Shown here in pieces: positions 1-61,109 of a stretch of 61,109 bases of DNA (position 1 is the first letter of the stretch; the number at the start of each line of letters is the position of its first letter). The DNA is from a bacterium (GTDB lineage Bacteria > Verrucomicrobiota > Verrucomicrobiia > Chthoniobacterales > JAFAMB01), in assembly GCA_046727495.1 (NCBI GenBank), contig JBKPCS010000029.1:1-61109 (forward strand), given 5' to 3'. Below the pieces are notes generated by a model. That model ran no database searches and was not told the origin of the DNA. It saw only the letters and a program-made list of their open reading frames with translations. The position numbers and the translations under genes were made by a program.

Positions 1-29
1 CTGCTGATGGGGTCGAACAAAGCGAATGT

Positions 30-150
30 CAACTTGGGTAGCAGCTACACAACCGAGTACGAGGACGATTAGCTCTCTCAAGGTCCTATCCTTTGCGTCT
101 TTGCGTCTTGGCGTGAGATCCTTTTTGCGTCTTGGCGTGACGTCCCCTTT
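30..150. repeat. Direct repeat copy 1: 3' end of the ORF truncated by the window edge ('...EYEDD*') plus a CTTKGCGT word array
   Basis: gagtacgaggacgattagctctctc (55-79) followed by ctttgcgtctttgcgtcttggcgtgagatc...gcgtcttggcgtga (91-140). The same string recurs at 669-775 on the other side of the GNAT gene. Confidence 0.7.
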
Positions 151-646
151 TCCCGAGCGGCTTTACCAAGAAGAATCGTTGGTGTCCACGCGGATAGTCG
201 TTGAGAACACCAAAAACTTTGAACCCGGCCTTCTTATAAAAACCTGGCGCCTGGAAATCGAATGAATCAAGAAAGATGGCTTCGCAGCCTTGTTCCAAGG
301 CGAGGTTCTCCGCTGCGGCAAGCAGATTACGACCGACGCCTTTCCTGCGATGAGATTCGTTTACGAAAACCGCGCTGACGAAAAGATGGTTCCAGTGACA
401 ATTACAAAGCAAACCTCCCACCGGGTCTGTTCCCCGGTCGTACGCAAAGATGGCGAACCTGCGCACATTTCTTGACCCGGCTCGAGATTCGTTGAAGGCG
501 ATTAGCCGGTCGATGATCCAGCTTGCAGTATCGGGCGCCGGCTCTGGTTGGATTGCGATTTTGAAGGACACGGGAAAAGGATACACCGTCGACACTTTGA
601 ACGTTTCCGTTGGACTGTTCCTAACTGGACCGACGAACGAAAGCAA
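86..646 (-). CDS. GNAT family N-acetyltransferase
   Basis: 186-aa ORF with an acetyl-CoA-binding region 'VNESHRRKGVGRNLLAAAENLALEQGCEAIFLDSF' and 'FYKKAGFKVFG' typical of the GNAT fold. The listed start is TTG and the real start is uncertain (possibly near 'VSFKIAIQ'). The last ~20 codons (GKRGRHAKTQKGSHAKTQRRKG) are read out of the repeat array. Confidence 0.75.
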   Translation of the reverse strand: MLSFVGPVRNSPTETFKVSTVYPFPVSFKIAIQPEPAPDTASWIIDRLIAFNESRAGSRNVRRFAIFAYDRGTDPVGGLLCNCHWNHLFVSAVFVNESHRRKGVGRNLLAAAENLALEQGCEAIFLDSFDFQAPGFYKKAGFKVFGVLNDYPRGHQRFFLVKPLGKRGRHAKTQKGSHAKTQRRKG

Positions 647-785
647 ATTGGTGAGAGCTGCGCCAATCGAGTACGAGTTCGAGGACGATTAGCTCTCTCT
701 TAAGGTCTGCGAAGGACCCTTAACCTTTGCGTCTTTGCGTCTTGGCGTGAGATCATTTCAGCGTCTTGGCGTGAGGTCCTTTTCT
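640..785. repeat. Direct repeat copy 2 (degenerate copy of an ORF tail '...EYEFEDD*' plus a CTTKGCGT word array)
   Basis: gagtacgagttcgaggacgattagctctctc (669-699), then a small hairpin ttaaggtc..gacccttaa, then ctttgcgtctttgcgtcttggcgtgagatc...gcgtcttggcgtga (725-775). It is collinear with 30-150. Confidence 0.7.
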
Positions 786-833
786 GTGCCTGGGCATGGA
801 GTCGCCGCGCCGAACGCCAAACGCGCCGCGCCT

Positions 834-1172
834 CTACGTCTGGTGAAAGAAACGCAGCTGTTCGTGCAACGTTTCTACCTCTCTGGCGAGTCGCATGATC
901 AACTTGATACCGTGGAAATTAATGCCACAGGCGGAGCGAAGGTATTCAATCCGGCGTAAGACCCGAATCCCTTCGTCATCGAAGCACCAGCCCTCGGTCG
1001 CTGGATCTACTACCGGCGATACCAGACCGTGCTTGCAATAGAACGCGACATGTCTGCGTGAGATATGCGCCAGAGCTGCTGCTGAGTCGATCGTGTAGAG
1101 CGTACGCGCATCGGGCTCGAAAACTTGGACCGCCATCGTTTCAAATGAGCTGTCGAACGGATTCATCGTCAT
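834..1172 (-). CDS. MerR-family HTH protein, CbpM/HspR-like chaperone modulator
   Basis: 112 aa with a MerR-type HTH 'YTIDSAAALAHISRRHVAFYCKHGLVSP'. It lies directly downstream of the CbpA-type DnaJ gene, as cbpM/hspR-type genes do. Confidence 0.6.
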   Translation of the reverse strand: MTMNPFDSSFETMAVQVFEPDARTLYTIDSAAALAHISRRHVAFYCKHGLVSPVVDPATEGWCFDDEGIRVLRRIEYLRSACGINFHGIKLIMRLAREVETLHEQLRFFHQT

Positions 1173-1267
1173 CTCCAGCCTTACGTTGTTCCTGGGTTTA
1201 AACTGCGAAAATCTCGCTCAGCCGTCCGCCTTGGTCCCGCCAGCCGCGGGACTATGGCGAGGCAGCT

Positions 1268-2245
1268 TTATGTTGTTCTCGGGTTAAATTTTGAGACCTC
1301 GCTCAGCTGCTTCCACAGCTCGCGCTCCTTATCAGTAATATGCTCCGGGAGCCGAATGTTAATCACCACATAGAGATCGCCGTGCTGTCCCCCTTCGCCC
1401 GTCGGTAAACCGTGACCGCGTATGCGCAGCTGCTGCCCGTTATCAGATTCTTCCGGGACACGGACCGAAACCCGTCCTGCCAGGGTCGGCACGATTACTT
1501 TCGTTCCGAGCACCGCTTCCCAAGGAGCAACATCCAATGTGTAATACAGGTCAGAACCTCGGACTTGAAAGTCTGGATGTGCAGCGAGGCGGACGCGCAG
1601 AAAAAGATCGCCGGATGCAGCTCCACCGATCCCTGCGCCGCCCATCCCAGCAACTCTAATCGCCTGCCCGTCGCGAACCCCGGCGGGAATTCGGACTCTT
1701 ATTGTCTGTGTGCTGCTTTCCCCCGTGCGCGGATCAGTTCTCTGCAATGAAAGAACCCGCACTCCACCCTTCAACGCTTCCTCTAGCGTCACCAGAATAT
1801 CGCTCTCGATATCTTGTCCGCGGATCGCAACACCTCTGCCGGCGCCTGGTTCGGTCCCAGGTCCTTCAACTCCACCGAAACGTCCGGATCGGCCAAAAAA
1901 TTGCTCAAAAAAATCGCTGAACCCGGTGCCGTCGAAATGGAATTCGTAACTTTGGCCATCTCCGGAACCGCGCCACGCTCTTCGCGTCGCGCCCTCGGGT
2001 GGCGGTTGGAACCTCTGATTCCAGTTCGCACCCAGCTCGTCGTATTTCTTGCGGTTGTCGGGATTACCAAGGACTTCGTAGGCTTCGTTGATCTCTTTGA
2101 ACTTTTCTTCTGCGTTTTTCTTGTCTTTAGCAACGTCGGGATGATACTTCCGCGCAAGAGATCGGAACGCTTTTTTGATCTCTTCTTCGCTCGCTGTGCG
2201 CGGAACGCCCAGAATCGCGTAGTAATCTTTAAATTCAACCGGCAT
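1268..2245 (-). CDS. cbpA: DnaJ-class co-chaperone without zinc finger (CbpA-type curved-DNA-binding protein)
   Basis: J domain '[32 protein letters not shown]' with HPD, a G/F-rich linker and two C-terminal beta domains, with no CxxCxGxG repeats. The start was moved to the ATG at 2245 (MPVEFKDYY). Confidence 0.75.
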
Positions 2246-3470
2246 GTGGAGGCGCAATTGCTATTGTTGCGGGTTCTCTGCGAAAATGTCGTACTGCCAG
2301 AATCAAAGCGGTAACTTCGAACAATGCCGCGAGAAAGAACGTTGTTCCAACACGAATATCGGTAGCCGGATAGTGTGATACGGCTGCCAGAATCGGAGTG
2401 GCAAACATGGGCGCTATCACGCCCATGATGCTGTTGATCGAATTCAAAGATCCAATGGCCAACCCTTGCTTTGCCGGATCCACGGCTTTGGATACTAATC
2501 CCTGAAGCGCCGGCGCAACGACAAAGCCCAGCATGTTCGCGCAAATAACGGCGTACATCATCCATCCTTGGGTCGAGAGTCCATAAAGGATGTATGCGAA
2601 AAACGACGAGGTAAGACCGACTAAGAGTGTACGCACGTCACCGAAGTTCTTCAGCATCATCCGAAGCAAGACCGTCTGCCCCAACGCGGATCCGATTCCG
2701 ACAATGAAAAGCGAGATACCGTTTTCGGTGGGTCCCCAGTGAAAGCGAAAGGTTGTGTAAAGCACCCAAGTAGTTCGCAAAATGAATTCAGGAAGCGCGA
2801 CCAGCGTAAAGACTACTATTAGATTCCCGATACCGTGAATTTGCGCCAGCCCGATCAACGCGGAAAACGGATTTGCTTTTGCGAAGGAAAATGGGGAACG
2901 GTTTTGATTCGACTCCGGCAAAACAAAAAAGCCGTACAACCAGTTCAACAGCGAAAGCGACGCAGCAGCAAAGTACGGCAGGCGAAGATCGTGTTGAGCT
3001 AAGAGTCCGCCGAACATAGGGCCGCAAATAAATCCCATACCAAACACGGCGCCCATCATTCCGAATGTCTTCGCGCGATCTTCAGGGGCCGTGATATCCG
3101 CGAGGTACGCGCCAGCGACCGAATAACTCGCGCCGCACGCACCTCCGATCAATCGGGCAACTAAGAGGAGCCAGAGCCATGGTGAGAGCGCGGTGAGCAG
3201 AAAATTCAGTCCCAGGCCGAATATCGCGACCAATAACAGCGGGCGTCTCCCAAACTGGTCGCTCAGCGCGCCAAGTAACGGCGCGGAACAAAACAACATC
3301 AGGCCATACGCGGCCATCAACGCGCCGTACCAATAAGCCTGTTGATCCGTGCTCGTGGTCATGGTGCCAACCAGCGCGGGTAAAACCGGAATCACGATGC
3401 CGATTCCCAGGATGTCCAAAAACACGGTGATCAGAACGAATGGCACAGCGGCTTTGCGTTGATTCACCAT
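2235..3470 (-). CDS. MFS transporter (Tet/DHA1-like efflux type)
   Basis: 411 aa, hydrophobic throughout with about 12 helices, and an MFS motif-A-like '[14 protein letters not shown]'. Confidence 0.8.
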
Positions 3471-3644
3471 TAACTTTCAGTTCTCACGATTTTGCGCGTT
3501 ACGCAAAAGTGAAGCGATAAAAGTGAGATGCCCGCCTTCTCGAGAGATTCCGAAGGAGTTCGTCCTTCCCGACGATTCTTAACTCTCGCCAGCCCCGGCT
3601 CGATGCTTACACTGTGACTGTATCGATCCGAGTGCCGCCCCGGC

Positions 3645-4827
3645 TCACGCGTCTGCGGCTCCCATACGGGTCGCGTTTACAAATTGCTCGGTGGAATTGT
3701 CAATCTGGCGCCCCCCACGACCGCGCGCAGCATGAATGTACATCGACTGCCGATCGACCCGACCCGAGGGAGCTGGCGGCAACGAGATTTCGTATTTAAT
3801 CGGCTGCTGGTGATCAGCGATCTGCAGCTCCGGATTGTAGACACTGTTAAATTTCCAGAGCATCTTAAGAAAGTTGGTTTGACCTCGGACCAAGCGGGCA
3901 GCCGCTAAGCCAGCGGCTTCTCGCAGCGCCGCGAGCCCGAGATGCTTCATATTCAATACCCGTTGTGTCTTAACCAATTCCCGATAAAACTCAGGCAAGG
4001 GTAACTTGGTTGGTAAGACTGCGTGCTGGATATCGAACAACCGGTAATCACGGGTGCTGATTTTACGGGACTCCGTCCGCCAGCTTTCCGTGCCTGGATA
4101 AGGAGTGTTGACGCTGATGTTCACAATCTCCGGAATCTCTTTGCACCACTCCCGGATAACTCGGAACCGTTCCCTGTCCCAGGAAGGGTCAGCAATAATG
4201 TTAATTGCCACTGAGATTCCGAGAGATCGCGCGAACTCAAGGGCTTCGAAGTTCTGGGATAGGCTGACTCGTTTCCGAAATTGTTTTAACGCTTCTTCAT
4301 CGATCGCTTCAATCCCTAGAAACATGTACTCGAGGCCGATTTTGCGCCAAAACTGGAAGTCCTCTTTGTGCCGCAGCAGAATATCGCCTCGAGTTTCCAG
4401 ATAATACTGTTTCCTAATTCCCTTACGAGCAATCAACTCACCGATCCATCCCATGATCGGCCTGGATAAAGGCAACATCATCGAGGAGAAAAATACCGGG
4501 CTCTTTGATAGTACCCAGTTCTTCCAACACTCGGGCAGGCGACTTTGTACGATAACTCCGACCGTAAAACGTCCAGGCGCTGCAAAAAACACAATCCCAA
4601 GGGCAACCGCGACTGAACTCGATCGAGGCACAGGGGTCGAGCACACCGATGAAATAGCGTCGCCGATGGCGCAACAAATCTCGGCCGGGGATCAGATCGT
4701 CAAGACTTTTTACGAATCCGGGCCGTGTACCCTCGCCTTCCAATGTAACCACGCCAGGTACTTGAGCTAAGGCGGAGCGATCGTTCTCAACTAATCCTTT
4801 ATCGCGGGAAGGGCAAGGACATTCCAT
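3645..4827 (-). pseudogene. B12-binding-domain radical SAM enzyme, frameshifted and N-terminally degraded
   Basis: ORF 4438-4827 carries the radical SAM cluster motif 'SIEFSRGCPWDCVFCSAW' and ends '...DDVAFIQADHGMDR*'. The continuation 'IMGWIGELIARKGIRKQYYLETRGD...' is in another frame (ORF 3645-4646), which implies a 1-nt indel near 4445-4460. Only ~230 nt remain upstream for what should be a ~140-aa B12-binding domain, and that stretch is broken by stops. Confidence 0.65.
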
Positions 4828-5055
4828 CTCAAGTCCTTGCGCTTTCGCCCGCCAGGCAACATCCTTTACTGGAAAGCCTAAAACGGCTGGAGAATGAGTA
4901 TTCTCTAAAAGAAGAACTGGATCCGACCTGGGCTACTCGACCGGTTGCCATTACCGCGTCCGCGTCCTCGAAAGTCAATCCGTGATAGTCGTAAGTGACA
5001 TCAAACGTTCTTAGGCGTTCTAGCGGTCCTGTCGGACGACGATGACAAACCGATG

Positions 5056-5532
5056 TCACATCGGGCGCGTGACCTTTATTCTGCCCATTACCTCGCCTTC
5101 AACCCGATGTGATCGGCCTCGAAACAGGGCTATGCGTTTTCCGCTCTGGTCCGTGACGGCAACGTCGTAGATACCGCTCCGGCCTTGAAGCGATTGTTCC
5201 ATTGCTTCGGCGCACAGTTCATCGCCCACCCGCGCAGAAGCGAGGAAATCAATGCTGCATCCCGCCGCAACAGTCTTCTGATTCCGGCTGTTACAAGCGA
5301 AAGCGAACGCGCTGTCGGCCAAACTGAAAACGATTCCTCCGTGACAAATGCCATGACCATTTGTCATGGCAGGACGTACCCGCATCTTTAATTTGGAATA
5401 TCCGGCACCCACTTCGATGATTTGGATACCGAGGCACTGGGACGCGTGATCTCGCGCGAACATCCAACTGATAACGGCTTCGGCGAGAATCGTTTCATTT
5501 TCCCGATGAGGTACGTTCAGCGGCGGGTTCAT
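5056..5532 (-). CDS. paaI: Hydroxyphenylacetyl-CoA thioesterase PaaI (hotdog fold)
   Basis: 158 aa with 'NGHGICHGGIVFSLADSAFAFACNS', the PaaI/4HBT signature. It is the last gene of the paa operon. The start overlaps the paaH end by 38 nt, and an alternative start is at 5463. Confidence 0.8.
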   Translation of the reverse strand: MNPPLNVPHRENETILAEAVISWMFARDHASQCLGIQIIEVGAGYSKLKMRVRPAMTNGHGICHGGIVFSLADSAFAFACNSRNQKTVAAGCSIDFLASARVGDELCAEAMEQSLQGRSGIYDVAVTDQSGKRIALFRGRSHRVEGEVMGRIKVTRPM

Positions 5533-7042
5533 GGGCTTCCTTGTTCCTCCATAGCATTCGCCGTATCAAAGGCGATATCCGGTACCGATCTTCTCCATAA
5601 TGGACTGATAAATTCGCTAAAACTTCACGCACAATTGTGAACCCAATGCGGTCAGCCCAAGCAAACGGTCCAAGCGGATAGTTGACTCCCTTTTCCATGG
5701 CTAAATCGAGTGCCTCCTGGGTGCAGACGCCTTGGTTCACGGCATCCGCGGCTTCGTTGATGATGCATGTTGCGATGCGCATAATGACCATCCCTGCAAC
5801 ATCCTCAATTCGCGAAACGACAAATCCCGCAGCTTGGAATAAGCCAACCACCTCACGATACGCGACATCGGAACATTGCTCAGCTTTTGCAAGCGCGATG
5901 CGTTTCGCTTTTTCGTAGTCCAGCGCCAAGTCAACCAGAACCGTATTGTCCAGCCCAGTCTCCTGCGCCCGCTCAGTCGCGGTCCGGCCGTCTGTAAGCC
6001 AAACCGTTGCGTTGTCAGTCTCCAGCAGAAGCCCACGGTGAGAAGACCTCCACAGATTGAAACTGCCAGATCGCGCTGCCATCAAGCGCGTAATCAGAGG
6101 CTGGACTACCGCATCGTTCTCCACCGGCACAACCCGCCTTGGGCCCTCCGCTGGCGGCTCGGTATGGGGCAGCTGTTTTTCAGCGTTTTCGTGATACTCA
6201 TAAAAACCGCGCCCGGTTTTTCGGCCCAAAAAACCCGCGCGTACCAGTTCCTCCTGAATCAACGAAGGCGTATACCTCGGATCATAAGAGAAAGCGCGAA
6301 ACACGGACTGTGTTACCGCCAGGTTTACATCGTTCCCGATCAGATCCATGAGCTCGAATGGCCCCATCCGGAACCCTCCCGCTTCGCGGATCACCGCATC
6401 GATTGTTGCTGGGGCGGACGCCTGCTCGTTCAGGAGGCGAAGCGCTTCTCCATAGAACGGCCTTGCCACGCGATTAACAATAAACCCGGGTCTGGATTGG
6501 ACGCACACCGGAGTTTTTCCCCACGCTTTGGCAATCGAACATACGTTCTCCACTACTGCAGGGTCGGTTGCCAGACCCGACACGACTTCCACGAGATCCA
6601 TACGTTGCGCAGGATTAAAAAAATGCATGCCGACCACTCGCTGAGGCTTTGTGACTCCTGCAGCAATGGCTGTGATCGAGAGCGACGATGTGTTGGTCGC
6701 TAGAATCGACTGCGGGTTGACGATCCTCTCAAGAGCAGCAAAAAGCTGCTGTTTGCTTTCGAGATCTTCGATGATTGCTTCAATTACCAACGCAACGTCG
6801 GAGAACAGGCCCAGATCTGTAGCTACGCGAAGCGAGGCAATTGCACGATTCGCTTGCTCCGGGCTCAACCGCTTTTTTTCGACGCGCCTTTGCAGATTTT
6901 CCCTTACCGTTTCCGCTGCTTCTTCAGAAGCGGCCGCGTTTGAGTCAAACAGATAGACCGAATAGCCGGCGAGCAAGGCAACCTCGGCGATCCCCCTCCC
7001 CATGGTTCCGCTGCCTACAATCCCAACTGTTTTTTCGTTCAT
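5495..7042 (-). CDS. paaH: 3-hydroxyadipyl-CoA dehydrogenase, long form (PaaH)
   Basis: 515 aa with an N-terminal NAD fold 'VGIVGSGTMGRGIAEVALLAGYSVYLFD' and a duplicated C-terminal 3-hydroxyacyl-CoA dehydrogenase domain, in paa operon context. Confidence 0.85.
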   Translation of the reverse strand: MNEKTVGIVGSGTMGRGIAEVALLAGYSVYLFDSNAAASEEAAETVRENLQRRVEKKRLSPEQANRAIASLRVATDLGLFSDVALVIEAIIEDLESKQQLFAALERIVNPQSILATNTSSLSITAIAAGVTKPQRVVGMHFFNPAQRMDLVEVVSGLATDPAVVENVCSIAKAWGKTPVCVQSRPGFIVNRVARPFYGEALRLLNEQASAPATIDAVIREAGGFRMGPFELMDLIGNDVNLAVTQSVFRAFSYDPRYTPSLIQEELVRAGFLGRKTGRGFYEYHENAEKQLPHTEPPAEGPRRVVPVENDAVVQPLITRLMAARSGSFNLWRSSHRGLLLETDNATVWLTDGRTATERAQETGLDNTVLVDLALDYEKAKRIALAKAEQCSDVAYREVVGLFQAAGFVVSRIEDVAGMVIMRIATCIINEAADAVNQGVCTQEALDLAMEKGVNYPLGPFAWADRIGFTIVREVLANLSVHYGEDRYRISPLIRRMLWRNKEAHEPAAERTSSGK

Positions 7043-7048
7043 TGTGTC

Positions 7049-7077
7049 TGTAGGGCGGCAGGCCCTGCCGCCCTACA
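7049..7077. repeat. REP-like perfect hairpin tgtagggcggcagg-ccctgccgccctaca
   Basis: A palindromic 29-mer in the 44-nt paaG-paaH spacer. Related copies are at 42685-42711 (ggcggcagcagggcctgccgccctaca) and, partially, at 14681-14700. Confidence 0.7.
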
Positions 7078-7086
7078 CCATACCTG

Positions 7087-7878
7087 CTATTCGCCTCTAA
7101 ATTTTGCAGGACGTTTCTCCAGAAACGCGGAAACACCCTCCTGGAAATCTTTGCTTCTACCGAGCTCTCGATTGAAATCGCGTTCGACATCGAGTTGCGC
7201 ATCGAGGGAATTCTGCGCCGACATTCGAATCGCTCGTTTTGCGTAAGCCAAGCCTTTCGTCGGAGCTGTAGCTAGGTGCTGCACCAATGTTTCAACCGTT
7301 GCCTGGAAATCCGCATCTTCGACGCAGCGCCAGATTAAACCCCAGTTCGCGGCTTGTTCGGCAGAAAGCTTTTCACCGAGTAGGACGAGACCAAGGGCCC
7401 GGGCTGTTCCAACCAGGCGTGGCAGCGAATAGGTGCCGCCGGTGTCGGGAACCAGTCCCAGCTTGGCAAACGATTGGATGAAGCTGGCAGACTTTGTTGC
7501 GATGACAAGGTCGCACGCCAGGGCCAGATTAGCGCCCGCACCTGCAGCAACTCCGTTTACCGCTGCCACCACTGGTAACGGCAACGCGGTCAGTGTCCGT
7601 ACCAAAGGCGAGTAATATTTTCCGATCGAGAGACCGAGATCGGGTGGGCCAGATTCCGGAACAGCGACGCGATCCGCAAGATCTTGTCCGGCACAAAAAC
7701 CGCGCCCAGCACCTGTTAGAACGAGCACACGTGTGCTTGCGTTTTCCTGGACCTGTTTCAAGGCCAGCTGAACCTCTTCATGCATCTGAACATTGAAACT
7801 GTTCAGTTTCTCCGGCCGGTTTAACGTCAACCGCGCAACCCCATCGCGAATTTCAAAAAGGATCGTCTGAAAGCTCAT
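7087..7878 (-). CDS. paaG: 2-(1,2-epoxy-1,2-dihydrophenyl)acetyl-CoA isomerase PaaG (crotonase fold)
   Basis: 263 aa, '[23 protein letters not shown]...[15 protein letters not shown]', a crotonase family member in the PaaG position of the operon. Confidence 0.8.
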
Positions 7879-8660
7879 CGGTTCTTGAAATTCGGTTTTC
7901 GCTTCTCCACGAAGGCCTTCATCCCTTCCTTTTGATCTTCCGTCGCAAACGTGGAATGGAAAAGACGGCGCTCAAAGCGTATTCCGTCAGACAGCGAGGC
8001 CTCGTCTACACGATTAACCGCTTCTTTGATCATCACGACCGCCGGACGAGACATCCCTGCGATTTTCGTTGCGGTTTTGATCGCATCGTCCCGAAGTTCA
8101 CTGAGCGGGACCACACGACTGACGAGTCCGCACCGCTCGGCTTCGGTTGCGTCCATGAAACGGCCGGTCAAGCACATCTCCATCGCTTTTGCCCTGCCAA
8201 TCAATCGAGTCAGTCGCTGGGTGCCACCGGCTCCAGGCATCGTGCCGATAGTAATTTCCGGCTGCCCGAACTTCGCGTTGTCTGCTGCGAGAATGAAATC
8301 GCATGCCATGGCAAGTTCACAGCCTCCACCAAGGGCGTAGCCGGCAACAGCAGCGATGACCGGTTTACGCTGAACAGCCAGTTGGCTCCAGGCCCCTTCT
8401 GGTCCATCCGGAAAATCAGCATTGAAAGAGTCGATGAAACTCTTGTTTTGCATCTCGCGAATGTCGGCCCCGGCAGCAAAAGCCTTTTCACTACCGGTGA
8501 TCACAATCGCGCCGATTGATTCGTCCGCTTCAAACGATTGCAGCGCTTTTCGAACTTCGTCGAGCAGCGGTGTAGACAGAGCGTTGAGCGCTTCGGGCCG
8601 GTTTAGAGTGATCACACCGACGTTGCCGACCGTTTCCACTAGGATGTTTTTGTAGTCCAT
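7875..8660 (-). CDS. paaF: 2,3-dehydroadipyl-CoA hydratase PaaF (enoyl-CoA hydratase)
   Basis: 261 aa, '[23 protein letters not shown]...[18 protein letters not shown]'. It shows a 4-nt overlap with paaG. Confidence 0.8.
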
Positions 8661-8671
8661 GATCGAAAAAG

Positions 8672-10336
8672 TCAGGCATGTCGCCGGCTTTGCACCACGC
8701 GGAAACGGTTGCTGACAAAAGCGCTGTCGGTCAGTGCTGCGTTTGCAGCCGGGTTCGCTCCAGTGCCGTGAAAATCGCTAAATGCGGCCGACTGATTAAC
8801 GTAAACTCCTCCGGTCAGATTGCAGGAAACTGGCACACCAGCGTCTGCTCCCACATCAATCGTTTCATCCAAAACTTCGTCGTTGGTAGAATAAACCGAG
8901 AGCGTCAATGCTCCGTGGTTTTTGGCTCCTTCTTTCGCCAGTTCGATACTCTCTGCCGTGTTCTCTGTCTCGACCACAAAAGCTATTGGGCCAAAAAGCT
9001 CTTGCATAAACTTGTCCTTGTTTACGGAAGTTGTCTTCAGAAGTAGCGGTGTACGGATTGTAGCTTTCGGAAATTGGGGATGCTCCAGCGGCCGGCTTTC
9101 AGCTATTGTCTGACCTAGTTCACCTGCTCCGTCAAGCCGGCGGAGTGTGGCTTCATTTTGCACCGCACCTAGAATTTCGACTGCGCGCGTTGGATCGCCG
9201 AGCAGCTTGGCCAGCCCATCTGCAAGGGCAGCACCAACTTGATCGAACGAGAGATGTCCTTCCGAAGTTTCGATGCCATTTCGCGGAACATAAATGTTCT
9301 GCGGCGCCGTACACATCTGCCCGGAATAGAGCGCTAAAGAAAATGCGATGTTTTTGACCATGCCTTTAAGATCAGCGGTCGAATCAACAACGATCTGGTT
9401 CACGCCGGCCTTCTCTGCGTACACCAGCGCCTGTTTCGCGTTCTCTTGGATCCAGTTTCCGTTAGCTGAACTACCGGTGAAATCGATCAGCTTGATCTCC
9501 GGCCGCAAGGCTAGTGTTTGTGCTGTCTGATCCCCTGCCTCATGTGCGACAAGCGTGACAACGTTTGGATCAAACCCGGCCTCGGCTAATACCTCGCGCG
9601 CGATTTCAACCGTGAGCGCAAGCGGTAAGATCGCGCCGGGGTGTGGTTTAACGATCACCGCGTTTCCAGTCGCGAGATCAGCAAATAAGCCTGGGTAACT
9701 GTTCCAGGTCGGGAACGTGGAACATGCAATCACTAACCCGATTCCGCGCGGTACGATTCGGTACTCTTTTTCCATTTTCAGGGGTTCATGTTTCCCCTGA
9801 GGCTTCTCCCAGTACGCTTTGCTTGGGATTCGACTCATCTCCGACCACGCATACGCGACTGCTTCCAGTCCGCGATCCTGTGCGTGCGGACCGCCAGCCT
9901 GAAACGCCATCATGAAGGCTTGTCCGCTGGTGTGCATCACCGCGTATGCGATTTCGAAACTCCGCCGATTTAATCGCTGCAGGATTTCCAGAGACACTCC
10001 GGTCCATGTCTCCGGGCCAGCGTTTCGCCATGCTTTTGCCGCCGTTTGAACCGCACCGATAAGGACGTCCAGATCCGCTCGAGGATACGTAATGCCCAAA
10101 TCAAAACCGTAAGGCGATTTTTCGGAACCGGTCTGTCCGGTGTTCCCGGGTTGCGCGATAGAAAACGGCTTGTTCAATCGCGCATCGAATGCGGCTTTTC
10201 CGTCGGCATTTGCCGTCTCTCCGTATATTTTCGGACTTGGCATTTCCGAAAACGGGCTCCAGTAACCGCGAGTTGCAATCGCTTGAAGCGCCTGATCAAG
10301 GGTCGTTTTGTGCTGGGAGAAGAATGAATTGGACAT
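8672..10336 (-). CDS. paaN: Phenylacetate pathway ring-opening aldehyde dehydrogenase PaaN
   Basis: ALDH-superfamily protein with a PaaN-type N-terminus '[36 protein letters not shown]'. The start was moved to the ATG at 10336 (MSNSFF), because the longer ORF start would overlap paaE. Confidence 0.75.
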
Positions 10337-10394
10337 AGGAGGGGGCCGGGAGGACCGGGGTTCAGTTTTCGGTTGTCGGTTGTCGGTTTTCCGT

Positions 10395-11498
10395 TCAGGT
10401 CTCGCGATCAAAATCGACGAAGATCCGGTCCGTCACCGGATAACTCTGGCACGTCAATATAAAGCCGCGATCAATTTCGTAATCTTCCAAAGCAAAATTC
10501 GCGTCCATCTCGACTTCGCCCTCGCGGAGATGGGCTCGGCAGGTCGAGCAAACTCCACCACGGCAACTGTATCGCATTTCAAGACCATGCCGTAGCCCAG
10601 CCTCGAGGATCGTTTCGCTCCCTTTCTTCATGCTGAACGCGTGTTCGATGCCGTCCATGATTAAAGTCACGTGACAGTCCGCCTCTTCAGTCAAAGCGGT
10701 GGCTCTGGAAGATGAGGTGGCGTTACCAAATAACTCTGTCTTGATTTGCGAATCCTTCAGCCCACGGGCTTTTAACGCATCCGACACCTCCAACATCATT
10801 TCGTAAGGCCCGCAGATAAACGCAGTATCGAACTTTGCGTTCGGCGCCCATCGGTCCAGCAGTTGGCTGCATCTCGCTTTCGTGATCCGGCCATTCAAGA
10901 GATCGATCTCTTGTTTTTCTCTGCTGAGCAGGTGGACCAGGCAGAACCGATCCAAGTAACGATCTTTGAGGTCAGCAAGTTCTTCCCGGAACATGACTGA
11001 ACCCGAAGCCCGATTCCCATAAAACAGAGTAAACCGGCTTTTCGGTTCGGTAAGCAAAGTCGTTTTGATGATCGAAAACAACGGCGTGATCCCGCTGCCA
11101 GCAGCAATCGCCAAGTATTGTTTTTCGTTCTCCGGATGCAGCGGAACATTGAATCGTCCTGCCGGAGGCATGACTTCGATGCGCGCACCACGTTTCAAGT
11201 GCTGATGCGCCCAGCTCGAAAAAAGTCCGCTCGGCGCCTTTTTGATGCCGATCCGCGGCCTGAGATCCTGGACTGCAGCGCAGATCGAGTACGAGCGCCG
11301 TACCTCACTACCATCGATCGTTGTGCGTAATGTGAGGTATTGGCCCTGTACAAAGCGGAAAGTCGCTTTGAGGTCGGAGGGTATATCGAACGTTACGACG
11401 AGTGACTCACGGGTGTCGTGGTGTGCGTCGTAAACCCCCAGCTCATAAAAGCGCGATTTCCCGGTCTGGGTGCTCTGAGGGGGTTCGGCGGCTTTCAT
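10395..11498 (-). CDS. paaE: Phenylacetyl-CoA epoxidase reductase subunit PaaE
   Basis: 367 aa with FNR-like FAD/NAD domains ('RRSYSICA', 'GSGITP') and a C-terminal plant-type 2Fe-2S motif 'CRGGVCSTCRAHLREGEVEM'. Confidence 0.85.
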   Translation of the reverse strand: MKAAEPPQSTQTGKSRFYELGVYDAHHDTRESLVVTFDIPSDLKATFRFVQGQYLTLRTTIDGSEVRRSYSICAAVQDLRPRIGIKKAPSGLFSSWAHQHLKRGARIEVMPPAGRFNVPLHPENEKQYLAIAAGSGITPLFSIIKTTLLTEPKSRFTLFYGNRASGSVMFREELADLKDRYLDRFCLVHLLSREKQEIDLLNGRITKARCSQLLDRWAPNAKFDTAFICGPYEMMLEVSDALKARGLKDSQIKTELFGNATSSSRATALTEEADCHVTLIMDGIEHAFSMKKGSETILEAGLRHGLEMRYSCRGGVCSTCRAHLREGEVEMDANFALEDYEIDRGFILTCQSYPVTDRIFVDFDRET

Positions 11499-11551
11499 GG
11501 GTGGGACCTATACGACCTATAGGACGTATATGATTTATGCGGGATGAGCGA

Positions 11552-12052
11552 CTAATGACATTTGAAGTAATCGAATGGTTCCCGGCAGCTGTCGCAAACG
11601 TAGATGGCTTTGCAAGGAGTCGAGCCGAACTGGCTCACCAGGCGCGTCGAAGGCGAGCCGCAATGAGGGCAGGCGATCGGGCCTGAAGATTTTGGGGTCG
11701 GTGGAGCAATTCCGTATTCTCGCAAACGTTCGCGTCCTTTTTCAGAAAGCCAGTCTGTAGTCCAGGCTGGAGATAGCTGGGTCTCAATTCTGAACCTGGC
11801 AATTCCTCGTTTTTGCAGAGTCGACTGAATCTCGCCGGTGATCGTTGCCATCGCAGGACACCCGGAATAGGTCGGCGTGATAGTAACGACCAGTTCGCAG
11901 CCGTCCCAGTAGACGTTGCGAACAATGCCGAGGTCGCAAATGGAAAGAACCGGGATCTCCGGATCCATGATCTCCTCTAGCCAGCTCCAGATAGAGTGTT
12001 CCGACTTCGCCAAGGCTTTGTCGGACAGGTTGGCGTTTGGCGTTGTCACCAT
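11552..12052 (-). CDS. paaD: Phenylacetyl-CoA epoxidase subunit PaaD
   Basis: 166 aa with 'IMDPEIPVLSICDLGIVRNV' (MIP18/DUF59-like) and a C-terminal Cys cluster 'CPHCGS...CDSCREPFDYFKCH'. Confidence 0.85.
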   Translation of the reverse strand: MVTTPNANLSDKALAKSEHSIWSWLEEIMDPEIPVLSICDLGIVRNVYWDGCELVVTITPTYSGCPAMATITGEIQSTLQKRGIARFRIETQLSPAWTTDWLSEKGRERLREYGIAPPTPKSSGPIACPHCGSPSTRLVSQFGSTPCKAIYVCDSCREPFDYFKCH

Positions 12053-12825
12053 TGGGCTCCGGGGTAGGCTCGTTGTAAGAATTGCATCTCAGCGAGGATG
12101 TATCCTAGGCGTTCACTATGGGTTCCGCGTTTGCCGCCCCGCTGCATCCAGCAGTCAGCTGGAACCTTCAGCGTCGCTTCTTCGAGCGTCTGTGACATCC
12201 GGTTCAACCATGGGTCGCGAAGCGCCCGAAGATCGCAGCCGATTTGTTGTTCCATCATCTCAATGTCGACTGCATCCATCTCGAACATTTCGCCCGTGAA
12301 CGGCCAGAGTGCGTTGATTGCTCGTTCCATCCGTGCGTGACTCTCTTCGGTTCCATCGCCTAGCCGGATTACCCAGGCAGAGCTCCGGTCCAGATGATAA
12401 CGGACCTCCTTCAGCGATTTTTCACTGATCTCGCGAACGCCCTGGTCGGAGGACGATTGCAAAGCCTGCAGAAGTAAGAAATGCCAGGCATCAAAATAGA
12501 ACTGCCGAGCGATGGTGTGCGCGTAATTGCCGTTCTCCTGTTCTACCAGCAGTAGGTTCCGAAAGTCGTGGGCATCACGTAGGAACGCGAGCTGGTCTGC
12601 GTCCCTGCCTTTGTCTTCGATTTTGCCGGCGTATTCGAGCCAGAGTTGGGCCTGACCTAGCAAATCGAGAGCGACATTAGTTTGCGCGAGATCCTCTTCG
12701 AGAACGGGGCCGTGGCCACACCACTCAGCCAGTCGCTGGCTTAGTATCAAATCGTTATCGCCAAGCCGCAGAACATATTCAAAAAACTGCGCACTATTCC
12801 GGCTCACACTCGCACTAGCACTCAC
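12046..12825 (-). CDS. paaC: Phenylacetyl-CoA epoxidase subunit PaaC
   Basis: 259 aa with 'LRLGDNDLILSQRLAEWCGHGPVLEEDLA', typical of PaaC. It has a GTG start, and its first eight codons (MSASASVS) are encoded by a CACTCG/CACTAG word array. Confidence 0.85.
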   Translation of the reverse strand: MSASASVSRNSAQFFEYVLRLGDNDLILSQRLAEWCGHGPVLEEDLAQTNVALDLLGQAQLWLEYAGKIEDKGRDADQLAFLRDAHDFRNLLLVEQENGNYAHTIARQFYFDAWHFLLLQALQSSSDQGVREISEKSLKEVRYHLDRSSAWVIRLGDGTEESHARMERAINALWPFTGEMFEMDAVDIEMMEQQIGCDLRALRDPWLNRMSQTLEEATLKVPADCWMQRGGKRGTHSERLGYILAEMQFLQRAYPGAQW

Positions 12826-12827
12826 AC

Positions 12828-13109
12828 TCAGAGATGTTTTACTTCATCTGGCACCGGGTAAAATGTCGGGTGCCGGTAGATTTTTCCTTTTGGTGATTCA
12901 AAGAGCGCGTCCTTTTGATCTGGCTCGCTCGCTGTGATTTCGCTGGAACGAACGACCCAAATACTGGTCCCTTCGTTGCGCCTGGTATAAACGTCGCGTG
13001 CGTTCCGGATTGCCATCTCAGCATCAGCTGCATGCAAGCTGCCGACGTGCTTGTGAGCCAGTCCATGCTGGCTGCGAATGAATACCTCCCAAAGCGGCCA
13101 GTCCTTCAT
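12828..13109 (-). CDS. paaB: Phenylacetyl-CoA epoxidase subunit PaaB
   Basis: 93 aa with '[41 protein letters not shown]', the conserved PaaB core. Confidence 0.9.
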
Positions 13110-14146
13110 AACTGATTAACGCCGAGATCGCCGGGAACGCCGGGAACTGATTTTCCGATGCCGGCGGTCTCGGCGTTTCTCGTCTTCTCTGCGTAGGCAA
13201 GTGCTGCGTCCCGCACCCAGGCGCCTTCTTCGTGCGCTTTGATGCGAGCCTGCAGACGTTCGCGGTTACAGGGTCCGTTCCCTTTGATTACGTCGTAAAA
13301 TTCTGTCCAATCGATCTGGCCAAAATCATAGGATCCACGATCTGGGTTCCATTTGAGGTCGGGATCCGGGATTTTCAGTCCCAGATAGTCCGCCTGAGGC
13401 GCGGTTTGATCCACGAACCGTTGGCGTAGCTCGTCGTTTGTGAACAGTTTAATCCTCCACTGCTTCGATTGGGCCGTGTGCGGCGACTCGGCGTCAGGCG
13501 GACCAAACATCATCAGGGCAGGCCACCACCATCGATTCAACGCATCCTGTGCCATCGCTTTTTGCTGGGGCGTTCCCTTGACCAGCCGGCACAAGAGCTC
13601 GAACCCTTGCCGTTGATGAAAGCTTTCTTCTTTACAAATCCGCACCATCGCCCGCGCATAAGGTCCGTATGAACTCCGGCAGATCGGGATCTGGTTGATA
13701 ATAGCCGCGCCATCGACCAACCAGCCAATCGCGCCGATATCCGCCCAGGTCAGTGTCGGGTAATTGAAAATACTGGAGTACTTCGCTTTCCCGGAAAGAA
13801 GGTCGGCAATCAGCTGCTCTCGGGAAACACCGAGCGTCTCCGCCGCGCAATAAAGATAAAGTCCATGGCCAGCTTCGTCTTGAACTTTGGACAACAGGAT
13901 CATCTTACGTCGCAGAGTCGGCGCACGAGTAATCCAATTGGCTTCCGGAAGCTGGCCGACGATTTCTGAATGCGCGTGCTGCGATATCTGGCGGATCAGT
14001 GTCTTCCGGTATTTGTCCGGCATCCAGTCGTTAGGCTCGATCCTCGTTCCTGCGTCAACTCTCTCCTGAAAAACGCGTTCAGCCGGCTCGAGCTGGTTAA
14101 GAGAGCGAACCTTATTCACGCCGGTATCGACCATTTGCGCGTACAT
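13106..14146 (-). CDS. paaA: Phenylacetyl-CoA epoxidase catalytic subunit PaaA
   Basis: 346 aa, a di-iron ferritin-like oxygenase ('HAHSEIVG', '[11 protein letters not shown]', 'EESFHQRQG'). It is the first gene of the operon. Confidence 0.9.
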
Positions 14147-14188
14147 ATATTTTGGAACGCCGTCATCGCCGACAACTGGGTCTGCGTC

Positions 14189-14241
14189 AATGATACAATC
14201 TGATACAGATTCCTTGGATTCAAAGAAAATTCCGTATCATT
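14189..14241. promoter_or_regulatory. Candidate operator upstream of paaA: three TGATAC boxes including the inverted pair aatgatac / gtatcatt
   Basis: aatgatacaatctgatacagattccttggattcaaagaaaattccgtatcatt lies 43-95 nt upstream of the paaA start. No regulator gene is adjacent. Confidence 0.25.
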
Positions 14242-14295
14242 TTGGCGACGCTTTCGCTGGATTGTGCCTGGCGACAGAGCGACACTCGGCTACTT

Positions 14296-14673
14296 ATGCC
14301 AACAGAGCGCTCCCTTCTGATTCTGGTTGCCGGCCCTTACCGATCGAATACCGGAGATGATCCGGACAAGATTGCGAACAATTTACGCGTGATGAACGAA
14401 GTAGCGGTTGAACTTTTTCGAGCCGGGCACATGCCAATCACTGGAGAAGCAATCGCTTTGCCATTGATTGAGACCGCTGGCTCTAAGCGAATCGGCGATG
14501 AAATCTTCGATGAGTTCTTCCATCCAATCGGCCATCGGTTGATCGAGCATGTTGACGCCGTGCTTCGCATCGGAGGACCGTCGAAAGGAGCGGATGAGAT
14601 GGTAGCCGCCGCCAACGCAGCCGGTAAGACGGTGTTCTTTTCAGCGAAAGAAGTCTTGAGTGCGGAGAGTTGA
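14296..14673 (+). CDS. Hypothetical protein, nucleoside 2-deoxyribosyltransferase-like fold (tentative)
   Basis: ATG at 14296. 'LLILVAGPYRSNTGDD...' and 'VLRIGGPSKGADEMVAAANAAGKTVFF' resemble the N-deoxyribosyltransferase-like Rossmannoid families. The function is not established. Confidence 0.4.
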   Translation: MPTERSLLILVAGPYRSNTGDDPDKIANNLRVMNEVAVELFRAGHMPITGEAIALPLIETAGSKRIGDEIFDEFFHPIGHRLIEHVDAVLRIGGPSKGADEMVAAANAAGKTVFFSAKEVLSAES

Positions 14674-14740
14674 TAGTCGTGTTAGGCGGCAGGGCCAGCC
14701 CGATATCGACATAGAAGCACGACGAAATCGTCCTGCGTAA

Positions 14741-14770
14741 CACACGCCGATACGCCGACACGCCGATACA
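14741..14770. repeat. AYACGCCG word array
   Basis: cacacgccgatacgccgacacgccgataca. The same word family recurs at 36317-36345. Confidence 0.7.
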
Positions 14771-14782
14771 AGCTTCAACCTG

Positions 14783-15214
14783 TCACTTACCGTGCCCCTT
14801 CTTCCGCAAGTGCCCAAAGCTCTCCTCCCAGTGCTTCGGAAGCCGGCAAATCTTTAGGTCCGGTAGCGTCACTACGGCCAGCATTTGGCGGCAAACAATC
14901 AACAGTTCACCGTCGCTGGGACGAGTAATGGTAAACGCACACCAGAACCGAGTCCGCTCGAAGCTTTCCAATTCCCCTCGCACAATCAACCTATCCCACA
15001 AACGCGCAGGCCGCCGGTAATCGATCTCGGTTCGAACAACAATTGGGCATTCCCCCGGATTAACCATGGTGCTAAGTGGCCAACCGAGATGCTCTGCGAG
15101 CAGTGACCGGTTGGTCTCGATAAAGCGCAGATAGGCAATGTTGTGCACCACGCCTCCGGCGTCAGTGTCGAAAAACATTACCCGTACTTCAGTCTCGAGG
15201 CTTGGAGAGGGCAT
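14783..15214 (-). CDS. Acyl-CoA thioesterase, YbgC/4HBT hotdog family
   Basis: 'VRVMFFDTDAGGVVHNIAYLRFIETNRSLL' carries the catalytic Asp context of YbgC-type thioesterases. The start was set at the ATG at 15214. Confidence 0.75.
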   Translation of the reverse strand: MPSPSLETEVRVMFFDTDAGGVVHNIAYLRFIETNRSLLAEHLGWPLSTMVNPGECPIVVRTEIDYRRPARLWDRLIVRGELESFERTRFWCAFTITRPSDGELLIVCRQMLAVVTLPDLKICRLPKHWEESFGHLRKKGHGK

Positions 15215-15353
15215 GTGGCGTTTTCGCGTCCGCCTCCGTCCCGCATCGGCGGGACTCCGGCGCGACAAGTTTTCGCGGTTTGCATTCTGGTGTTCTCGAC
15301 AACAAGACAAAAGGTTTGTCTACCCGAGTCAACTAGGTTTTCCTTGGAATAGC

Positions 15354-16265
15354 GTGAAGATTGGCTGTGTCATTCCTTCCTATAATCATGCGAAGTACGT
15401 CGGAGAAGCGATCCAATCCGTTCTCAACCAGACATTGCCGCCGGACCGGGTGATCGTGATCGACGACGGATCAACCGATGGGTCAATTGATCTGCTTCGC
15501 TCGATTAAGAATCAGAAGGTTTATCTCTACGAGCAGGCGAACGCCGGCGCCCACGTTGCTCTGAACCGGGGGCTTCAGCATTGTAAGGATTGCGACTTCA
15601 TCAGCATCTTGAATTCGGATGATCGGTATCATCCTGAGCGATTCGCGCGATGTGTCGGTTACCTCGAAAAGAATGCTGCTGCCAAACTGGTCTGCACACG
15701 TCTTCGTCTAATCGACCAGAACGGAAAACCAGTTGGTCAGCTCGATGGCCGGCAACGGCGGATCAATCGGATCTGGGCGAATTTGAGTACAACCCAGGAC
15801 CCAATTGGGTCGATGGGGCTCGGCAACTTCACCAAAACGACGAGCAATTTCTTTTTCCGGGCCGGAACCATTACGGAATTTCGGCCGTATCGGTATGTTC
15901 ATGATTATTTTGCGGCGCTGTTGGTCGCTTTCCGTGGCGGGTTGGGCATGATCCACGAGGACCTGATTGACTATCGCGTGCACGTGGCGAATACGATCAA
16001 AGCCGAAGGCAAAGGCCCGGTGGTGGAAGAAGTGGTGCAGATGCATCTCGATTTACTTGCTGCGCTCCGTGCCGACCTGGAAACCAGTCCCTTGCTTCGG
16101 AAACAGGTGCTGGCCTATCTCAAAATCGCGTTCCAAAACTACACAGATATGCGGGCCGAGTTATTTGTGTTGGGAATAGCTCGAGCGCTCGCCGGCGATA
16201 GCAAAACGGCCGAGCCTTTCAGATGCTTTCCGGAAGTGAACGAGCCCTCAACACCGCCGCCCTGA
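15354..16265 (+). CDS. Family 2 glycosyltransferase
   Basis: 'IGCVIPSYNHAKYVGEAIQSVLNQTLPPDRVIVIDDGSTDGS' and a 'NSDD' acceptor-loop motif. The start was set to GTG 15354, because the longer ORF would overlap the divergent thioesterase. Confidence 0.75.
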   Translation: MKIGCVIPSYNHAKYVGEAIQSVLNQTLPPDRVIVIDDGSTDGSIDLLRSIKNQKVYLYEQANAGAHVALNRGLQHCKDCDFISILNSDDRYHPERFARCVGYLEKNAAAKLVCTRLRLIDQNGKPVGQLDGRQRRINRIWANLSTTQDPIGSMGLGNFTKTTSNFFFRAGTITEFRPYRYVHDYFAALLVAFRGGLGMIHEDLIDYRVHVANTIKAEGKGPVVEEVVQMHLDLLAALRADLETSPLLRKQVLAYLKIAFQNYTDMRAELFVLGIARALAGDSKTAEPFRCFPEVNEPSTPPP

Positions 16266-16270
16266 GATAA

Positions 16271-16430
16271 CGCCGTCAATGCCATCAACGCCGACAGTGC
16301 CAACAATGAACGAACGCAGCTTTTCTGCACGATGTCGGCGATGTTGGCATTGTCGGCGATGTTGGCATTGTTGGCGATGTCGGCGTTTTCATTGTCGGCG
16401 GTGTTGGCATTGATGGCATTGATGGCATTG
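16271..16430. repeat. Tandem ATTGTCGGCG/ATGTTGGC array with an inverted left arm
   Basis: About ten degenerate 8-10-nt units lie at 16331-16430. The left arm cgccgtcaatgccatcaacgccgacagtgccaacaatgaa (16271-16310) is an imperfect reverse complement of ttcattgtcggcggtgttggcattgatggcattgatggc (16389-16427). Confidence 0.8.
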
Positions 16431-16436
16431 TGTTGA

Positions 16437-18551
16437 ATGACCTCCGGACGCCCGGCTAACCGGCTCATTCACGAGAAATCGCCGTATCTGCTTCAGCATG
16501 CCTATAATCCGGTGGATTGGTATCCGTGGGGTAAAGAGGCGTTTCAAAAAGCCCAGGCAGAGAATAAGCCCATCTTTTTGTCAGTAGGTTATTCCACCTG
16601 TCATTGGTGCCATGTCATGGAACGGGAATCGTTCGAAAATCCGGCGGTCGCTGACCTGTTGAACCGGTACTACGTCAGTATCAAGGTCGACCGGGAAGAG
16701 CGCCCGGACGTGGATCGCGTGTACATGACGTTTGTGCAAAGCACAACGGGTGCTGGCGGCTGGCCAATGAGCGTCTTTTTGACGCCCGATCTCAAACCGT
16801 TCCTCGGAGGAACGTATTATCCGCCCGAGGACCGGTACGGCCGGCCGGGGTTCTCAACCCTGCTGACCCGGTTAGCCGATATTTGGCGCGAGACCCCCGG
16901 CAAAATCCTCGATCAAGGAAGCCACCTGACCGAGGTAATCCGCTCATATCTCAATGAGGCGCGACCGGCTGAATCCAGCCCGCTGAAAACAGAGTGGATG
17001 GATAAGGCTTTCGGACAGATCGCGGCCAGTTTCGATCCTGATGAAGGCGGATTTACCTCAGCGCCAAAGTTTCCGCGTCCAGCGGTTTTTTCATTCCTGC
17101 TTCGCTACGGAAGGCGTAGCAAGAAATCGCAGGCGTTCGATATGGTCGCGTTCACCCTGCGTAAGATGGCCGGAGGCGGCATCTACGATCATCTTGGAGG
17201 CGGGTTTCACCGCTATTCGGTCGACGAACGATGGCATGTGCCGCACTTCGAAAAGATGCTTTATGACCAGGCTCAATTGGCGATCGCGTATACCGAGCTA
17301 TTTCAGTTGACTGGAGATAAGGAGTTTGCGCAAGTCGTCCATGAAACACTGGATTACGTCCTGCGCGATCTCGCCTCGCCGAAGGGTGGTTTCTATTCGG
17401 CAGAAGATGCCGACAGCCTGCCTGAACCGGATGCGGTAGAGAAAAAGGAAGGCGCTTTCTACGTTTGGACGCAAGAGACCATCGATCGCGTTCTAACGCC
17501 GGACGAATCTCTCGTTTTTCGCCGAATGTACGGCGTGGAACCACACGGCAACGCCGCACCGGCCAGCGATCCTCACGGCGAGCTGGCCGGCCAGAATGTG
17601 CTTCTGAAGCAGAATGATTTGTCGCTGGTAGCTCACCTGACCGGAAAAAGCGAAGAGGAAGTCGCGGGCTTGATCTCGAGCGCGAAACAGAAGCTGAAGG
17701 CTGTTCGAGATCGGCGACCGCGGCCGCATCTTGACGACAAGATCGTAACTGCCTGGAACGGTCTGATGATCTCTGCCCTAGCAAAAGCGTCCCAGGCGTT
17801 TTCGGAAACGCGTTATCTTGAGGCCGCTAAACGTGCTGCCGATTTCTTACTGAAGAATTTGTATCCGCAGCGCTTACTACGCAGCTTCCGCGATGCGCCG
17901 AGCGCCGTGTACGCGTTTGCCGAAGACTACGCGTTCCTGATCCAAGGGTTGCTCGATCTGTATGAGTCAGATTTCGATGTTCGATGGCTAAAGTCAGCCG
18001 GCGAACTGCAGGTCCAGATGAACGCTCTGTTCTCGGATCCGAAAGGCGGCTATTTCAATACTGAAGAAGGAGCACACGACATTCTGTTTCGGATGAGAGA
18101 CGATCACGATGGAGCGGAGCCATCAGCGAACTCGGTTGCTGCACTGAACCTGACGAGGCTGGCGTGGATTTTAGGGGCAAAGGAATTCCAGCACGCGGCC
18201 GCCCGCTTGATCGGGTCGTTCCATACAACTCTGCAGGCAGCGCCGGCAGCGCTTCCGCAAATGCTCGCAGCAACGGATGCCGCGATCAGCGAACCAGTTC
18301 AGATCGTGATCGCCGGCGATCAGGTTAACGCAGAGCAGATGCTCCGCATCGTTGGACAATCGTATCTGCCAAATAAAGTCCTGTTGCTGGCTGACAGCGG
18401 TGACAACCAGAGCTTCCTCGCCCAGCATGTTCTTGAGATGGCGCACATGAAACCAATCGACGGCAAGCCGACTGCCTACGTTTGCCGTAACTTTGTTTGC
18501 GATCTGCCGGTAACAGACCCGGATGCGCTGCGCGAGAAACTAGGCCTCTAA
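16437..18551 (+). CDS. Thioredoxin-domain protein, YyaL/DUF255 (SSP411-like) family
   Basis: 704 aa, '[55 protein letters not shown]', followed by an (alpha/alpha)6 barrel-like C-terminus. Confidence 0.85.
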
Positions 18552-18654
18552 ATTGGATGGACGGAAGCTCGAATCTCGAAGCTAGAATCTCGAAGACAAT
18601 GGCCCACGTGGCATTCTGTTTCGCGGTAGCCGGACCGACGTCGATCGAGAACGA

Positions 18655-18700
18655 CTCCTAGCTCCTGGCTCCTGACTCCTGGCTCCCGACTCCCGCCTCC
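18655..18700. repeat. CTCCTRR heptamer array (copy 1)
   Basis: ctcctagctcctggctcctgactcctggctcccgactcccgcctcc. A near-identical array in the same orientation lies at 19322-19365. Confidence 0.8.
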
Positions 18701-18800
18701 TTTTTTCTGAAACTTCGGTACCTGGTTTCCTCTGTAATGGACGGCGGACCAAAAGTTGGCCGCAAACATCAACTCCAACCGGAACCTCTGAAGGGCTACC

Positions 18801-19076
18801 ATGAATACCGCAACAGCAATCAATAAATGGGTTATCCCATTTCCCGAGCAAAAGGCAGAAGTCCGAACCCATTCCAGGAAGAACGACGAGACGGCGACCG
18901 ATGAATCGCTTTGGAAGATCTGCCAGGACACATCCAGAGCAAAGCGTCGTGAATCAGTCTTTTACGCATTTTTCCTTCTGTTTGCGGTGGTGAGCTCGGC
19001 TTCGGCATTTGCCACCCTTCTGGATACGCTGAGCGCAGGGTCCGTAATCTACTTCGTTGAGTATGCGTTGCGATAA
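18801..19076 (+). CDS. Small single-pass membrane protein (hypothetical), paralog 1
   Basis: 91 aa with a hydrophilic N-terminus and C-terminal 'ESVFYAFFLLFAVVSSASAFATLLDTLSAGSVIYFVEYALR'. It has the only in-frame ATG, and a paralog follows immediately. Confidence 0.45.
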   Translation: MNTATAINKWVIPFPEQKAEVRTHSRKNDETATDESLWKICQDTSRAKRRESVFYAFFLLFAVVSSASAFATLLDTLSAGSVIYFVEYALR

Positions 19077-19215
19077 TCGGGCTCAACCGGAATCGAGCTT
19101 CTACGCGTTTATCCTACTCCTTGCCGTAGTAAGCGCTTTTTCGGCCTTCGCTACGCTGCTTGACATGTTGAATTCCGGTACGCTGGACTATTTCGTCGAA
19201 CATGCCATCCGATAA
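19063..19215 (+). CDS. Small single-pass membrane protein (hypothetical), paralog 2; below the ORF-track length cut-off
   Basis: My own translation gives MRCDNRAQPESSFYAFILLLAVVSAFSAFATLLDMLNSGTLDYFVEHAIR*. The ATG overlaps the end of paralog 1 by 14 nt. Roughly 60% of residues match the C-terminal 45 aa of paralog 1. Confidence 0.4.
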   Translation: MRCDNRAQPESSFYAFILLLAVVSAFSAFATLLDMLNSGTLDYFVEHAIR

Positions 19216-19321
19216 CACCGGTTCCGCAGCAAAATGAAACTCTGGGTCGCAAGGCGTACCGCTGCCCGCTAACCTCGCGCTTCAGTCGAGGACGAGGACG
19301 AGAACGAGTTCGAGGCCCCTT

Positions 19322-19365
19322 CTAGCTCCTAGCTCCTGACTCCTGGCTCCTGACTCCCGCCCCCT
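19322..19365. repeat. CTCCTRR heptamer array (copy 2), preceded by a GAGGAC/GAGTTC word array
   Basis: ctagctcctagctcctgactcctggctcctgactcccgccccc. The upstream gaggacgaggacgagaacgagttcgagg (19289-19316) resembles the gagtacgag(ttcgag)gacga strings at 55 and 669. Confidence 0.8.
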
Positions 19366-20459
19366 CACACATACACCCGTTCCACTCGTTTCGTGATACG
19401 CGTCAGAATTTCCCAGGCAATTGTGCCAGCTCTCTCCGCGATTTCGGTTGCCAGAATTTCTTCATCGCCTTGACGGCCAATCAGTACAACCTCTTCGCCT
19501 TCGCTAACTCCATCAAGGTGGGTCACATCGGTCATGATCTGATCCATGGTAACTCGGCCCAGTACCCGGCAGCGGGTCCCTCGAATCAGTACATCAGCAT
19601 CGCGTCCCGACAACTGCAACGGAAGCCCATCCCCATATCCTGCGGAAAGCGTTGCCACCTTGGTGGGTCGGGCAGTGAGAAAGGTTCTTCCATAGCTGAT
19701 ATTTCGACCGGGACCCAGCGATCGCACAAGGCCGACTCGCGCCTTCAGAGTTAATGCTGGTTGCACTCTTTTCTGGAACTCTCCAATCGGCGAAACGCCA
19801 TAGACGGCTAACCCTGCCCGAACCAGGTCACCCGGTTTTGTCCAGTTCCCAAAACGAAGCACCCCGGCACTGTTCAGCACCGTTACGTTCTCGACTCCCA
19901 AGTCAGATGTCCCCTGCTTAAAACGCTCCAGCTGCGCGCGTGTGTATTCCGGATCAGTATCCGCAACTGGTAGATGAGACGAAAGCGCGGTCACTCGGAG
20001 TTGCGACATTCGGCGAATTGCTTGAAGCGCTTCAACTGCTTCGTCGAGCCAGAGACCAATTCGGCCCATTCCTGTGTCGATCACGAAATGAATCCCGAAT
20101 TGTTCCCCTGGCGGAACGTTCGCGGCGTACCCAGCGGCCTCCTCCAAGGTTGAAATCATTGGGACAAAACCGCTTTCCACGATTTTCCGTCGTTCGCTTG
20201 GCAGCGCAGGCCCAAGGATCAACACCTTTGCGCGAGCACCCGCTGCGCGTATCACGTTTGCTTCGGCCAAATTCGCGACTCCGAACAAATCAACGGCATC
20301 ATCCAGTCGCGGTGCGAGTTCGGCCAGACCGTGACCATAGGCGTCCGCCTTAACGATCATTACCAGTCTGACGCCGGCAGCAACCAGCGAACGGATAAAC
20401 CCAATGTTATGGCGAATCGCCTCAAGACTGATCTCAGCCCAGCAACGAGATGTAATCAT
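19365..20459 (-). CDS. alr: Alanine racemase
   Basis: 'ISLEAIRHNIGFIRSL...VMIVKADAYGHGL' (PLP-lysine motif) and a C-terminal 'GYGDG...VLGRVTMDQ'. The start was set at the ATG at 20459. Confidence 0.85.
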   Translation of the reverse strand: MITSRCWAEISLEAIRHNIGFIRSLVAAGVRLVMIVKADAYGHGLAELAPRLDDAVDLFGVANLAEANVIRAAGARAKVLILGPALPSERRKIVESGFVPMISTLEEAAGYAANVPPGEQFGIHFVIDTGMGRIGLWLDEAVEALQAIRRMSQLRVTALSSHLPVADTDPEYTRAQLERFKQGTSDLGVENVTVLNSAGVLRFGNWTKPGDLVRAGLAVYGVSPIGEFQKRVQPALTLKARVGLVRSLGPGRNISYGRTFLTARPTKVATLSAGYGDGLPLQLSGRDADVLIRGTRCRVLGRVTMDQIMTDVTHLDGVSEGEEVVLIGRQGDEEILATEIAERAGTIAWEILTRITKRVERVYV

Positions 20460-20547
20460 GCGTGTATGTGCGCCTCTTTGTACGAGAGGAGGGCACAAAA
20501 GGGCGGTTTCTGCATTTTAAAAGTAACACTCGCACTCACACTCGATT

Positions 20548-21000
20548 TCACGCTCCTTCTGAACGTTCGGACCAAAGCACAGCGGCGCAGGCCAACAAGA
20601 AAATATTACGCAGAAACGGCACCAGCGTCCCGGTAGCTTGGAACGTTTTACCGAAACAACCGCAGTCGATGCCGAGTCCACGGATCATCGCACTCGCCAG
20701 GGCGCACGTGAAAATCACCAGCAACAAAGTCAGGATCAGCAGTGCGCCGCGCTCAAGTCTCCCGACAAACAACATTGCGCCGGCAATCATCTCAAGCCAG
20801 GGCAGATACGTCGCCACGATTGCCCCGACCAACCAGGGAACCAGCTGATACCGCTGGATCTCAATTGCGAATCCGGCGGGGTCATAAGCTTTTGCCGCTC
20901 CGGCAACCACAAAAATGCCGGCCAGCACGACGCGCGTGGCGAGACGTAGCGTCGGTAGAAAGCGGTGCATCCGGCGTGAACTCATTTTCTGGCTTTCCAT
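20548..21000 (-). CDS. MauE/DoxX-family membrane protein
   Basis: 150 aa with four hydrophobic helices, 'LAGIFVVAGAAKAYDPAGFAIEIQRYQLVP' and 'GLGIDCGCFG', typical of MauE-type proteins. Confidence 0.7.
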   Translation of the reverse strand: MESQKMSSRRMHRFLPTLRLATRVVLAGIFVVAGAAKAYDPAGFAIEIQRYQLVPWLVGAIVATYLPWLEMIAGAMLFVGRLERGALLILTLLLVIFTCALASAMIRGLGIDCGCFGKTFQATGTLVPFLRNIFLLACAAVLWSERSEGA

Positions 21001-21395
21001 GCTTCCCAGCCTCCATGCAGCACGTACACAGACTCAATGCCGTTCTGTTCAAGTCGTTCCGCGACTTCGTGGCTTAATTGGCACGAGGTTGAGCTGCAGT
21101 AGACCACCACTTTCTTTCTTCGGTCCCAGCTGTCGAGGAAACGTGGGAATAACGTGTCCCATTCTTCCAGGTTTAATCTTATAGCATTCGGAACATGATC
21201 ATCCGCGTACTCCTTTTCCGTCCGGGCATCGACCCAGAGCACGGAGGAACCCCACCCGAGAATCGTTTCCAGACGTTCTTCACCCGGTGCAATTGGTTCC
21301 GACCAGGCGGGTCGATTCTGATGAAACGCCCCGGTTAACAAAGCGGGAATCAACGCTGCCAGCAGGATCAGCGCCGCCTGGCGTACAGCACTCAT
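20982..21395 (-). CDS. Rhodanese-domain protein (membrane-anchored or secreted)
   Basis: N-terminal signal/anchor 'AALILLAALIPALLTGA'. The rhodanese core is 'VLWVDARTEKEYADDHVPNAIRL...VVVYCSSTSCQLSHEVAERL'. Confidence 0.8.
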   Translation of the reverse strand: MSAVRQAALILLAALIPALLTGAFHQNRPAWSEPIAPGEERLETILGWGSSVLWVDARTEKEYADDHVPNAIRLNLEEWDTLFPRFLDSWDRRKKVVVYCSSTSCQLSHEVAERLEQNGIESVYVLHGGWEAWKARK

Positions 21396-22033
21396 TTGAT
21401 GCGCGCGTAAGCGAAGCGCACCTGAGGATTGTCAGTGGGGTAATCCGTTCGGATTATCAATGTCGCTGCAGCCGGATGCACAGTATCGGAAGGCGTGATG
21501 TGCACTTCATACGCTTTGCCATTTTTCAAAGGCGTAAGCTCCGCTTTGATCATCGGATTGTCCGATTCAACCGAAAGTATCTTTGCTGGAACATCGTCCG
21601 CTACCGTTAAATGAATGGTTTGAGCGTTCGGCTTATCGCCTACGTTCCAGATAACAAATTGCGGCTGCATTCTGACCGGCTCTTCGATGTCGACCAGGAG
21701 ACGTAGGATCGTCGGCTGCGGCGAACCAGCGATAGTTACAGCAATTCCTTTTTCCTGTTTCCCCGTCCTGCCTCCAAAATCGAATTTCGCGTCGATCTCT
21801 CCCGACTCGCCAGGCGCGTATTCAGTTTTTTTGAGACCTGCCGTGGTGCAGCCGCAGGAGGTCTTCACATTCTCGATCTTTACCGGCTCCTTCCCAGTGT
21901 TGGTAAATCGATACTTTGCAACCACCTGTTTTTCGTTCGCCTTAGCGTGGAATGTCTGTTCTTGAGTTTCCCATTTGAGGTCGGCCAGGACGGGCGTTGC
22001 GAAAAGAAGGAGCAGGAAGGGGAGAATTCTCAT
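21392..22033 (-). CDS. DUF1573 domain-containing protein
   Basis: Signal peptide 'MRILPFLLLLFATPVLA' and the hallmark 'YRFTNTGKEPVKIENVKTSCGCTTA'. Confidence 0.8.
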   Translation of the reverse strand: MRILPFLLLLFATPVLADLKWETQEQTFHAKANEKQVVAKYRFTNTGKEPVKIENVKTSCGCTTAGLKKTEYAPGESGEIDAKFDFGGRTGKQEKGIAVTIAGSPQPTILRLLVDIEEPVRMQPQFVIWNVGDKPNAQTIHLTVADDVPAKILSVESDNPMIKAELTPLKNGKAYEVHITPSDTVHPAAATLIIRTDYPTDNPQVRFAYARIK

Positions 22034-22083
22034 GACCTAGGCCCGAAAAATTAAACAGAAGATCGTAAAGGGCAAACGGATCA

Positions 22084-22157
22084 GAATTTCGAATCTCGAA
22101 GCTAGAATCTCGAATGTTCCTCTTCTCATATCATTCTAAATTCGAGATTCGAAATTC
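22084..22157. repeat. Perfect 17-bp inverted repeat (gaatttcgaatctcgaa ... ttcgagattcgaaattc) built from TCGAARC words
   Basis: The arms lie at 22084-22100 and 22141-22157, 40 nt apart. The left arm contains a 26-mer, tcgaatctcgaagctagaatctcgaa (22089-22114), identical to 18569-18594. Confidence 0.85.
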
Positions 22158-22209
22158 CTACCCACGCGGCAGAAGCAATCTGGCACAGCGAGGACAGCTC
22201 CTCCGAGCC

Positions 22210-22569
22210 TCACTTCTTCGTCTTTTTCCCTTCGTCAATCAGCTTCCAGAATCCGGCGTGTTCCTGGAGCTGTTCATCTTCAGCCATTGGCAGTTGAGAA
22301 CGAAAAAGAAAATCGCGGATCGTGTTTTTGTGCAGAACGCGGTGAACCAGGATTCCTTCGGGGCTGCGCTCGAAGTAAATTCGGTATTCTTTGGTGCGAT
22401 ACCGGTAAAGCCGTTTCCCTTCGCGAACGATCACTCCAAATGCTTTTGAGTCCAGTTGATCGAGGTCGTCCGGTAGAAATTGGAACTCAGCCAACAGCTC
22501 AAGCTGCAGCTCCTTCGGAATCCGCGCCATCTCCGCCGCGCTAATCTCGTTGAACACGATCTGGTACAT
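22210..22569 (-). CDS. RelE/ParE-family toxin-like protein with a C-terminal extension
   Basis: From the ATG at 22569: 'MYQIVFNEISAAEMARIPKELQLELLAEFQFLPDD...GKRLYRYRTKEYRIYFERSPEGILVHRVLHKN' follows the RelE/ParE pattern. About 30 extra acidic or basic residues lie at the C-terminus. The upstream part of the 176-aa ORF is read from repeat arrays. Confidence 0.6.
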   Translation of the reverse strand: MYQIVFNEISAAEMARIPKELQLELLAEFQFLPDDLDQLDSKAFGVIVREGKRLYRYRTKEYRIYFERSPEGILVHRVLHKNTIRDFLFRSQLPMAEDEQLQEHAGFWKLIDEGKKTKK

Positions 22570-22573
22570 GGAG

Positions 22574-22684
22574 CGAGTGCTGGTATTAGTGCTAGTGCTA
22601 GTTGACTTGCGCAATACCGGCACAAGACTAACACTAGCACCAGCACCAGCACTAGCACTCTTTCCTAGCACCAGCACTAGCACT
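22574..22684. repeat. Inverted GTGCTAGT / ACYAGC hexamer arrays
   Basis: gagtgctggtattagtgctagtgctagttg (22574-22604) faces ctaacactagcaccagcaccagcactagcactc...ctagcaccagcactagcac (22628-22684). They lie between the divergent RelE-like and aminotransferase genes. Confidence 0.8.
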
Positions 22685-22691
22685 TTTCCCC

Positions 22692-23843
22692 ATGATTTCT
22701 CTGATCGCGGACGAAGAGGCCCGTAAGAAGGCTTTTCCAATTACTCAAAACAAAATCTTTATGGCGCATGCCGCGGTCACAGCGCTTCCAAGGGTCGTCG
22801 CGGACGCTATCATTCAGTTTACTGAAAAAAGTGCAGCCAATTTCGAGGATTTTGCAGAGATCCGGAAAATGCTTCAACAGACGCGGGCGTCTGCCGCGCG
22901 ATTGATCGGCAGCGGCCCCGACGAAGTCGCGTTGATTGGACCGACTTCGCTCGGGCTGAGCCTGTTCGCAAATGGGATAGATTGGCAAAAGGATGACGAG
23001 GTAATCTGTTACTTGGACGATTACCCGGCCAATGTTTACCCCTGGCTCAATCTTCGGTCGCGCGGCGTTAATGTGCGTTTGCTCGAGCCTGCCGCTCCCG
23101 GCGTCATTACCCCTGAACTGGTAGCGGAGGCGGTCACACCAAAAACAAGATTGGTTGCGCTCGCGTCCTGTAACTTCCTGTCAGGGTACAGAATTGATAT
23201 CAATGCGATTGGACGGTTCCTGCGCGAAAGAGAAATCCTTTTCTCTTTGGATGCAATCCAAACCCTTGGCGCATTTCCAACAACCGTTGAATACGTCGAT
23301 TTTTTGAGCGCAGACGCTCACAAATGGATGCTTGGACCCCTTGCTATCGGCATCGTCTATGTCCGGCGTGAATGCTTTGATCTTTGCCGGCCGACGCTGT
23401 TGGGATCATGGAATGTGAAAGCGCCAGGGTTTGTTGCCCAAGACGAGATCGAATTCCAACCAACCGCGCAACGGTATGAACCGGGCGCCATGAATACGAT
23501 CGGTATCGCCGGAATGAAGGCCGGGATCGATCTACTGCTGGAGATCGGCATCGAGCGAATCGCGCAACGGATTCTATCTATCAGGGAACGACTGGTAAAC
23601 GGGTTAAAACATCTCGGTTTCGAGATCGTCGGGCAATCCACTGGATCGAGCACCTCCGGAATTGTTACCTTCTCGCATCCGCTAAAGAACCTGCCTGCAC
23701 TGTTCGAGCAATTGGGTCGCGCAGACATCGTGTGCTCTTTGCGGCAGGATCGCCAAGGGCGTCACTATCTCCGATTCAGCCCGCATTTCTACAATACCGA
23801 AGCAGAGGTCGATCGTGTGTTCGACGTGGTCGAGGGGAAGTGA
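22692..23843 (+). CDS. Class V aminotransferase-fold PLP enzyme (cysteine desulfurase/epimerase-like)
   Basis: 383 aa, with 'FLSADAHKWMLGP' containing the PLP-lysine context of class V enzymes. Confidence 0.8.
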   Translation: MISLIADEEARKKAFPITQNKIFMAHAAVTALPRVVADAIIQFTEKSAANFEDFAEIRKMLQQTRASAARLIGSGPDEVALIGPTSLGLSLFANGIDWQKDDEVICYLDDYPANVYPWLNLRSRGVNVRLLEPAAPGVITPELVAEAVTPKTRLVALASCNFLSGYRIDINAIGRFLREREILFSLDAIQTLGAFPTTVEYVDFLSADAHKWMLGPLAIGIVYVRRECFDLCRPTLLGSWNVKAPGFVAQDEIEFQPTAQRYEPGAMNTIGIAGMKAGIDLLLEIGIERIAQRILSIRERLVNGLKHLGFEIVGQSTGSSTSGIVTFSHPLKNLPALFEQLGRADIVCSLRQDRQGRHYLRFSPHFYNTEAEVDRVFDVVEGK

Positions 23844-24050
23844 GAGTGAGAAGTGAGAGGTGAGAGGGAGGTGAGAAGTGAGAGGTGAGAGGTGAGAAGT
23901 GAGAGGCAAGAAGACGTTGGAGTTAAACCGGCTTTAGAAGAGATCCTAATAATACCTCCGTTTACTCGATCTTATCGAAGCTTCACCTCTGGAACTCTCG
24001 CTCTCGACGTCCACCTTTCACTTCTCACTTCTCACCTCTCACCTCTCACG
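23839..24050. repeat. Inverted TGAGARG heptamer arrays between convergent genes
   Basis: About ten units of gtgagag/tgagaag/tgagagg lie at 23839-23906, and the reverse-complement array cacttctcacttctcacctctcacctctcac lies at 24014-24050, separated by ~105 nt. Each arm starts at or over the stop codon of the flanking gene. Confidence 0.85.
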
Positions 24051-24820
24051 CCGCGGCCCTCTATATCGATTGGTTCTCGGCAACCAGATTCACCTTCACC
24101 CCTTCCCGCGCTGCCGCCTGCTGTGAGCTGGCCGGGAATGTCGGTCTGTTCAACGTAGAGCGGCCGATTGTTAAACGTGTGGTAGTGAATCGGCACCAGC
24201 TGCGCGCCGTTGAGGACCCGCGTGGCAATCACCGCTTGATCAGGTAGCAAAGTTCCAGGAATCCCGGTTGATGGTACTCCGGGAAAAGCAAAGAGCACTC
24301 CGTTCACCGGCAGAAACACGGCATCGAACCGTCCGAATATCTGTGCCGTACGGTACCAGTAACCATGCCAAGTGCCGTCGCCCCCGTGAAAATAGGCATG
24401 ACCGTCGACTTCGACCACCCATGAGACCTGGTCGTCGCCACGCCAGTCAACCGCAGGAATTGCTGTGACTCGGAAAGCGCCAAATTTCTGGGTTTGCCAA
24501 TGATCGGCAGGTTCTACGGTAAGCCCGATTGCGTTCAATTCGGAGGCAATCGCGCGATGAGCCACCAGACGGCCGCCTTGATCATCAAGCCGCTTCAGCA
24601 GGCCTCTATCCGCGTGATCGTAATGCAGATGGGTAACAAGCGTGGTTGTCGTACCGTCGAAATCCGGGACCGGTTGAAATGGGTGCCGCGGCTTTCCGAG
24701 CAACGCTTCAAACGGCGCGGTGTTTTCCAGCGGATCAATCAGAACCCTTTCATGACCGTGGACAATCTCAACACCGGCCCAATTCAAACGACGGACCTGA
24801 GTTTGTTTAGATGTTTGCAT
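24032..24820 (-). CDS. MBL-fold metallo-hydrolase
   Basis: 'LVTHLHYDHAD' is the HxHxDH motif. The start was set at the ATG at 24820 (MQTSKQ). The C-terminal tail 'IDIEGRGVRGER' is read from the heptamer array. Confidence 0.75.
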   Translation of the reverse strand: MQTSKQTQVRRLNWAGVEIVHGHERVLIDPLENTAPFEALLGKPRHPFQPVPDFDGTTTTLVTHLHYDHADRGLLKRLDDQGGRLVAHRAIASELNAIGLTVEPADHWQTQKFGAFRVTAIPAVDWRGDDQVSWVVEVDGHAYFHGGDGTWHGYWYRTAQIFGRFDAVFLPVNGVLFAFPGVPSTGIPGTLLPDQAVIATRVLNGAQLVPIHYHTFNNRPLYVEQTDIPGQLTAGGSAGRGEGESGCREPIDIEGRGVRGER

Positions 24821-25541
24821 GGCGAAATCTAAACGTAACAGCTGCTGCAACAATTCGAACGCGTTGAATCCGCGGCGTTCGCGGCAGCGACCGCGGTCTC
24901 TGATCCGAATCGGCACAGAGTGTTTCACCAGCTATCATTGGTTACCTGCTGCGCTTAATTTGTGGAGACGAACCGATCCGAACATCGACGTGCAGATCAT
25001 TATGGAGGCGACGCAGCGGCCGGTTCCGGCGTTGCTCCAGGGTGAAGTGGACCTGGTTCTTGTGTATTCGCCGGAAAACCATCCGCAGCTCGCAGCGGCG
25101 CAACTGTTCCGGGATGAGCTTGTCCTGATTGTCCCCGCGGAACATCGACTAGCGTCGGCGACATTTGTGGAGCTGAAAGAGCTGGCGCAAGAACGATTGA
25201 TTCTGCACAGCTTGGCCGACGGGCGAAATCCGTTTCTCGATTCTACTCTCGCGGCTGAAGGAGTGGCTCCACGGGGGATCTGGAGAGTCCAACTGACAGA
25301 CGTCATCCTCGAACTGGTTCGCGCCGGCGAAGGAATCAGTGTGCTTGCCCGTTGGTTGGTCGAGCCGCACTTGAAACACCGCTCGCTTAAAATGGTGCGC
25401 CTGGGTAAACGAGGCGTTCATCGGACATGGCGTTTGCTGGCACGACGCGGAAGCGAATACGCGAAATCGTTGCCGATCTACGCGAAACAATTGGTCGAAG
25501 GCCTGAACCAAGGCCGGATGATCGACATCAAGAAGGCTTGA
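24819..25541 (+). pseudogene. LysR-family regulator lacking its N-terminal HTH domain (effector-binding domain only)
   Basis: 'LIRIGTECFTSYHWLPAALNLWRRTDPNIDVQIIMEATQRPVPALLQGEVDLVLV' is the start of a LysR/MetR-type substrate-binding domain. The ~85 aa winged-HTH that should precede it is absent, and the upstream DNA is occupied by the divergent MBL gene. Confidence 0.55.
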
Positions 25542-25549
25542 GGTGAATG

Positions 25550-25770
25550 AGCGCCTGGTCGGTTGCCCTTTCAGGGCACGCCGGTTCGCTTCCGATGACC
25601 CAGGGCTAAAGCCCTGGGCTACTTTCTATAGCCACTGCGTGGCGTCCGCTCCAACGGAGCGCAGGATTTTAGCCCAGGGCTTTAGCCCTGGGTTACCAGC
25701 GTCATTAAGAGACCGCTCTGAAAGAGCGACCGACCGAGCGCGCGCGCGGAGCCCTCGGACATCAATTGCA
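25550..25770. repeat. Cluster of REP-like hairpins (cccagggctNNagccctggg type)
   Basis: gccctttcagggc, cccagggctaaagccctggg, cccagggctttagccctggg and gaccgctctgaaagagcgaccgacc. ORF 25543-25830 is just a translation of these. Confidence 0.7.
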
Positions 25771-25783
25771 ACCGAGATTCGTT

Positions 25784-27028
25784 CTATCCGAAAACCGGCA
25801 ACAAATGGCGCTGAAACAGATTCTCGGTAACTCTGCGACCGATGATCTCCTCATTGGCCCTTAGCGCGTCTGTGAAACGTTCTCCCATCTCCGCAGCAAG
25901 CTTGAACCCGATATGCAATAGTTGGCGGAGGTGCGGATTATATTCCGGGCAAGACTCCACATGTCGTAACGCGCTGACGTAGTCGTTTGAAGACCAACCC
26001 ACCACTGTTTTCGGATCAGGGAGTTTGTTCTTATCAATATCAATCACCGTTTTGTACGGCTCGGCTAACTCGTCGAACCGTTCAAACGCTTGGATGTAAA
26101 TGTGTTTAGCGATCTCGAGCCCTTCGCCACCGGACTCCGCCAGGCCGCAAACTTCTTCCAGCCAGGTTGTTCCGGCAGTTTTCAGATGTAAACCAGCGCC
26201 TCGGGCTTTGATCAGCCGGTTTATAATCGGGTAAATCGAAAATTTATCGCTTCCGGAATGCACGCTGAGTTTCAGCGTCTTTGGTAAGTGAAACTCGCTG
26301 ACGGCAAAAGCGATCACACTGAGGTCCTCAGCCAATTCAGTTTCGAACTGAATCGGATCTCCGGCGTAATCGACCCCTTTGTTAAACCGTCCGGTGAATT
26401 TCGGAGCAATCATCTGCACCGGTATTTCTTTCAGGCCAATCATCGCAAGGATCAGCAATAACTCTACCGGGCTCTGGGCCGAATCGGTTTCATCAATGGA
26501 AATCTCAGCCGCGAAATTATCTCTTCCCCTTTTTGCTTCAATGTACCGGTAAATTCGCGCTGCCTCCTGCATCGCCACCAAGAACTTTCGGGCTGCAACC
26601 TCAAGATCGGCGTTACCGAGATCCAACTTTCGATCGATACCAGGAATAGAAAACTGCCCAGTATAGCGTCTGACCTTATCCATGAAGGCTTTGATAGCGT
26701 CGGGGTCGGCGGCCCGGCCGATGAAATCGGCGACGTCGATCGTGTAATAGTCGCTTGCTTGAACAAAAGCGTCGACATTCTTCAGATTGATATGATCAGC
26801 ATCGACGTAGTAGGGACGGTTCCAGCCGAGTTTTGCGACAGCGTGGTCCGCCTCGGCGCGAACATCGTTCGGCTTACTGTTGATCATCAGATGCTCACGA
26901 TTTGATTTGTTCCAGACTGGACAAACAGAGATGCCGGCCGCATGCGCTTGTACGAGCGCGCGTAGCTGGGCGATACCCTGGCAGGCAAACCGGTCTCCAA
27001 TACCGATTGTATATTTCTCAATCTTCAA
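25784..27028 (-). CDS. Putative tagaturonate/fructuronate epimerase-like protein (UxaE family, tentative)
   Basis: 414 aa with 'IGIGDRFACQGIAQLRAL...PVWNKSNREH...YYVDADHINLKNVDAF', recalled as UxaE-family-like. The neighbouring SDR fits a hexuronate context. The assignment is from memory only. Confidence 0.4.
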   Translation of the reverse strand: MKIEKYTIGIGDRFACQGIAQLRALVQAHAAGISVCPVWNKSNREHLMINSKPNDVRAEADHAVAKLGWNRPYYVDADHINLKNVDAFVQASDYYTIDVADFIGRAADPDAIKAFMDKVRRYTGQFSIPGIDRKLDLGNADLEVAARKFLVAMQEAARIYRYIEAKRGRDNFAAEISIDETDSAQSPVELLLILAMIGLKEIPVQMIAPKFTGRFNKGVDYAGDPIQFETELAEDLSVIAFAVSEFHLPKTLKLSVHSGSDKFSIYPIINRLIKARGAGLHLKTAGTTWLEEVCGLAESGGEGLEIAKHIYIQAFERFDELAEPYKTVIDIDKNKLPDPKTVVGWSSNDYVSALRHVESCPEYNPHLRQLLHIGFKLAAEMGERFTDALRANEEIIGRRVTENLFQRHLLPVFG

Positions 27029-27172
27029 GGTGCGTCGAATTTCTGGTCCCGCGCGGCGGAAAAATTGGCCTTACCGATCAGTCGATATTGGCGTATGCGG
27101 AGTTTGTCAACTCGCGCCTAATGGATGCGCGCAGCTACTTTTTTAGAGAGACCCTGAACCAAGTAGAAAAAA

Positions 27173-27979
27173 GTGAACCTATTTGATTTGACCGGCGAAG
27201 TTGCCGTCGTAGTCGGCGGCACGGGCGTACTCGGTGGAGCGATCGCAGAAGGCCTGGCGATGGCCGGAGCCAAGGTCGCAATACTCGGCCGGAACCAGCA
27301 GCGCGGAGAGACGCGTGTCCGGTCGATTAAGGAAAGCGGTGGAACGGCAGAATTTGTTATTACCGACGCGCTTGATCGGCAATCGCTTACGTCCGCGCGA
27401 GAAAACCTCACTCAGCGATTTGGTATTCCGACAATTCTGGTCAACGCCGCCGGTGGCAATGATCCCCGCGTCAATGTTACGCCCGAACACCCTTTCGAGA
27501 AGATCTCGGTGGAAGACTGGCGTGAAAGCTTCGATTTGAATCTCGTCGGCGGCGCGTTGTTACCCTGCCAGGCGTTCGGGCCGATGATGAAAGCAAATCG
27601 TAAGGGCTCCATTATTAACATCGTCAGTGTGTCAGGCCATCTCCCCCTATCTCGAGTTGTAGCCTATTCGGCCGCTAAAGCAGCCCTAATCAATCTTACA
27701 ATGTTTCTGGCCCGAGAATGGGCGCCAGACAGAATCCGCGTAAACTCGATAACCCCGGGTTTCTTTCCAGGTGAACAGAACCGGCGCTTACTGTTCAATG
27801 AAGATGGAACTGCTACACCGCGCGGCGAAGAAATCCTCAAGCACACGCCGATGCGGCGCTTCGGATTACCATCAGAGCTTGCCGGCGCTGCCATCTTTCT
27901 AGCAAGCGAACACGCTAGCGGGTTTGTTACCGGGATCGATCTTCGAGTAGACGGCGGGTTTTTGTCTCAGACGATTTAA
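27173..27979 (+). CDS. SDR-family oxidoreductase (UxuB/YjmF-like short-chain type)
   Basis: 'VAVVVGGTGVLGGAIAEGLAMAGAKVAILGR' (TGxxxGxG), 'NAAGGN' and 'YSAAKAA' (YxxxK). Confidence 0.85.
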   Translation: MNLFDLTGEVAVVVGGTGVLGGAIAEGLAMAGAKVAILGRNQQRGETRVRSIKESGGTAEFVITDALDRQSLTSARENLTQRFGIPTILVNAAGGNDPRVNVTPEHPFEKISVEDWRESFDLNLVGGALLPCQAFGPMMKANRKGSIINIVSVSGHLPLSRVVAYSAAKAALINLTMFLAREWAPDRIRVNSITPGFFPGEQNRRLLFNEDGTATPRGEEILKHTPMRRFGLPSELAGAAIFLASEHASGFVTGIDLRVDGGFLSQTI

Positions 27980-28062
27980 AGCGTGATTGCTGGAGGGCGA
28001 TGGAGGTTGGCACGCGCACGAGTCCGGCGGCCGCCGGATAAAGATCGAGTGGGGGAAGGTTC

Positions 28063-28078
28063 ACATGAACGTTCATGT
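28063..28078. promoter_or_regulatory. Perfect 16-bp palindrome acatgaacgttcatgt (LacI/cre-like operator candidate)
   Basis: Seen directly in the sequence, in the 217-nt spacer after the SDR gene. The central TGAACGTTCA resembles LacI-family half-site pairs. No LacI gene is in the window. Confidence 0.3.
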
Positions 28079-28196
28079 AACCAACCGTTTCTCGTATATT
28101 CCGGCCTCGATTGTCAGACCGGAATCGACCCCTGTCGCCTGCTAGCTCGATCGGTAGCAGACAAGACAAGCCCGAACAATCGGACTTCGCTCCACC

Positions 28197-28993
28197 TTAC
28201 AGAGCCCGCGAAATGATCCGCTCTCGATAGGTCCGGAATAGATCGTCATCGATCTCCAATTCCTGCGTGGCGACGGCTTGTTGGGACCTGATCAAAGCTA
28301 ACTCGCCAGGCAAACGAATGTCCCGAGCAGGATCTGTCCGCCTCAGCCCTTTGATATATGCCACCGTCCGATCCACATTCTGGAGAAACGATTCCCGGCC
28401 CAGCAGCAAGTCGGGATCAATTGCCAGAGCGAGGCTTCCCCAATTTTGGTTATCCGGATCGCCGGGTAAGCATCCTCCCGTAAGCGCGTTAGCAAAGAGC
28501 TCGACCATCAAAGCGAGGCCAGAGCTTTTGGGGCCACGGTCGAAAGTCATCAGGGCCCCGGACCCAAGAATTTTCTTCGGAGAATGGGTTGGAGCACCTT
28601 CAGCGTCATAGCCGGTGTTTGGTGCCAGCATCTCGCCTTTAATCATGGCTTCCGCCACCTTGAATACCGGCATCACGGACGTAGCCATATCCAGAACGAT
28701 AGGCTCGCCGCGCGTGGGCATGCCGATCGCGATCGGGTTGCTCCCGAAGGCGCGTTCACTGCTCCGCCGTCGATTAGACCGGAAAGCGGCGTCTCTTTCT
28801 CCACCACAATTTCGCGTTGCGCATTAAACCGCGGTGTACCCACCGCCACCTCTTGGATGAGACTCTGGAAATTTCCTCGGCGATGAGCGTACGAAAGGAC
28901 CTCTAGAATAGTGTCGGTTTGTGCCTCCGGATATCCCAACTTCAGGTAGGCCTGGCGCGTCAAATCCTGGAGATCTTTCAGGCCAACCTTCAT
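28197..28993 (-). pseudogene. Ldh_2-family (malate/L-lactate/ureidoglycolate-type) dehydrogenase with an internal deletion and frameshift
   Basis: The N-terminal piece 'MKVGLKDLQDLTRQAYLKLGYPEAQTDTILEVLSYA...LSGLIDGG' and the C-terminal piece '(ERAFGSNPIAIG)MPTRGEPIVLDMATSV...GGCLPGDP...' are in different frames. Together they give ~250 aa where the family has ~340-360, so the central H-x-G region is missing. Confidence 0.65.
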
Positions 28994-29457
28994 CGCGCCG
29001 CATCGAGATGCTGCAACATCGCATCCAGGGCAAGCTGATAACCATACATGCCAAAGCCCGTAATCACGCCCACTGAAACTTCAGACAGTACGCAGTGGAT
29101 ATTTCTCTTCGCCACGTTGGAAATGTGGATTTCTATATAAGGGAGCCCGGCGCCTTTGATGCAATCTTTCAACGCGTATCCGGCATAGGAGAACCCTGCT
29201 GGATTCATGACTAACCCATCAAATCCCTGGTCCGCGCAGCGGTAAATGCGGTCGATCGCGTCGCCTTCAACATTTGTATAGAAAATCTCGAGTTCGAAAT
29301 CCCTTCTTTTGGCATAATCCAAAAGCGTCGTGTTGAGCTCATCCGGAGTGGTACGTCCGTAAATCTCTGGCTCTCTTTTGCCCAGATAGTTGAGGTTCGC
29401 TCCCTGGATAAGAATGATCTTTTTTATTTTCCTCGACCTCCTTTGAGTTTTGACCAT
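28990..29457 (-). CDS. aroQ: Type II 3-dehydroquinate dehydratase-like protein (divergent)
   Basis: 'ILIQGANLNYLGKREPEIYG', 'FYTNVEGDAIDRI' and 'GLVMNPAGFSYAG...LPYIEIHISNV' match the AroQ layout. The region after HISN differs from the canonical sequence. The start was set at the ATG at 29457. Confidence 0.7.
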   Translation of the reverse strand: MVKTQRRSRKIKKIILIQGANLNYLGKREPEIYGRTTPDELNTTLLDYAKRRDFELEIFYTNVEGDAIDRIYRCADQGFDGLVMNPAGFSYAGYALKDCIKGAGLPYIEIHISNVAKRNIHCVLSEVSVGVITGFGMYGYQLALDAMLQHLDAAR

Positions 29458-29586
29458 GAGGACAACTATTGATCGGGCATTGTGAGCAATACTCTCCGCG
29501 ACGGTCAAGGATCGATCAGGGTCCCTAAAGGCAAAGGTCTGCTCGCCTCTACCCTACGTTCGGCGTTTCGCGGGGTGCGCTTCCGC

Positions 29587-29769
29587 TCACGCCACGCAGT
29601 TGCGTGGGCTTAGTCCACCGGGAACGGATTCCGCTCGAAAAGCTTCTGGATGCCAGTAAGGGTAAATCATCGGAACCTCACTGGCGGCGTCGAGCTTTCG
29701 GACCTGATCGACGCTCAAGTTCCAGCCTACGGCTCCGAGGATGCCTCCTGCACCCCGATCGAGCCCCAC
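29587..29769 (-). pseudogene. C-terminal fragment of an aldo/keto reductase
   Basis: 'LGAVGWNLSVDQVRKLDAASEVPMIYPYWH' matches the conserved AKR C-terminus (Kv-beta/YghZ type). The preceding ~280 aa are absent, and the upstream frame is closed by a stop. Confidence 0.5.
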
Positions 29770-29948
29770 GCTTTGAAAAGTTCATTCGTTCCGCCAAACC
29801 TCCCTGTACCCAAAGTCAAAACCGGTACGCTCAGGCCCGACCCGCCAAGTAACCTGTAATCCATAGATAGTTCGATATTTTTCGAACCTTAGTGGCGGTT
29901 CCCTAGCCGTCAACCGAAGGCCTTGGCTATGATCTTTAACCGCCTACT

Positions 29949-30965
29949 TTAGCTAGTCTCGACGGCCACCAGCGAGCACTGTTGATTAATCCGGCATTTC
30001 CCTGGCCAGGGCACATTCAAAGTATACCAACTCGCGCCTCCATCCACTGAGCGAAACACATCTCGATCCCAAGCTGCAAAGAAGGTTCCCGCCTCACTCG
30101 GATGTGCGCTCAACACGGCGATATGGCGTCCAGACGGTTCCGGCAGGCCGTCGTAGAGTTGCTGCCAGGGCGCCTCCTTCACGCGCCGGTAGAGATACGA
30201 TTCAGCCGGATCAGAATGGGCATGTCGGGGGGAGGCGGCTGCTGAAACAATGATCGTATCCGCATCGGCCGAATCGACAGCGATGCTCACGAGATACCTG
30301 TGCCGAAGACCTTCCTCAAACCGTTGCCATGTATCACCGCCGTCCCAGCTCTCAAAATATCCGTCGCCGGCGGCAGAGTATAATCGGCCGGGAACGGAAA
30401 GATGAGTCGACAATTGATGCGTATCTCGCGGGCTATCAGGCGTCCGATCATACCAGGTGTCCGCGCCGTCGGAACTGCGAATCAGTGCTCCGGCTTCGAT
30501 GGCCGCAAACAGTCGTCCCGGGACGTGCGGGTCCGACTCGATCCATCGAACGTGATGCGTCTCGGGACGCGGTGGAAAGCTCCATTGCTTGGCTGAGGGA
30601 AGCCTCATTAAGTCGCCGCACTCTCGCCAGTTTTCTCCGGCATCCTCAGAGCGAAAAATGACGCTTGGTTCTGTGCCGGCATAGATCACCCCGCGACCAT
30701 TCTTTCGCTCAGAGCGACTTACGGTGACGGATTGAATTCTCGAGTGCCGAATGCCTTGACCTGCCGGTTGCCAGTCTCCTCCGCCATTGTCGCTGCGCCA
30801 GAGACCTGAACCCAACGTCCCACAATACACATGCTCCGGGCGCAAAGGATCGACTGCTAGGCATCCAATATCTTTCCCCGTCAAATGTAAGTCGCAGCCA
30901 ACATCGTCGGTTCCTATGGTCAGAGCCACCAATGCATTGTCGATAGCAAGAAAGAGCATCGTCAT
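29949..30965 (-). CDS. BNR/Asp-box repeat beta-propeller protein (sialidase/Ycf48-like fold)
   Basis: Repeated SxDxGxxW boxes: 'RSDNGGGDW', 'RSEDAGENW', 'SSDGADTW', 'SWDGGDTW' and 'RSVDGGASW'. No obvious signal peptide. Confidence 0.7.
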   Translation of the reverse strand: MTMLFLAIDNALVALTIGTDDVGCDLHLTGKDIGCLAVDPLRPEHVYCGTLGSGLWRSDNGGGDWQPAGQGIRHSRIQSVTVSRSERKNGRGVIYAGTEPSVIFRSEDAGENWRECGDLMRLPSAKQWSFPPRPETHHVRWIESDPHVPGRLFAAIEAGALIRSSDGADTWYDRTPDSPRDTHQLSTHLSVPGRLYSAAGDGYFESWDGGDTWQRFEEGLRHRYLVSIAVDSADADTIIVSAAASPRHAHSDPAESYLYRRVKEAPWQQLYDGLPEPSGRHIAVLSAHPSEAGTFFAAWDRDVFRSVDGGASWYTLNVPWPGKCRINQQCSLVAVETS

Positions 30966-31074
30966 TTCATCAGTTTCCTTGAACGCTACGATTTTCCGAT
31001 ACCGATAGTTCGCCTTGAGCATCAATTTGGTCGGGTCGAATTGAAAACGACAGGGTATCCTAACCCACTCTTTG

Positions 31075-32187
31075 CTATTTGATATTTGCTATTGGCTCGG
31101 CGCTTAAACGCCCACTGCTCGGTAACAGCCTAACGCGCGTGCCAAACCGGCGGCTTTCTCGGTCAAGGGTGTGCTCCAGCCAGATGAGATCTTCCTTCGG
31201 TGGTCGGATCAACTGAAAGCGGCGGATTCGGAACGGCACCAGCTCAAGGTTAGCCGGCCGGCCGCTGGCGGCATCAAAAGTAATAGCGTACAAAACAGCG
31301 AGGTCGTCCCGATATTCCTCGTAACCGGTGATCCCCTCATAATCGTTCAGAAAATCCCCGCAACCGTAGAGGATCAATCCGGCTCTGTGCCACTCGATCG
31401 CCTTGGCGTGGTGGGAGGAATGCCCAAACACGACGGATACACCAGCTTCATCGATCAACCGGTGAGCAAAACGGATTTGCTCTTGCGGGATGAAATAACC
31501 CCAGTTCGGCCCCCAATGGATCGAGAAGATGACGATATCACCCGAGCGTTTAACACTGGCGATTTGGCCGGCAATTTCCGCCACACCCGCATTCGACAGA
31601 TCATGAAGAATATTCACTCCGGGAGCGTTTTCTCCCGCAGCCCAGCGCCTCGGCGTGCCACTGGTTACCGATGCGGCTGCATAGACGATTACTCGCCGGT
31701 TTTGGCCAACATCGATTGTCACCGGCGCTCGCACTTCGAAAATGTTCCTGCCAGCTCCAACCGTTTTGATCCCCAGTCTTTCAAGAGTAGCCAGTGTATC
31801 GATTAAGCCCGCTGCATCCCAATCCAGGATATGATTGTTAGCTAAGACACAACAATCGATACCGGCTGCGGTAAGGCATTCCGCATTTTCCGGACTCAAT
31901 CGATAATTGATCCCTTTTCGCACAAAATTTTCGCCACGGGTAATCGCAGTTTCGAGATTTACAACATAGAGAGAAGGGCTGTTTAACCGAAGCACGTCGA
32001 GAGCTGCACCCCAGACATAGTCGAAATTTACCGGATACGGAATCGGACCATTTACCCGCTCGGCCAGTCGAACATACTCCTTAGCCGACTTAACTATCGC
32101 CTCGTGGATTCGGGGGTCGCCGGGATACGGCAACACTTGATCAATCCCACGCCCAGTCATCACGTCGCCTGACAAAAACACCTTCAC
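31075..32187 (-). CDS. CapA-family (PGA_cap) metallophosphatase-like protein
   Basis: 'VFLSGDVMTGRGIDQVLPYPGDP', 'NLETAIT', 'LANNHILD' and 'IFSIHWGPNWGY' are the conserved CapA blocks. GTG start. Confidence 0.8.
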   Translation of the reverse strand: MKVFLSGDVMTGRGIDQVLPYPGDPRIHEAIVKSAKEYVRLAERVNGPIPYPVNFDYVWGAALDVLRLNSPSLYVVNLETAITRGENFVRKGINYRLSPENAECLTAAGIDCCVLANNHILDWDAAGLIDTLATLERLGIKTVGAGRNIFEVRAPVTIDVGQNRRVIVYAAASVTSGTPRRWAAGENAPGVNILHDLSNAGVAEIAGQIASVKRSGDIVIFSIHWGPNWGYFIPQEQIRFAHRLIDEAGVSVVFGHSSHHAKAIEWHRAGLILYGCGDFLNDYEGITGYEEYRDDLAVLYAITFDAASGRPANLELVPFRIRRFQLIRPPKEDLIWLEHTLDRESRRFGTRVRLLPSSGRLSAEPIANIK

Positions 32188-32494
32188 GACAGCAAATCTC
32201 CATCATGTACCCATCGGCATCGGAAAAATAGACGTGCCTTTGGATGTACCTAATTGCTGGATTGCCACCATTCTTAATTTCTCATCGGTCCCCAAAGCAG
32301 TGCGTTCAACTACTAATGCGATCTTGAATATCGTGGGAAATGTGAATGGGAGGAACTACCACCAGGTGGTTAATCTCCTCAGTTATCCGTAGGTCGGCGC
32401 CTGCAGCTCGCCACCCAAGGAAAATCTCTGGGTGGCGGATGGGTCGAATGGGACATATAGAACGGACGCGAGTTGGACTCTTCTCGCTCCTGCA

Positions 32495-33268
32495 TCATGA
32501 GTGTGCCTCCACGAACTTGCTCAGTGCTGCCCGTGTTGCGGCGGTAGGCACTACTCTGGCGAACGCTTCCGCCTCGATGGCTAACCCTTCATCGATCGTG
32601 GTATTTAAGCCCCGATGAACCGCGTGCAGACAAACGGCTACTGTCTCGGGTGCAAACCGGGCAACTTTTGAGCCGAGGCCGACGGCTTCATCAAGAAGAG
32701 TCTCTTTGTCGACGATAGCGTTGATCAAGCCCGCCTCTTTCGCCTCGATCGCATTAATCGGCTCAGCGGTCAGAATCATTCTTAGTGCCCGTTTCCGGCC
32801 AACTAATCTCGGTAACCGCTGAGTTCCTCCAAAACAGGGAGGAATACCGATGGCGATTTCAGCCTTGGAAAATGTAGCTTCTGGTACGGCGATCGAGAGA
32901 TGCGTCGCCTCCACGATTTCACATCCGCCACCAGAGGCGAGGCCGTTGACCGCCGCGATTATCGGTTTCGAGAAATTTTCGATTCGTTTGGTCATGTTCT
33001 GTCCTCGTCGCACGAATCGGCGGTGAGCGATTTGAGCGCCTTGCATCGCATCTTGGGAGAACTCATGGATATCCGCTCCCGCGCTGAAAGCGCGGCCGGA
33101 ACCGGTCAAAACCACCGCGCGAATCTGGTCTTCCTCTTCGATTTGATCCAATGCCTGAACGATCGAGTCGACCAATTCATAGTTGAGAGCGTTGAGCTTG
33201 GCCGGACGTTCAAAGGTGAGAATGGCTACCGATTCACGGTCGCGGCGTGAAAGGACGCTAGTATTCAT
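32495..33268 (-). CDS. Enoyl-CoA hydratase/isomerase family protein
   Basis: 'VAILTFERPAKLNAL...VVLTGSGRAFSAGADIHEF...NGLASGGGCEIVEATH'. The start could be ATG 33268 or GTG 33295. Confidence 0.8.
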   Translation of the reverse strand: MNTSVLSRRDRESVAILTFERPAKLNALNYELVDSIVQALDQIEEEDQIRAVVLTGSGRAFSAGADIHEFSQDAMQGAQIAHRRFVRRGQNMTKRIENFSKPIIAAVNGLASGGGCEIVEATHLSIAVPEATFSKAEIAIGIPPCFGGTQRLPRLVGRKRALRMILTAEPINAIEAKEAGLINAIVDKETLLDEAVGLGSKVARFAPETVAVCLHAVHRGLNTTIDEGLAIEAEAFARVVPTAATRAALSKFVEAHS

Positions 33269-33272
33269 ACGA

Positions 33273-33938
33273 TTAGAATTGGAGATCTCTACCACTAACG
33301 GCGATCAAAAGGCTTTCAACTGTGAGAGCGATCTTACCTGTCGCCTCTTGATGCCGTTCCTGTACAGGCACCTGTTCGATTACTACATCAGGGACGGTGG
33401 GCTTATGGTTTTCGAAACCGAGCACGCGACACCCAAAGGCGTTGCCTAGGCGAGCGACCTGCAGCCCAATGTGACCACAACCGATAATCCCGAGGGTCTT
33501 GCCGAACAGTTCATTGCCAACCAGATCACGATTACTCCCGCCAGTGCGGATGACCACGTCCGCCGAGACGATCCGGCGAAAAAGGGAAATCATCAGACCA
33601 ACGGCCAACTCGCTTACTGCGTGGACGGCATAGCCTTCCGCGTTATGAAGAATGATCCTGCGAACCTTATACGCGTCTTGATCCACGTGATCGATACCGG
33701 TAAATGCTACACAGATCAGCTTTAGATTCGGGCAGGCTTCAATTACTTCTCGAGATAGCGGCCGGTTGCTCAGCAATAGGATGTCGGCGTCTCTAACGTT
33801 CTCGATCAGCTTGGCATCGGTCATGCCTCGTGTGTCGGAGATGAATAGATGATGACCACCCTTTTCAAGCAGATCTTTGAGTCGGGCGCGGATCGCTGTT
33901 TCCGATAGGCCAATGGGTTCAATAATTCGAATATTCAT
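33273..33938 (-). pseudogene. D-isomer-specific 2-hydroxyacid dehydrogenase truncated after the NAD-binding glycine loop
   Basis: The substrate-binding lobe and 'GKTLGIIGCGHIGLQVARLGNAFGCRVLGF' are present. The following ~120 aa with the catalytic Arg/Glu/His are missing, and the reading frame runs into unrelated sequence and stops next to the crotonase start. Confidence 0.55.
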
Positions 33939-34100
33939 GAGGAGCCTTCACCGCTTTCGCACTTCATAAACGGAAGATTCTTTGACCAAGAATCGGGAAC
34001 TAGGCATTTTCCTTACGGACGCCGGAATCCTTTCATCCGGTCAACAAACGATCGAGGCTGATTTTTCCGGAGGAACAATTTTACTGGCACCAGGAAAACA

Positions 34101-35045
34101 ATGGCACTGATCTCAGAGCCGCAGAATCAAATGACCAGGAAAGAAAGGCGTGACCAGGATACCCTTGTCTACGCACCAGATAGCGCTTCTGAGGAGGAAT
34201 CCAAGGGCGGTCCCTGGGTTGATTTGAGGGTCAGGATTCCAAAGCGTACGCGTAAGCCGGCGAATCACCTCTTTCCGGAAAGTACAGAACCGGAAATCGT
34301 CTGGCTACTTTCCGGTGAGTCTGTCGTTGAGGAACGAGTGCTAGGCGGGCATTGGCTGAGGACAGCGGCAAAAAAGGGCGATTTTTATCTGACAGCGCCT
34401 GGGCCGGCGTACGAAGTGAAGTCTACCCCTGTTGGACCGAGCCCGCTGAGCGTGTTCTGCGTGACAGTCGGGCTCCGGCTCATGAACGAAGCGATGACTG
34501 AAGTGTTCGGTGAGGATGCGGACATGGTCCATTTGCGGGATGTTTCCGGATTTCAGGACCCGTTCATGCATGCCCTGATGGAGAAACTGCATGCAGAGTT
34601 CGTGATGGGCGGGCGGGCAAGCCGTTTGTTCGTGCGAGGCATCGCGCAGAGCCTGGCCATTCATCTGGCAAGAAACTACTCCGTAATTTCAGAGACGGCC
34701 CGCGCCTCCCGCCGAGGCTGGGGATTACCTGGATTCAAGCTGCGGAAAATCACCGATTTCATGACTGGCCATATCCAGGATGGGTTCAGCCTGACCAGAC
34801 TAGCCGCCGAAGCGGCCATGAGTGAGTTTCATTTCAGTCGCATGTTCAAACGCACCACGGGAAAATCGCCTTCCCAATATTTCATCGGCCTGAGAATGGA
34901 AAAAGCGCAGACCCTATTGCGTGAGACGCGTAAGGAGATCATCGAGGTCGCGTTGGACGTGGGCTACACCAGCCCAAGTCATTTTGCGCAGGTGTTCCGT
35001 CGGGAAACCGGTTGCTCGCCGGTTGAATACCGTAGACAGCTTTGA
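34101..35045 (+). CDS. AraC-family transcriptional regulator
   Basis: C-terminal double HTH 'LTRLAAEAAMSEFHFSRMFKRTTGKSPSQYFIGLRMEKAQTLL...IIEVALDVGYTSPSHFAQVFRRETGCSPVEYR', with a cupin-like N-terminal half. Confidence 0.8.
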   Translation: MALISEPQNQMTRKERRDQDTLVYAPDSASEEESKGGPWVDLRVRIPKRTRKPANHLFPESTEPEIVWLLSGESVVEERVLGGHWLRTAAKKGDFYLTAPGPAYEVKSTPVGPSPLSVFCVTVGLRLMNEAMTEVFGEDADMVHLRDVSGFQDPFMHALMEKLHAEFVMGGRASRLFVRGIAQSLAIHLARNYSVISETARASRRGWGLPGFKLRKITDFMTGHIQDGFSLTRLAAEAAMSEFHFSRMFKRTTGKSPSQYFIGLRMEKAQTLLRETRKEIIEVALDVGYTSPSHFAQVFRRETGCSPVEYRRQL

Positions 35046-35293
35046 GCAGTCGCCGCTGTTTTTAGCAAAACCGCGACGGGGCCAACAAAACCGCGAGAGC
35101 AGCGGACGCGCTCCGCTGCGAGCGTTCCTCTATGAAATATAAGACTTTGGGTCATACCGATGGGAGCCAGTCGATCGTTGGAGTCGATTTGATCACGAGT
35201 GACAAAAGCTGACGACGTTTCTGACAAAAAGCGTCGTGGGGATTAAAATCATCAAAAACCTGTCTCAGAAGACGCGAAGCGACGACAAATCAT

Positions 35294-35473
35294 AGCCAGA
35301 GGTGATCCCGCCTCGGCGGGAGAACCCCTGGTAGTCGCGCCCCAAACACGGTGGCCCTAAAAGGGCCAAAGAGAGGCGCGGGCCCGAAGCGGACGATCCA
35401 ACCTTCTGCCATCCTTTCAGGATAGATCTCGATACTGGCGAAGACCAGGGGTTCGCTATGCTCACCCCTGGCT
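35294..35473. repeat. MITE/REP-like structured element with inverted termini AGCCAGRGGTGA...GAACCCCTGG / CCAGGGGTTC...CTCACCCCTGGCT
   Basis: The termini are reverse complements of each other. Internal hairpins are cccgcctcggcggg and ggccctaaaagggcc. A second copy lies at 49260-49423. Confidence 0.7.
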
Positions 35474-35500
35474 AGAATATGTTGTCCCGTAGGGACAAAA

Positions 35501-36265
35501 TCAGTGCTCTGCGAACGCCCCGAAATAAGTTCGGGTCTCGTAGACCATCGTGACCAGGTTATCAATTTGGCAATCGTCGAAAATGCGCTCGACTGCTGAA
35601 ACGATTTCGATATTGCCGGGTTGCCCCTTGTTCGGGACGTAGGAAGTTGAAAGCAGGCGCCCGATTAAACCTGCTCGATCCATTTTCTGGTCGTTGCGGA
35701 AAGTGACGAGCTCGAGCTGGTTCGGTGCGAAGAATTCGTGAATGTCTTCCTGTCGCACCATTCGATGATGGGCCACAGTCGGATATCCCGGAACCATTTC
35801 TTTGAGCGCCGATTCGTATCGCAGGTTTACTTCCGAGGCGTCATCCAAACGTTCGTTCCAGATCAATGCAACCTTGTCTTTAGCTTTCAGGATGCGGCGG
35901 AACTCTTTCTTGGCTGGCGCCCGGTCAAACCAATGAAATGCTTGGGCCGCGGTAATGAGATCGATCGAGTAATCGGACAAGCCCGTCGATTCTGCAGTCC
36001 CATTCACTGTGTGAAACCCGGCATGATCCCGCAATCGCTGTTCAGCAGCGGCTCGCATCGGGGTGTTCGGCTCCACTGCATAAACTTCGTATCCAGACTC
36101 TAGAAGGAGTTCTGTTAGTATTCCCGTTCCGGAGCCGACGTCCGCAACGGCGGCAGGCGACGGCACCTGTTGTTTGAGGAAGCTCAGCAGCTCCTCCGGG
36201 TAACTGGGCCGATGCTTTGCATAGGCATCAACCCGATCACTAAAACGTTCGGTAGGTAGCACCAT
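35501..36265 (-). CDS. Class I SAM-dependent methyltransferase
   Basis: From the ATG at 36265: 'FSDRVDAYAKHRPSYPEELLSFL...VADVGSGTGILTELLLESGYEVYAVEPN' (motif I), then 'ITAAQAFHWF'. Confidence 0.8.
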   Translation of the reverse strand: MVLPTERFSDRVDAYAKHRPSYPEELLSFLKQQVPSPAAVADVGSGTGILTELLLESGYEVYAVEPNTPMRAAAEQRLRDHAGFHTVNGTAESTGLSDYSIDLITAAQAFHWFDRAPAKKEFRRILKAKDKVALIWNERLDDASEVNLRYESALKEMVPGYPTVAHHRMVRQEDIHEFFAPNQLELVTFRNDQKMDRAGLIGRLLSTSYVPNKGQPGNIEIVSAVERIFDDCQIDNLVTMVYETRTYFGAFAEH

Positions 36266-36398
36266 GAGACAATGAATAAAACGCAGACCTGTCCACCATA
36301 GCAACCGTGAAGGTGGACACGCCGACACGCCCATACGCCCATACAATCTATTCCCCGTCCTTGAGTTCTTGACCAGATGAGTACAGAGTCTGCCCTCG

Positions 36399-37688
36399 AT
36401 GGACCAGATTGGGATAGGATTGGCTGGGCTCGGCACCGTAGGAGCAGGCGTTTTTAAGCATCTCCAACAAAACCGGGTCTTGATTGCTGAACGGCTCGGG
36501 CTCGAGCTCGCTGTCCGCAGAATCGCGGTGAGAGACGTTGGAAAGAGACGGGAAGTGCAACCTTCGGCCAAGCTTTTAACCAATCGCTGGGAAGATCTGG
36601 TTGACGATCCGGATGTGCACATCGTGGTGGAGCTGATGGGCGGGATTGAGCCAGCTTACACTTGTGTCATGCGGGCCCTGGACCAGCGTAAAGTAGTTGT
36701 CACTGGGAACAAAGCGCTCCTGGCCGAGCACGGAGCTGAGATTTTTGAAAAAGGCGCGGAGAAGAATGTCCCGATCTTTTTTGAAGCTGCGGTAGCCGGC
36801 GGGATTCCGATTATCAAGTCGATCCGGGAAGCATTTATCGGGAATCATATTCGATCGATCCACGCCATCCTGAACGGAACCAGCAACTATATTCTGTCGC
36901 GGATGACCGAGCAGGCGATGGATTTCCCGTTAGCGCTCAAAGAAGCGCAGGAGGCCGGTTACGCTGAGGCCGATCCAACGCTCGATGTGAACGGCTGGGA
37001 TGCGGCGCATAAAGCGATCATTCTTGCGTCGCTTGCATATGGTTTCTGGGTCAACACCAACCAGATTTATGTGGAAGGAATTGAGAACATCGGTGCGCTC
37101 GATATTCAGTTCGCACAAAAACTGGGTTACCGGATCAAACTGGTTGCGACGATTCGCGCGAATGAAGAGAGCCTGGTTGAGGTACGGGTCCATCCTACTT
37201 TTGTCCCGAAGGACCATGTCCTGGCTTCAGTCAACGGCGTGTTTAACGCGTTGATGGTGCACGGTGACATCGTCGGTGACACGCTTTTCTATGGTCGCGG
37301 CGCCGGCCAGGATCCGACCACCAGCTCGGTGATCAGCGATCTGGCACAAGCAGCGATCTGGTTTGACTCCGGCGGCAAAGCATTCGGCTTTACGCCTCAC
37401 GGCCTGTACGGAAAATGTCTGCCGATCGAGCGGGTCGTTTCCGGATTTTACCTGCGACTGAGTGTCATCGACAAACCAGGCGTGCTCGCGCAAGTAGCCA
37501 GTATCCTCGGTTCGCATCAGATCGGCATTTCTTCAGTAGTCCAACCGGAAGGTCATGAAGGGGACGCTGTACCGTTGGTTTTGATGATCCATGAGGCGGC
37601 GTTTGGCCGGATGCAGACCGCCCTTGAGCTGATTCGGCAACTCGACTGCGTCAAAGCGACTCCGGTTCTAATTCGCGTGTTATCATGA
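36399..37688 (+). CDS. hom: Homoserine dehydrogenase
   Basis: '[19 protein letters not shown]', '[13 protein letters not shown]', '[16 protein letters not shown]' and a C-terminal ACT domain. Confidence 0.9.
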
Positions 37689-38773
37689 GCGTGCAAGGAA
37701 GCGCGATAACTGGCGTAATCGAGCGCTACCGGAGATATTTACCGGTCACAGATCGGACTCCGATCGTTTCTCTGAACGAAGGGTCCACCCCGCTGATTTA
37801 CTCGCCGCGACTCAGCGCGTTAACCGGAGAAAATCGTCGAGTGTTCTTGAAACACGAAGGACTAAATCCCACTGGTTCCTTTAAAGATCGCGGCATGACC
37901 GTTGCCGTCAGCAAAGCCGTTGAGGCAGGCGCACGCCTGTTGATTTGCGCGTCAACCGGGAATACATCGGCTTCGGCCGCGGCTTACGCAGCTCGCGCCG
38001 GCCTTCAGTGTGCGGTGCTGTTGCCGGCAGGCAAAATCGCACTGGGAAAACTGGCACAAGCGTTTGTCCACGGGTCAAAGGTCATTGCTTTAGAAGGAAA
38101 TTTCGATCAATGCCTGGGAGTTGTACGCGATCTATCCGCTGAGCCTGGGATCGCCGTGGTGAATTCCATCAATCCAGACCGATTGGCAGGACAAAAGACT
38201 GCTGCTTTCGAGATTGTCGATGTTTTAGGAGACGCGCCGCATCTTCATTTCTTGCCGGTCGGTAACGCCGGTAACACAGCGGCCTATTGGAAAGGTTATT
38301 GTGAGTACCATGTTGCGGGATTGACCGATCGGCTGCCAAGAATGTTCGGATTTCAAGCGGCTGGCGCCGCGCCGATCTATTATAAAAAGGTCATTGATCA
38401 GCCGGAGACCGCGGCATCCGCGATCCGAATCGGGAACCCGGCAAGTTGGGGATTAGCAAAAACCGCATTCGCGGAATCGAACGGCGCAATTGATATCGTT
38501 ACCGACGAACAGATTTTTGCTGCTCAGCGCTGGCTGGCATCGGAGGAAGGTCTCTTTGTAGAACCGGCAAGCGCCGCCGCCATTGCCGGGCTGTTGAAAT
38601 ATTGCGAATCGCGCAAGAACCCGCCTTTGGGCGATCTTCCCGAGAACGCAGTGATTGTGTGCACGTTAACCGGACACGGATTGAAAGATGTTGCGGCAGT
38701 GTTGGAGCGTGGAGTCGAGCCGATTAAAGTCGCACCGGAGAAGAATGCAGTATTAGGGATTTTGGAAGGATGA
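37685..38773 (+). CDS. thrC: Threonine synthase
   Basis: '[24 protein letters not shown]' is the PLP-lysine motif. The gene has 4-nt overlaps with hom and with the downstream ORF. Confidence 0.9.
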
Positions 38774-38853
38774 AAAGGTCGTGTCCGCGTGTCGGCGCAC
38801 GTTTGGCGCTGATCCGATGCCGTCGATCCCGCTCGATCCCATTCGATTATCAC

Positions 38854-40077
38854 ATGAGTTTGTTTGTTCAAAAATATGGCGGCACTTCGGTCGGCACTAC
38901 TGACCGGATTCTGAATGTCGCTCGGCGCATTTTGGCTACTCAAGCTAAAGGTAACCAGGTGGTTGCTGTCGTCTCCGCGATGTCGGGTGTGACCGATAAC
39001 CTGATTAAGCTGGCTCGACAGGTGGCGCCTCATCCGGCAGAGCAGGAAATGGATGTTTTGCTGGCGACCGGCGAGCAAACGACAATCGCGCTCACGGCAA
39101 TGGCTATTAACGCTCTCGGTGGACACGCGGTTTCGTTGACCGGGGCTCAGGCTGGAATCGTTACCGACGGTGTCCATACCCGGGCGAAGATTGCGAACAT
39201 TACGCCTAAACGAATCCACACTTTGCTAGACGACGGAAACATTGTGATCGTCGCCGGGTTCCAAGGTGAAAGCCTTGAGGGACGCATCACCACCTTAGGC
39301 CGAGGTGGATCAGATCTGACTGCAATCGCTTTGGCGGCTGCAATCAAAGCGGATCTCTGTCAGATATTTACCGATGTGGAGGGTGTTTACACCTGCGATC
39401 CGCGGATTGTAAAGAGCGCGCGGAAACTGCCGGAAATTTCGTATGATGAAATGCTGGAGATGGCCAGCCTTGGCTCGAAGGTTATGCAATCGCGCTCGGT
39501 CGAATTCGCGAAGAAATTCCGCGTATTATTCGAAGTCCGTAGCAGTTTCAATGAAGAACCAGGAACGTTGGTAAAAGAGGAGACGACACGCATGGAACAT
39601 GTGGTTATCCGCGGGATCAGTGTCGATCGCAAACAAGCGAAAGTCACAGTGAGTCATGTCCCGGATCAGCCGGGAGTTGCTTCTCGGATTTTCACCGAGA
39701 TCGCCGCGATCGGAGTCAACGTAGATATGATCGTGCAGAACGTTTCTGCGGCGGGCACGACCGACATCACCTTCACAACAAACACTGAAGAACTGCATAA
39801 GATGGAAAAGCATCTGGATCCGATTGTTCAGGAAATCGGCGCCAAAGGATTTGTCGCGCAGGGCGGAGTGGCAAAGCTCAGTGTTGTCGGAATTGGTATG
39901 CGGTCGCATTCCGGCGTTGCTGCCCGGATGTTCGAATTGCTCGGCAAAGCCGGGATCAACATTCAGATGATCAGCACATCGGAGATCAAAATTTCTGTGA
40001 TCGTCGACGAGGACCGGGTGGATGAAGGAGCGAACATCATCCATGCCGGGTTTGGGTTGGATTTTGCGCAGCCGTAG
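38854..40077 (+). CDS. lysC: Aspartate kinase
   Basis: From the ATG at 38854: 'LFVQKYGGTSVGTTDRILNVARRI', 'GRGGSDLTAIALAAA' and two C-terminal ACT domains. Confidence 0.9.
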   Translation: MSLFVQKYGGTSVGTTDRILNVARRILATQAKGNQVVAVVSAMSGVTDNLIKLARQVAPHPAEQEMDVLLATGEQTTIALTAMAINALGGHAVSLTGAQAGIVTDGVHTRAKIANITPKRIHTLLDDGNIVIVAGFQGESLEGRITTLGRGGSDLTAIALAAAIKADLCQIFTDVEGVYTCDPRIVKSARKLPEISYDEMLEMASLGSKVMQSRSVEFAKKFRVLFEVRSSFNEEPGTLVKEETTRMEHVVIRGISVDRKQAKVTVSHVPDQPGVASRIFTEIAAIGVNVDMIVQNVSAAGTTDITFTTNTEELHKMEKHLDPIVQEIGAKGFVAQGGVAKLSVVGIGMRSHSGVAARMFELLGKAGINIQMISTSEIKISVIVDEDRVDEGANIIHAGFGLDFAQP

Positions 40078-40160
40078 GAGTGGGTCCTACGAGAGCAGGA
40101 AAGTCCGCCAGCGAATCCGCGATCAGGTCCGGATCAATCTTCGTCTTCTCTTGCTCACAT

Positions 40161-41099
40161 TCAGACACGAACGAACAAAAGAAATTCCGGATTGTCCTCG
40201 AGATCCTTGATGAATGGCCTGCCAACTATCTTACCGTCATCCTTACTGAAGCGAACAACTCGATTCGACAGGCGGCTTGCCACATAAAAATCGCCATCTT
40301 CTCCAAATGCCATCCCAGCTGTCCCATTCAGATGCCCAGTCCCTGATGGTACCAGCATTGAGCAGATCTTCGTAGTAAAGTCATAGCAGGCAACAGAGTC
40401 ATTGCCGCCGTTTCCGATCAGCAGCAAATGTGTTGTCGGATCCAAGGCTAAATGGATCGGCTTCGACAATTCCGGTGATTGAATAACATCAACACGCTCG
40501 CCGCTGTTCAGTTCGTAGATCATCACCGAATTGCTGTCACGATCGGCGACGTACAAGTGCCCGTCTGGGCCGATAGCCAGGTCTCGCACTACTCCCACGC
40601 CGGCTTCCCACCGCTCTGCTGAGGGAACAAACTCGCCTGGGAAAGGTTCGTTAATCTCTCGAATAGCGTCCGGTAAAGGCATCGGCGAACCGGGGTGCTC
40701 GGCATCGGGGCCATGATATCGCGAAATACAATTGGTATCTTGATTGGAAACGTGAAGATGACCGGCCGGTGAGAACGCAAAGTTGAATGGATGGAGCAGC
40801 TGCGGATTGTGCTCCGGGTGGTGAGTGACGAAAGCGTTTAAAAAGTCATGCTGTCCGTCCGGATTAGGCTTGCCCGAAAACCGAAGAATCTGGCTCGCTT
40901 TGCGGTAGGCGTTGACGACGTAGAGATTCTGGTCAGGCCCGAAACCAAACCCACGCAGCTCTCGCAACTCGATGTGGTCTGGCAAGCTTTTTCGATTTAA
41001 CGCTTTGCCCAGCTCTTTTCCCTCCTCGGAATAGACGTGGATATTGTTGCGAGAGTTATGCTCAGTTCCGCCGTGGAAGCTCAGATACCAGACATTCAC
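40161..41099 (-). CDS. NHL-repeat beta-propeller protein
   Basis: Recurrent NHL-type blades: 'LYVVNAY', 'HLHVSNQDTNCISRY', 'HLYVADRDSNSVMIYE', 'LLIGNGGNDSVACYD' and 'FYVASRLSNRVVRFS'. No signal peptide. Confidence 0.6.
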   Translation of the reverse strand: MNVWYLSFHGGTEHNSRNNIHVYSEEGKELGKALNRKSLPDHIELRELRGFGFGPDQNLYVVNAYRKASQILRFSGKPNPDGQHDFLNAFVTHHPEHNPQLLHPFNFAFSPAGHLHVSNQDTNCISRYHGPDAEHPGSPMPLPDAIREINEPFPGEFVPSAERWEAGVGVVRDLAIGPDGHLYVADRDSNSVMIYELNSGERVDVIQSPELSKPIHLALDPTTHLLLIGNGGNDSVACYDFTTKICSMLVPSGTGHLNGTAGMAFGEDGDFYVASRLSNRVVRFSKDDGKIVGRPFIKDLEDNPEFLLFVRV

Positions 41100-41218
41100 A
41101 GGTCGCAGCTCGGTTTACAGGATTAAAGCATCGTTTACGAATTCCGATCAAGAACCGCCTTTTCATGCTTTCGGGTGATATACTCCGCCGGCCCACGGCA
41201 TTAGACTCGCCAGGCAGT

Positions 41219-42622
41219 ATGAGAGCTCTAATCGTTTCCGGAGCTGGTCCGCAGCGCCGGCTTGCTGTTCTTGTTTGGTTCCCGTCTATCTTTCTCGCTG
41301 GGAACTTGGTAGCCCAAACTCCTGATCCGTACGAAGGTTCCCTCGATCGCAGCGCCGCCCGAGGGACGCGAATCGTTGAATTTAGTGTACCAGGCAACAG
41401 ACCCGCGGAAATCGGTGTAGTACCGAAACACCTGCCATTCGGCGATTATCGAGGCGAGAGCGGATCGAATGACACCGCAGACGAGCAGGAACTAGTCCGC
41501 TACGATTTCTACAAATCCGGTACGACGAAACAGGATGGGGCGGTCGCAATATGTCCAAAGAATACCAGTACGAGTGCCGCAGTTGATGTGTGCCTGGTTC
41601 CGGATGATGCGCCAAAATCTGGACCGGAAACAGCTGCACACTGCGCCGAAGTGCTCAAATCAGGTAAGAAGCTGGCAAAATTCAAGCAGACCGACAATGT
41701 CTTCACCACAACCAGCACAGCGGCGATCCTTGGGTACTATCACGTGTCCCGGGTTCTCGGTGATATCTGCGAGATTGAACCAGGCGTGCTCCGGACAATG
41801 GATATCGAGCAACATAAGCGACTGGTAAAAATGGCGGCAGACCTTGGGATTCACGGAACAGTTCGGAAAAGTTGGGACCTGTTTAATCGGTACTACGCGA
41901 ATCCGAGCGCATCATCCGTGGCACGAACGCTCTTCACCAAAGATTTCACGCAGATCTATGGTGCACTGGAGAAGCATCCGCGCGGCGACGAGCACTACGC
42001 CGAATGGTTACGAGTAGGGTCCAATCTGAGCGCCACACGCGCGTTCGCGAACATGGCGGATTCGCGTCCGATCCAGTCGATTCTCGGTTCACGAGAATTC
42101 AACCAGGCTAATGTTCAAGCTCTGGTGGCAATCCGGGACATGAGTGAAATGATCGTGCTCGATTACCTTTTGGCTCAATCCGACCGGCTGACAGGGGGCA
42201 ACATCAGCGATCTGCCAACGATTTACTATCAGGACCAGGGAAAGATTAAACGTACCCGCAAAGCAGACGGCGTCCCCAACGGCGCGAAGTCGGTAACGGT
42301 TAAGAAACTGATTATTGTCGACACCGATGCCGGGCTGCTGAACCAGAACGTGTTCGAGCAGAAAGGTTATTTAACCCGGATCTCGCATATGCACCCGGAC
42401 ACCTTCGCGCGGTTGATTGATTTCGCGCAGCGTTGGAAGAGCGATCCCTCTGTCAAAGCCTTCTTTCACCAGGAATGTACGTTCAGCAACGCTCAAGTGG
42501 CGCGCTTTGAAAAATATCTGTTGAACGCTGCTTCCGTGCTGCAATCCCGGAAAGATCACGGTCAACTGCGGCTTGATCTATCGCTGGACGATTTTTTTGC
42601 ATCGCAACCTCCGCCTGCCTGA
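41219..42622 (+). CDS. Secreted hypothetical protein with a FAM20/Four-jointed-like atypical kinase motif pattern (tentative)
   Basis: Signal peptide 'MRALIVSGAGPQRRLAVLVWFPSIFLAGNLVAQ'. Ordered motifs are 'LAKFKQ', 'AAILGYYHVSRVLGD', 'DMSEMIVLDYLLAQSDRLTGGNI' and 'LIIVDTDAGL'. They parallel FAM20C 'AVFKP', 'EIAAFHLDRILDF', 'DMTIFDFLMGNMDRHHYE' and 'IIHLDNGRGFG'. Confidence 0.45.
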   Translation: MRALIVSGAGPQRRLAVLVWFPSIFLAGNLVAQTPDPYEGSLDRSAARGTRIVEFSVPGNRPAEIGVVPKHLPFGDYRGESGSNDTADEQELVRYDFYKSGTTKQDGAVAICPKNTSTSAAVDVCLVPDDAPKSGPETAAHCAEVLKSGKKLAKFKQTDNVFTTTSTAAILGYYHVSRVLGDICEIEPGVLRTMDIEQHKRLVKMAADLGIHGTVRKSWDLFNRYYANPSASSVARTLFTKDFTQIYGALEKHPRGDEHYAEWLRVGSNLSATRAFANMADSRPIQSILGSREFNQANVQALVAIRDMSEMIVLDYLLAQSDRLTGGNISDLPTIYYQDQGKIKRTRKADGVPNGAKSVTVKKLIIVDTDAGLLNQNVFEQKGYLTRISHMHPDTFARLIDFAQRWKSDPSVKAFFHQECTFSNAQVARFEKYLLNAASVLQSRKDHGQLRLDLSLDDFFASQPPPA

Positions 42623-42684
42623 TTCGTCCTGGAAAAGGAAAAGTCTCTCTCCGTTCCCACCCTGCCATTGTCGCGCTGGGTTTC

Positions 42685-42711
42685 GGCGGCAGCAGGGCCT
42701 GCCGCCCTACA
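42685..42711. repeat. REP-like hairpin ggcggcag-cagggcctgccgccctaca
   Basis: A second copy of the element at 7049-7077. Confidence 0.6.
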
Positions 42712-42779
42712 GCGCACAACGGCATAAGAAAAAGTCTGCGTAATCGGCGAAATCTGTGGTTCTTTCTGCGTATTCTCTT

Positions 42780-44153
42780 ATGTGGAAAGGACGGTTTAAA
42801 CAGTCGACGGCCCCAGCGGTGCAACGATTCACGGAATCGGTGTCGTTCGATTGGCGGCTTTATCCCTATGATATCCAGGGATCGATTGCGCATGCTGCAG
42901 CCCTGGAAAAAGCGGGGTTGATCGATCACGACGAATTCCAACAGATCAAGGCCGGTCTCGAGGAGATTCGCCAGGAAATCGACGGTGGAAAATTCGCGTT
43001 CCAGGAAACGCTTGAAGATATTCATATGAATATCGAGGCAGCCTTGACCGCAAAGATCGGAGCTGCAGGCGCGAAGTTGCATACAGCCCGGAGCAGAAAC
43101 GATCAGGTCGCGCTAGATCTACGGCTTTATCTCCGGGCGGAAACGGATGTTATCCAAGGACTGATTCGTAATTTTCAACGCACCCTGGTCGATCTGGCGA
43201 TGGTGCACCGGGAGGTGATTTTACCAGGCTATACTCATCTGCAACGAGCGCAGCCCGTGTTATTCGGGCATTATTTGCTAGCTTATGTAGAAATGTTCGA
43301 GCGCGATTTCGACCGGCTGGCTGACGCGCGAAAACGGATTAACCGGATGCCGCTCGGGTCAGGAGCGATTGCCGGTTCAACCATTGTGCTGGATCGCAAT
43401 TATATTGCCCAACTGCTGGACTTTCAGCAGGTAACGGGGAACAGCATGGACGCGGTCAGCGACCGGGATTTCGTTGCAGAATTCTTATTCGTTCTTTCCC
43501 TGGTTGGAGTGCATCTTTCCCGTCTGAGTGAAGATTTGATCCTGTTCGCTTCTTCCGAGTTTCAGTTTGTCAGGTTGAGCGATGCCTACAGTACTGGTTC
43601 AAGTCTGATGCCGCAGAAAAAGAATCCGGACGTGTGTGAACTGACACGCGGCAAAACCGGGCGCTTGATTGGAAATCTCGTCTCGTTGCTGAGTGTTCTG
43701 AAGGGTCTGCCGATGACGTACAACCGGGATCTCCAGGAAGATAAGGAAGTAGTCTTTGATTCAATTGATCAGGTCAAAACCGCTCTGGAAGTTTATGCCG
43801 GCATGTTATCCGAGATGGAGATTGTCAAAGAGCGGGCTCGGTCGGCAGCGGATGATCCTGGACTGCTCGCGACGGATCTCGCTGATTACCTGGTAATCCG
43901 CGGCGTGCCGTTCAGAGAGGCGCACGAGGTCATTGGTAAATTGGTGGCCTACTCGCTTGAACAACGACGAGGGTTCGCCGAGCTGCGTCTAGAAGAATTC
44001 CAGCAGTTCAGCGACCGATTCGGGTCCGACGTGTTCGAAAGCCTGGACCTGGATCGCGCAATTGACCGGAGAACCGGCATCGGCGCGCCGTCACGAAAAA
44101 ATGTTGCGGCCGAATTGGAAAGATGGGACGCAGTTCTCCGTGAAAGAGCATGA
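42780..44153 (+). CDS. argH: Argininosuccinate lyase
   Basis: From the ATG at 42780: 'MWKGRFKQSTAPAVQRFTESVSFDWRLYPYDIQGSIAHAAAL', 'TARSRNDQVALDLRLY' and 'GSSLMPQKKNPD'. Confidence 0.9.
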   Translation: MWKGRFKQSTAPAVQRFTESVSFDWRLYPYDIQGSIAHAAALEKAGLIDHDEFQQIKAGLEEIRQEIDGGKFAFQETLEDIHMNIEAALTAKIGAAGAKLHTARSRNDQVALDLRLYLRAETDVIQGLIRNFQRTLVDLAMVHREVILPGYTHLQRAQPVLFGHYLLAYVEMFERDFDRLADARKRINRMPLGSGAIAGSTIVLDRNYIAQLLDFQQVTGNSMDAVSDRDFVAEFLFVLSLVGVHLSRLSEDLILFASSEFQFVRLSDAYSTGSSLMPQKKNPDVCELTRGKTGRLIGNLVSLLSVLKGLPMTYNRDLQEDKEVVFDSIDQVKTALEVYAGMLSEMEIVKERARSAADDPGLLATDLADYLVIRGVPFREAHEVIGKLVAYSLEQRRGFAELRLEEFQQFSDRFGSDVFESLDLDRAIDRRTGIGAPSRKNVAAELERWDAVLRERA

Positions 44154-44727
44154 TGACTGGCAAGTCCTCGATACGAGGTCCCTCTTCAAGAATTCGTATG
44201 TCGAGGTTTTCCAGGAAAAAGTTGTTCCGCCCGGGGAACATCGCGTCCGCACCTGGACCACGGTCCGGCGCAAGAAGGCTGTGGTAATCGCTCCGGTGAC
44301 GCCCGAGGGAAACGTTGTTCTGATTCATCAAGCCCGGATACCGATTCGAAAGCTCCTTTGGGAATTCCCGGCTGGGCAAGTGGATGATTCGATGGAACCG
44401 GACATGCCTCTGCTCAAAGAGACGGCGTTACGCGAGTTGACTGAAGAGACGGGATATGAGGTCGCACCGGGCGGCGACCTGGTCTTCCTCGGACACTACT
44501 ACACGTCGCAAGGATATAGCGACGAGACATGTTATTTGTTCCTTGCTCGGCCAGTGCGGAAAACAGTCGCAGGTAGCAACCACGATGAAAGCGAATCGAT
44601 CGTTGAATGCCGTGAATTCAGTTTTACGCAGCTCCGCGAAATGATTGCGGACCACGTAATCCAGGATGCTAATACCTTGGCGCTGTATGCGCGCCTCGCG
44701 GCCAAGGGATTGCTCGCACAAATGTAA
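44140..44727 (+). CDS. Nudix hydrolase (ADP-ribose pyrophosphatase-like)
   Basis: Nudix box 'GQVDDSMEPDMPLLKETALRELTEETGY'. The start is uncertain: GTG 44140 overlaps argH by 14 nt, and alternatives are ATG 44101 or 44062. Confidence 0.75.
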   Translation: MKEHDDWQVLDTRSLFKNSYVEVFQEKVVPPGEHRVRTWTTVRRKKAVVIAPVTPEGNVVLIHQARIPIRKLLWEFPAGQVDDSMEPDMPLLKETALRELTEETGYEVAPGGDLVFLGHYYTSQGYSDETCYLFLARPVRKTVAGSNHDESESIVECREFSFTQLREMIADHVIQDANTLALYARLAAKGLLAQM

Positions 44728-44769
44728 AAGGAACCGCAGATTAGGCAGATTCCACAGATTCTTTGAGCG

Positions 44770-45570
44770 ATGAAACTGTCGCAATTGTTCAAGTTCCGGG
44801 AAGGCGAGCATCAGGAAGCGGTAAAGCCGTTCCTGGATCATCTCGAAGACTTGCGCTGGGTCTTGATCAAGATGGCGACCTCACTGATCAGCGCGATGGT
44901 GCTGGCCTTTTTGTTTCGGACGTTCCTGGTGCGGATCCTTCAGGCACCGCTTCGAGCGATCGATCCGAATCTCGTGAGACAGCTTATCTCGCTTGGCGTT
45001 TCGGACTCGATCACAATCTCTTTCCAGCTCGCGTTTTACGCCGGAATCGTTCTCGCGTTCCCGTTCTTGATCTATTTCGCCGGGCAATTCGTTTTGCCGG
45101 CGCTGACCCCGCAAGAACGCAAAGCCATGCTGCCCGCGGCTGCCATCGGATTCGGGTTGTTCCTCGGCGGTGTCGTTCTCGGCTATATTTTTGTTTTGCC
45201 CGCCACACTCCGTTTCTTTTTCCGAGACGCTCAATCGCTTGGTTGGACACCAACCTGGACGGTACGGGACTATTTTTCGTTTGTGACGCAGCTTTGTGTC
45301 GGATTCGGCGTAGCATTTGAGTTACCGGTCGTAGTGCTCGTACTCGTCAGGCTGGGAATCTTGTCTGTTGCACTTCTCAAACGGACCCGCGCCTATGCAT
45401 TCGTTCTCGTCTTTGTCGCAGCCGCCTTTCTTGCTCCGACACCTGATGCGTTATCGATGCTGATGATGGGTGGACCGATGTATCTGCTTTACGAGATCTG
45501 CATAGTCGTGGCGACGCTGACTGAGCGGAAACGGAAACGGGAAGAAGCGAGCAGCAACGTGTCGGCGTAG
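44770..45570 (+). CDS. tatC: Twin-arginine translocase subunit TatC
   Basis: 'FLDHLEDLRWVLIKMATSLI', six hydrophobic helices and 'LPATLRFFF'. Confidence 0.9.
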   Translation: MKLSQLFKFREGEHQEAVKPFLDHLEDLRWVLIKMATSLISAMVLAFLFRTFLVRILQAPLRAIDPNLVRQLISLGVSDSITISFQLAFYAGIVLAFPFLIYFAGQFVLPALTPQERKAMLPAAAIGFGLFLGGVVLGYIFVLPATLRFFFRDAQSLGWTPTWTVRDYFSFVTQLCVGFGVAFELPVVVLVLVRLGILSVALLKRTRAYAFVLVFVAAAFLAPTPDALSMLMMGGPMYLLYEICIVVATLTERKRKREEASSNVSA

Positions 45571-45583
45571 AGGAAAGGACAGT

Positions 45584-45722
45584 GGGCTGCGTTCACGCGC
45601 TGGGCGGTCGAGCTGGGAAGCTCAACCCACGGTGAAGCTACCCCGAATGCTTTCGGGGTTCGGTCGGATCCTCCGGATTCATCCGCCATTGGCGGATTGA
45701 TCTTCTAGATCGACCTTCTTCG
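45584..45722. repeat. Structured direct repeat, copy A (flanks the ADP-ribosylglycohydrolase gene)
   Basis: It shares ttcacgcgctgggcggtcgaSctgggaagctcaacccacggtgaagct and gatcttctagatcgaccttct with 46925-47042. The centre holds the hairpins ccccgaatgctttcgggg and atccgccattggcggat. Confidence 0.8.
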
Positions 45723-45801
45723 CCATAAGTCGACGCGCTTGAGCGGCTGCGGGACACCTTGAGAATTTGCGAATGGACGCAATCTGGTGCTAGGAAAACA
45801 T

Positions 45802-46854
45802 ATGACGATTTCTATCCGTGACAGAGCGGCCGGGGCTGTGATTGGTGCCCTTGTTGGCGATGCTCTCGGATTGGGTCCGCATTGATACTACGATCTAGGG
45901 GACCTCAGACGGGATTACGGCGCCTGGATTTCGAATTACACCGACCCGAAACCTGGGCGCTACCATAGCGGGATGAAAGCAGGCCAGTTGGATCAGACCG
46001 GATTGCTCTTAGTACTTCTGCTGCGTTCAGTTGTTGAAAACGGCGATTACAACGAGGCCGATTTCACCCGCCGGTTCGATGAGTTTTTTCGGGAAATTGA
46101 TGGAACGCCGCGGCATGGACCTGGCGGATACACAAGTCAATCGATCCGTGAAGCATTTCGTAAACGGGTCCAGGAAAGGCTCGATTGGACGCAGACCGGA
46201 GGTAATGCGGACACAACTGAGGCGGCTGAACGCTCAATCGTTCTTGCGGCTCGATATGCGTTGGACCCCGGCAAAGTAGCGGAGATGGTCTCCGGGCACT
46301 GCGAGCTCACACAATCTGATCCGGCGATCGTTGCAATGTCTACCGCTTATAATGCGGTACTCGCTCTCCTAGTTTCGGGCGAACCCTTGGATGCGGAAAT
46401 CTCCGACAAATTGATGGGGCTCGTCCGGAAAGGGCGTCTGCCGTTTCAATCCGTTACTCTTCAACCGCCTGTGGCCGGAAAATTCTCATCGCCGGATGCT
46501 CTGGCTACTCCGTCCTACATGGCCGAGACAGCTTTCGATCCCGATATTCGGATTGAGCCAGCCTGGAAAGTCTCTCTGGTATACGGCATGCCCTGCGCCA
46601 TTTATCATCAACTGCCAGCTGCTTACTACCTTGCAGCCAGGTTTCGTGACGATTTCGAGTCGGCTGTGCTCTATGCAGTCAATGGCGGTGGACAAAACAT
46701 GGCTCGAGCCTGCTTGACTGGAGCTTTAGTTGGCGCTCAAGTCGGGCTATCCGGGATCCCAAAGCGATTTGTCGATGGCCTGGAAAAACATGATGAACTA
46801 GTCGCGCTTGCGAAAAGCCTCGGTGGGCTGGCAAGTAGTAGCGCGCCGCAATAA
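45802..46854 (+). pseudogene. ADP-ribosylglycohydrolase-family gene interrupted by an in-frame TGA at codon 28
   Basis: 'MTISIRDRAAGAVIGALVGDALGLGPH*YYDLGDLRRDYGAWISNYTDP...' continues in frame into ORF 45973-46854. The TGA (45883-45885) sits where the family has Trp in 'GPHWYYDL', as I recall it. Confidence 0.7.
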
Positions 46855-46924
46855 CCCGTGGCACCTCAGTGGCAGGCGTTGGATCCCGGCCGCACGCATG
46901 CACGTCGACTTAAGAATCTCAATA

Positions 46925-47042
46925 GGGTTGCATTCACGCGCTGGGCGGTCGACCTGGGAAGCTCAACCCACGGTGAAGCTCGAAGCTTCGGCCGAATCCT
47001 TCGGATTCACCGTGGGTTGATCTTCTAGATCGACCTTCTGTG
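46925..47042. repeat. Structured direct repeat, copy B
   Basis: Nested stems: ggtcga...tcgacc, a perfect 14-bp stem caacccacggtgaa/ttcaccgtgggttg, and inner hairpins cgaagcttcg and ccgaatccttcgg. Confidence 0.8.
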
Positions 47043-47151
47043 CCTTGGCGCCGCGCCGGCACCCCTACGCGAAGCCTTGCGGGCAAGTCTTTGCGCGAGG
47101 AGCCGAGTTGTCAACGGTCGCGTTTCCGACTAGTGTACGCGCTCCCGAGAT

Positions 47152-48516
47152 ATGGCCAAGGTTTTCATAAAAACGTACGGATGCCAGATGAATGAGCGCG
47201 ACTCGGAACAGGTTGCGCAAATGCTGGCCGATCGCGGCCATACCCTGATTACCTATGAGGATGATGCGGACGTCGTGCTGTTGAATACTTGCAGTGTCCG
47301 GGACCTGGCTGAACAAAAGGCCCTCGGCAAGATGGGGACGCTCGGACGACTGTCTCATTCCCGGCCAGTGGTTTACGGTTTTCTCGGGTGTATGGCTCAA
47401 AGCCGAGGAGCGTCTCTGTTGAAAGATGTGGCTCACCTCGATCTGGTCGTCGGGACCCAGAAATTCCATCGTGTAGCCGATTATGTCGACCAGGCGCTTG
47501 AAAAGAAGCGCTTGGAAACCGCGCGACTCGATGATGTGCGGTTCACCATCGTTGACACCGAAGCAGAAAGCGGTTCCCAGGGGACGATCAGGGATCATCT
47601 GATAGATCGGCATCAGGTTTCAGCATTTGTTTCGATTATGCAGGGGTGCAACATGCATTGCACTTTCTGCATCGTTCCATACACCCGCGGCCACGAACGC
47701 AGCCGGTCGATCCGCGAAATCGTCGACGAAGTCCGCCGGCTCGCAGAACGCGGCGTGAAAGAGGTGACGTTACTCGGTCAAATCGTGAATTTGTACGGGC
47801 GCCACGAGTTCGAGAAGGTCGACGGCAAGAGTCCCTTTGTGCAACTGCTGGAGGCGGTGCACGAGGTGCCTGGCATTGAACGAATCCGATTTACTTCTCC
47901 TCACCCGATCGGTTTTCGCAAAGATCTTATCGAAAGCTTTTCCTATCTGCCCAAACTAGTTGAGCATGTCCATCTGCCGCTGCAGTCGGGTTCAAATCGG
48001 ATCCTGAAAGCGATGCATCGAACGTATACGGCGGAAAAGTTTTTCAGCCTGGTTGACCAGATTCGTACCGTGACGCCGCGGATGGCTATTACCACAGACA
48101 TCATTGTCGGGTTTCCCGGTGAAACTGAAGATGATTACTGCCAAACCCGTTCTCTGGTGGATCAAGTCGGGTTCGATAATGCGTTCGTGTTCAAGTACTC
48201 GAAGCGGCGCGATACTCCAGCCACCGAGATGGCCAATCAGGTCCCTGAGCCGGTCAAGGAAGAGCGTAACCATGATTTGCTCGCGCTGGTAAATGAATGG
48301 GCCAAACGGCGCAGCGAGACGTTTATTGGGCATGCTGTTGAAATCCTGTGTGAGGGTCCGAGTAAAACGAACGCAGCGCGGCTTATGGGACGATCTCGCG
48401 GCAATAAGATCGTGGTATTCGAGGGAGACGAAAGATACATAGGGCGCTTGCTCGATATCCGGATTTTGCGATCCACAGGATTTACTTTGTTCGGCCAGGT
48501 AGCGGCAGGTGACTAG
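47152..48516 (+). CDS. miaB: tRNA-2-methylthio-N6-dimethylallyladenosine synthase MiaB
   Basis: 'VFIKTYGCQMNERDSE', the radical SAM motif 'GCNMHCTFCIVPYTRG' and a C-terminal TRAM domain. Confidence 0.9.
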   Translation: MAKVFIKTYGCQMNERDSEQVAQMLADRGHTLITYEDDADVVLLNTCSVRDLAEQKALGKMGTLGRLSHSRPVVYGFLGCMAQSRGASLLKDVAHLDLVVGTQKFHRVADYVDQALEKKRLETARLDDVRFTIVDTEAESGSQGTIRDHLIDRHQVSAFVSIMQGCNMHCTFCIVPYTRGHERSRSIREIVDEVRRLAERGVKEVTLLGQIVNLYGRHEFEKVDGKSPFVQLLEAVHEVPGIERIRFTSPHPIGFRKDLIESFSYLPKLVEHVHLPLQSGSNRILKAMHRTYTAEKFFSLVDQIRTVTPRMAITTDIIVGFPGETEDDYCQTRSLVDQVGFDNAFVFKYSKRRDTPATEMANQVPEPVKEERNHDLLALVNEWAKRRSETFIGHAVEILCEGPSKTNAARLMGRSRGNKIVVFEGDERYIGRLLDIRILRSTGFTLFGQVAAGD

Positions 48517-48597
48517 AGCATCACACCGCTGCAGGGGCGGACGCTAAATCGCGATCGATAGTAGTGCTCCTCCGGCTGGCAGTAACTCTTTGTTAGG

Positions 48598-48629
48598 AAA
48601 TCTGCGGAATCTGTGTAATCTGCGGTTCC
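48598..48629. repeat. AATCTGYGG nonamer array
   Basis: aaatctgcggaatctgtgtaatctgcggttcc lies 10 nt upstream of the ATG at 48640. Related copies are at 42733-42762, 44731-44761 (inverted) and 51181-51200 (partial). Confidence 0.75.
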
Positions 48630-48639
48630 TAATTTTCCA

Positions 48640-49209
48640 ATGGAATACCCTGCTCGTATCTACGATTTCGGTCTGCAGGCTGTTGCCCTGGTGGTTGGCG
48701 TGCTTATCCTCGCCGGTCACCTGGTGGCGTTGTTGCGCCCGGAACAGACAAAACAATGGTTACTCAGGTTCCCGCGCTCCCGGATGCTCGGGCTGGTGTT
48801 GCTAGCGGTCGATGCAATCGGGTTCTTTTGGCTGATGTCCAACGTTGATCTCGAGGACTTCGCAAAATATCGGCAGATGATTCAGATCGCGATTCCGGTG
48901 CTGGCTATACTGAGTGCAGTGTTTGTGCCGGAATTCCTAGCTGTGCGCGCGCTTGGCATCATGGCTTTGCTGGCCGGAGAGCCAATTCTTTCGGCGGGTT
49001 TCCTACGCCCGGAACCGGGGCGGCTGTTGTTGGTACTCGTCGCCTATATCTGGCTAACACTCGGTTTAATCTGGGTTGCCTCCCCTTACCTGCTGCGAGA
49101 TCAAATCACCTGGGTGACAAAGAGCGCTGCCCGGTTCCGAACAGCGGCATTATGCGGCGTGGTGTGCGGAGCGGCGGTGCTTGCGTTTGGAATGATCGTT
49201 AGAGGGTGA
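48640..49209 (+). CDS. Hypothetical integral membrane protein
   Basis: 189 aa with five to six hydrophobic segments and no recognised motif. Confidence 0.55.
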   Translation: MEYPARIYDFGLQAVALVVGVLILAGHLVALLRPEQTKQWLLRFPRSRMLGLVLLAVDAIGFFWLMSNVDLEDFAKYRQMIQIAIPVLAILSAVFVPEFLAVRALGIMALLAGEPILSAGFLRPEPGRLLLVLVAYIWLTLGLIWVASPYLLRDQITWVTKSAARFRTAALCGVVCGAAVLAFGMIVRG

Positions 49210-49259
49210 TTGGGAGGGCGGCGCGCTAGGGCTGTCGCAAAGCGACGACAAATAATCTA

Positions 49260-49423
49260 AGCCAGGGTGAGCCCGCCGTACTGGCGGGCGAACCCTCGAA
49301 CGTACGTATTAGGCGACTCGTCCTGCAGGGATGCCAGATGCGAGGCACGCGCTCTCTTTGGCCCTTTCAGGGCCGACCTGATTGGATGCCGATACCAGGG
49401 GTTCGCTCCCCTCACCCCTGGCT
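49260..49423. repeat. MITE/REP-like structured element (second copy of the 35294-35473 family)
   Basis: agccagggtgagcccgccgtactggcgggcgaaccct ... ggccctttcagggcc ... ccaggggttcgctcccctcacccctggct. ORF 49267-49512 is a translation of it. Confidence 0.7.
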
Positions 49424-49503
49424 TTCATTTGCTGTCGCGTTGCGACGAACAATTCCGTGGCAGGTATTGCCAGCTTGAGCGCGAACGACCTAACCCTACA
49501 GAT

Positions 49504-50460
49504 TCACGATAACCTTTTAACCGTATGGCCTCTTGCGAACTCGAGCGCGGACATCCGGCGTTTCCCTTCCAGCTGCACATCCAACAGCAAGAGGCTACCT
49601 TCTCCACACCCAACAATGATTCCGCGGTGAGTAGTCCCAACCAACGCGCCAGGAGCGCCGGTGCCCCGATGCATGGGCAAACCGCGATGGATCTTTAACC
49701 GTTTCCCATCAGGCAAAGTAGCGTACGCGCCCGGCCAAGGGCCCATCGCACGGATTACACGATCCAAATACCAACAAGACTGCGCCCAATCGAGTTTACC
49801 GGATTCGCGATCGAGTTTCGGTGCATACGTCGCAAGTTTTTCGTCCTGCGGCGTTCTTGGTGCTTCGCCTCGAAGGAACAGAGGGATTGCCTCTGCTAGT
49901 ACACCAGGCGCCAGCATCGCTAATCTGTCATGTAACGAGCCGCCGGTTTCGCGATGCCGGATAGATAAGGAGTGTGCTAACACGGTGTCGCCCGTATCCA
50001 ATCCTTCGGCCATGTGCATCAGTGTGATACCGGTGCTTTTGTCGCCGGCCAGGATAGCAGCTTGAATCGGAGCAGCTCCTCGGTGCCTCGGAAGCAGCGA
50101 GGCATGAAGATTGAGGCACGCGATTCGGGGCATCTCCAACAGCGCTCTCGGTAAAATCTGGCCGTAAGCCATGACTATAATCAGTTCCGGTGCGAATCCG
50201 CGGATGGCATCTAAAGCTTCAGGCCGGCGAACTTTGGCTGGTTGCAGTACCGGTAGATCATTTTCCTGTGCAATCCGTTTCGGGGCAGGTGCAGTCAAGA
50301 TTTGCGAACGGCCCACGGCTTTATCCGGCTGAGTTACTACCGCTACCAGCTCGAGCTCAGGGGCGTTGATTAACCACTGGAGTACAGGTAACCCGATTTC
50401 GCCGGTGCCCATGAATAGGGCGCGTGGCTTGGAAGTCGCTGGATTTTGCATCTGGTGCAA
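49504..50460 (-). CDS. fmt: Methionyl-tRNA formyltransferase
   Basis: 'ALFMGTGEIGLPVLQWL...VVTQPDKAVGR', 'NLHASLLPRHRGAAPIQAAI' and a C-terminal beta-barrel domain. Confidence 0.9.
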   Translation of the reverse strand: MHQMQNPATSKPRALFMGTGEIGLPVLQWLINAPELELVAVVTQPDKAVGRSQILTAPAPKRIAQENDLPVLQPAKVRRPEALDAIRGFAPELIIVMAYGQILPRALLEMPRIACLNLHASLLPRHRGAAPIQAAILAGDKSTGITLMHMAEGLDTGDTVLAHSLSIRHRETGGSLHDRLAMLAPGVLAEAIPLFLRGEAPRTPQDEKLATYAPKLDRESGKLDWAQSCWYLDRVIRAMGPWPGAYATLPDGKRLKIHRGLPMHRGTGAPGALVGTTHRGIIVGCGEGSLLLLDVQLEGKRRMSALEFARGHTVKRLS

Positions 50461-50469
50461 AATCCAGGC

Positions 50470-51078
50470 TTACGCGTTGAATGGCAACGATCCGTTTCGA
50501 GAATTCCAGATGACTGTAACGATGTCGTTAAGGACTTTTACCGGCGGTTGCAGCGCGTCGACCGTTGTGACTCGGCCGTTGTAGTAGTCCAAGACCGGTT
50601 TGGTCTCTTCTTCATAGGTGGCCAACCGCCTGCGAATGACCTCCTCGCTCGCATCGTCAAGCCGGTTGTCCTTGATCGCGCGTTTGCGTAACCGGCGGAC
50701 CAGCTCGTTCCGGTTTGGACACGATAGATGGAACACCTGCTTCACATCGATCAATGATTCCATGAGCTTCGCTTGCCCGACATTGCGCGGAATGCCGTCG
50801 AGCACGAGCGCGTCGATGTCCGGTTTAAATTCGCCGTCCGCCACTTGACCTTCAATGTGATGATGCCAAAGCTGCACGGTGAGGTCATCGGGCACGAGCA
50901 ACCCTTTGCTTGAGTACTCGATGAACTTCAGTCCGATTGGTGTCCTCAAATCCATGGAGCGGAACACATCGCCGCAGGCACAGTGATAAAACCGAGGTAT
51001 GGATCCGAGGACTTTCCCTTGAGTCCCTTTCCCACTACCTGGAGCGCCCATGAAAAGGTAGGTGACGTAACGGTTCAT
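50470..51078 (-). CDS. Adenylate kinase-like nucleoside monophosphate kinase (divergent)
   Basis: P-loop 'FMGAPGSGKGTQGKVL', 'GDVFRS', 'LVPDDL' and 'LDGIPRNVGQA'. It is a short-LID type and atypical in sequence. Confidence 0.7.
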   Translation of the reverse strand: MNRYVTYLFMGAPGSGKGTQGKVLGSIPRFYHCACGDVFRSMDLRTPIGLKFIEYSSKGLLVPDDLTVQLWHHHIEGQVADGEFKPDIDALVLDGIPRNVGQAKLMESLIDVKQVFHLSCPNRNELVRRLRKRAIKDNRLDDASEEVIRRRLATYEEETKPVLDYYNGRVTTVDALQPPVKVLNDIVTVIWNSRNGSLPFNA

Positions 51079-51268
51079 AAAAGGGGGAAAAACAGGTTCT
51101 CAAGTTCGAAAGGAACCGGGCGAAAGGCAAGGACAATTTTTGGGGAGGATTTTCACGCCGGGGTAACAAGGCTATATGTAAAAGTCTGCGGACTCCGCGG
51201 CCCCGGCTTTAATCTTTTTTTCGACACAGGCGCGCAACAACTTGAACTCGGTCTACCGGTGCGGTTAA

Positions 51269-52153
51269 ATGCGGCTAGTGTTCGGTTTAACAGTGCTCGG
51301 AAGTGGAAGTAGCGGCAACTGTTCGCTGGTCGCGACCGACCAGTGCCGAATCCTGGTCGACGCCGGATTCAGCGCTCGGCAAATCGCCCGCAGACTCTCA
51401 GCAATTGGCGTTGCTCCGGAAGAGCTTGATGGAATTTTGCTTACGCACGAGCATGCCGACCATGTCGCCGGACTGGAAATCTTCTCTCGTCGTTTCGGTG
51501 TCCCGATCTATAGCAATCCACTGACCGCAGAAACGTTGCGGCACGGTTTTCTGGCCGAGTTCAATCGATGGCATCTTTTCCAGACGGGCGCCACGTTCGT
51601 AATCAAAGACATTGAAATCCAAAGTTTTTATGTGCCCCACGATGCAGTTGACCCAACTGCATTTGTTTTCACGAGTGGTTCAGGATCGATCGGGTTTTTG
51701 ACCGATCTCGGGTATGCGCCCAAGCTTGCAATTGATCGCCTGCGATCTGTGCACACGCTCGTCATCGAGACCAATCACGATGAACGAATGTTGCAAAACG
51801 ATCCAAAACGTCCGTGGTCAGTCAAACAGCGCATTTTGTCCCGGCACGGCCATTTGTCGAACAACGCCGCGGCCCAGCTGGCGGCAACGATTGCCGGCGA
51901 CAGATTAGAACGATTGGTGCTTGGACACCTGAGCCGCGATTGTAACCGGCCAGAGCTCGTGCTCGAAGCAATGAGCCGCGCCGGGCTAGATGTATTGGAA
52001 TTGTTCTGTGCAGAGCAGCGGAGCGTCAGTCCGTATTTCGCTATCAAGCAGAGCAGCTCAATGGTGCGCGAGGAGGTAACACCAGTTTATCGCCAGCGCG
52101 ATCGCGACGATAACGCACAAACGATGTTTGATCTCGGCTGGCAAATTAGCTAA
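51269..52153 (+). CDS. MBL-fold metallo-hydrolase (YycJ/PhnP-like)
   Basis: 'LTVLGSGSSGNCSLV...ILVDAGFS' and 'ILLTHEHADHVAGL'. The last ~35 residues look like a read-through tail that overlaps the convergent DUF2752 gene. Confidence 0.8.
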   Translation: MRLVFGLTVLGSGSSGNCSLVATDQCRILVDAGFSARQIARRLSAIGVAPEELDGILLTHEHADHVAGLEIFSRRFGVPIYSNPLTAETLRHGFLAEFNRWHLFQTGATFVIKDIEIQSFYVPHDAVDPTAFVFTSGSGSIGFLTDLGYAPKLAIDRLRSVHTLVIETNHDERMLQNDPKRPWSVKQRILSRHGHLSNNAAAQLAATIAGDRLERLVLGHLSRDCNRPELVLEAMSRAGLDVLELFCAEQRSVSPYFAIKQSSSMVREEVTPVYRQRDRDDNAQTMFDLGWQIS

Positions 52154-52471
52154 TCGAATCCGCGGCAGCCGGAACAGAACAACAGTTGCGGCGTATAGAT
52201 CGAGCAAGCCCGTTCCCGCGTAGCAAACGAACATAAACGGGTTTCGTATCCAGGCGCCGGCCAGGTTCCCGTGGACCAAAGCCAGTGCGCATCTGGTCGC
52301 TCCACAAGTGGGGCAAGGAATTCCGGTCAGGTGACGCAACAAACACTTCGGCCAGGGTAGATCCATCGCGAGCCAGGCAAAACAGGGTACCGCGACCAGC
52401 AGCGTCACCGCAACGAACAACAGTTCGAAGTCGGTTTCTTTCGGAGCAAGTGGCCGCAGCATGATCTTCAT
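52058..52471 (-). CDS. DUF2752 domain-containing membrane protein
   Basis: 'CLLRHLTGIPCPTCGATRCALALVHGNLAGAW' is the DUF2752 Cys motif. Several hydrophobic helices. Confidence 0.75.
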   Translation of the reverse strand: MKIMLRPLAPKETDFELLFVAVTLLVAVPCFAWLAMDLPWPKCLLRHLTGIPCPTCGATRCALALVHGNLAGAWIRNPFMFVCYAGTGLLDLYAATVVLFRLPRIRLANLPAEIKHRLCVIVAIALAINWCYLLAHH

Positions 52472-52526
52472 CGCGTCGGTTGGCCGAAAAATGGCTTGTC
52501 GCTTTGCGACTTCGGTTCCACAGGGT

Positions 52527-53447
52527 TCAATTCGAACTGTTCATGTGCCGTGCAGACGACATCAACGCCGCCAAAATTGATCCGTAGAAAAGAATCGCCA
52601 AAACGCAACAAACAATGATCGGCAGGAGAACGGCCATGACTGCACGCCAATTCTCGGTTTTGTGGACTTCACGCAGACCGATCACCGCGCATACTAATGA
52701 CCAGATTCCGCCGATTGATGTTCCTACAAACGGGATCACCGCGAAGACCAGTCCGCTTGCGCAATAACTGAGCACTCGATACGTCGCCTCGTAGCTTTTC
52801 GACGTTCCTTTCATTAGCATCAGACAGAAATGTAAAACACCGGCGTGGACGAAGTTCATCCCGATAGCGAGCGGGATCCCGACGATGGCGACAATTACAA
52901 AGGTTAAAAGCGCGCCGGCTAGTCCCATCCCTGGGGCGCCCATCCCGTGCCGATGGGTATCTGACATCATCCCGGCGGCGCCGATCAGACCGACCCAAAA
53001 AATCTGGTAGATGGCGGTCAAGGCGAACAGCAGCGTCGTCATGACTGCCTGAAAAAGCAGCGGTGACGCATACCCGCCGCTGGTTTTCAATCGTTGAAAT
53101 GTTGCTGCCGGAGAAAACAGGATTTCTTTCCAGGTTGCGAAGAGCGCTTTTCCGAAACCCAATTGCTGGCGATGCTCCCATGAGGGAGCAGCTTCTGCGC
53201 CTTCGACAACGGCAACCGCTTGCGCTGGTGTAGCTTGAGGCGCGCTCGGAACAGGCGGTTGAGCAACCGGTGCCTGCGCCTGCGGCATTCTAAGTTCCGG
53301 AAATTCTGAGAGAGGCTTCCAGTTTTCCATGCCTTCTCGCCATCCAAGATCCGTCGGGAGATATTGTCCCGAGTCCAGGCCGCGTTGCACTTCTTCGACG
53401 TCGAGCGTCCCAAGGTTCTGACCAGCGCGATTGATCCAGATCTTCAT
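52527..53447 (-). CDS. GYF_2 (DUF4339) domain fused to a Yip1-like multi-pass membrane domain
   Basis: 'MKIWINRAGQNLGTLDVEEVQRGLDSGQYLPTDLGWREGMENWKPLSEF' is a bacterial GYF domain. It is followed by a Pro/Ala linker and five hydrophobic helices. Confidence 0.75.
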   Translation of the reverse strand: MKIWINRAGQNLGTLDVEEVQRGLDSGQYLPTDLGWREGMENWKPLSEFPELRMPQAQAPVAQPPVPSAPQATPAQAVAVVEGAEAAPSWEHRQQLGFGKALFATWKEILFSPAATFQRLKTSGGYASPLLFQAVMTTLLFALTAIYQIFWVGLIGAAGMMSDTHRHGMGAPGMGLAGALLTFVIVAIVGIPLAIGMNFVHAGVLHFCLMLMKGTSKSYEATYRVLSYCASGLVFAVIPFVGTSIGGIWSLVCAVIGLREVHKTENWRAVMAVLLPIIVCCVLAILFYGSILAALMSSARHMNSSN

Positions 53448-53614
53448 GTTGACCCGGGTTTTTAGCGGAAAGCGCCTAAGAGATCAATGGCCCGCCAACA
53501 ATATCCCTACGAAGCCCGGGAATGAAATCCGATCAAAAAGAAGACGACGCTCAGCAAAACCAGAACAAACCCACAATAAGCGACGACCGGTATGAGAACC
53601 GCTATGGTCGCTCG

Positions 53615-54361
53615 CTAACCCTCGGTTTTATGGACTTTCTGCAGACCGACCGCCATACAGATTAGCCCCCAAATCCAGCTAACGTATAGACCAAAGAATG
53701 GGATCACCCCAAAGACATATGCACTGGAGCAGTAACTCGTGACGCGATAAGTCGCTTCGTAGGCTTTGGACTTCCCTTTCATGAGCATCAGACAGAAGTG
53801 GAAGACGCCGGCGAGGACGAAGTTCAGCCCGATCGAGAGCGGGACCCCGACGAGAATCGGCCCTGCATAGTATAGAAGCGTAGGCTCTGCGGGCCAACCG
53901 ATCGTCACACCCACGGTCCGAAAGATCGCGAGGACTGCCATCAGTAGCGTGGTCATGATCGCCTGAAAAAGAAGCGGCGCCGCGAATCCGCCACTGGATT
54001 TCAGTTGTCCAAACGTCGTTCCCGGATAGAAAAGAACTTCTTTCCACGTTGTAAAAAGGGCTTTTCCAAAACCCGTCTGGCGCCGCCGCTCCCATGCGGG
54101 TGCAGCTTCGGCGCGTTCGACCACCTCAGTCGGTTGTTGGGGCGCCGCTTGAGCTGCGCCCGACACAGGCAGTTGAACAGCAGGCACTTGCGCCCGCAGC
54201 AGGCGTAGCTCCGGAAATTCTGAGAGCGGTTTCCAGTTTTTCGTGCCTTCACGCCAACCGAGGTCAGTTGGAAGATATTGACCCGAATCCAGGCCTCGTT
54301 GCACCTCCTCCGAATCCAATGTGCCAAGGTTCTGGCCCGCGCGATTGATCCAGATCTTCAC
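53615..54361 (-). CDS. Tandem paralog of the GYF-Yip1 protein, shortened by a TAG at the position of a Trp codon
   Basis: The first 50 aa are nearly identical to 52527-53447 (GTG start). It ends 'VHKTEG*' where the paralog reads 'VHKTENW...'. The frame stays open for 35 more codons (53510-53614) that encode the homologous last helix 'RATIAVLIPVVAYCGFVLVLL'. Confidence 0.7.
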   Translation of the reverse strand: MKIWINRAGQNLGTLDSEEVQRGLDSGQYLPTDLGWREGTKNWKPLSEFPELRLLRAQVPAVQLPVSGAAQAAPQQPTEVVERAEAAPAWERRRQTGFGKALFTTWKEVLFYPGTTFGQLKSSGGFAAPLLFQAIMTTLLMAVLAIFRTVGVTIGWPAEPTLLYYAGPILVGVPLSIGLNFVLAGVFHFCLMLMKGKSKAYEATYRVTSYCSSAYVFGVIPFFGLYVSWIWGLICMAVGLQKVHKTEG

Positions 54362-54400
54362 GTTGACCCGGGTTTAGCGGAAAGCCCAGTGAAGATCAAT

Positions 54401-54475
54401 GAGTGTTAGTGCTAGGGCTAGTATGGCCTGCCCCTTGTCGCTGCTTTGCTAGCACTAGCGCTAACACTAGCACTC
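54401..54475. repeat. Inverted GTGCTAG/CTAGCAC hexamer arrays
   Basis: gagtgttagtgctagggctagt (54401-54422) faces gctagcactagcgctaacactagcactc (54448-54475). This is the same word family as 22574-22684. Confidence 0.75.
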
Positions 54476-55165
54476 ATTTCTATCCATCAGCGAAAGGATC
54501 CGGCGCCGTTTGCCTTCGTAGTCCAGCGCGTGGAATTGGCGGATTTCGTCGAGCCGGCGCACACCGTTAAGGGTGTCCAGGTACCGCGTATACCCCGCTG
54601 CGAGCTCCCCAGTCTCGAGGTAGCGGGCCCGCAGGTTCACATCCGTGTACGCCTCGGGAGATCTGCATTCAAACAGATGAAACCGTAGCCATCGCCGGTC
54701 CATTCGAGAAACGCGCTGGGTTTTCCGGAAAAACGCTACGAACAATAGCAGGACTAGATACGTGTCGACCATGCCCTGCAGCTCAAGGTTGCGGGCGAAG
54801 TCTTCGCTATCGATACGGCGTGAGCCTGCCTTGAATTGAAGGGCGGCATGCAACGCGTGGTTTATCTCCTCCACAAACATGATAAGCGAAACGATGTTCT
54901 GGTTCGATAGCCCGCGACGCGGATCGTGGCGTTCGAGCTGTTCAATCAGCCAGCTTGAATAATAGATACCGACGTAGAGCCTGTCGCCGGCAGTGCGTAA
55001 GAAGGTTCGCGCTAACTCGCTGAGCTCGCGCGCGGAAGCGCCGGCCAGCCGTGTGAGCTGCGAGCAGCGCGTTCGATCGATCAAACAATCTTCAAGATTA
55101 ATTCCGACCGAGGCGTAAGTCTTTTCGAATAAGCGTTGAACTTCGCTGAACAGTGTCTGGTTCAT
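54467..55165 (-). CDS. Hypothetical protein (predicted all-helical), second gene of a coupled pair
   Basis: 232 aa with no motif I can name. Its ATG overlaps the stop of the upstream gene (ATGA at 55162-55165). Confidence 0.6.
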   Translation of the reverse strand: MNQTLFSEVQRLFEKTYASVGINLEDCLIDRTRCSQLTRLAGASARELSELARTFLRTAGDRLYVGIYYSSWLIEQLERHDPRRGLSNQNIVSLIMFVEEINHALHAALQFKAGSRRIDSEDFARNLELQGMVDTYLVLLLFVAFFRKTQRVSRMDRRWLRFHLFECRSPEAYTDVNLRARYLETGELAAGYTRYLDTLNGVRRLDEIRQFHALDYEGKRRRILSLMDRNEC

Positions 55166-55848
55166 TCAAATGCAGGAACAAATCGATTGTCACCCAGATC
55201 GACCAGTTCATCGGTTAACCGATTCAAAGCGAGCCGGCATTGATGAAACTGATCCGACAGTTTCTGGAATAAACCGCCCAGCTCGTAACGCCGCGCGACT
55301 TCCAGGGTTGCAGCAACCTGGAAGCTGCAACGGCCGACATCTTCGTAGAATTCGCAACTTGGCGCGCCACGCTGTTGCCTGTGCTCGATGTTCTCGCGGA
55401 AAATGCCGCTCACGAATAGAGAGTAATTGCCAACGTGCGCCCGGATAAGGAACGTTTGATAAGGCGTTGCATCCTTGAGCGCCATTAACATGTCGCTGAT
55501 GTAATGCGCTTCCAGGTGCTCGATCGGCGCACGGAGCTGTTTCGTTTGCGAGAATTTTTCCAGGATCGCTGCAACGTAATCCGCCAGCTCGCGATCATCG
55601 ATTCCGGATCGTTTCAGCACCAACCTGGCCAAAACGTAGAAGTAGAATTGGGAAGAAATCGTTAGGTTGGTAGGGTTTTCCAATACCGCTCGTACCAGGG
55701 CATCATGATCGAGAATCTCGTCTCGCGTGTCGTTTTCTGTTAGCAATTCGACCAGGCTGACAGCATTCGAGCGATCTTTCGCGAGCGTGCGAACGATAAA
55801 ATTGAAGTCTTCCCCCCTAAAACGGGCCCGACAGTTCGGTTGAATCAT
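55162..55848 (-). CDS. Hypothetical protein (predicted all-helical), first gene of a coupled pair
   Basis: 228 aa with no recognised motif. Its start lies 25 nt from the divergent AsmA-like start. Confidence 0.6.
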   Translation of the reverse strand: MIQPNCRARFRGEDFNFIVRTLAKDRSNAVSLVELLTENDTRDEILDHDALVRAVLENPTNLTISSQFYFYVLARLVLKRSGIDDRELADYVAAILEKFSQTKQLRAPIEHLEAHYISDMLMALKDATPYQTFLIRAHVGNYSLFVSGIFRENIEHRQQRGAPSCEFYEDVGRCSFQVAATLEVARRYELGGLFQKLSDQFHQCRLALNRLTDELVDLGDNRFVPAFE

Positions 55849-55873
55849 CGGGGCGATACTAATAGCATAACGT

Positions 55874-57958
55874 GTGCCCGGTTTGAAACAAAAAACCTTG
55901 ATCCGTATTTGTTCGCTGCTCGTGTTCCTGTTGGTTCTGGGCTGGGGCGCTTACTATATTTACGAGAAAGGGTTCGGCCGGCGCTGGAGGGGCGTACTCG
56001 AAAAAGAGTTTGGACGCTTCGGTCTGCAGATCAGCGTGCGACGGTTAACACTCGACCCTTTCCGCGGCCTCGTAGCAAAGGATGTTGAAATTTATGACAG
56101 TCAGCTTCGCCAAACTGTGCTCGCTGAAGTCAGCGATCTGCTGCTGGATGTCAACTATGCCAATTTGTTCCAACAAGAACCTGCGTTAAATGCTGTTGAT
56201 CTTCGGGATGCCAAAATTTCGATTCCGATCGACCCTGGTTCAGCGAAATCCGAACGCATTTTGATCACCAGGCTTCACTCGCGCATTTATTTTTTTCCGG
56301 GCCGCATTGAACTGCGCCAGATCACGGGCGATCTCGACCGGATTCAGATCAACGCCTCGGGAACTTTGGTCAATCCTTCTGCCGCACAGATTTCGGTTCC
56401 ATTAGAATCAGAGGCTGACACCCGCGAGAGTGCCACCGAACGATTACTAAACCGGGTCGTTGAAGAGATGAAGCGTGTCCAATATCCGGGAGAGCGACCG
56501 CAACTGAGTTTCACCTTCCAGGTCGATTTGGCAAATCCTGGTTCGGCCCGAATAGAAAGCGGACACCTGGTTGCGGGCAACTTCCTCCGTCTTGGCCATT
56601 CGTTCCGCAATTTGGATGCAGAGTTTTCGCTAGAGAACCAGCGATTGGAACTACGGAAGCTGTTTCTGCGTGATGCTCGCGGCGAATTTTTCGGTACGGG
56701 GACCTGGAACGTGCAGACTGGTGACAAACAATTCCAGCTCCGGAGCAGCCTGAATCTGTCGGACCTCCTGGTGAAAGATCTCCCATGGGCGAAAGATTGG
56801 AGATTCGATGCGCCGCCTCAGATTGAAATGAGCGGGGTATACCAGCCGGGCAACGACTGGCAGCTTATTGGCAGATTGAATTTCGATCAGTTCGCCGTTC
56901 AATCTGTTCCATTCCAGAGCCTGAAAACCGATTTTTCCAAGGTCGGTAACGCATGGATGATCTCGAATGCCGAATTAACGCATCGGACCGGGACGCTGTC
57001 GGGAGAAATGTTGAATCTTCCGGGCGATTTCCGGTTACGAGTTAATTCCGGGCTTAATCCGAGTGATCTTTTGCCTCTTTTTCCAACTCGAGTTCAAAAG
57101 CTGTTTAGCCGTTGGGATTTTTTGGCGCCTCCCGTAGTACAAGCAACAATCAAAGGACGCGCGCCAGAGCTTGGGGCAGTATCCGGATCGGGGCGGATCT
57201 GGCTCGGTCGAACCAAGCTCGGCGGAGCTTTAATGAATTCGGCGTCAGCGGACTTCAAAATCGATCATGAAATGGTGCAGTGTAATCAAGTCTATGCGGC
57301 CCGTGATGAAGGATCTGCCACGGGATCGATCACGTACGATTTCAATGACGATCAAATTACGATTCGCAACCTGCAATCCAATCTGGATCCGGCGTCGCTG
57401 ACGACCTGGATTCATCCTGACCTGAGGAAGATTGCCAAAGCTTTTCATTTCCAAGCATTGCCGAACATTCGTGTGAACGGATCGATCCGACTCAAGACGA
57501 GCGGCTATTCCGCCGGCGCGAAGAATCTCCAGATTCAAATCGATAGCCCAAGGCCGTTCATCTATCAGTTCAAGGGCCTGGAAATACCGTGCGACAGCGG
57601 AAGCGGCGATCTTTCGATCAATGACGGCGCTGAGTTTTCTGCGAACGGCGTCATCAATCTAGCTGGTGCCGGCATCGGAAAACTGCCATTGTTTGACGCA
57701 TTGATCCGCAAGCTTAGTTCAGCCGGTTTTCGGTCACCGGACGCTTTCGGAGTGCAACTAAGGTTTCAGCTTGATTCAGGAACACTCCAGGTCCACACGC
57801 TGGACCTCGCTAATGGGTCGCATGCGATCCGACTGAACGGGTCGGTAGCGGAGTCGGGTGGTTTGGTGGATCTGAACGGCACGTTGGACAACGAGCAACT
57901 CCGGCTCCACTGCACAGGCACGATTCTGGATCCGAACTGGCAGGTTAGTGGTCGATGA
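55874..57958 (+). CDS. AsmA-like/TamB-like envelope protein
   Basis: 694 aa with a GTG start and an N-terminal anchor 'LIRICSLLVFLLVLGWGAYYIY'. Next comes 'RRLTLDPFRGLVAKDVEIYD', typical of AsmA-family N-termini, then a long beta-rich body. Confidence 0.6.
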   Translation: MPGLKQKTLIRICSLLVFLLVLGWGAYYIYEKGFGRRWRGVLEKEFGRFGLQISVRRLTLDPFRGLVAKDVEIYDSQLRQTVLAEVSDLLLDVNYANLFQQEPALNAVDLRDAKISIPIDPGSAKSERILITRLHSRIYFFPGRIELRQITGDLDRIQINASGTLVNPSAAQISVPLESEADTRESATERLLNRVVEEMKRVQYPGERPQLSFTFQVDLANPGSARIESGHLVAGNFLRLGHSFRNLDAEFSLENQRLELRKLFLRDARGEFFGTGTWNVQTGDKQFQLRSSLNLSDLLVKDLPWAKDWRFDAPPQIEMSGVYQPGNDWQLIGRLNFDQFAVQSVPFQSLKTDFSKVGNAWMISNAELTHRTGTLSGEMLNLPGDFRLRVNSGLNPSDLLPLFPTRVQKLFSRWDFLAPPVVQATIKGRAPELGAVSGSGRIWLGRTKLGGALMNSASADFKIDHEMVQCNQVYAARDEGSATGSITYDFNDDQITIRNLQSNLDPASLTTWIHPDLRKIAKAFHFQALPNIRVNGSIRLKTSGYSAGAKNLQIQIDSPRPFIYQFKGLEIPCDSGSGDLSINDGAEFSANGVINLAGAGIGKLPLFDALIRKLSSAGFRSPDAFGVQLRFQLDSGTLQVHTLDLANGSHAIRLNGSVAESGGLVDLNGTLDNEQLRLHCTGTILDPNWQVSGR

Positions 57959-58062
57959 GTCAGAGGGGAACGGGCGCAGCGAAGGTGCGAAGCCGCAATT
58001 GCCGACGGCGAAGCGCTAGGATCCCGTCCCCCGAATTGCACCAATCAGGTTCACCGCTCGGC

Positions 58063-58806
58063 TTAGCGCCCGTGCGATGCTTGTGATTTGACGGGAGTTT
58101 CTTGGACGTATGCAGCAAACTGACGCTCAAGTGCCTTGACGGCACTGTTGCGCCAGCCTTCTGCGATTGCCCCCGACATCGGATCGGGGAAGATATCCTC
58201 GTCTCCTCGCTCCACTCCGTCGAGAATTGCCCGCGCAGTGGACTCCGCAGAAGCCTTCGGAATGTCCAGATCTCGCGTCATTTCTGTGTCTATGGGGCCT
58301 GGCAGGACGATATGGACGCTCACGCCCCGTCCGGCCAAAAGAGCCCGCAACGATTGCGAGAGCGAGAACGCGGCAGCCTTTGAGATCGAGTAGAGGGAGT
58401 CAAATGGTACGGCCGCCAGCGACGCCAAAGACAGAACGTTGACGATGGCGCTTCGGGAGCGAGTCAGTACCGGCAGGAAAGCCTGGGTCACGTCATATGT
58501 GCCAAAGAGATTGACTGCGAGGAGCCGTTCGAGGGCGGTGCGATCGCTCAGGTCGTTTTGGAACGAAATACCGGCATTGTTGATGAGGATATCGAGAGCG
58601 TCGACTTTCTCGACGGCCGCACGAATCTGCGCGGAACTCGTCACGTCCAGTGTCAGCGGCGTGACGCGCTTATTAGCGTGGGCAAAGGACTGGCGCACCC
58701 CGGCATAGAGCCGTTTCGCGTCTCTCCTCAAGGCCTCCTCGACCAGCGCTTTTCCGAGGCCGCGATTGGCTCCAGTCACGAGAACTGTTGAATTTGCGAT
58801 CTTCAT
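58063..58806 (-). CDS. SDR-family oxidoreductase
   Basis: 'VLVTGANRGLGKALVEEAL', 'NNAGI' and 'YSISKAA'. Confidence 0.85.
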   Translation of the reverse strand: MKIANSTVLVTGANRGLGKALVEEALRRDAKRLYAGVRQSFAHANKRVTPLTLDVTSSAQIRAAVEKVDALDILINNAGISFQNDLSDRTALERLLAVNLFGTYDVTQAFLPVLTRSRSAIVNVLSLASLAAVPFDSLYSISKAAAFSLSQSLRALLAGRGVSVHIVLPGPIDTEMTRDLDIPKASAESTARAILDGVERGDEDIFPDPMSGAIAEGWRNSAVKALERQFAAYVQETPVKSQASHGR

Positions 58807-59036
58807 TGTCGTCTCCTAATGCTTTTCGTCGGACACCGTGCGTGAGAGTTGCGTCTTACGTTTGAGCCACGACCACTCTTCGCGTGTCCCGGTGATGTGT
58901 TTTGTCATTTGTTCTTCGTTCCTTTGGTATGCTTTGTCGTTCGTTGAGTTCTCCAATACAGGTGCTGGTTTTCGATCATGAGATAAACTAGAACCGGCCA
59001 TTGAAAGGTGGGAGTGACAAGTATGACGGGATTCAG

Positions 59037-60257
59037 ATGGACTCGTTAATCAGGGAGGCGGCACGTGCGCTCGCAGCTGGCGATTCCCTCGGCACACTGA
59101 ACCGGGTCGCCCTGCGCGACGACGCGCCAGCGCTCGCGCTTCGAGGTATTGCGATGGCGCGGCTCGGCGATCTGGTTCGAGCGAAGACTCTCTTACAAAG
59201 AGCGGCGCGTGCTTTCGGCCCGAAAGAGGCTGTAGCCCGCGCGCGGTGTGTTGTTGCCGAGGCTGAGATCGCGCTTGTCTCGCGCGACTTGAGCTGGCCT
59301 GCAAAGGCACTCGACGCTGCGCGAGCGACACTGGAAGAGCACGGCGACCGGGTGAACGCGGCGCACGCGAGGCATCTTGAGGTACGGCGCCTCCTCTTGA
59401 TCGGGTGCCTTAGTGAGGCCGAGCGTTCACTCGCCGAACTTGACCCTGCGCCTTTCCCGCCCGCCTCGAGAGCTGCCCACGAGTTGGTTGTTGCCGGCAT
59501 CGCAATGCGACGTCTCCAGGCGAAAATTGCACGCGGCGCACTCGCTCGGGCAGAGCGGGCCGCGCATCACGCTGGTATCCCCGCCCTGACGGCCGAGGTG
59601 AAAAGCGCATCTCTCGTCCTGAACAAGCCCGTGGCGCGCCTGATTGCGCGGGGCAAGGAGCGGCTCCTCTTGCTTGACGAGGTTGAAGCGTTATTGGCGT
59701 CGAAGGCGCTCATCGTCGACGGTTGCCGACATGTCGTGCGTAGCGGACGCATATTGGTCTCGCTCGCAAGGCGTCCGGTGTTGTTCGCCCTCGCACGCGC
59801 GCTGGGAGAAGCATGGCCCGGCGATGTATCGAGAGGCACGCTCCTCGCTCGCGCGTTCGGAGCGAGGTTCGCCGATCAATCGCATCGTGCGCGGTTGCGC
59901 GTCGAAATCGCGCGGCTTCGCAGAGTGCTTCGGACACTAGGCAGCGTGAGAGCGACGAAGCGAGGCTTTGCCCTAGCGCCGCGCCGCGCGCCAGAGGTCG
60001 TCGTACTGGCGCCGCCCGTGGACGAGGAGCACTCAGCCGTGCTCGCTTTCCTGGCAGACGGCGCGTCGTGGTCGAGCTCGGCGCTGGCGCTTGCGCTCAG
60101 AGCCAGCCAGCGCACCGTGCAGCGAGCTCTTGACTCCCTTGCTGCTGCAGGCAAGGTGCGGTCGTTTGGTCGTGGGCGAGCTTGTCGCTGGATGACCCCG
60201 CCCGTGCCAGGATTCACGACGACTTTGTTACTGCCCCCTCCGTTACCTAGCGACTAG
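59037..60257 (+). CDS. Putative transcriptional regulator (helical N-domain, OmpR/BTAD-like winged helix, C-terminal HTH)
   Basis: 'VSRGTLLARAFGARFADQSHRARLRVEIARLRRVL' resembles trans_reg_C-type wHTH domains. 'SSSALALALRASQRTVQRALDSLAAAGKV' is a DeoR/MarR-like HTH. The gene is Ala/Arg/Leu-rich and visibly GC-rich. Confidence 0.5.
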   Translation: MDSLIREAARALAAGDSLGTLNRVALRDDAPALALRGIAMARLGDLVRAKTLLQRAARAFGPKEAVARARCVVAEAEIALVSRDLSWPAKALDAARATLEEHGDRVNAAHARHLEVRRLLLIGCLSEAERSLAELDPAPFPPASRAAHELVVAGIAMRRLQAKIARGALARAERAAHHAGIPALTAEVKSASLVLNKPVARLIARGKERLLLLDEVEALLASKALIVDGCRHVVRSGRILVSLARRPVLFALARALGEAWPGDVSRGTLLARAFGARFADQSHRARLRVEIARLRRVLRTLGSVRATKRGFALAPRRAPEVVVLAPPVDEEHSAVLAFLADGASWSSSALALALRASQRTVQRALDSLAAAGKVRSFGRGRACRWMTPPVPGFTTTLLLPPPLPSD

Positions 60258-60266
60258 GATGAAAGC

Positions 60267-60929
60267 ATGAATCAATCAGCGGCAGAAATCATCCGTGAGT
60301 TTGGACCCTTTCCGGGTGTCGACAGAGTAAATGGAGTGACCTATGACGGTCAGCAGATCTGGATCGCTGTTGGCGAGAAATTGAATGCTATCGATCCCGC
60401 GAGCGGGAAGACAGTGCGCTCGATTGACGTCTCCGCGCACGCTGGAACAGCTTTCGACGGCCAGCACTTGTTTCAAATCGCTGATGATCGCATCCAGAAG
60501 ATCGATCCGAAATCCGGTCGTGTCATCGCTACGATCCCGCTGCCCGCTGGGGGCGGTTTTTCCGGCCTCGCGTGGGCTGAAGGAACTCTTTGGGTGGGGC
60601 AAGCTGAAAACCGGAAGATCTATCAGATCGATCCTCAAACCGGAGCGATTCTTCGCACCATCGAGTCCAACCGCTTCGTCACCGGCGTTAGTTGGGTGGA
60701 AGGCGAACTGTGGCACGGGACCTGGGAAGGTGACGAGAGCGATTTGAGGCGAGTCGATTCTCGCACGGGAGAGGTGCTGGAGAAGATCGAGATGCCGCCT
60801 GGAATCGGTGTGTCGGGGCTTGAATCCGATGGCGGCGATCAGTTCTTCTGCGGAGGAGGAAGCAGCGGAAAAGTGCGAGTCGTCCGCCGGCCCAGGCGAG
60901 GGTCTGCGGCCGATCCAGGACGGCCTTGA
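60267..60929 (+). CDS. Beta-propeller repeat protein (glutamine cyclotransferase-like, tentative)
   Basis: Four to five repeats of the type 'LWVGQAENRKIYQIDPQTGAILRTI', 'IWIAVGEKLNAIDPASGKTVRSI' and 'LWHGTWEGDESDLRRVDSRTGEVL'. Confidence 0.4.
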   Translation: MNQSAAEIIREFGPFPGVDRVNGVTYDGQQIWIAVGEKLNAIDPASGKTVRSIDVSAHAGTAFDGQHLFQIADDRIQKIDPKSGRVIATIPLPAGGGFSGLAWAEGTLWVGQAENRKIYQIDPQTGAILRTIESNRFVTGVSWVEGELWHGTWEGDESDLRRVDSRTGEVLEKIEMPPGIGVSGLESDGGDQFFCGGGSSGKVRVVRRPRRGSAADPGRP

Positions 60930-61109
60930 GCGCGTCTGCCGCCGGTGAATATTAACAGTCGCCGGTTGAGGCGCACCTTGTACCTTCCTTCCGTTCACAA
61001 TTTATCGTTTTGAATCCGCCCGAAAGGGCGGAACTCTGGAGGCGAAGCACTTGGCCGAGGAAGGTGGTAAACTGCAGCGCACCAAGGTCGGAAGAACCTG
61101 AACTGAAGA

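Follow-up and report, generated by a model that had tools for sequence, protein, structure and literature searches.

Families of degenerate short tandem repeats and their inverted copies at gene boundaries of a 61-kb bacterial contig

Short-unit repeats of bacteria include the short tandemly repeated repetitive (STRR) sequences and the mycobacterial interspersed repetitive units (MIRU), the latter being tandem repeats of 46-101-nt units with small ORFs for translational coupling that lie between operon genes and overlap stop/start codons; in eukaryotes, foldback elements have long inverted arms of short degenerate tandem sub-repeats. Heptamer STRR/SSR arrays such as GGGGAYT and GGGAATC are found in Calothrix/Nostoc cyanobacteria and in Xanthomonas (PMC4692102), and TAACTGA direct repeats in Beggiatoaceae, Cyanobacteria and Bacteroidetes (MacGregor 2015, PMC4679880). 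The REP unit is an imperfect palindrome of 20-40 nt, tagged by GTAG or CGTC and linked to a RAYT transposase (PMC3733652, PMC3116915). In Geobacter metallireducens, Aklujkar et al. (2009) described paired tandem-repeat 'global regulator binding sites' in families of 3-5 tandem 7-9-nt units (GTTGCTYN, TCTCCGTS[Y], MTYCTGA, GGACCGG), which were catalogued only, with IHF/HU binding guessed (PMC2700814).

The window analysed here is a stretch of 61,109 nt. To count arrays over its whole length, we merged TRF rows with a period of 5-10 and at least 2.8 copies. Of the resulting 24 arrays, 20 are mostly intergenic, despite only 13.7% of the bases being intergenic under the heuristic gene model on which the spacer/coding split rests (binomial P = 3e-14), and each of the remaining four 'coding' arrays is at the extreme end of an ORF. 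Spacers hold 18 arrays (600 nt) vs a mean of 0.07 and a maximum of 2 in 200 dinucleotide shuffles, and coding sequence holds 2 vs 0.68 expected. Every array listed by the initial annotation was recovered at the coordinates given there, and the intergenic enrichment that it proposed checking against shuffled controls is real; its statement that arrays fill most spacers is overstated, because of the 45 spacers that measure 25 nt or more only 18 have an array (11 of 17 up to 24 kb, 7 of 28 thereafter). The genes flanking the arrays are ordinary housekeeping genes of a soil bacterium, probably a member of Verrucomicrobiota (Chthoniobacterales-like). The features, none assigned to a strand, are as follows.

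55-71: GAGKWCGAG-type words, 3'-terminal in a partial plus-strand ORF; left portion of a composite repeat, again at 665-692
87-145: CTTKGCGT 8-mer array, composite, 3'-terminal within the GNAT ORF; 92% identical to 721-779
665-692: GAGKWCGAG words, second copy
721-782: CTTKGCGT 8-mer array, second copy, MerR-GNAT spacer
10365-10393: CGGTTGT heptamer array, 6 nt off the stop codon of a PaaE-like gene
11505-11530: GACCTATAC 9-mer array, PaaD-PaaE spacer
12803-12830: CACTCG/CACTAG hexamer array, PaaB stop/PaaC start, in frame
13118-13147: AACGCCGGG 9-mer array, last codons of PaaA
14741-14770: ACGCCGAY 8-mer array, convergent spacer; family also at 36316
16269-16430: ATGTTGGC/ATTGTCGGC 9-mer arrays, inverted pair, entire GT2-DsbH spacer; 18-nt higher-order period
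18564-18595: TCGAAKC heptamer array, solitary; 14-nt higher-order period; 26-mer common to 22089-22114
18652-18701: CTCCTRR heptamer array, solitary, unstructured, T run next; direct copy at 19319-19365
19285-19314: GAGGAC/GAGAAC hexamer array
19319-19365: CTCCTRR heptamer array, second copy, adjoining the Alr stop codon; 91% identical to 18655-18701
20525-20544: CACTCG hexamer array, 3 nt past the MauE stop codon, within an 88-nt spacer
22084-22157: TCGAAKC arrays, inverted pair; hairpin, z = -6.4
22575-22685: GTGCTAGT/CACTAG hexamer arrays, inverted pair, entire divergent spacer; z = -5.2
23837-24049: GTGAGAR heptamer arrays, inverted pair, entire convergent spacer, overlapping both stop codons; z = -7.4
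31071-31097: TTTGCTA heptamer array, spanning the stop codon of ORF 31075-32187
36316-36344: ACGCCSAY 8-mer array, divergent spacer
38815-38847: CGATCCC-type 10-mer array, within an insert of 84 nt at the ThrC/aspartokinase boundary
42733-42779: AATCTGYGG 9-mer words, degenerate, upstream of the argininosuccinate lyase gene
44729-44760: AACCGCAGATT... arm of the AATCTGCGN family, reverse orientation, beginning 1 nt past the NUDIX stop codon
48599-48630: AATCTGCGG 9-mer arm; start codon at 48640 lies 9 nt downstream
54401-54475: GTGCTAGT hexamer arrays, inverted pair; hairpin, z = -5.2; overlapping the stop codon of ORF 54467-55165

The paired sites of G. metallireducens are the closest precedent. 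Both sets comprise several tandem-unit families, those of Geobacter forming mostly two opposite-strand sites at variable distance; both are intergenic, operon gaps included (proB/proA in Geobacter), and both are lineage-limited, the G. metallireducens sites being missing from the sister species G. sulfurreducens (PMC2700814). Among the CTCCTRR units of the window, CTCCTGA agrees with MTYCTGA; a search of the window for each Geobacter consensus in tandem gave no match. The window differs in phylum, otherwise in its words and in the greater degeneracy of its units. Strain variation, turnover and folding are examined here and not in the Geobacter study (PMC2700814). The STRR and heptamer SSRs are likewise short-unit tandem arrays. 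A genome carries several families of them; about 90% are intergenic, near gene ends, and they vary in length and sequence among close relatives (PMC4692102). Nostoc plasmids hold GACTCCT arrays resembling the CTCCTRR family, and the STRR/SSR words of cyanobacteria and Xanthomonas have no tandem occurrence in the window. Those repeats are mostly perfect specific 7-mers, whereas the window, from another phylum, has degenerate units of 6-10 nt and inverted pairs at a quarter of its sites. TAACTGA heptamers are also located in spacers, where they often precede, by a few nucleotides, a start codon that has no Shine-Dalgarno sequence, and the one word is common to distant phyla without an obvious means of transfer; unlike the window arrays, they are a single word that is almost never inverted (PMC4679880), and none was found in the window.

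Like REP/BIME/REPIN sequences, the arrays are abundant, intergenic and non-autonomous, differ among related strains and would form mRNA stem-loops filling spacers of convergent or co-directional genes; unlike REPs, they have arms built from tandem words, and those that are solitary have no fold. With foldback elements and MITEs they share long inverted word-built arms around a variable centre, including nested arrangements, but they lack target-site duplications, defined ends and a transposase and measure only 60-270 nt. As in MIRU, tandem repeats overlap stop/start codons at operon gene junctions, here with units of 6-10 nt. CRISPR, REP/BIME, MITE and classical contingency microsatellite identities were each tried, and the arrays fail the tests for all of them, in agreement with the initial annotation; the lack of precedent that it implied does not hold, since the STRR/SSR heptamers (PMC4692102) and the Geobacter sites (PMC2700814) are of the same kind.

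Short repeats are prone to mis-assembly, and a metagenome-type contig such as the window might hold assembly or sequencing artefacts. A contig of an independent assembly (L001), 99.83% identical to the window, has every array intact, and in further independent metagenome contigs, of 93, 89 and 78% identity, the corresponding spacers also bear arrays, so they are no artefact of assembly. Their flanks show ordinary SNP divergence between independent assemblies from different samples. With related hairpins also present in finished records of cultured isolates of Gemmatirosa kalamazoonensis and Bacteroides finegoldii, an artefactual origin is next to impossible.

Copies of one family occur at separate loci. 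Besides the direct copies listed above, 18564-18594 and 22084-22114 are 94% identical and include the fully identical 26-mer reported earlier, and complementary copies exist between 44729-44760 and 48599-48630 (91%) and between 22575-22601 and 54449-54475 (89%). Because copies keep the order of unit variants across loci, the arrays are dispersed families and not the result of independent slippage alone. The earlier view of dispersed elements therefore stands, except for its exclusion of slippage, since replication slippage acts on the arrays alongside copying between loci. Among strains L084-L089 (99.7% identical, ~14 kb), all three indels fall within arrays (AGTGCT, GCGTTTG, AC), two of them whole units, and unit number varies between orthologous spacers, with one more unit (TCGAGAT) in L083 at 22084-22157 and fewer CACTCG units in L084 at 12803-12830. 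Higher-order periods of 14 and 18 nt match better than 7 and 9 nt (TRF). These indels and periods would also be expected of independent local microsatellites, grown in place by polymerase slippage on slippage-prone motifs, with word similarity across loci and bacteria being convergent; heptamer SSRs are over-represented in many bacteria (PMC4692102), and unrelated bacteria (Paracoccus, Pseudomonas, Nostoc and Burkholderia) have heptamer SSRs made of perfect CTCCTGR/GACTCCT units. We consider such an origin improbable, as dispersed copies match in variant-unit order and flanks (the 26-mer; 47- and 59-nt copies, 91-92%), and relatives carry the window's families at non-orthologous spacers, in one case with the identical terminal motif GGAACCGCAGATT.

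Local inverted pairs are present at five loci (16269/16388, 22084/22133, 22575/22627, 23837/24012 and 54401/54449), and their arms are mutual inverted copies, 92-100% complementary with variant order included, which again speaks against purely local slippage. The five pairs fold with z = -5.2 to -9.2 (hairpins overall, -3.6 to -9.2), with equal stability in 0 of 200 shuffles, and the pair at 16269-16430 folds at -95.4 kcal/mol (z = -9.2). Long hairpins had been proposed for many arrays; they are predicted beyond shuffles at these five loci, and for the solitary arrays, about half of all, no fold is predicted. The suggested terminator role is unsupported, because placement equals expectation (18 terminator-like sites vs 17.7), hairpins also occur in divergent spacers and T tracts rarely follow. 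RNA-level selection, tested by sense vs antisense stability and by G-U counts, did not reach significance (24 vs 16, P = 0.11).

Relatives show rapid exchange of word families within one spacer. The convergent spacer after the aminotransferase gene (23837-24049) holds the GTGAGAR pair in the window; L082/L083 have a AATCTGCGG-family hairpin pair there, of which L084 has one half, and the family has also switched in three further orthologous spacers. In L084, GCGTTTG heptamers replace the ATGTTGGC/ATTGTCGGC pair of the GT2-DsbH spacer, a GTGCTAGT pair occupies the 22084-22157 spacer, a GTGCTAGT-type array stands at the PaaA end (where strains show a 6-nt unit polymorphism), the array of 14741-14770 has the opposite orientation, and words resembling GACCTATAC occupy the DsbH-Alr spacer. 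Syntenic genomes L333/L334/L335 have 1 array in 52 kb vs 32 in 98 kb (0.19 vs 3.25 per 10 kb; P = 9e-7). Sister genomes have ATGA overlaps where the window has array-bearing inserts of 42-88 nt: at ThrC/aspartokinase (L333/L334, without the 84-nt insert), at NUDIX/TatC (L333/L334, vs the 42-nt insert with the 44729-44760 arm) and at MauE/Alr (ATGA/TGATG in L333 and L084, vs the 88-nt spacer). The array of 36316-36344 was not found in the orthologous spacer of L333/L334. The arrays were gained in one sub-lineage only.

Beyond the window, the AATCTGCGN 9-mer hairpin is present in at least 120 metagenome contigs and in B. finegoldii and Gemmatirosa. The CAGATT core of this family is kept across contigs of 29-69% GC in three phyla, for which neutral slippage gives no explanation, and an inverted partner exists for 58 of 135 arms at metagenome loci vs 0 of 135 shuffled arms, a further point against local microsatellites. 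The inverted arms enclose variable or nested cargo of 10-230 nt, as might be expected of miniature transposable elements (MITE-, REPIN- or foldback-like) whose word-built arms bind a transposase encoded elsewhere and whose decayed halves are the solitary arrays. The sub-lineage-specific gain (sites empty in the sister genomes), the presence of one family in several phyla, the ATGA on each side of the 84-nt insert (38770-38857) and the fixed distance between IS elements and Geobacter sites (PMC2700814) would fit as well. However, target-site duplication in 30 hairpins is at chance level (0 nt in 24, 1 nt in 5, 2 nt in 1), flanks frequently just extend the palindrome, and element length and internal sequence are not fixed. 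Single arms are not palindromic, unlike REPs; the AATCTGCGN hairpin shows neither target duplication nor terminator-like placement, and a recurrent neighbour gene was not found in 120 loci; and a Pfam-A scan of 40 window ORFs gave housekeeping families or no match, with no transposase or integrase. Transposition of this kind is thus rather unlikely.

The inverted pair at 22575-22685 is kept in the relatives of 93, 89 and 78% identity, with indels in multiples of the unit. Within the divergent spacer 22570-22691, parts of the hairpin arms are invariant though the coding flanks of relatives are only 78% identical, and conservation of spacer 22034-22209 between the window and L083 exceeds that of genes. 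These patterns suggest constraint rather than junk. They could mean that each word family is a cis-regulatory binding array, read on DNA or mRNA by a sequence-specific multimeric protein (a global regulator, nucleoid protein or post-transcriptional regulator) that binds opposite-strand pairs as loops or hairpins, as was proposed for the Geobacter sites (PMC2700814) and TAACTGA repeats (PMC4679880). The cross-phylum CAGATT core agrees with this, as do array ends often 4-13 nt from start codons without an obvious Shine-Dalgarno sequence. Many readers would nevertheless be needed for a dozen unrelated word families within 61 kb, close relatives swap families beside the same housekeeping genes, syntenic sister genomes do without arrays, strains differ in unit number, position relative to starts and stops is inconsistent, and neighbouring genes have no common function. 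We therefore regard binding arrays as possible but doubtful.

The repeats reach into proteins in some cases. Where L082 has the stop codon TAG, the window reads GAG, and the MBL protein thereby gains the C-terminal tail ...EGRGVRGER*; the N-terminal VSASASVS of PaaC is encoded by the in-frame CACTCG/CACTAG hexamers, both as claimed earlier. A repeat origin of the GNAT tail ...HAKTQKGSHAKTQRRKG* (array 87-145) is plausible because it falls past the Pfam domain.

The explanation that we favour, and give an even chance of being right, is that the arrays are lineage-specific, STRR-like, non-coding and non-autonomous repeat DNA, lengthened by slippage and copied from one spacer to another. An array of 3-10 degenerate 6-10-nt units would lengthen or shorten by blocks of one or two units through replication slippage, and entire arrays would be copied into other spacers, often as two inverted copies, so that the spacer turns into a 25-45-bp stem-loop. 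With neither target-site duplication nor a linked gene, the most likely routes of spread are template switching, ectopic gene conversion or recombination between spacers, or a factor acting in trans. Gene boundaries would receive and tolerate such copies, and rapid turnover would swap word families within one spacer. The chief effect is probably on RNA, through long stem-loops or unstructured repeat tracts between cistrons: formerly overlapping genes would be uncoupled by inserted arrays, and mRNA ends could be protected or exposed, for example as RNase III substrates. Proteins also occasionally gain repeat-encoded tails.

Arrays were called with Tandem Repeats Finder (TRF; overlapping rows merged, period 5-10, at least 2.8 copies), and genes were modelled with a heuristic of our own based on a codon-usage score and Pfam checks. 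By this model 86.3% of the window is coding, and 13.7% of its bases are intergenic (51 spacers, 8363 nt in total). Twenty of the 24 merged arrays are mostly intergenic (P = 3e-14, binomial test against 13.7% intergenic bases), and the four others are confined to the extreme ends of ORFs. In the TRF arrays the period is 6-10 nt, the copy number 2-10 and the match rate 71-100%; their words were confirmed by reading the sequence, and TRF returned an array at every place where the initial annotation had reported one. The proposed enrichment in spacers is strong: spacers hold 18 arrays (600 nt), whereas 200 dinucleotide-preserving shuffles gave 0.07 on average and never more than 2. Coding sequence holds 2 arrays against 0.68 in such shuffles. 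The statement that arrays occupy most spacers was too broad: only 18 of the 45 spacers of at least 25 nt carry one, 11 of 17 before 24.1 kb and 7 of 28 after it. Array spacers are co-directional, convergent or divergent, and arrays abut both start and stop codons, as had been proposed, with no consistent bias to either. Among the 40 window ORFs scanned with Pfam-A no transposase or integrase was found; the ORFs belong to housekeeping families (paa operon, DnaJ, alanine racemase, ThrC, aspartokinase, argininosuccinate lyase, TatC, a MiaB-like enzyme and others) or have no match.

About a dozen word families can be told apart, their units being 6-10 nt long. The view that these families are dispersed holds, because copies at separate loci are 89-94% identical or complementary.

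Dispersed array copies in the window
18564-18594 and 22084-22114: direct, 94% identical, including an identical 26-mer
18655-18701 and 19319-19365: direct, 91% identical
87-145 and 721-779: direct, 92% identical
14741-14769 and 36316-36344: matching copies
44729-44760 and 48599-48630: inverted, 91% complementary
22575-22601 and 54449-54475: inverted, 89% complementary

In TRF, a two-unit period fits several of the arrays much better than one unit does (94% at 14 nt vs 76-80% at 7 nt, and in the 9-mers 94% at 18 nt vs 74% at 9 nt). Such higher-order periods are the signature of block duplication of already diverged units.

To compare orthologous spacers, we used contigs from other samples. Window 15254-20619 has a 99.83%-identical counterpart in a 5.4-kb JGI metagenome contig; the two differ by seven substitutions and one 2-nt gap, none of them in an array, and the six arrays of this stretch are the same in both. 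Further relatives were reached via homologues of the class-V aminotransferase (22692-23843), whose named homologues are all from Chthoniobacterales or Verrucomicrobia (73-75% amino-acid identity). Their nucleotide identity to the window is about 93% (L090), about 89% (L082 and L083) and about 78% (L084-L089, whose synteny with the window extends from PaaD to the aminotransferase). Since arrays are present in the matching spacers of every one of these contigs, they are genomic and not an assembly artefact. Variation in unit number was seen among L084-L089, which are 99.7% identical over about 14 kb and differ by three indels, all in arrays: one AGTGCT unit, one GCGTTTG unit and one AC. Unit number also differs from the window in L083, where the array corresponding to 22133-22157 is longer by one TCGAGAT unit, and in L084, where the PaaB/PaaC junction has a shorter run of CACTCG units. 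The initial annotation had regarded the arrays as dispersed elements rather than independent slippage products; copying between loci did occur, but these unit indels show that slippage occurs as well. The spacer between the 119-aa gene and the aminotransferase has retained its GTGCTAGT hairpin in every relative; the indels there are unit multiples, and the arm segments GTGCTAGTGCTAGTTGACTTGC and CTAGCACCAGCACTAGCACT are invariant, with coding flanks only 78% identical. At four other positions one family stands in place of another.

Family replacement between the window and its relatives
Spacer after the aminotransferase: GTGAGAR pair in the window; AACCGCAGATT...AATCTGCGGTT pair in L082 and L083, half of one in L084
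DUF1573/119-aa gene spacer: TCGAAKC pair in the window and in L083; GTGCTAGT pair in L084
GT2/DsbH spacer: 9-mers in the window; GCGTTTG heptamers in L084
PaaA end: AACGCCGGG words in the window; GTGCTAGT words in L084

Three distant syntenic relatives (L333, L334 and L335; contigs of 350-572 kb, 77% amino-acid identity) carry 1 array in 52 kb, compared with 32 in 98 kb in the window clade (0.19 vs 3.25 per 10 kb; Poisson P = 9e-7). In these relatives ThrC/aspartokinase, NUDIX/TatC and MauE/Alr are ATGA overlaps, whereas in the window the same junctions hold array-bearing inserts of 84, 42 and 88 nt, respectively. The arrays are hence derived insertions by which once-overlapping genes are uncoupled. 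The 84-nt ThrC/aspartokinase insert (38770-38857) is bordered by ATGA on both sides and is itself in frame and free of stop codons, so that either ATG could serve as the start of aspartokinase; the ATGA borders might represent a target duplication of 4 nt or reflect selection for a regenerated start codon.

Several larger differences and possible insertions were also observed. In L333 and L334 hardly anything separates the aminotransferase from the methyltransferase-homoserine dehydrogenase block, which in the window lies from 35.5 kb onward; the intervening block of about 11 kb (about 24000-35500) is thus specific to the window's lineage; in L090 and L082 rearrangement breakpoints also lie at array-bearing spacers (23830, 22209, 28123). 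The GNAT gene (ORF 86-646) has direct copies of an about 100-nt composite word-array element on each side (45-145, 660-782) and looks like a cassette inserted through recombination between arrays. The ADP-ribosylglycohydrolase gene (ORF 45973-46854) is flanked (45584-45724, 46925-47044) by two direct repeats, one of 56 nt at 95% identity and one of 31 nt at 90%, and 46958-47025 is a 34-nt palindrome; TatC and the MiaB-like gene are adjacent in L333, and no ADP-ribosylglycohydrolase gene is called between them in L334, so that this gene looks like an insertion. Codon usage lends little support to repeat-flanked genes as foreign cassettes, the GNAT score being the second lowest in the window and that of the ADP-ribosylglycohydrolase not unusual. 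Between direct CTCCTRR copies, 18652-19365 holds a small 91-aa ORF (18801-19076), its 3' half being partially duplicated (as far as about 19215); the C-terminus encoded by both reads FYAF..L.AVVS..SAFATLLD.L..G...YFVE.A.R*. In L084 this spacer is 150 nt long and in L333 67 nt, against 813 nt in the window. The tandem GYF + Yip1 paralogues (52527-53447 and 53615-54361) share 72% nucleotide identity, with similar short sequences just beyond each 5' end (53461-53489 and 54373-54401). The G+C content of 58000-60300 reaches 0.61 (0.654 in ORF 59001-60257) vs 0.52-0.57 elsewhere, and this region may be foreign DNA.

The prediction that inverted pairs form long hairpins is borne out at five loci, where the hairpin fills the whole spacer; the other arrays are solitary, so that the statement that many arrays are paired was too broad. 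The arms of these local pairs lie 24-107 nt apart and are inverted copies down to the order of unit variants (92-100% complementary). All five fold better than shuffles, with none of 200 shuffles as stable in each case.

Folding of local inverted pairs in the window
16266-16436: z = -9.2
23837-24049: z = -7.4
22075-22165: z = -6.4
22572-22691: z = -5.2
54395-54480: z = -5.2

Solitary arrays show no folding beyond that of shuffles (z = -1.7 to +1.9), some of them having even less structure; the one exception is 48590-48640 (z = -4.4), where the array pairs with its own flanks. The repeat-encoded protein tails that had been described are by-products of the arrays. The TAG stop of the MBL gene in L082 is GAG in the window, and the ORF enters the array (...IEGRGVRGER*); the PaaC N-terminus VSASASVS comes from in-frame hexamers, which are fewer in L084; and the GNAT ORF ends past its Pfam domain in ...HAKTQKGSHAKTQRRKG*, a plausible tail.

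A terminator role, one of the functions first suggested, finds no support, as a consensus scan gave 18 terminator-like sites where 17.7 are expected by chance. Only the inner 16342-16385 hairpin has the features of a terminator, and a T-rich tract follows 5 of 30 hairpins of the 9-mer (AATCTGYGG) family among the matches listed. Hairpins are placed like ordinary spacers (13 co-directional, 4 divergent, 3 convergent). As to selection at the RNA level, in 40 oriented hairpins the sense strand is the more stable in 24 vs 16, with 130 vs 106 G-U pairs, which is not significant (P = 0.11). At the gathering level no array matches Rfam; the window's only matches are to Acido-Lenti-1 (25599-25692), and E-value mode on five hairpin-bearing loci gave chance miRNA matches only. 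The two Acido-Lenti-1 matches (41.8 and 38.1 bits, gathering score 37) lie on opposite strands of a convergent spacer, as a perfect 24-nt inverted pair (25598-25621/25670-25693). Together with weak DsbH matches they had pointed to an acidobacterial host, a reading given up in view of the aminotransferase homologues; with a verrucomicrobial host, the motif would extend outside Acidobacteria and Lentisphaerae. Two more repeat types occur in spacers. The REP-like G+C-rich palindrome CTGTAGGGCGGCAGGCCCTGCCGCCCTACA (7048-7078, weaker copies at 14679-14700 and 42688-42712, also about 585-610 in L090) is a class distinct from the word arrays. A BIME-like composite repeat of about 200 nt (75% identity), in the convergent spacers 35290-35500 and 49255-49460, comprises several small G+C-rich hairpins (GGCCCTAAAAGGGCC, CCAGGGGTTCGC...CACCCCTGG, GTCCCGTAGGGAC).

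To explore whether the 9-mer hairpin occurs beyond this lineage, we scanned metagenomes with AACCGCAGATTNNNCAGATT and obtained at least 120 contigs of 29-69% GC from soils, sediments, marine and gut samples. Among the matches listed, a third 9-nt unit continues 87 of 135 arms (chance about 1%), and an inverted partner lies within 300 nt of 58 of 135 arms vs 0 of 135 shuffled arms; these matches are mostly not due to chance. At least 50 distinct hairpins of 59-275 nt were found among them, with unrelated centres and sometimes nested hairpins, and the 120 loci listed hold 280 arrays in 656 kb. The hairpin is also present in Bacteroides finegoldii, between an oxidoreductase gene and serC (NZ_OY725969.1, about 14166-14236), and on a 1.1-Mb plasmid of Gemmatirosa kalamazoonensis, so that its range covers Verrucomicrobiota, Bacteroidota and Gemmatimonadota. 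Paired word arrays occur as well in Spartobacteria, Prosthecobacter, Opitutus and Bryobacterales records. Perfect CTCCTGR/GACTCCT heptamer SSRs are found in Paracoccus, Pseudomonas and Nostoc, with more BLAST matches in Burkholderia and other cyanobacteria. Exact 13-mers common to the window arrays and 80 taxonomically mixed genome loci are near chance except for AATCTGYGG; a common vocabulary is thus shown for this word only, and by eye or BLAST for CTCCTGR and CTTGGCG. A viral-contig scan with AGCACYAGCACYAGCACY gave 120 loci and says little on this question: by the spacing of the matches, which form contiguous 18-nt runs, most were judged to be hexamers repeated in frame. The 9-mer hairpin class was not found in Rfam or in the searchable literature, where searches also gave no paper on the literal words and nothing relevant on Verrucomicrobia or Udaeobacter repeats. 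The densest word arrays seen are in metagenome contigs such as L097 (1030-1390, 4650-4960), L180 and L203, in which spacers consist wholly of nested hairpins with at least four word types (CACCGATT, CGCAGATT, CACAGAGG, CACAGAG, CTTGGCG, CGCAACGA). On Paracoccus pantotrophus pPAN3, a perfect (GGCTCCT)x13 (601-695 of the record) lies a few nucleotides past the 3' end of an apparent tRNA gene.

It is possible, though we hold it only tentatively, that the (NCGCAGATT)n...(AATCTGCGN)n hairpin, perhaps with a wider vocabulary (CACAGAG, CTTGGCG, CACCGATT, CACGAAG, CTCCTGA), is a cross-phylum class of sequence-conserved foldback elements. If so, a word core conserved across such different genomes would mean that there is either a conserved trans-acting reader of the words or a tiny, horizontally moving, self-nesting element that leaves no transposase-type footprint. 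The conserved arms of the GTGCTAGT hairpin and the 9-mer core common to several phyla are consistent with two rival readings of the arrays, a sequence-specific reader, which nevertheless seems unlikely to us, and a true mobile element, which seems less likely still. Transposon marks are lacking: among the matches listed, an abutting direct repeat was absent at 24 of 30 AACC...GGTT hairpins (1 nt at five, 2 nt at one), which leaves no target-site duplication; all-against-all BLASTP of 532 ORFs from the 120 loci listed gave no cluster in more than five loci; and no phage match to the 9-mer hairpin was found. Our preferred reading, held at about even odds, is that the arrays are non-autonomous repeat DNA: they would grow by slippage and spread from spacer to spacer, leaving no transposon footprint, and would have side effects at the RNA level.

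As first supposed, the arrays do not look like REP, BIME, CRISPR, MITE or classical microsatellites; they fail the tests that define these, and those for attC sites and intrinsic terminators. REP, BIME and REPIN units are imperfect palindromes of 20-40 nt, whereas solitary window arrays fold no better than shuffles, and no RAYT (TnpA_REP) gene is among the 40 ORFs scanned with Pfam. The pairs resemble MITEs in their terminal inverted repeats (arms 83-100% complementary), but family hairpins lack target-site duplications and conserve neither length (59-275 nt) nor centre. CRISPRs have 23-47-nt repeats and unique spacers of similar length, whereas the window units are 6-10 nt and contiguous. Indels of 6-nt and 7-nt units between 99.7%-identical strains recall contingency-locus microsatellites, but those are perfect repeats in promoters or ORFs of phase-variable surface or restriction-modification genes, while the window units are degenerate (71-94%) and have housekeeping neighbours (paa operon, Alr, ThrC, TatC). 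Unlike intrinsic terminators (short G+C-rich hairpins with a U tract, downstream of genes), window-type hairpins also occur in divergent spacers, and unlike attC sites (RYYYAAC...GTTRRRY, co-oriented cassettes, integrase) they lie among housekeeping genes of mixed orientation, with no integrase in the ORFs scanned.

The closest precedent that we found is the paired sites of Geobacter metallireducens. Manual curation of that genome reported 24 pairs of sites with four tandem octamers GTTGCTYN each, 21 pairs in which TCTCCGTS(Y) is repeated three times, 8 pairs in which the heptamer MTYCTGA is repeated five times (e.g., in the proB/proA spacer) and 49 elements with four GGACCGG heptamers each; the two sites of a pair are on opposite strands, separated by varying distances, and the sites are unique to the species (not in G. 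sulfurreducens) and were guessed to be sites for an IHF/HU-type regulator (PMC2700814). The window arrays likewise are tandem short units (6-10 nt in 3-10 copies, against 7-9 nt in 3-5 copies in Geobacter) in several families, form opposite-strand pairs at variable distance and belong to one lineage, being nearly missing from its syntenic sister. However, the window has no tandem dimer of the four Geobacter words, and single CTCCTGA units alone fit MTYCTGA. Also related are cyanobacterial STRR and the GGGGAYT/GGGAATC heptamers, the latter from Nostoc and Xanthomonas, with little work noted on 6-9-nt SSRs (PMC4692102); neither of these heptamers is found in tandem in the window. The window is like cyanobacterial STRR in its tandem-amplified short units in non-coding DNA and its several dispersed families, but it has no tandem dimers of CCCCAGT, TTGGTCA, CAACAGT or GGGGATT, and its host, judged by the aminotransferase homologues, is not a heterocystous cyanobacterium. 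Similarly, TAACTGA repeats, common to Beggiatoaceae, Cyanobacteria and Bacteroidetes (PMC4679880), have no tandem occurrence in the window.

The arrays are thus genuine and striking yet not categorically new: they are a verrucomicrobial variant of short-unit intergenic repeat arrays. To our knowledge such arrays (STRR, heptamer SSRs, Geobacter paired sites) have been known for decades with neither function nor mechanism of spread demonstrated. What is added here is a quantified enrichment, direct evidence of slippage, inter-locus copying, family replacement and recent lineage-specific gain at gene junctions, and one 9-mer hairpin family common to several phyla. In practice, the arrays yield spurious or extended ORFs and repeat-encoded protein tails, and are likely breakpoints in short-read assembly. 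Because the 9-mer family is present in cultured Bacteroides finegoldii and Gemmatirosa kalamazoonensis, the effect of the hairpin on transcripts can be tested at the bench. The ladder of relatives (99.8, 93, 89, 78% and more distant) is a clean natural experiment in which the same housekeeping operons are found with no arrays, with one family or with another, so that one can read off directly how arrays are gained, how they slip and replace one another, and how overlapping genes become uncoupled.
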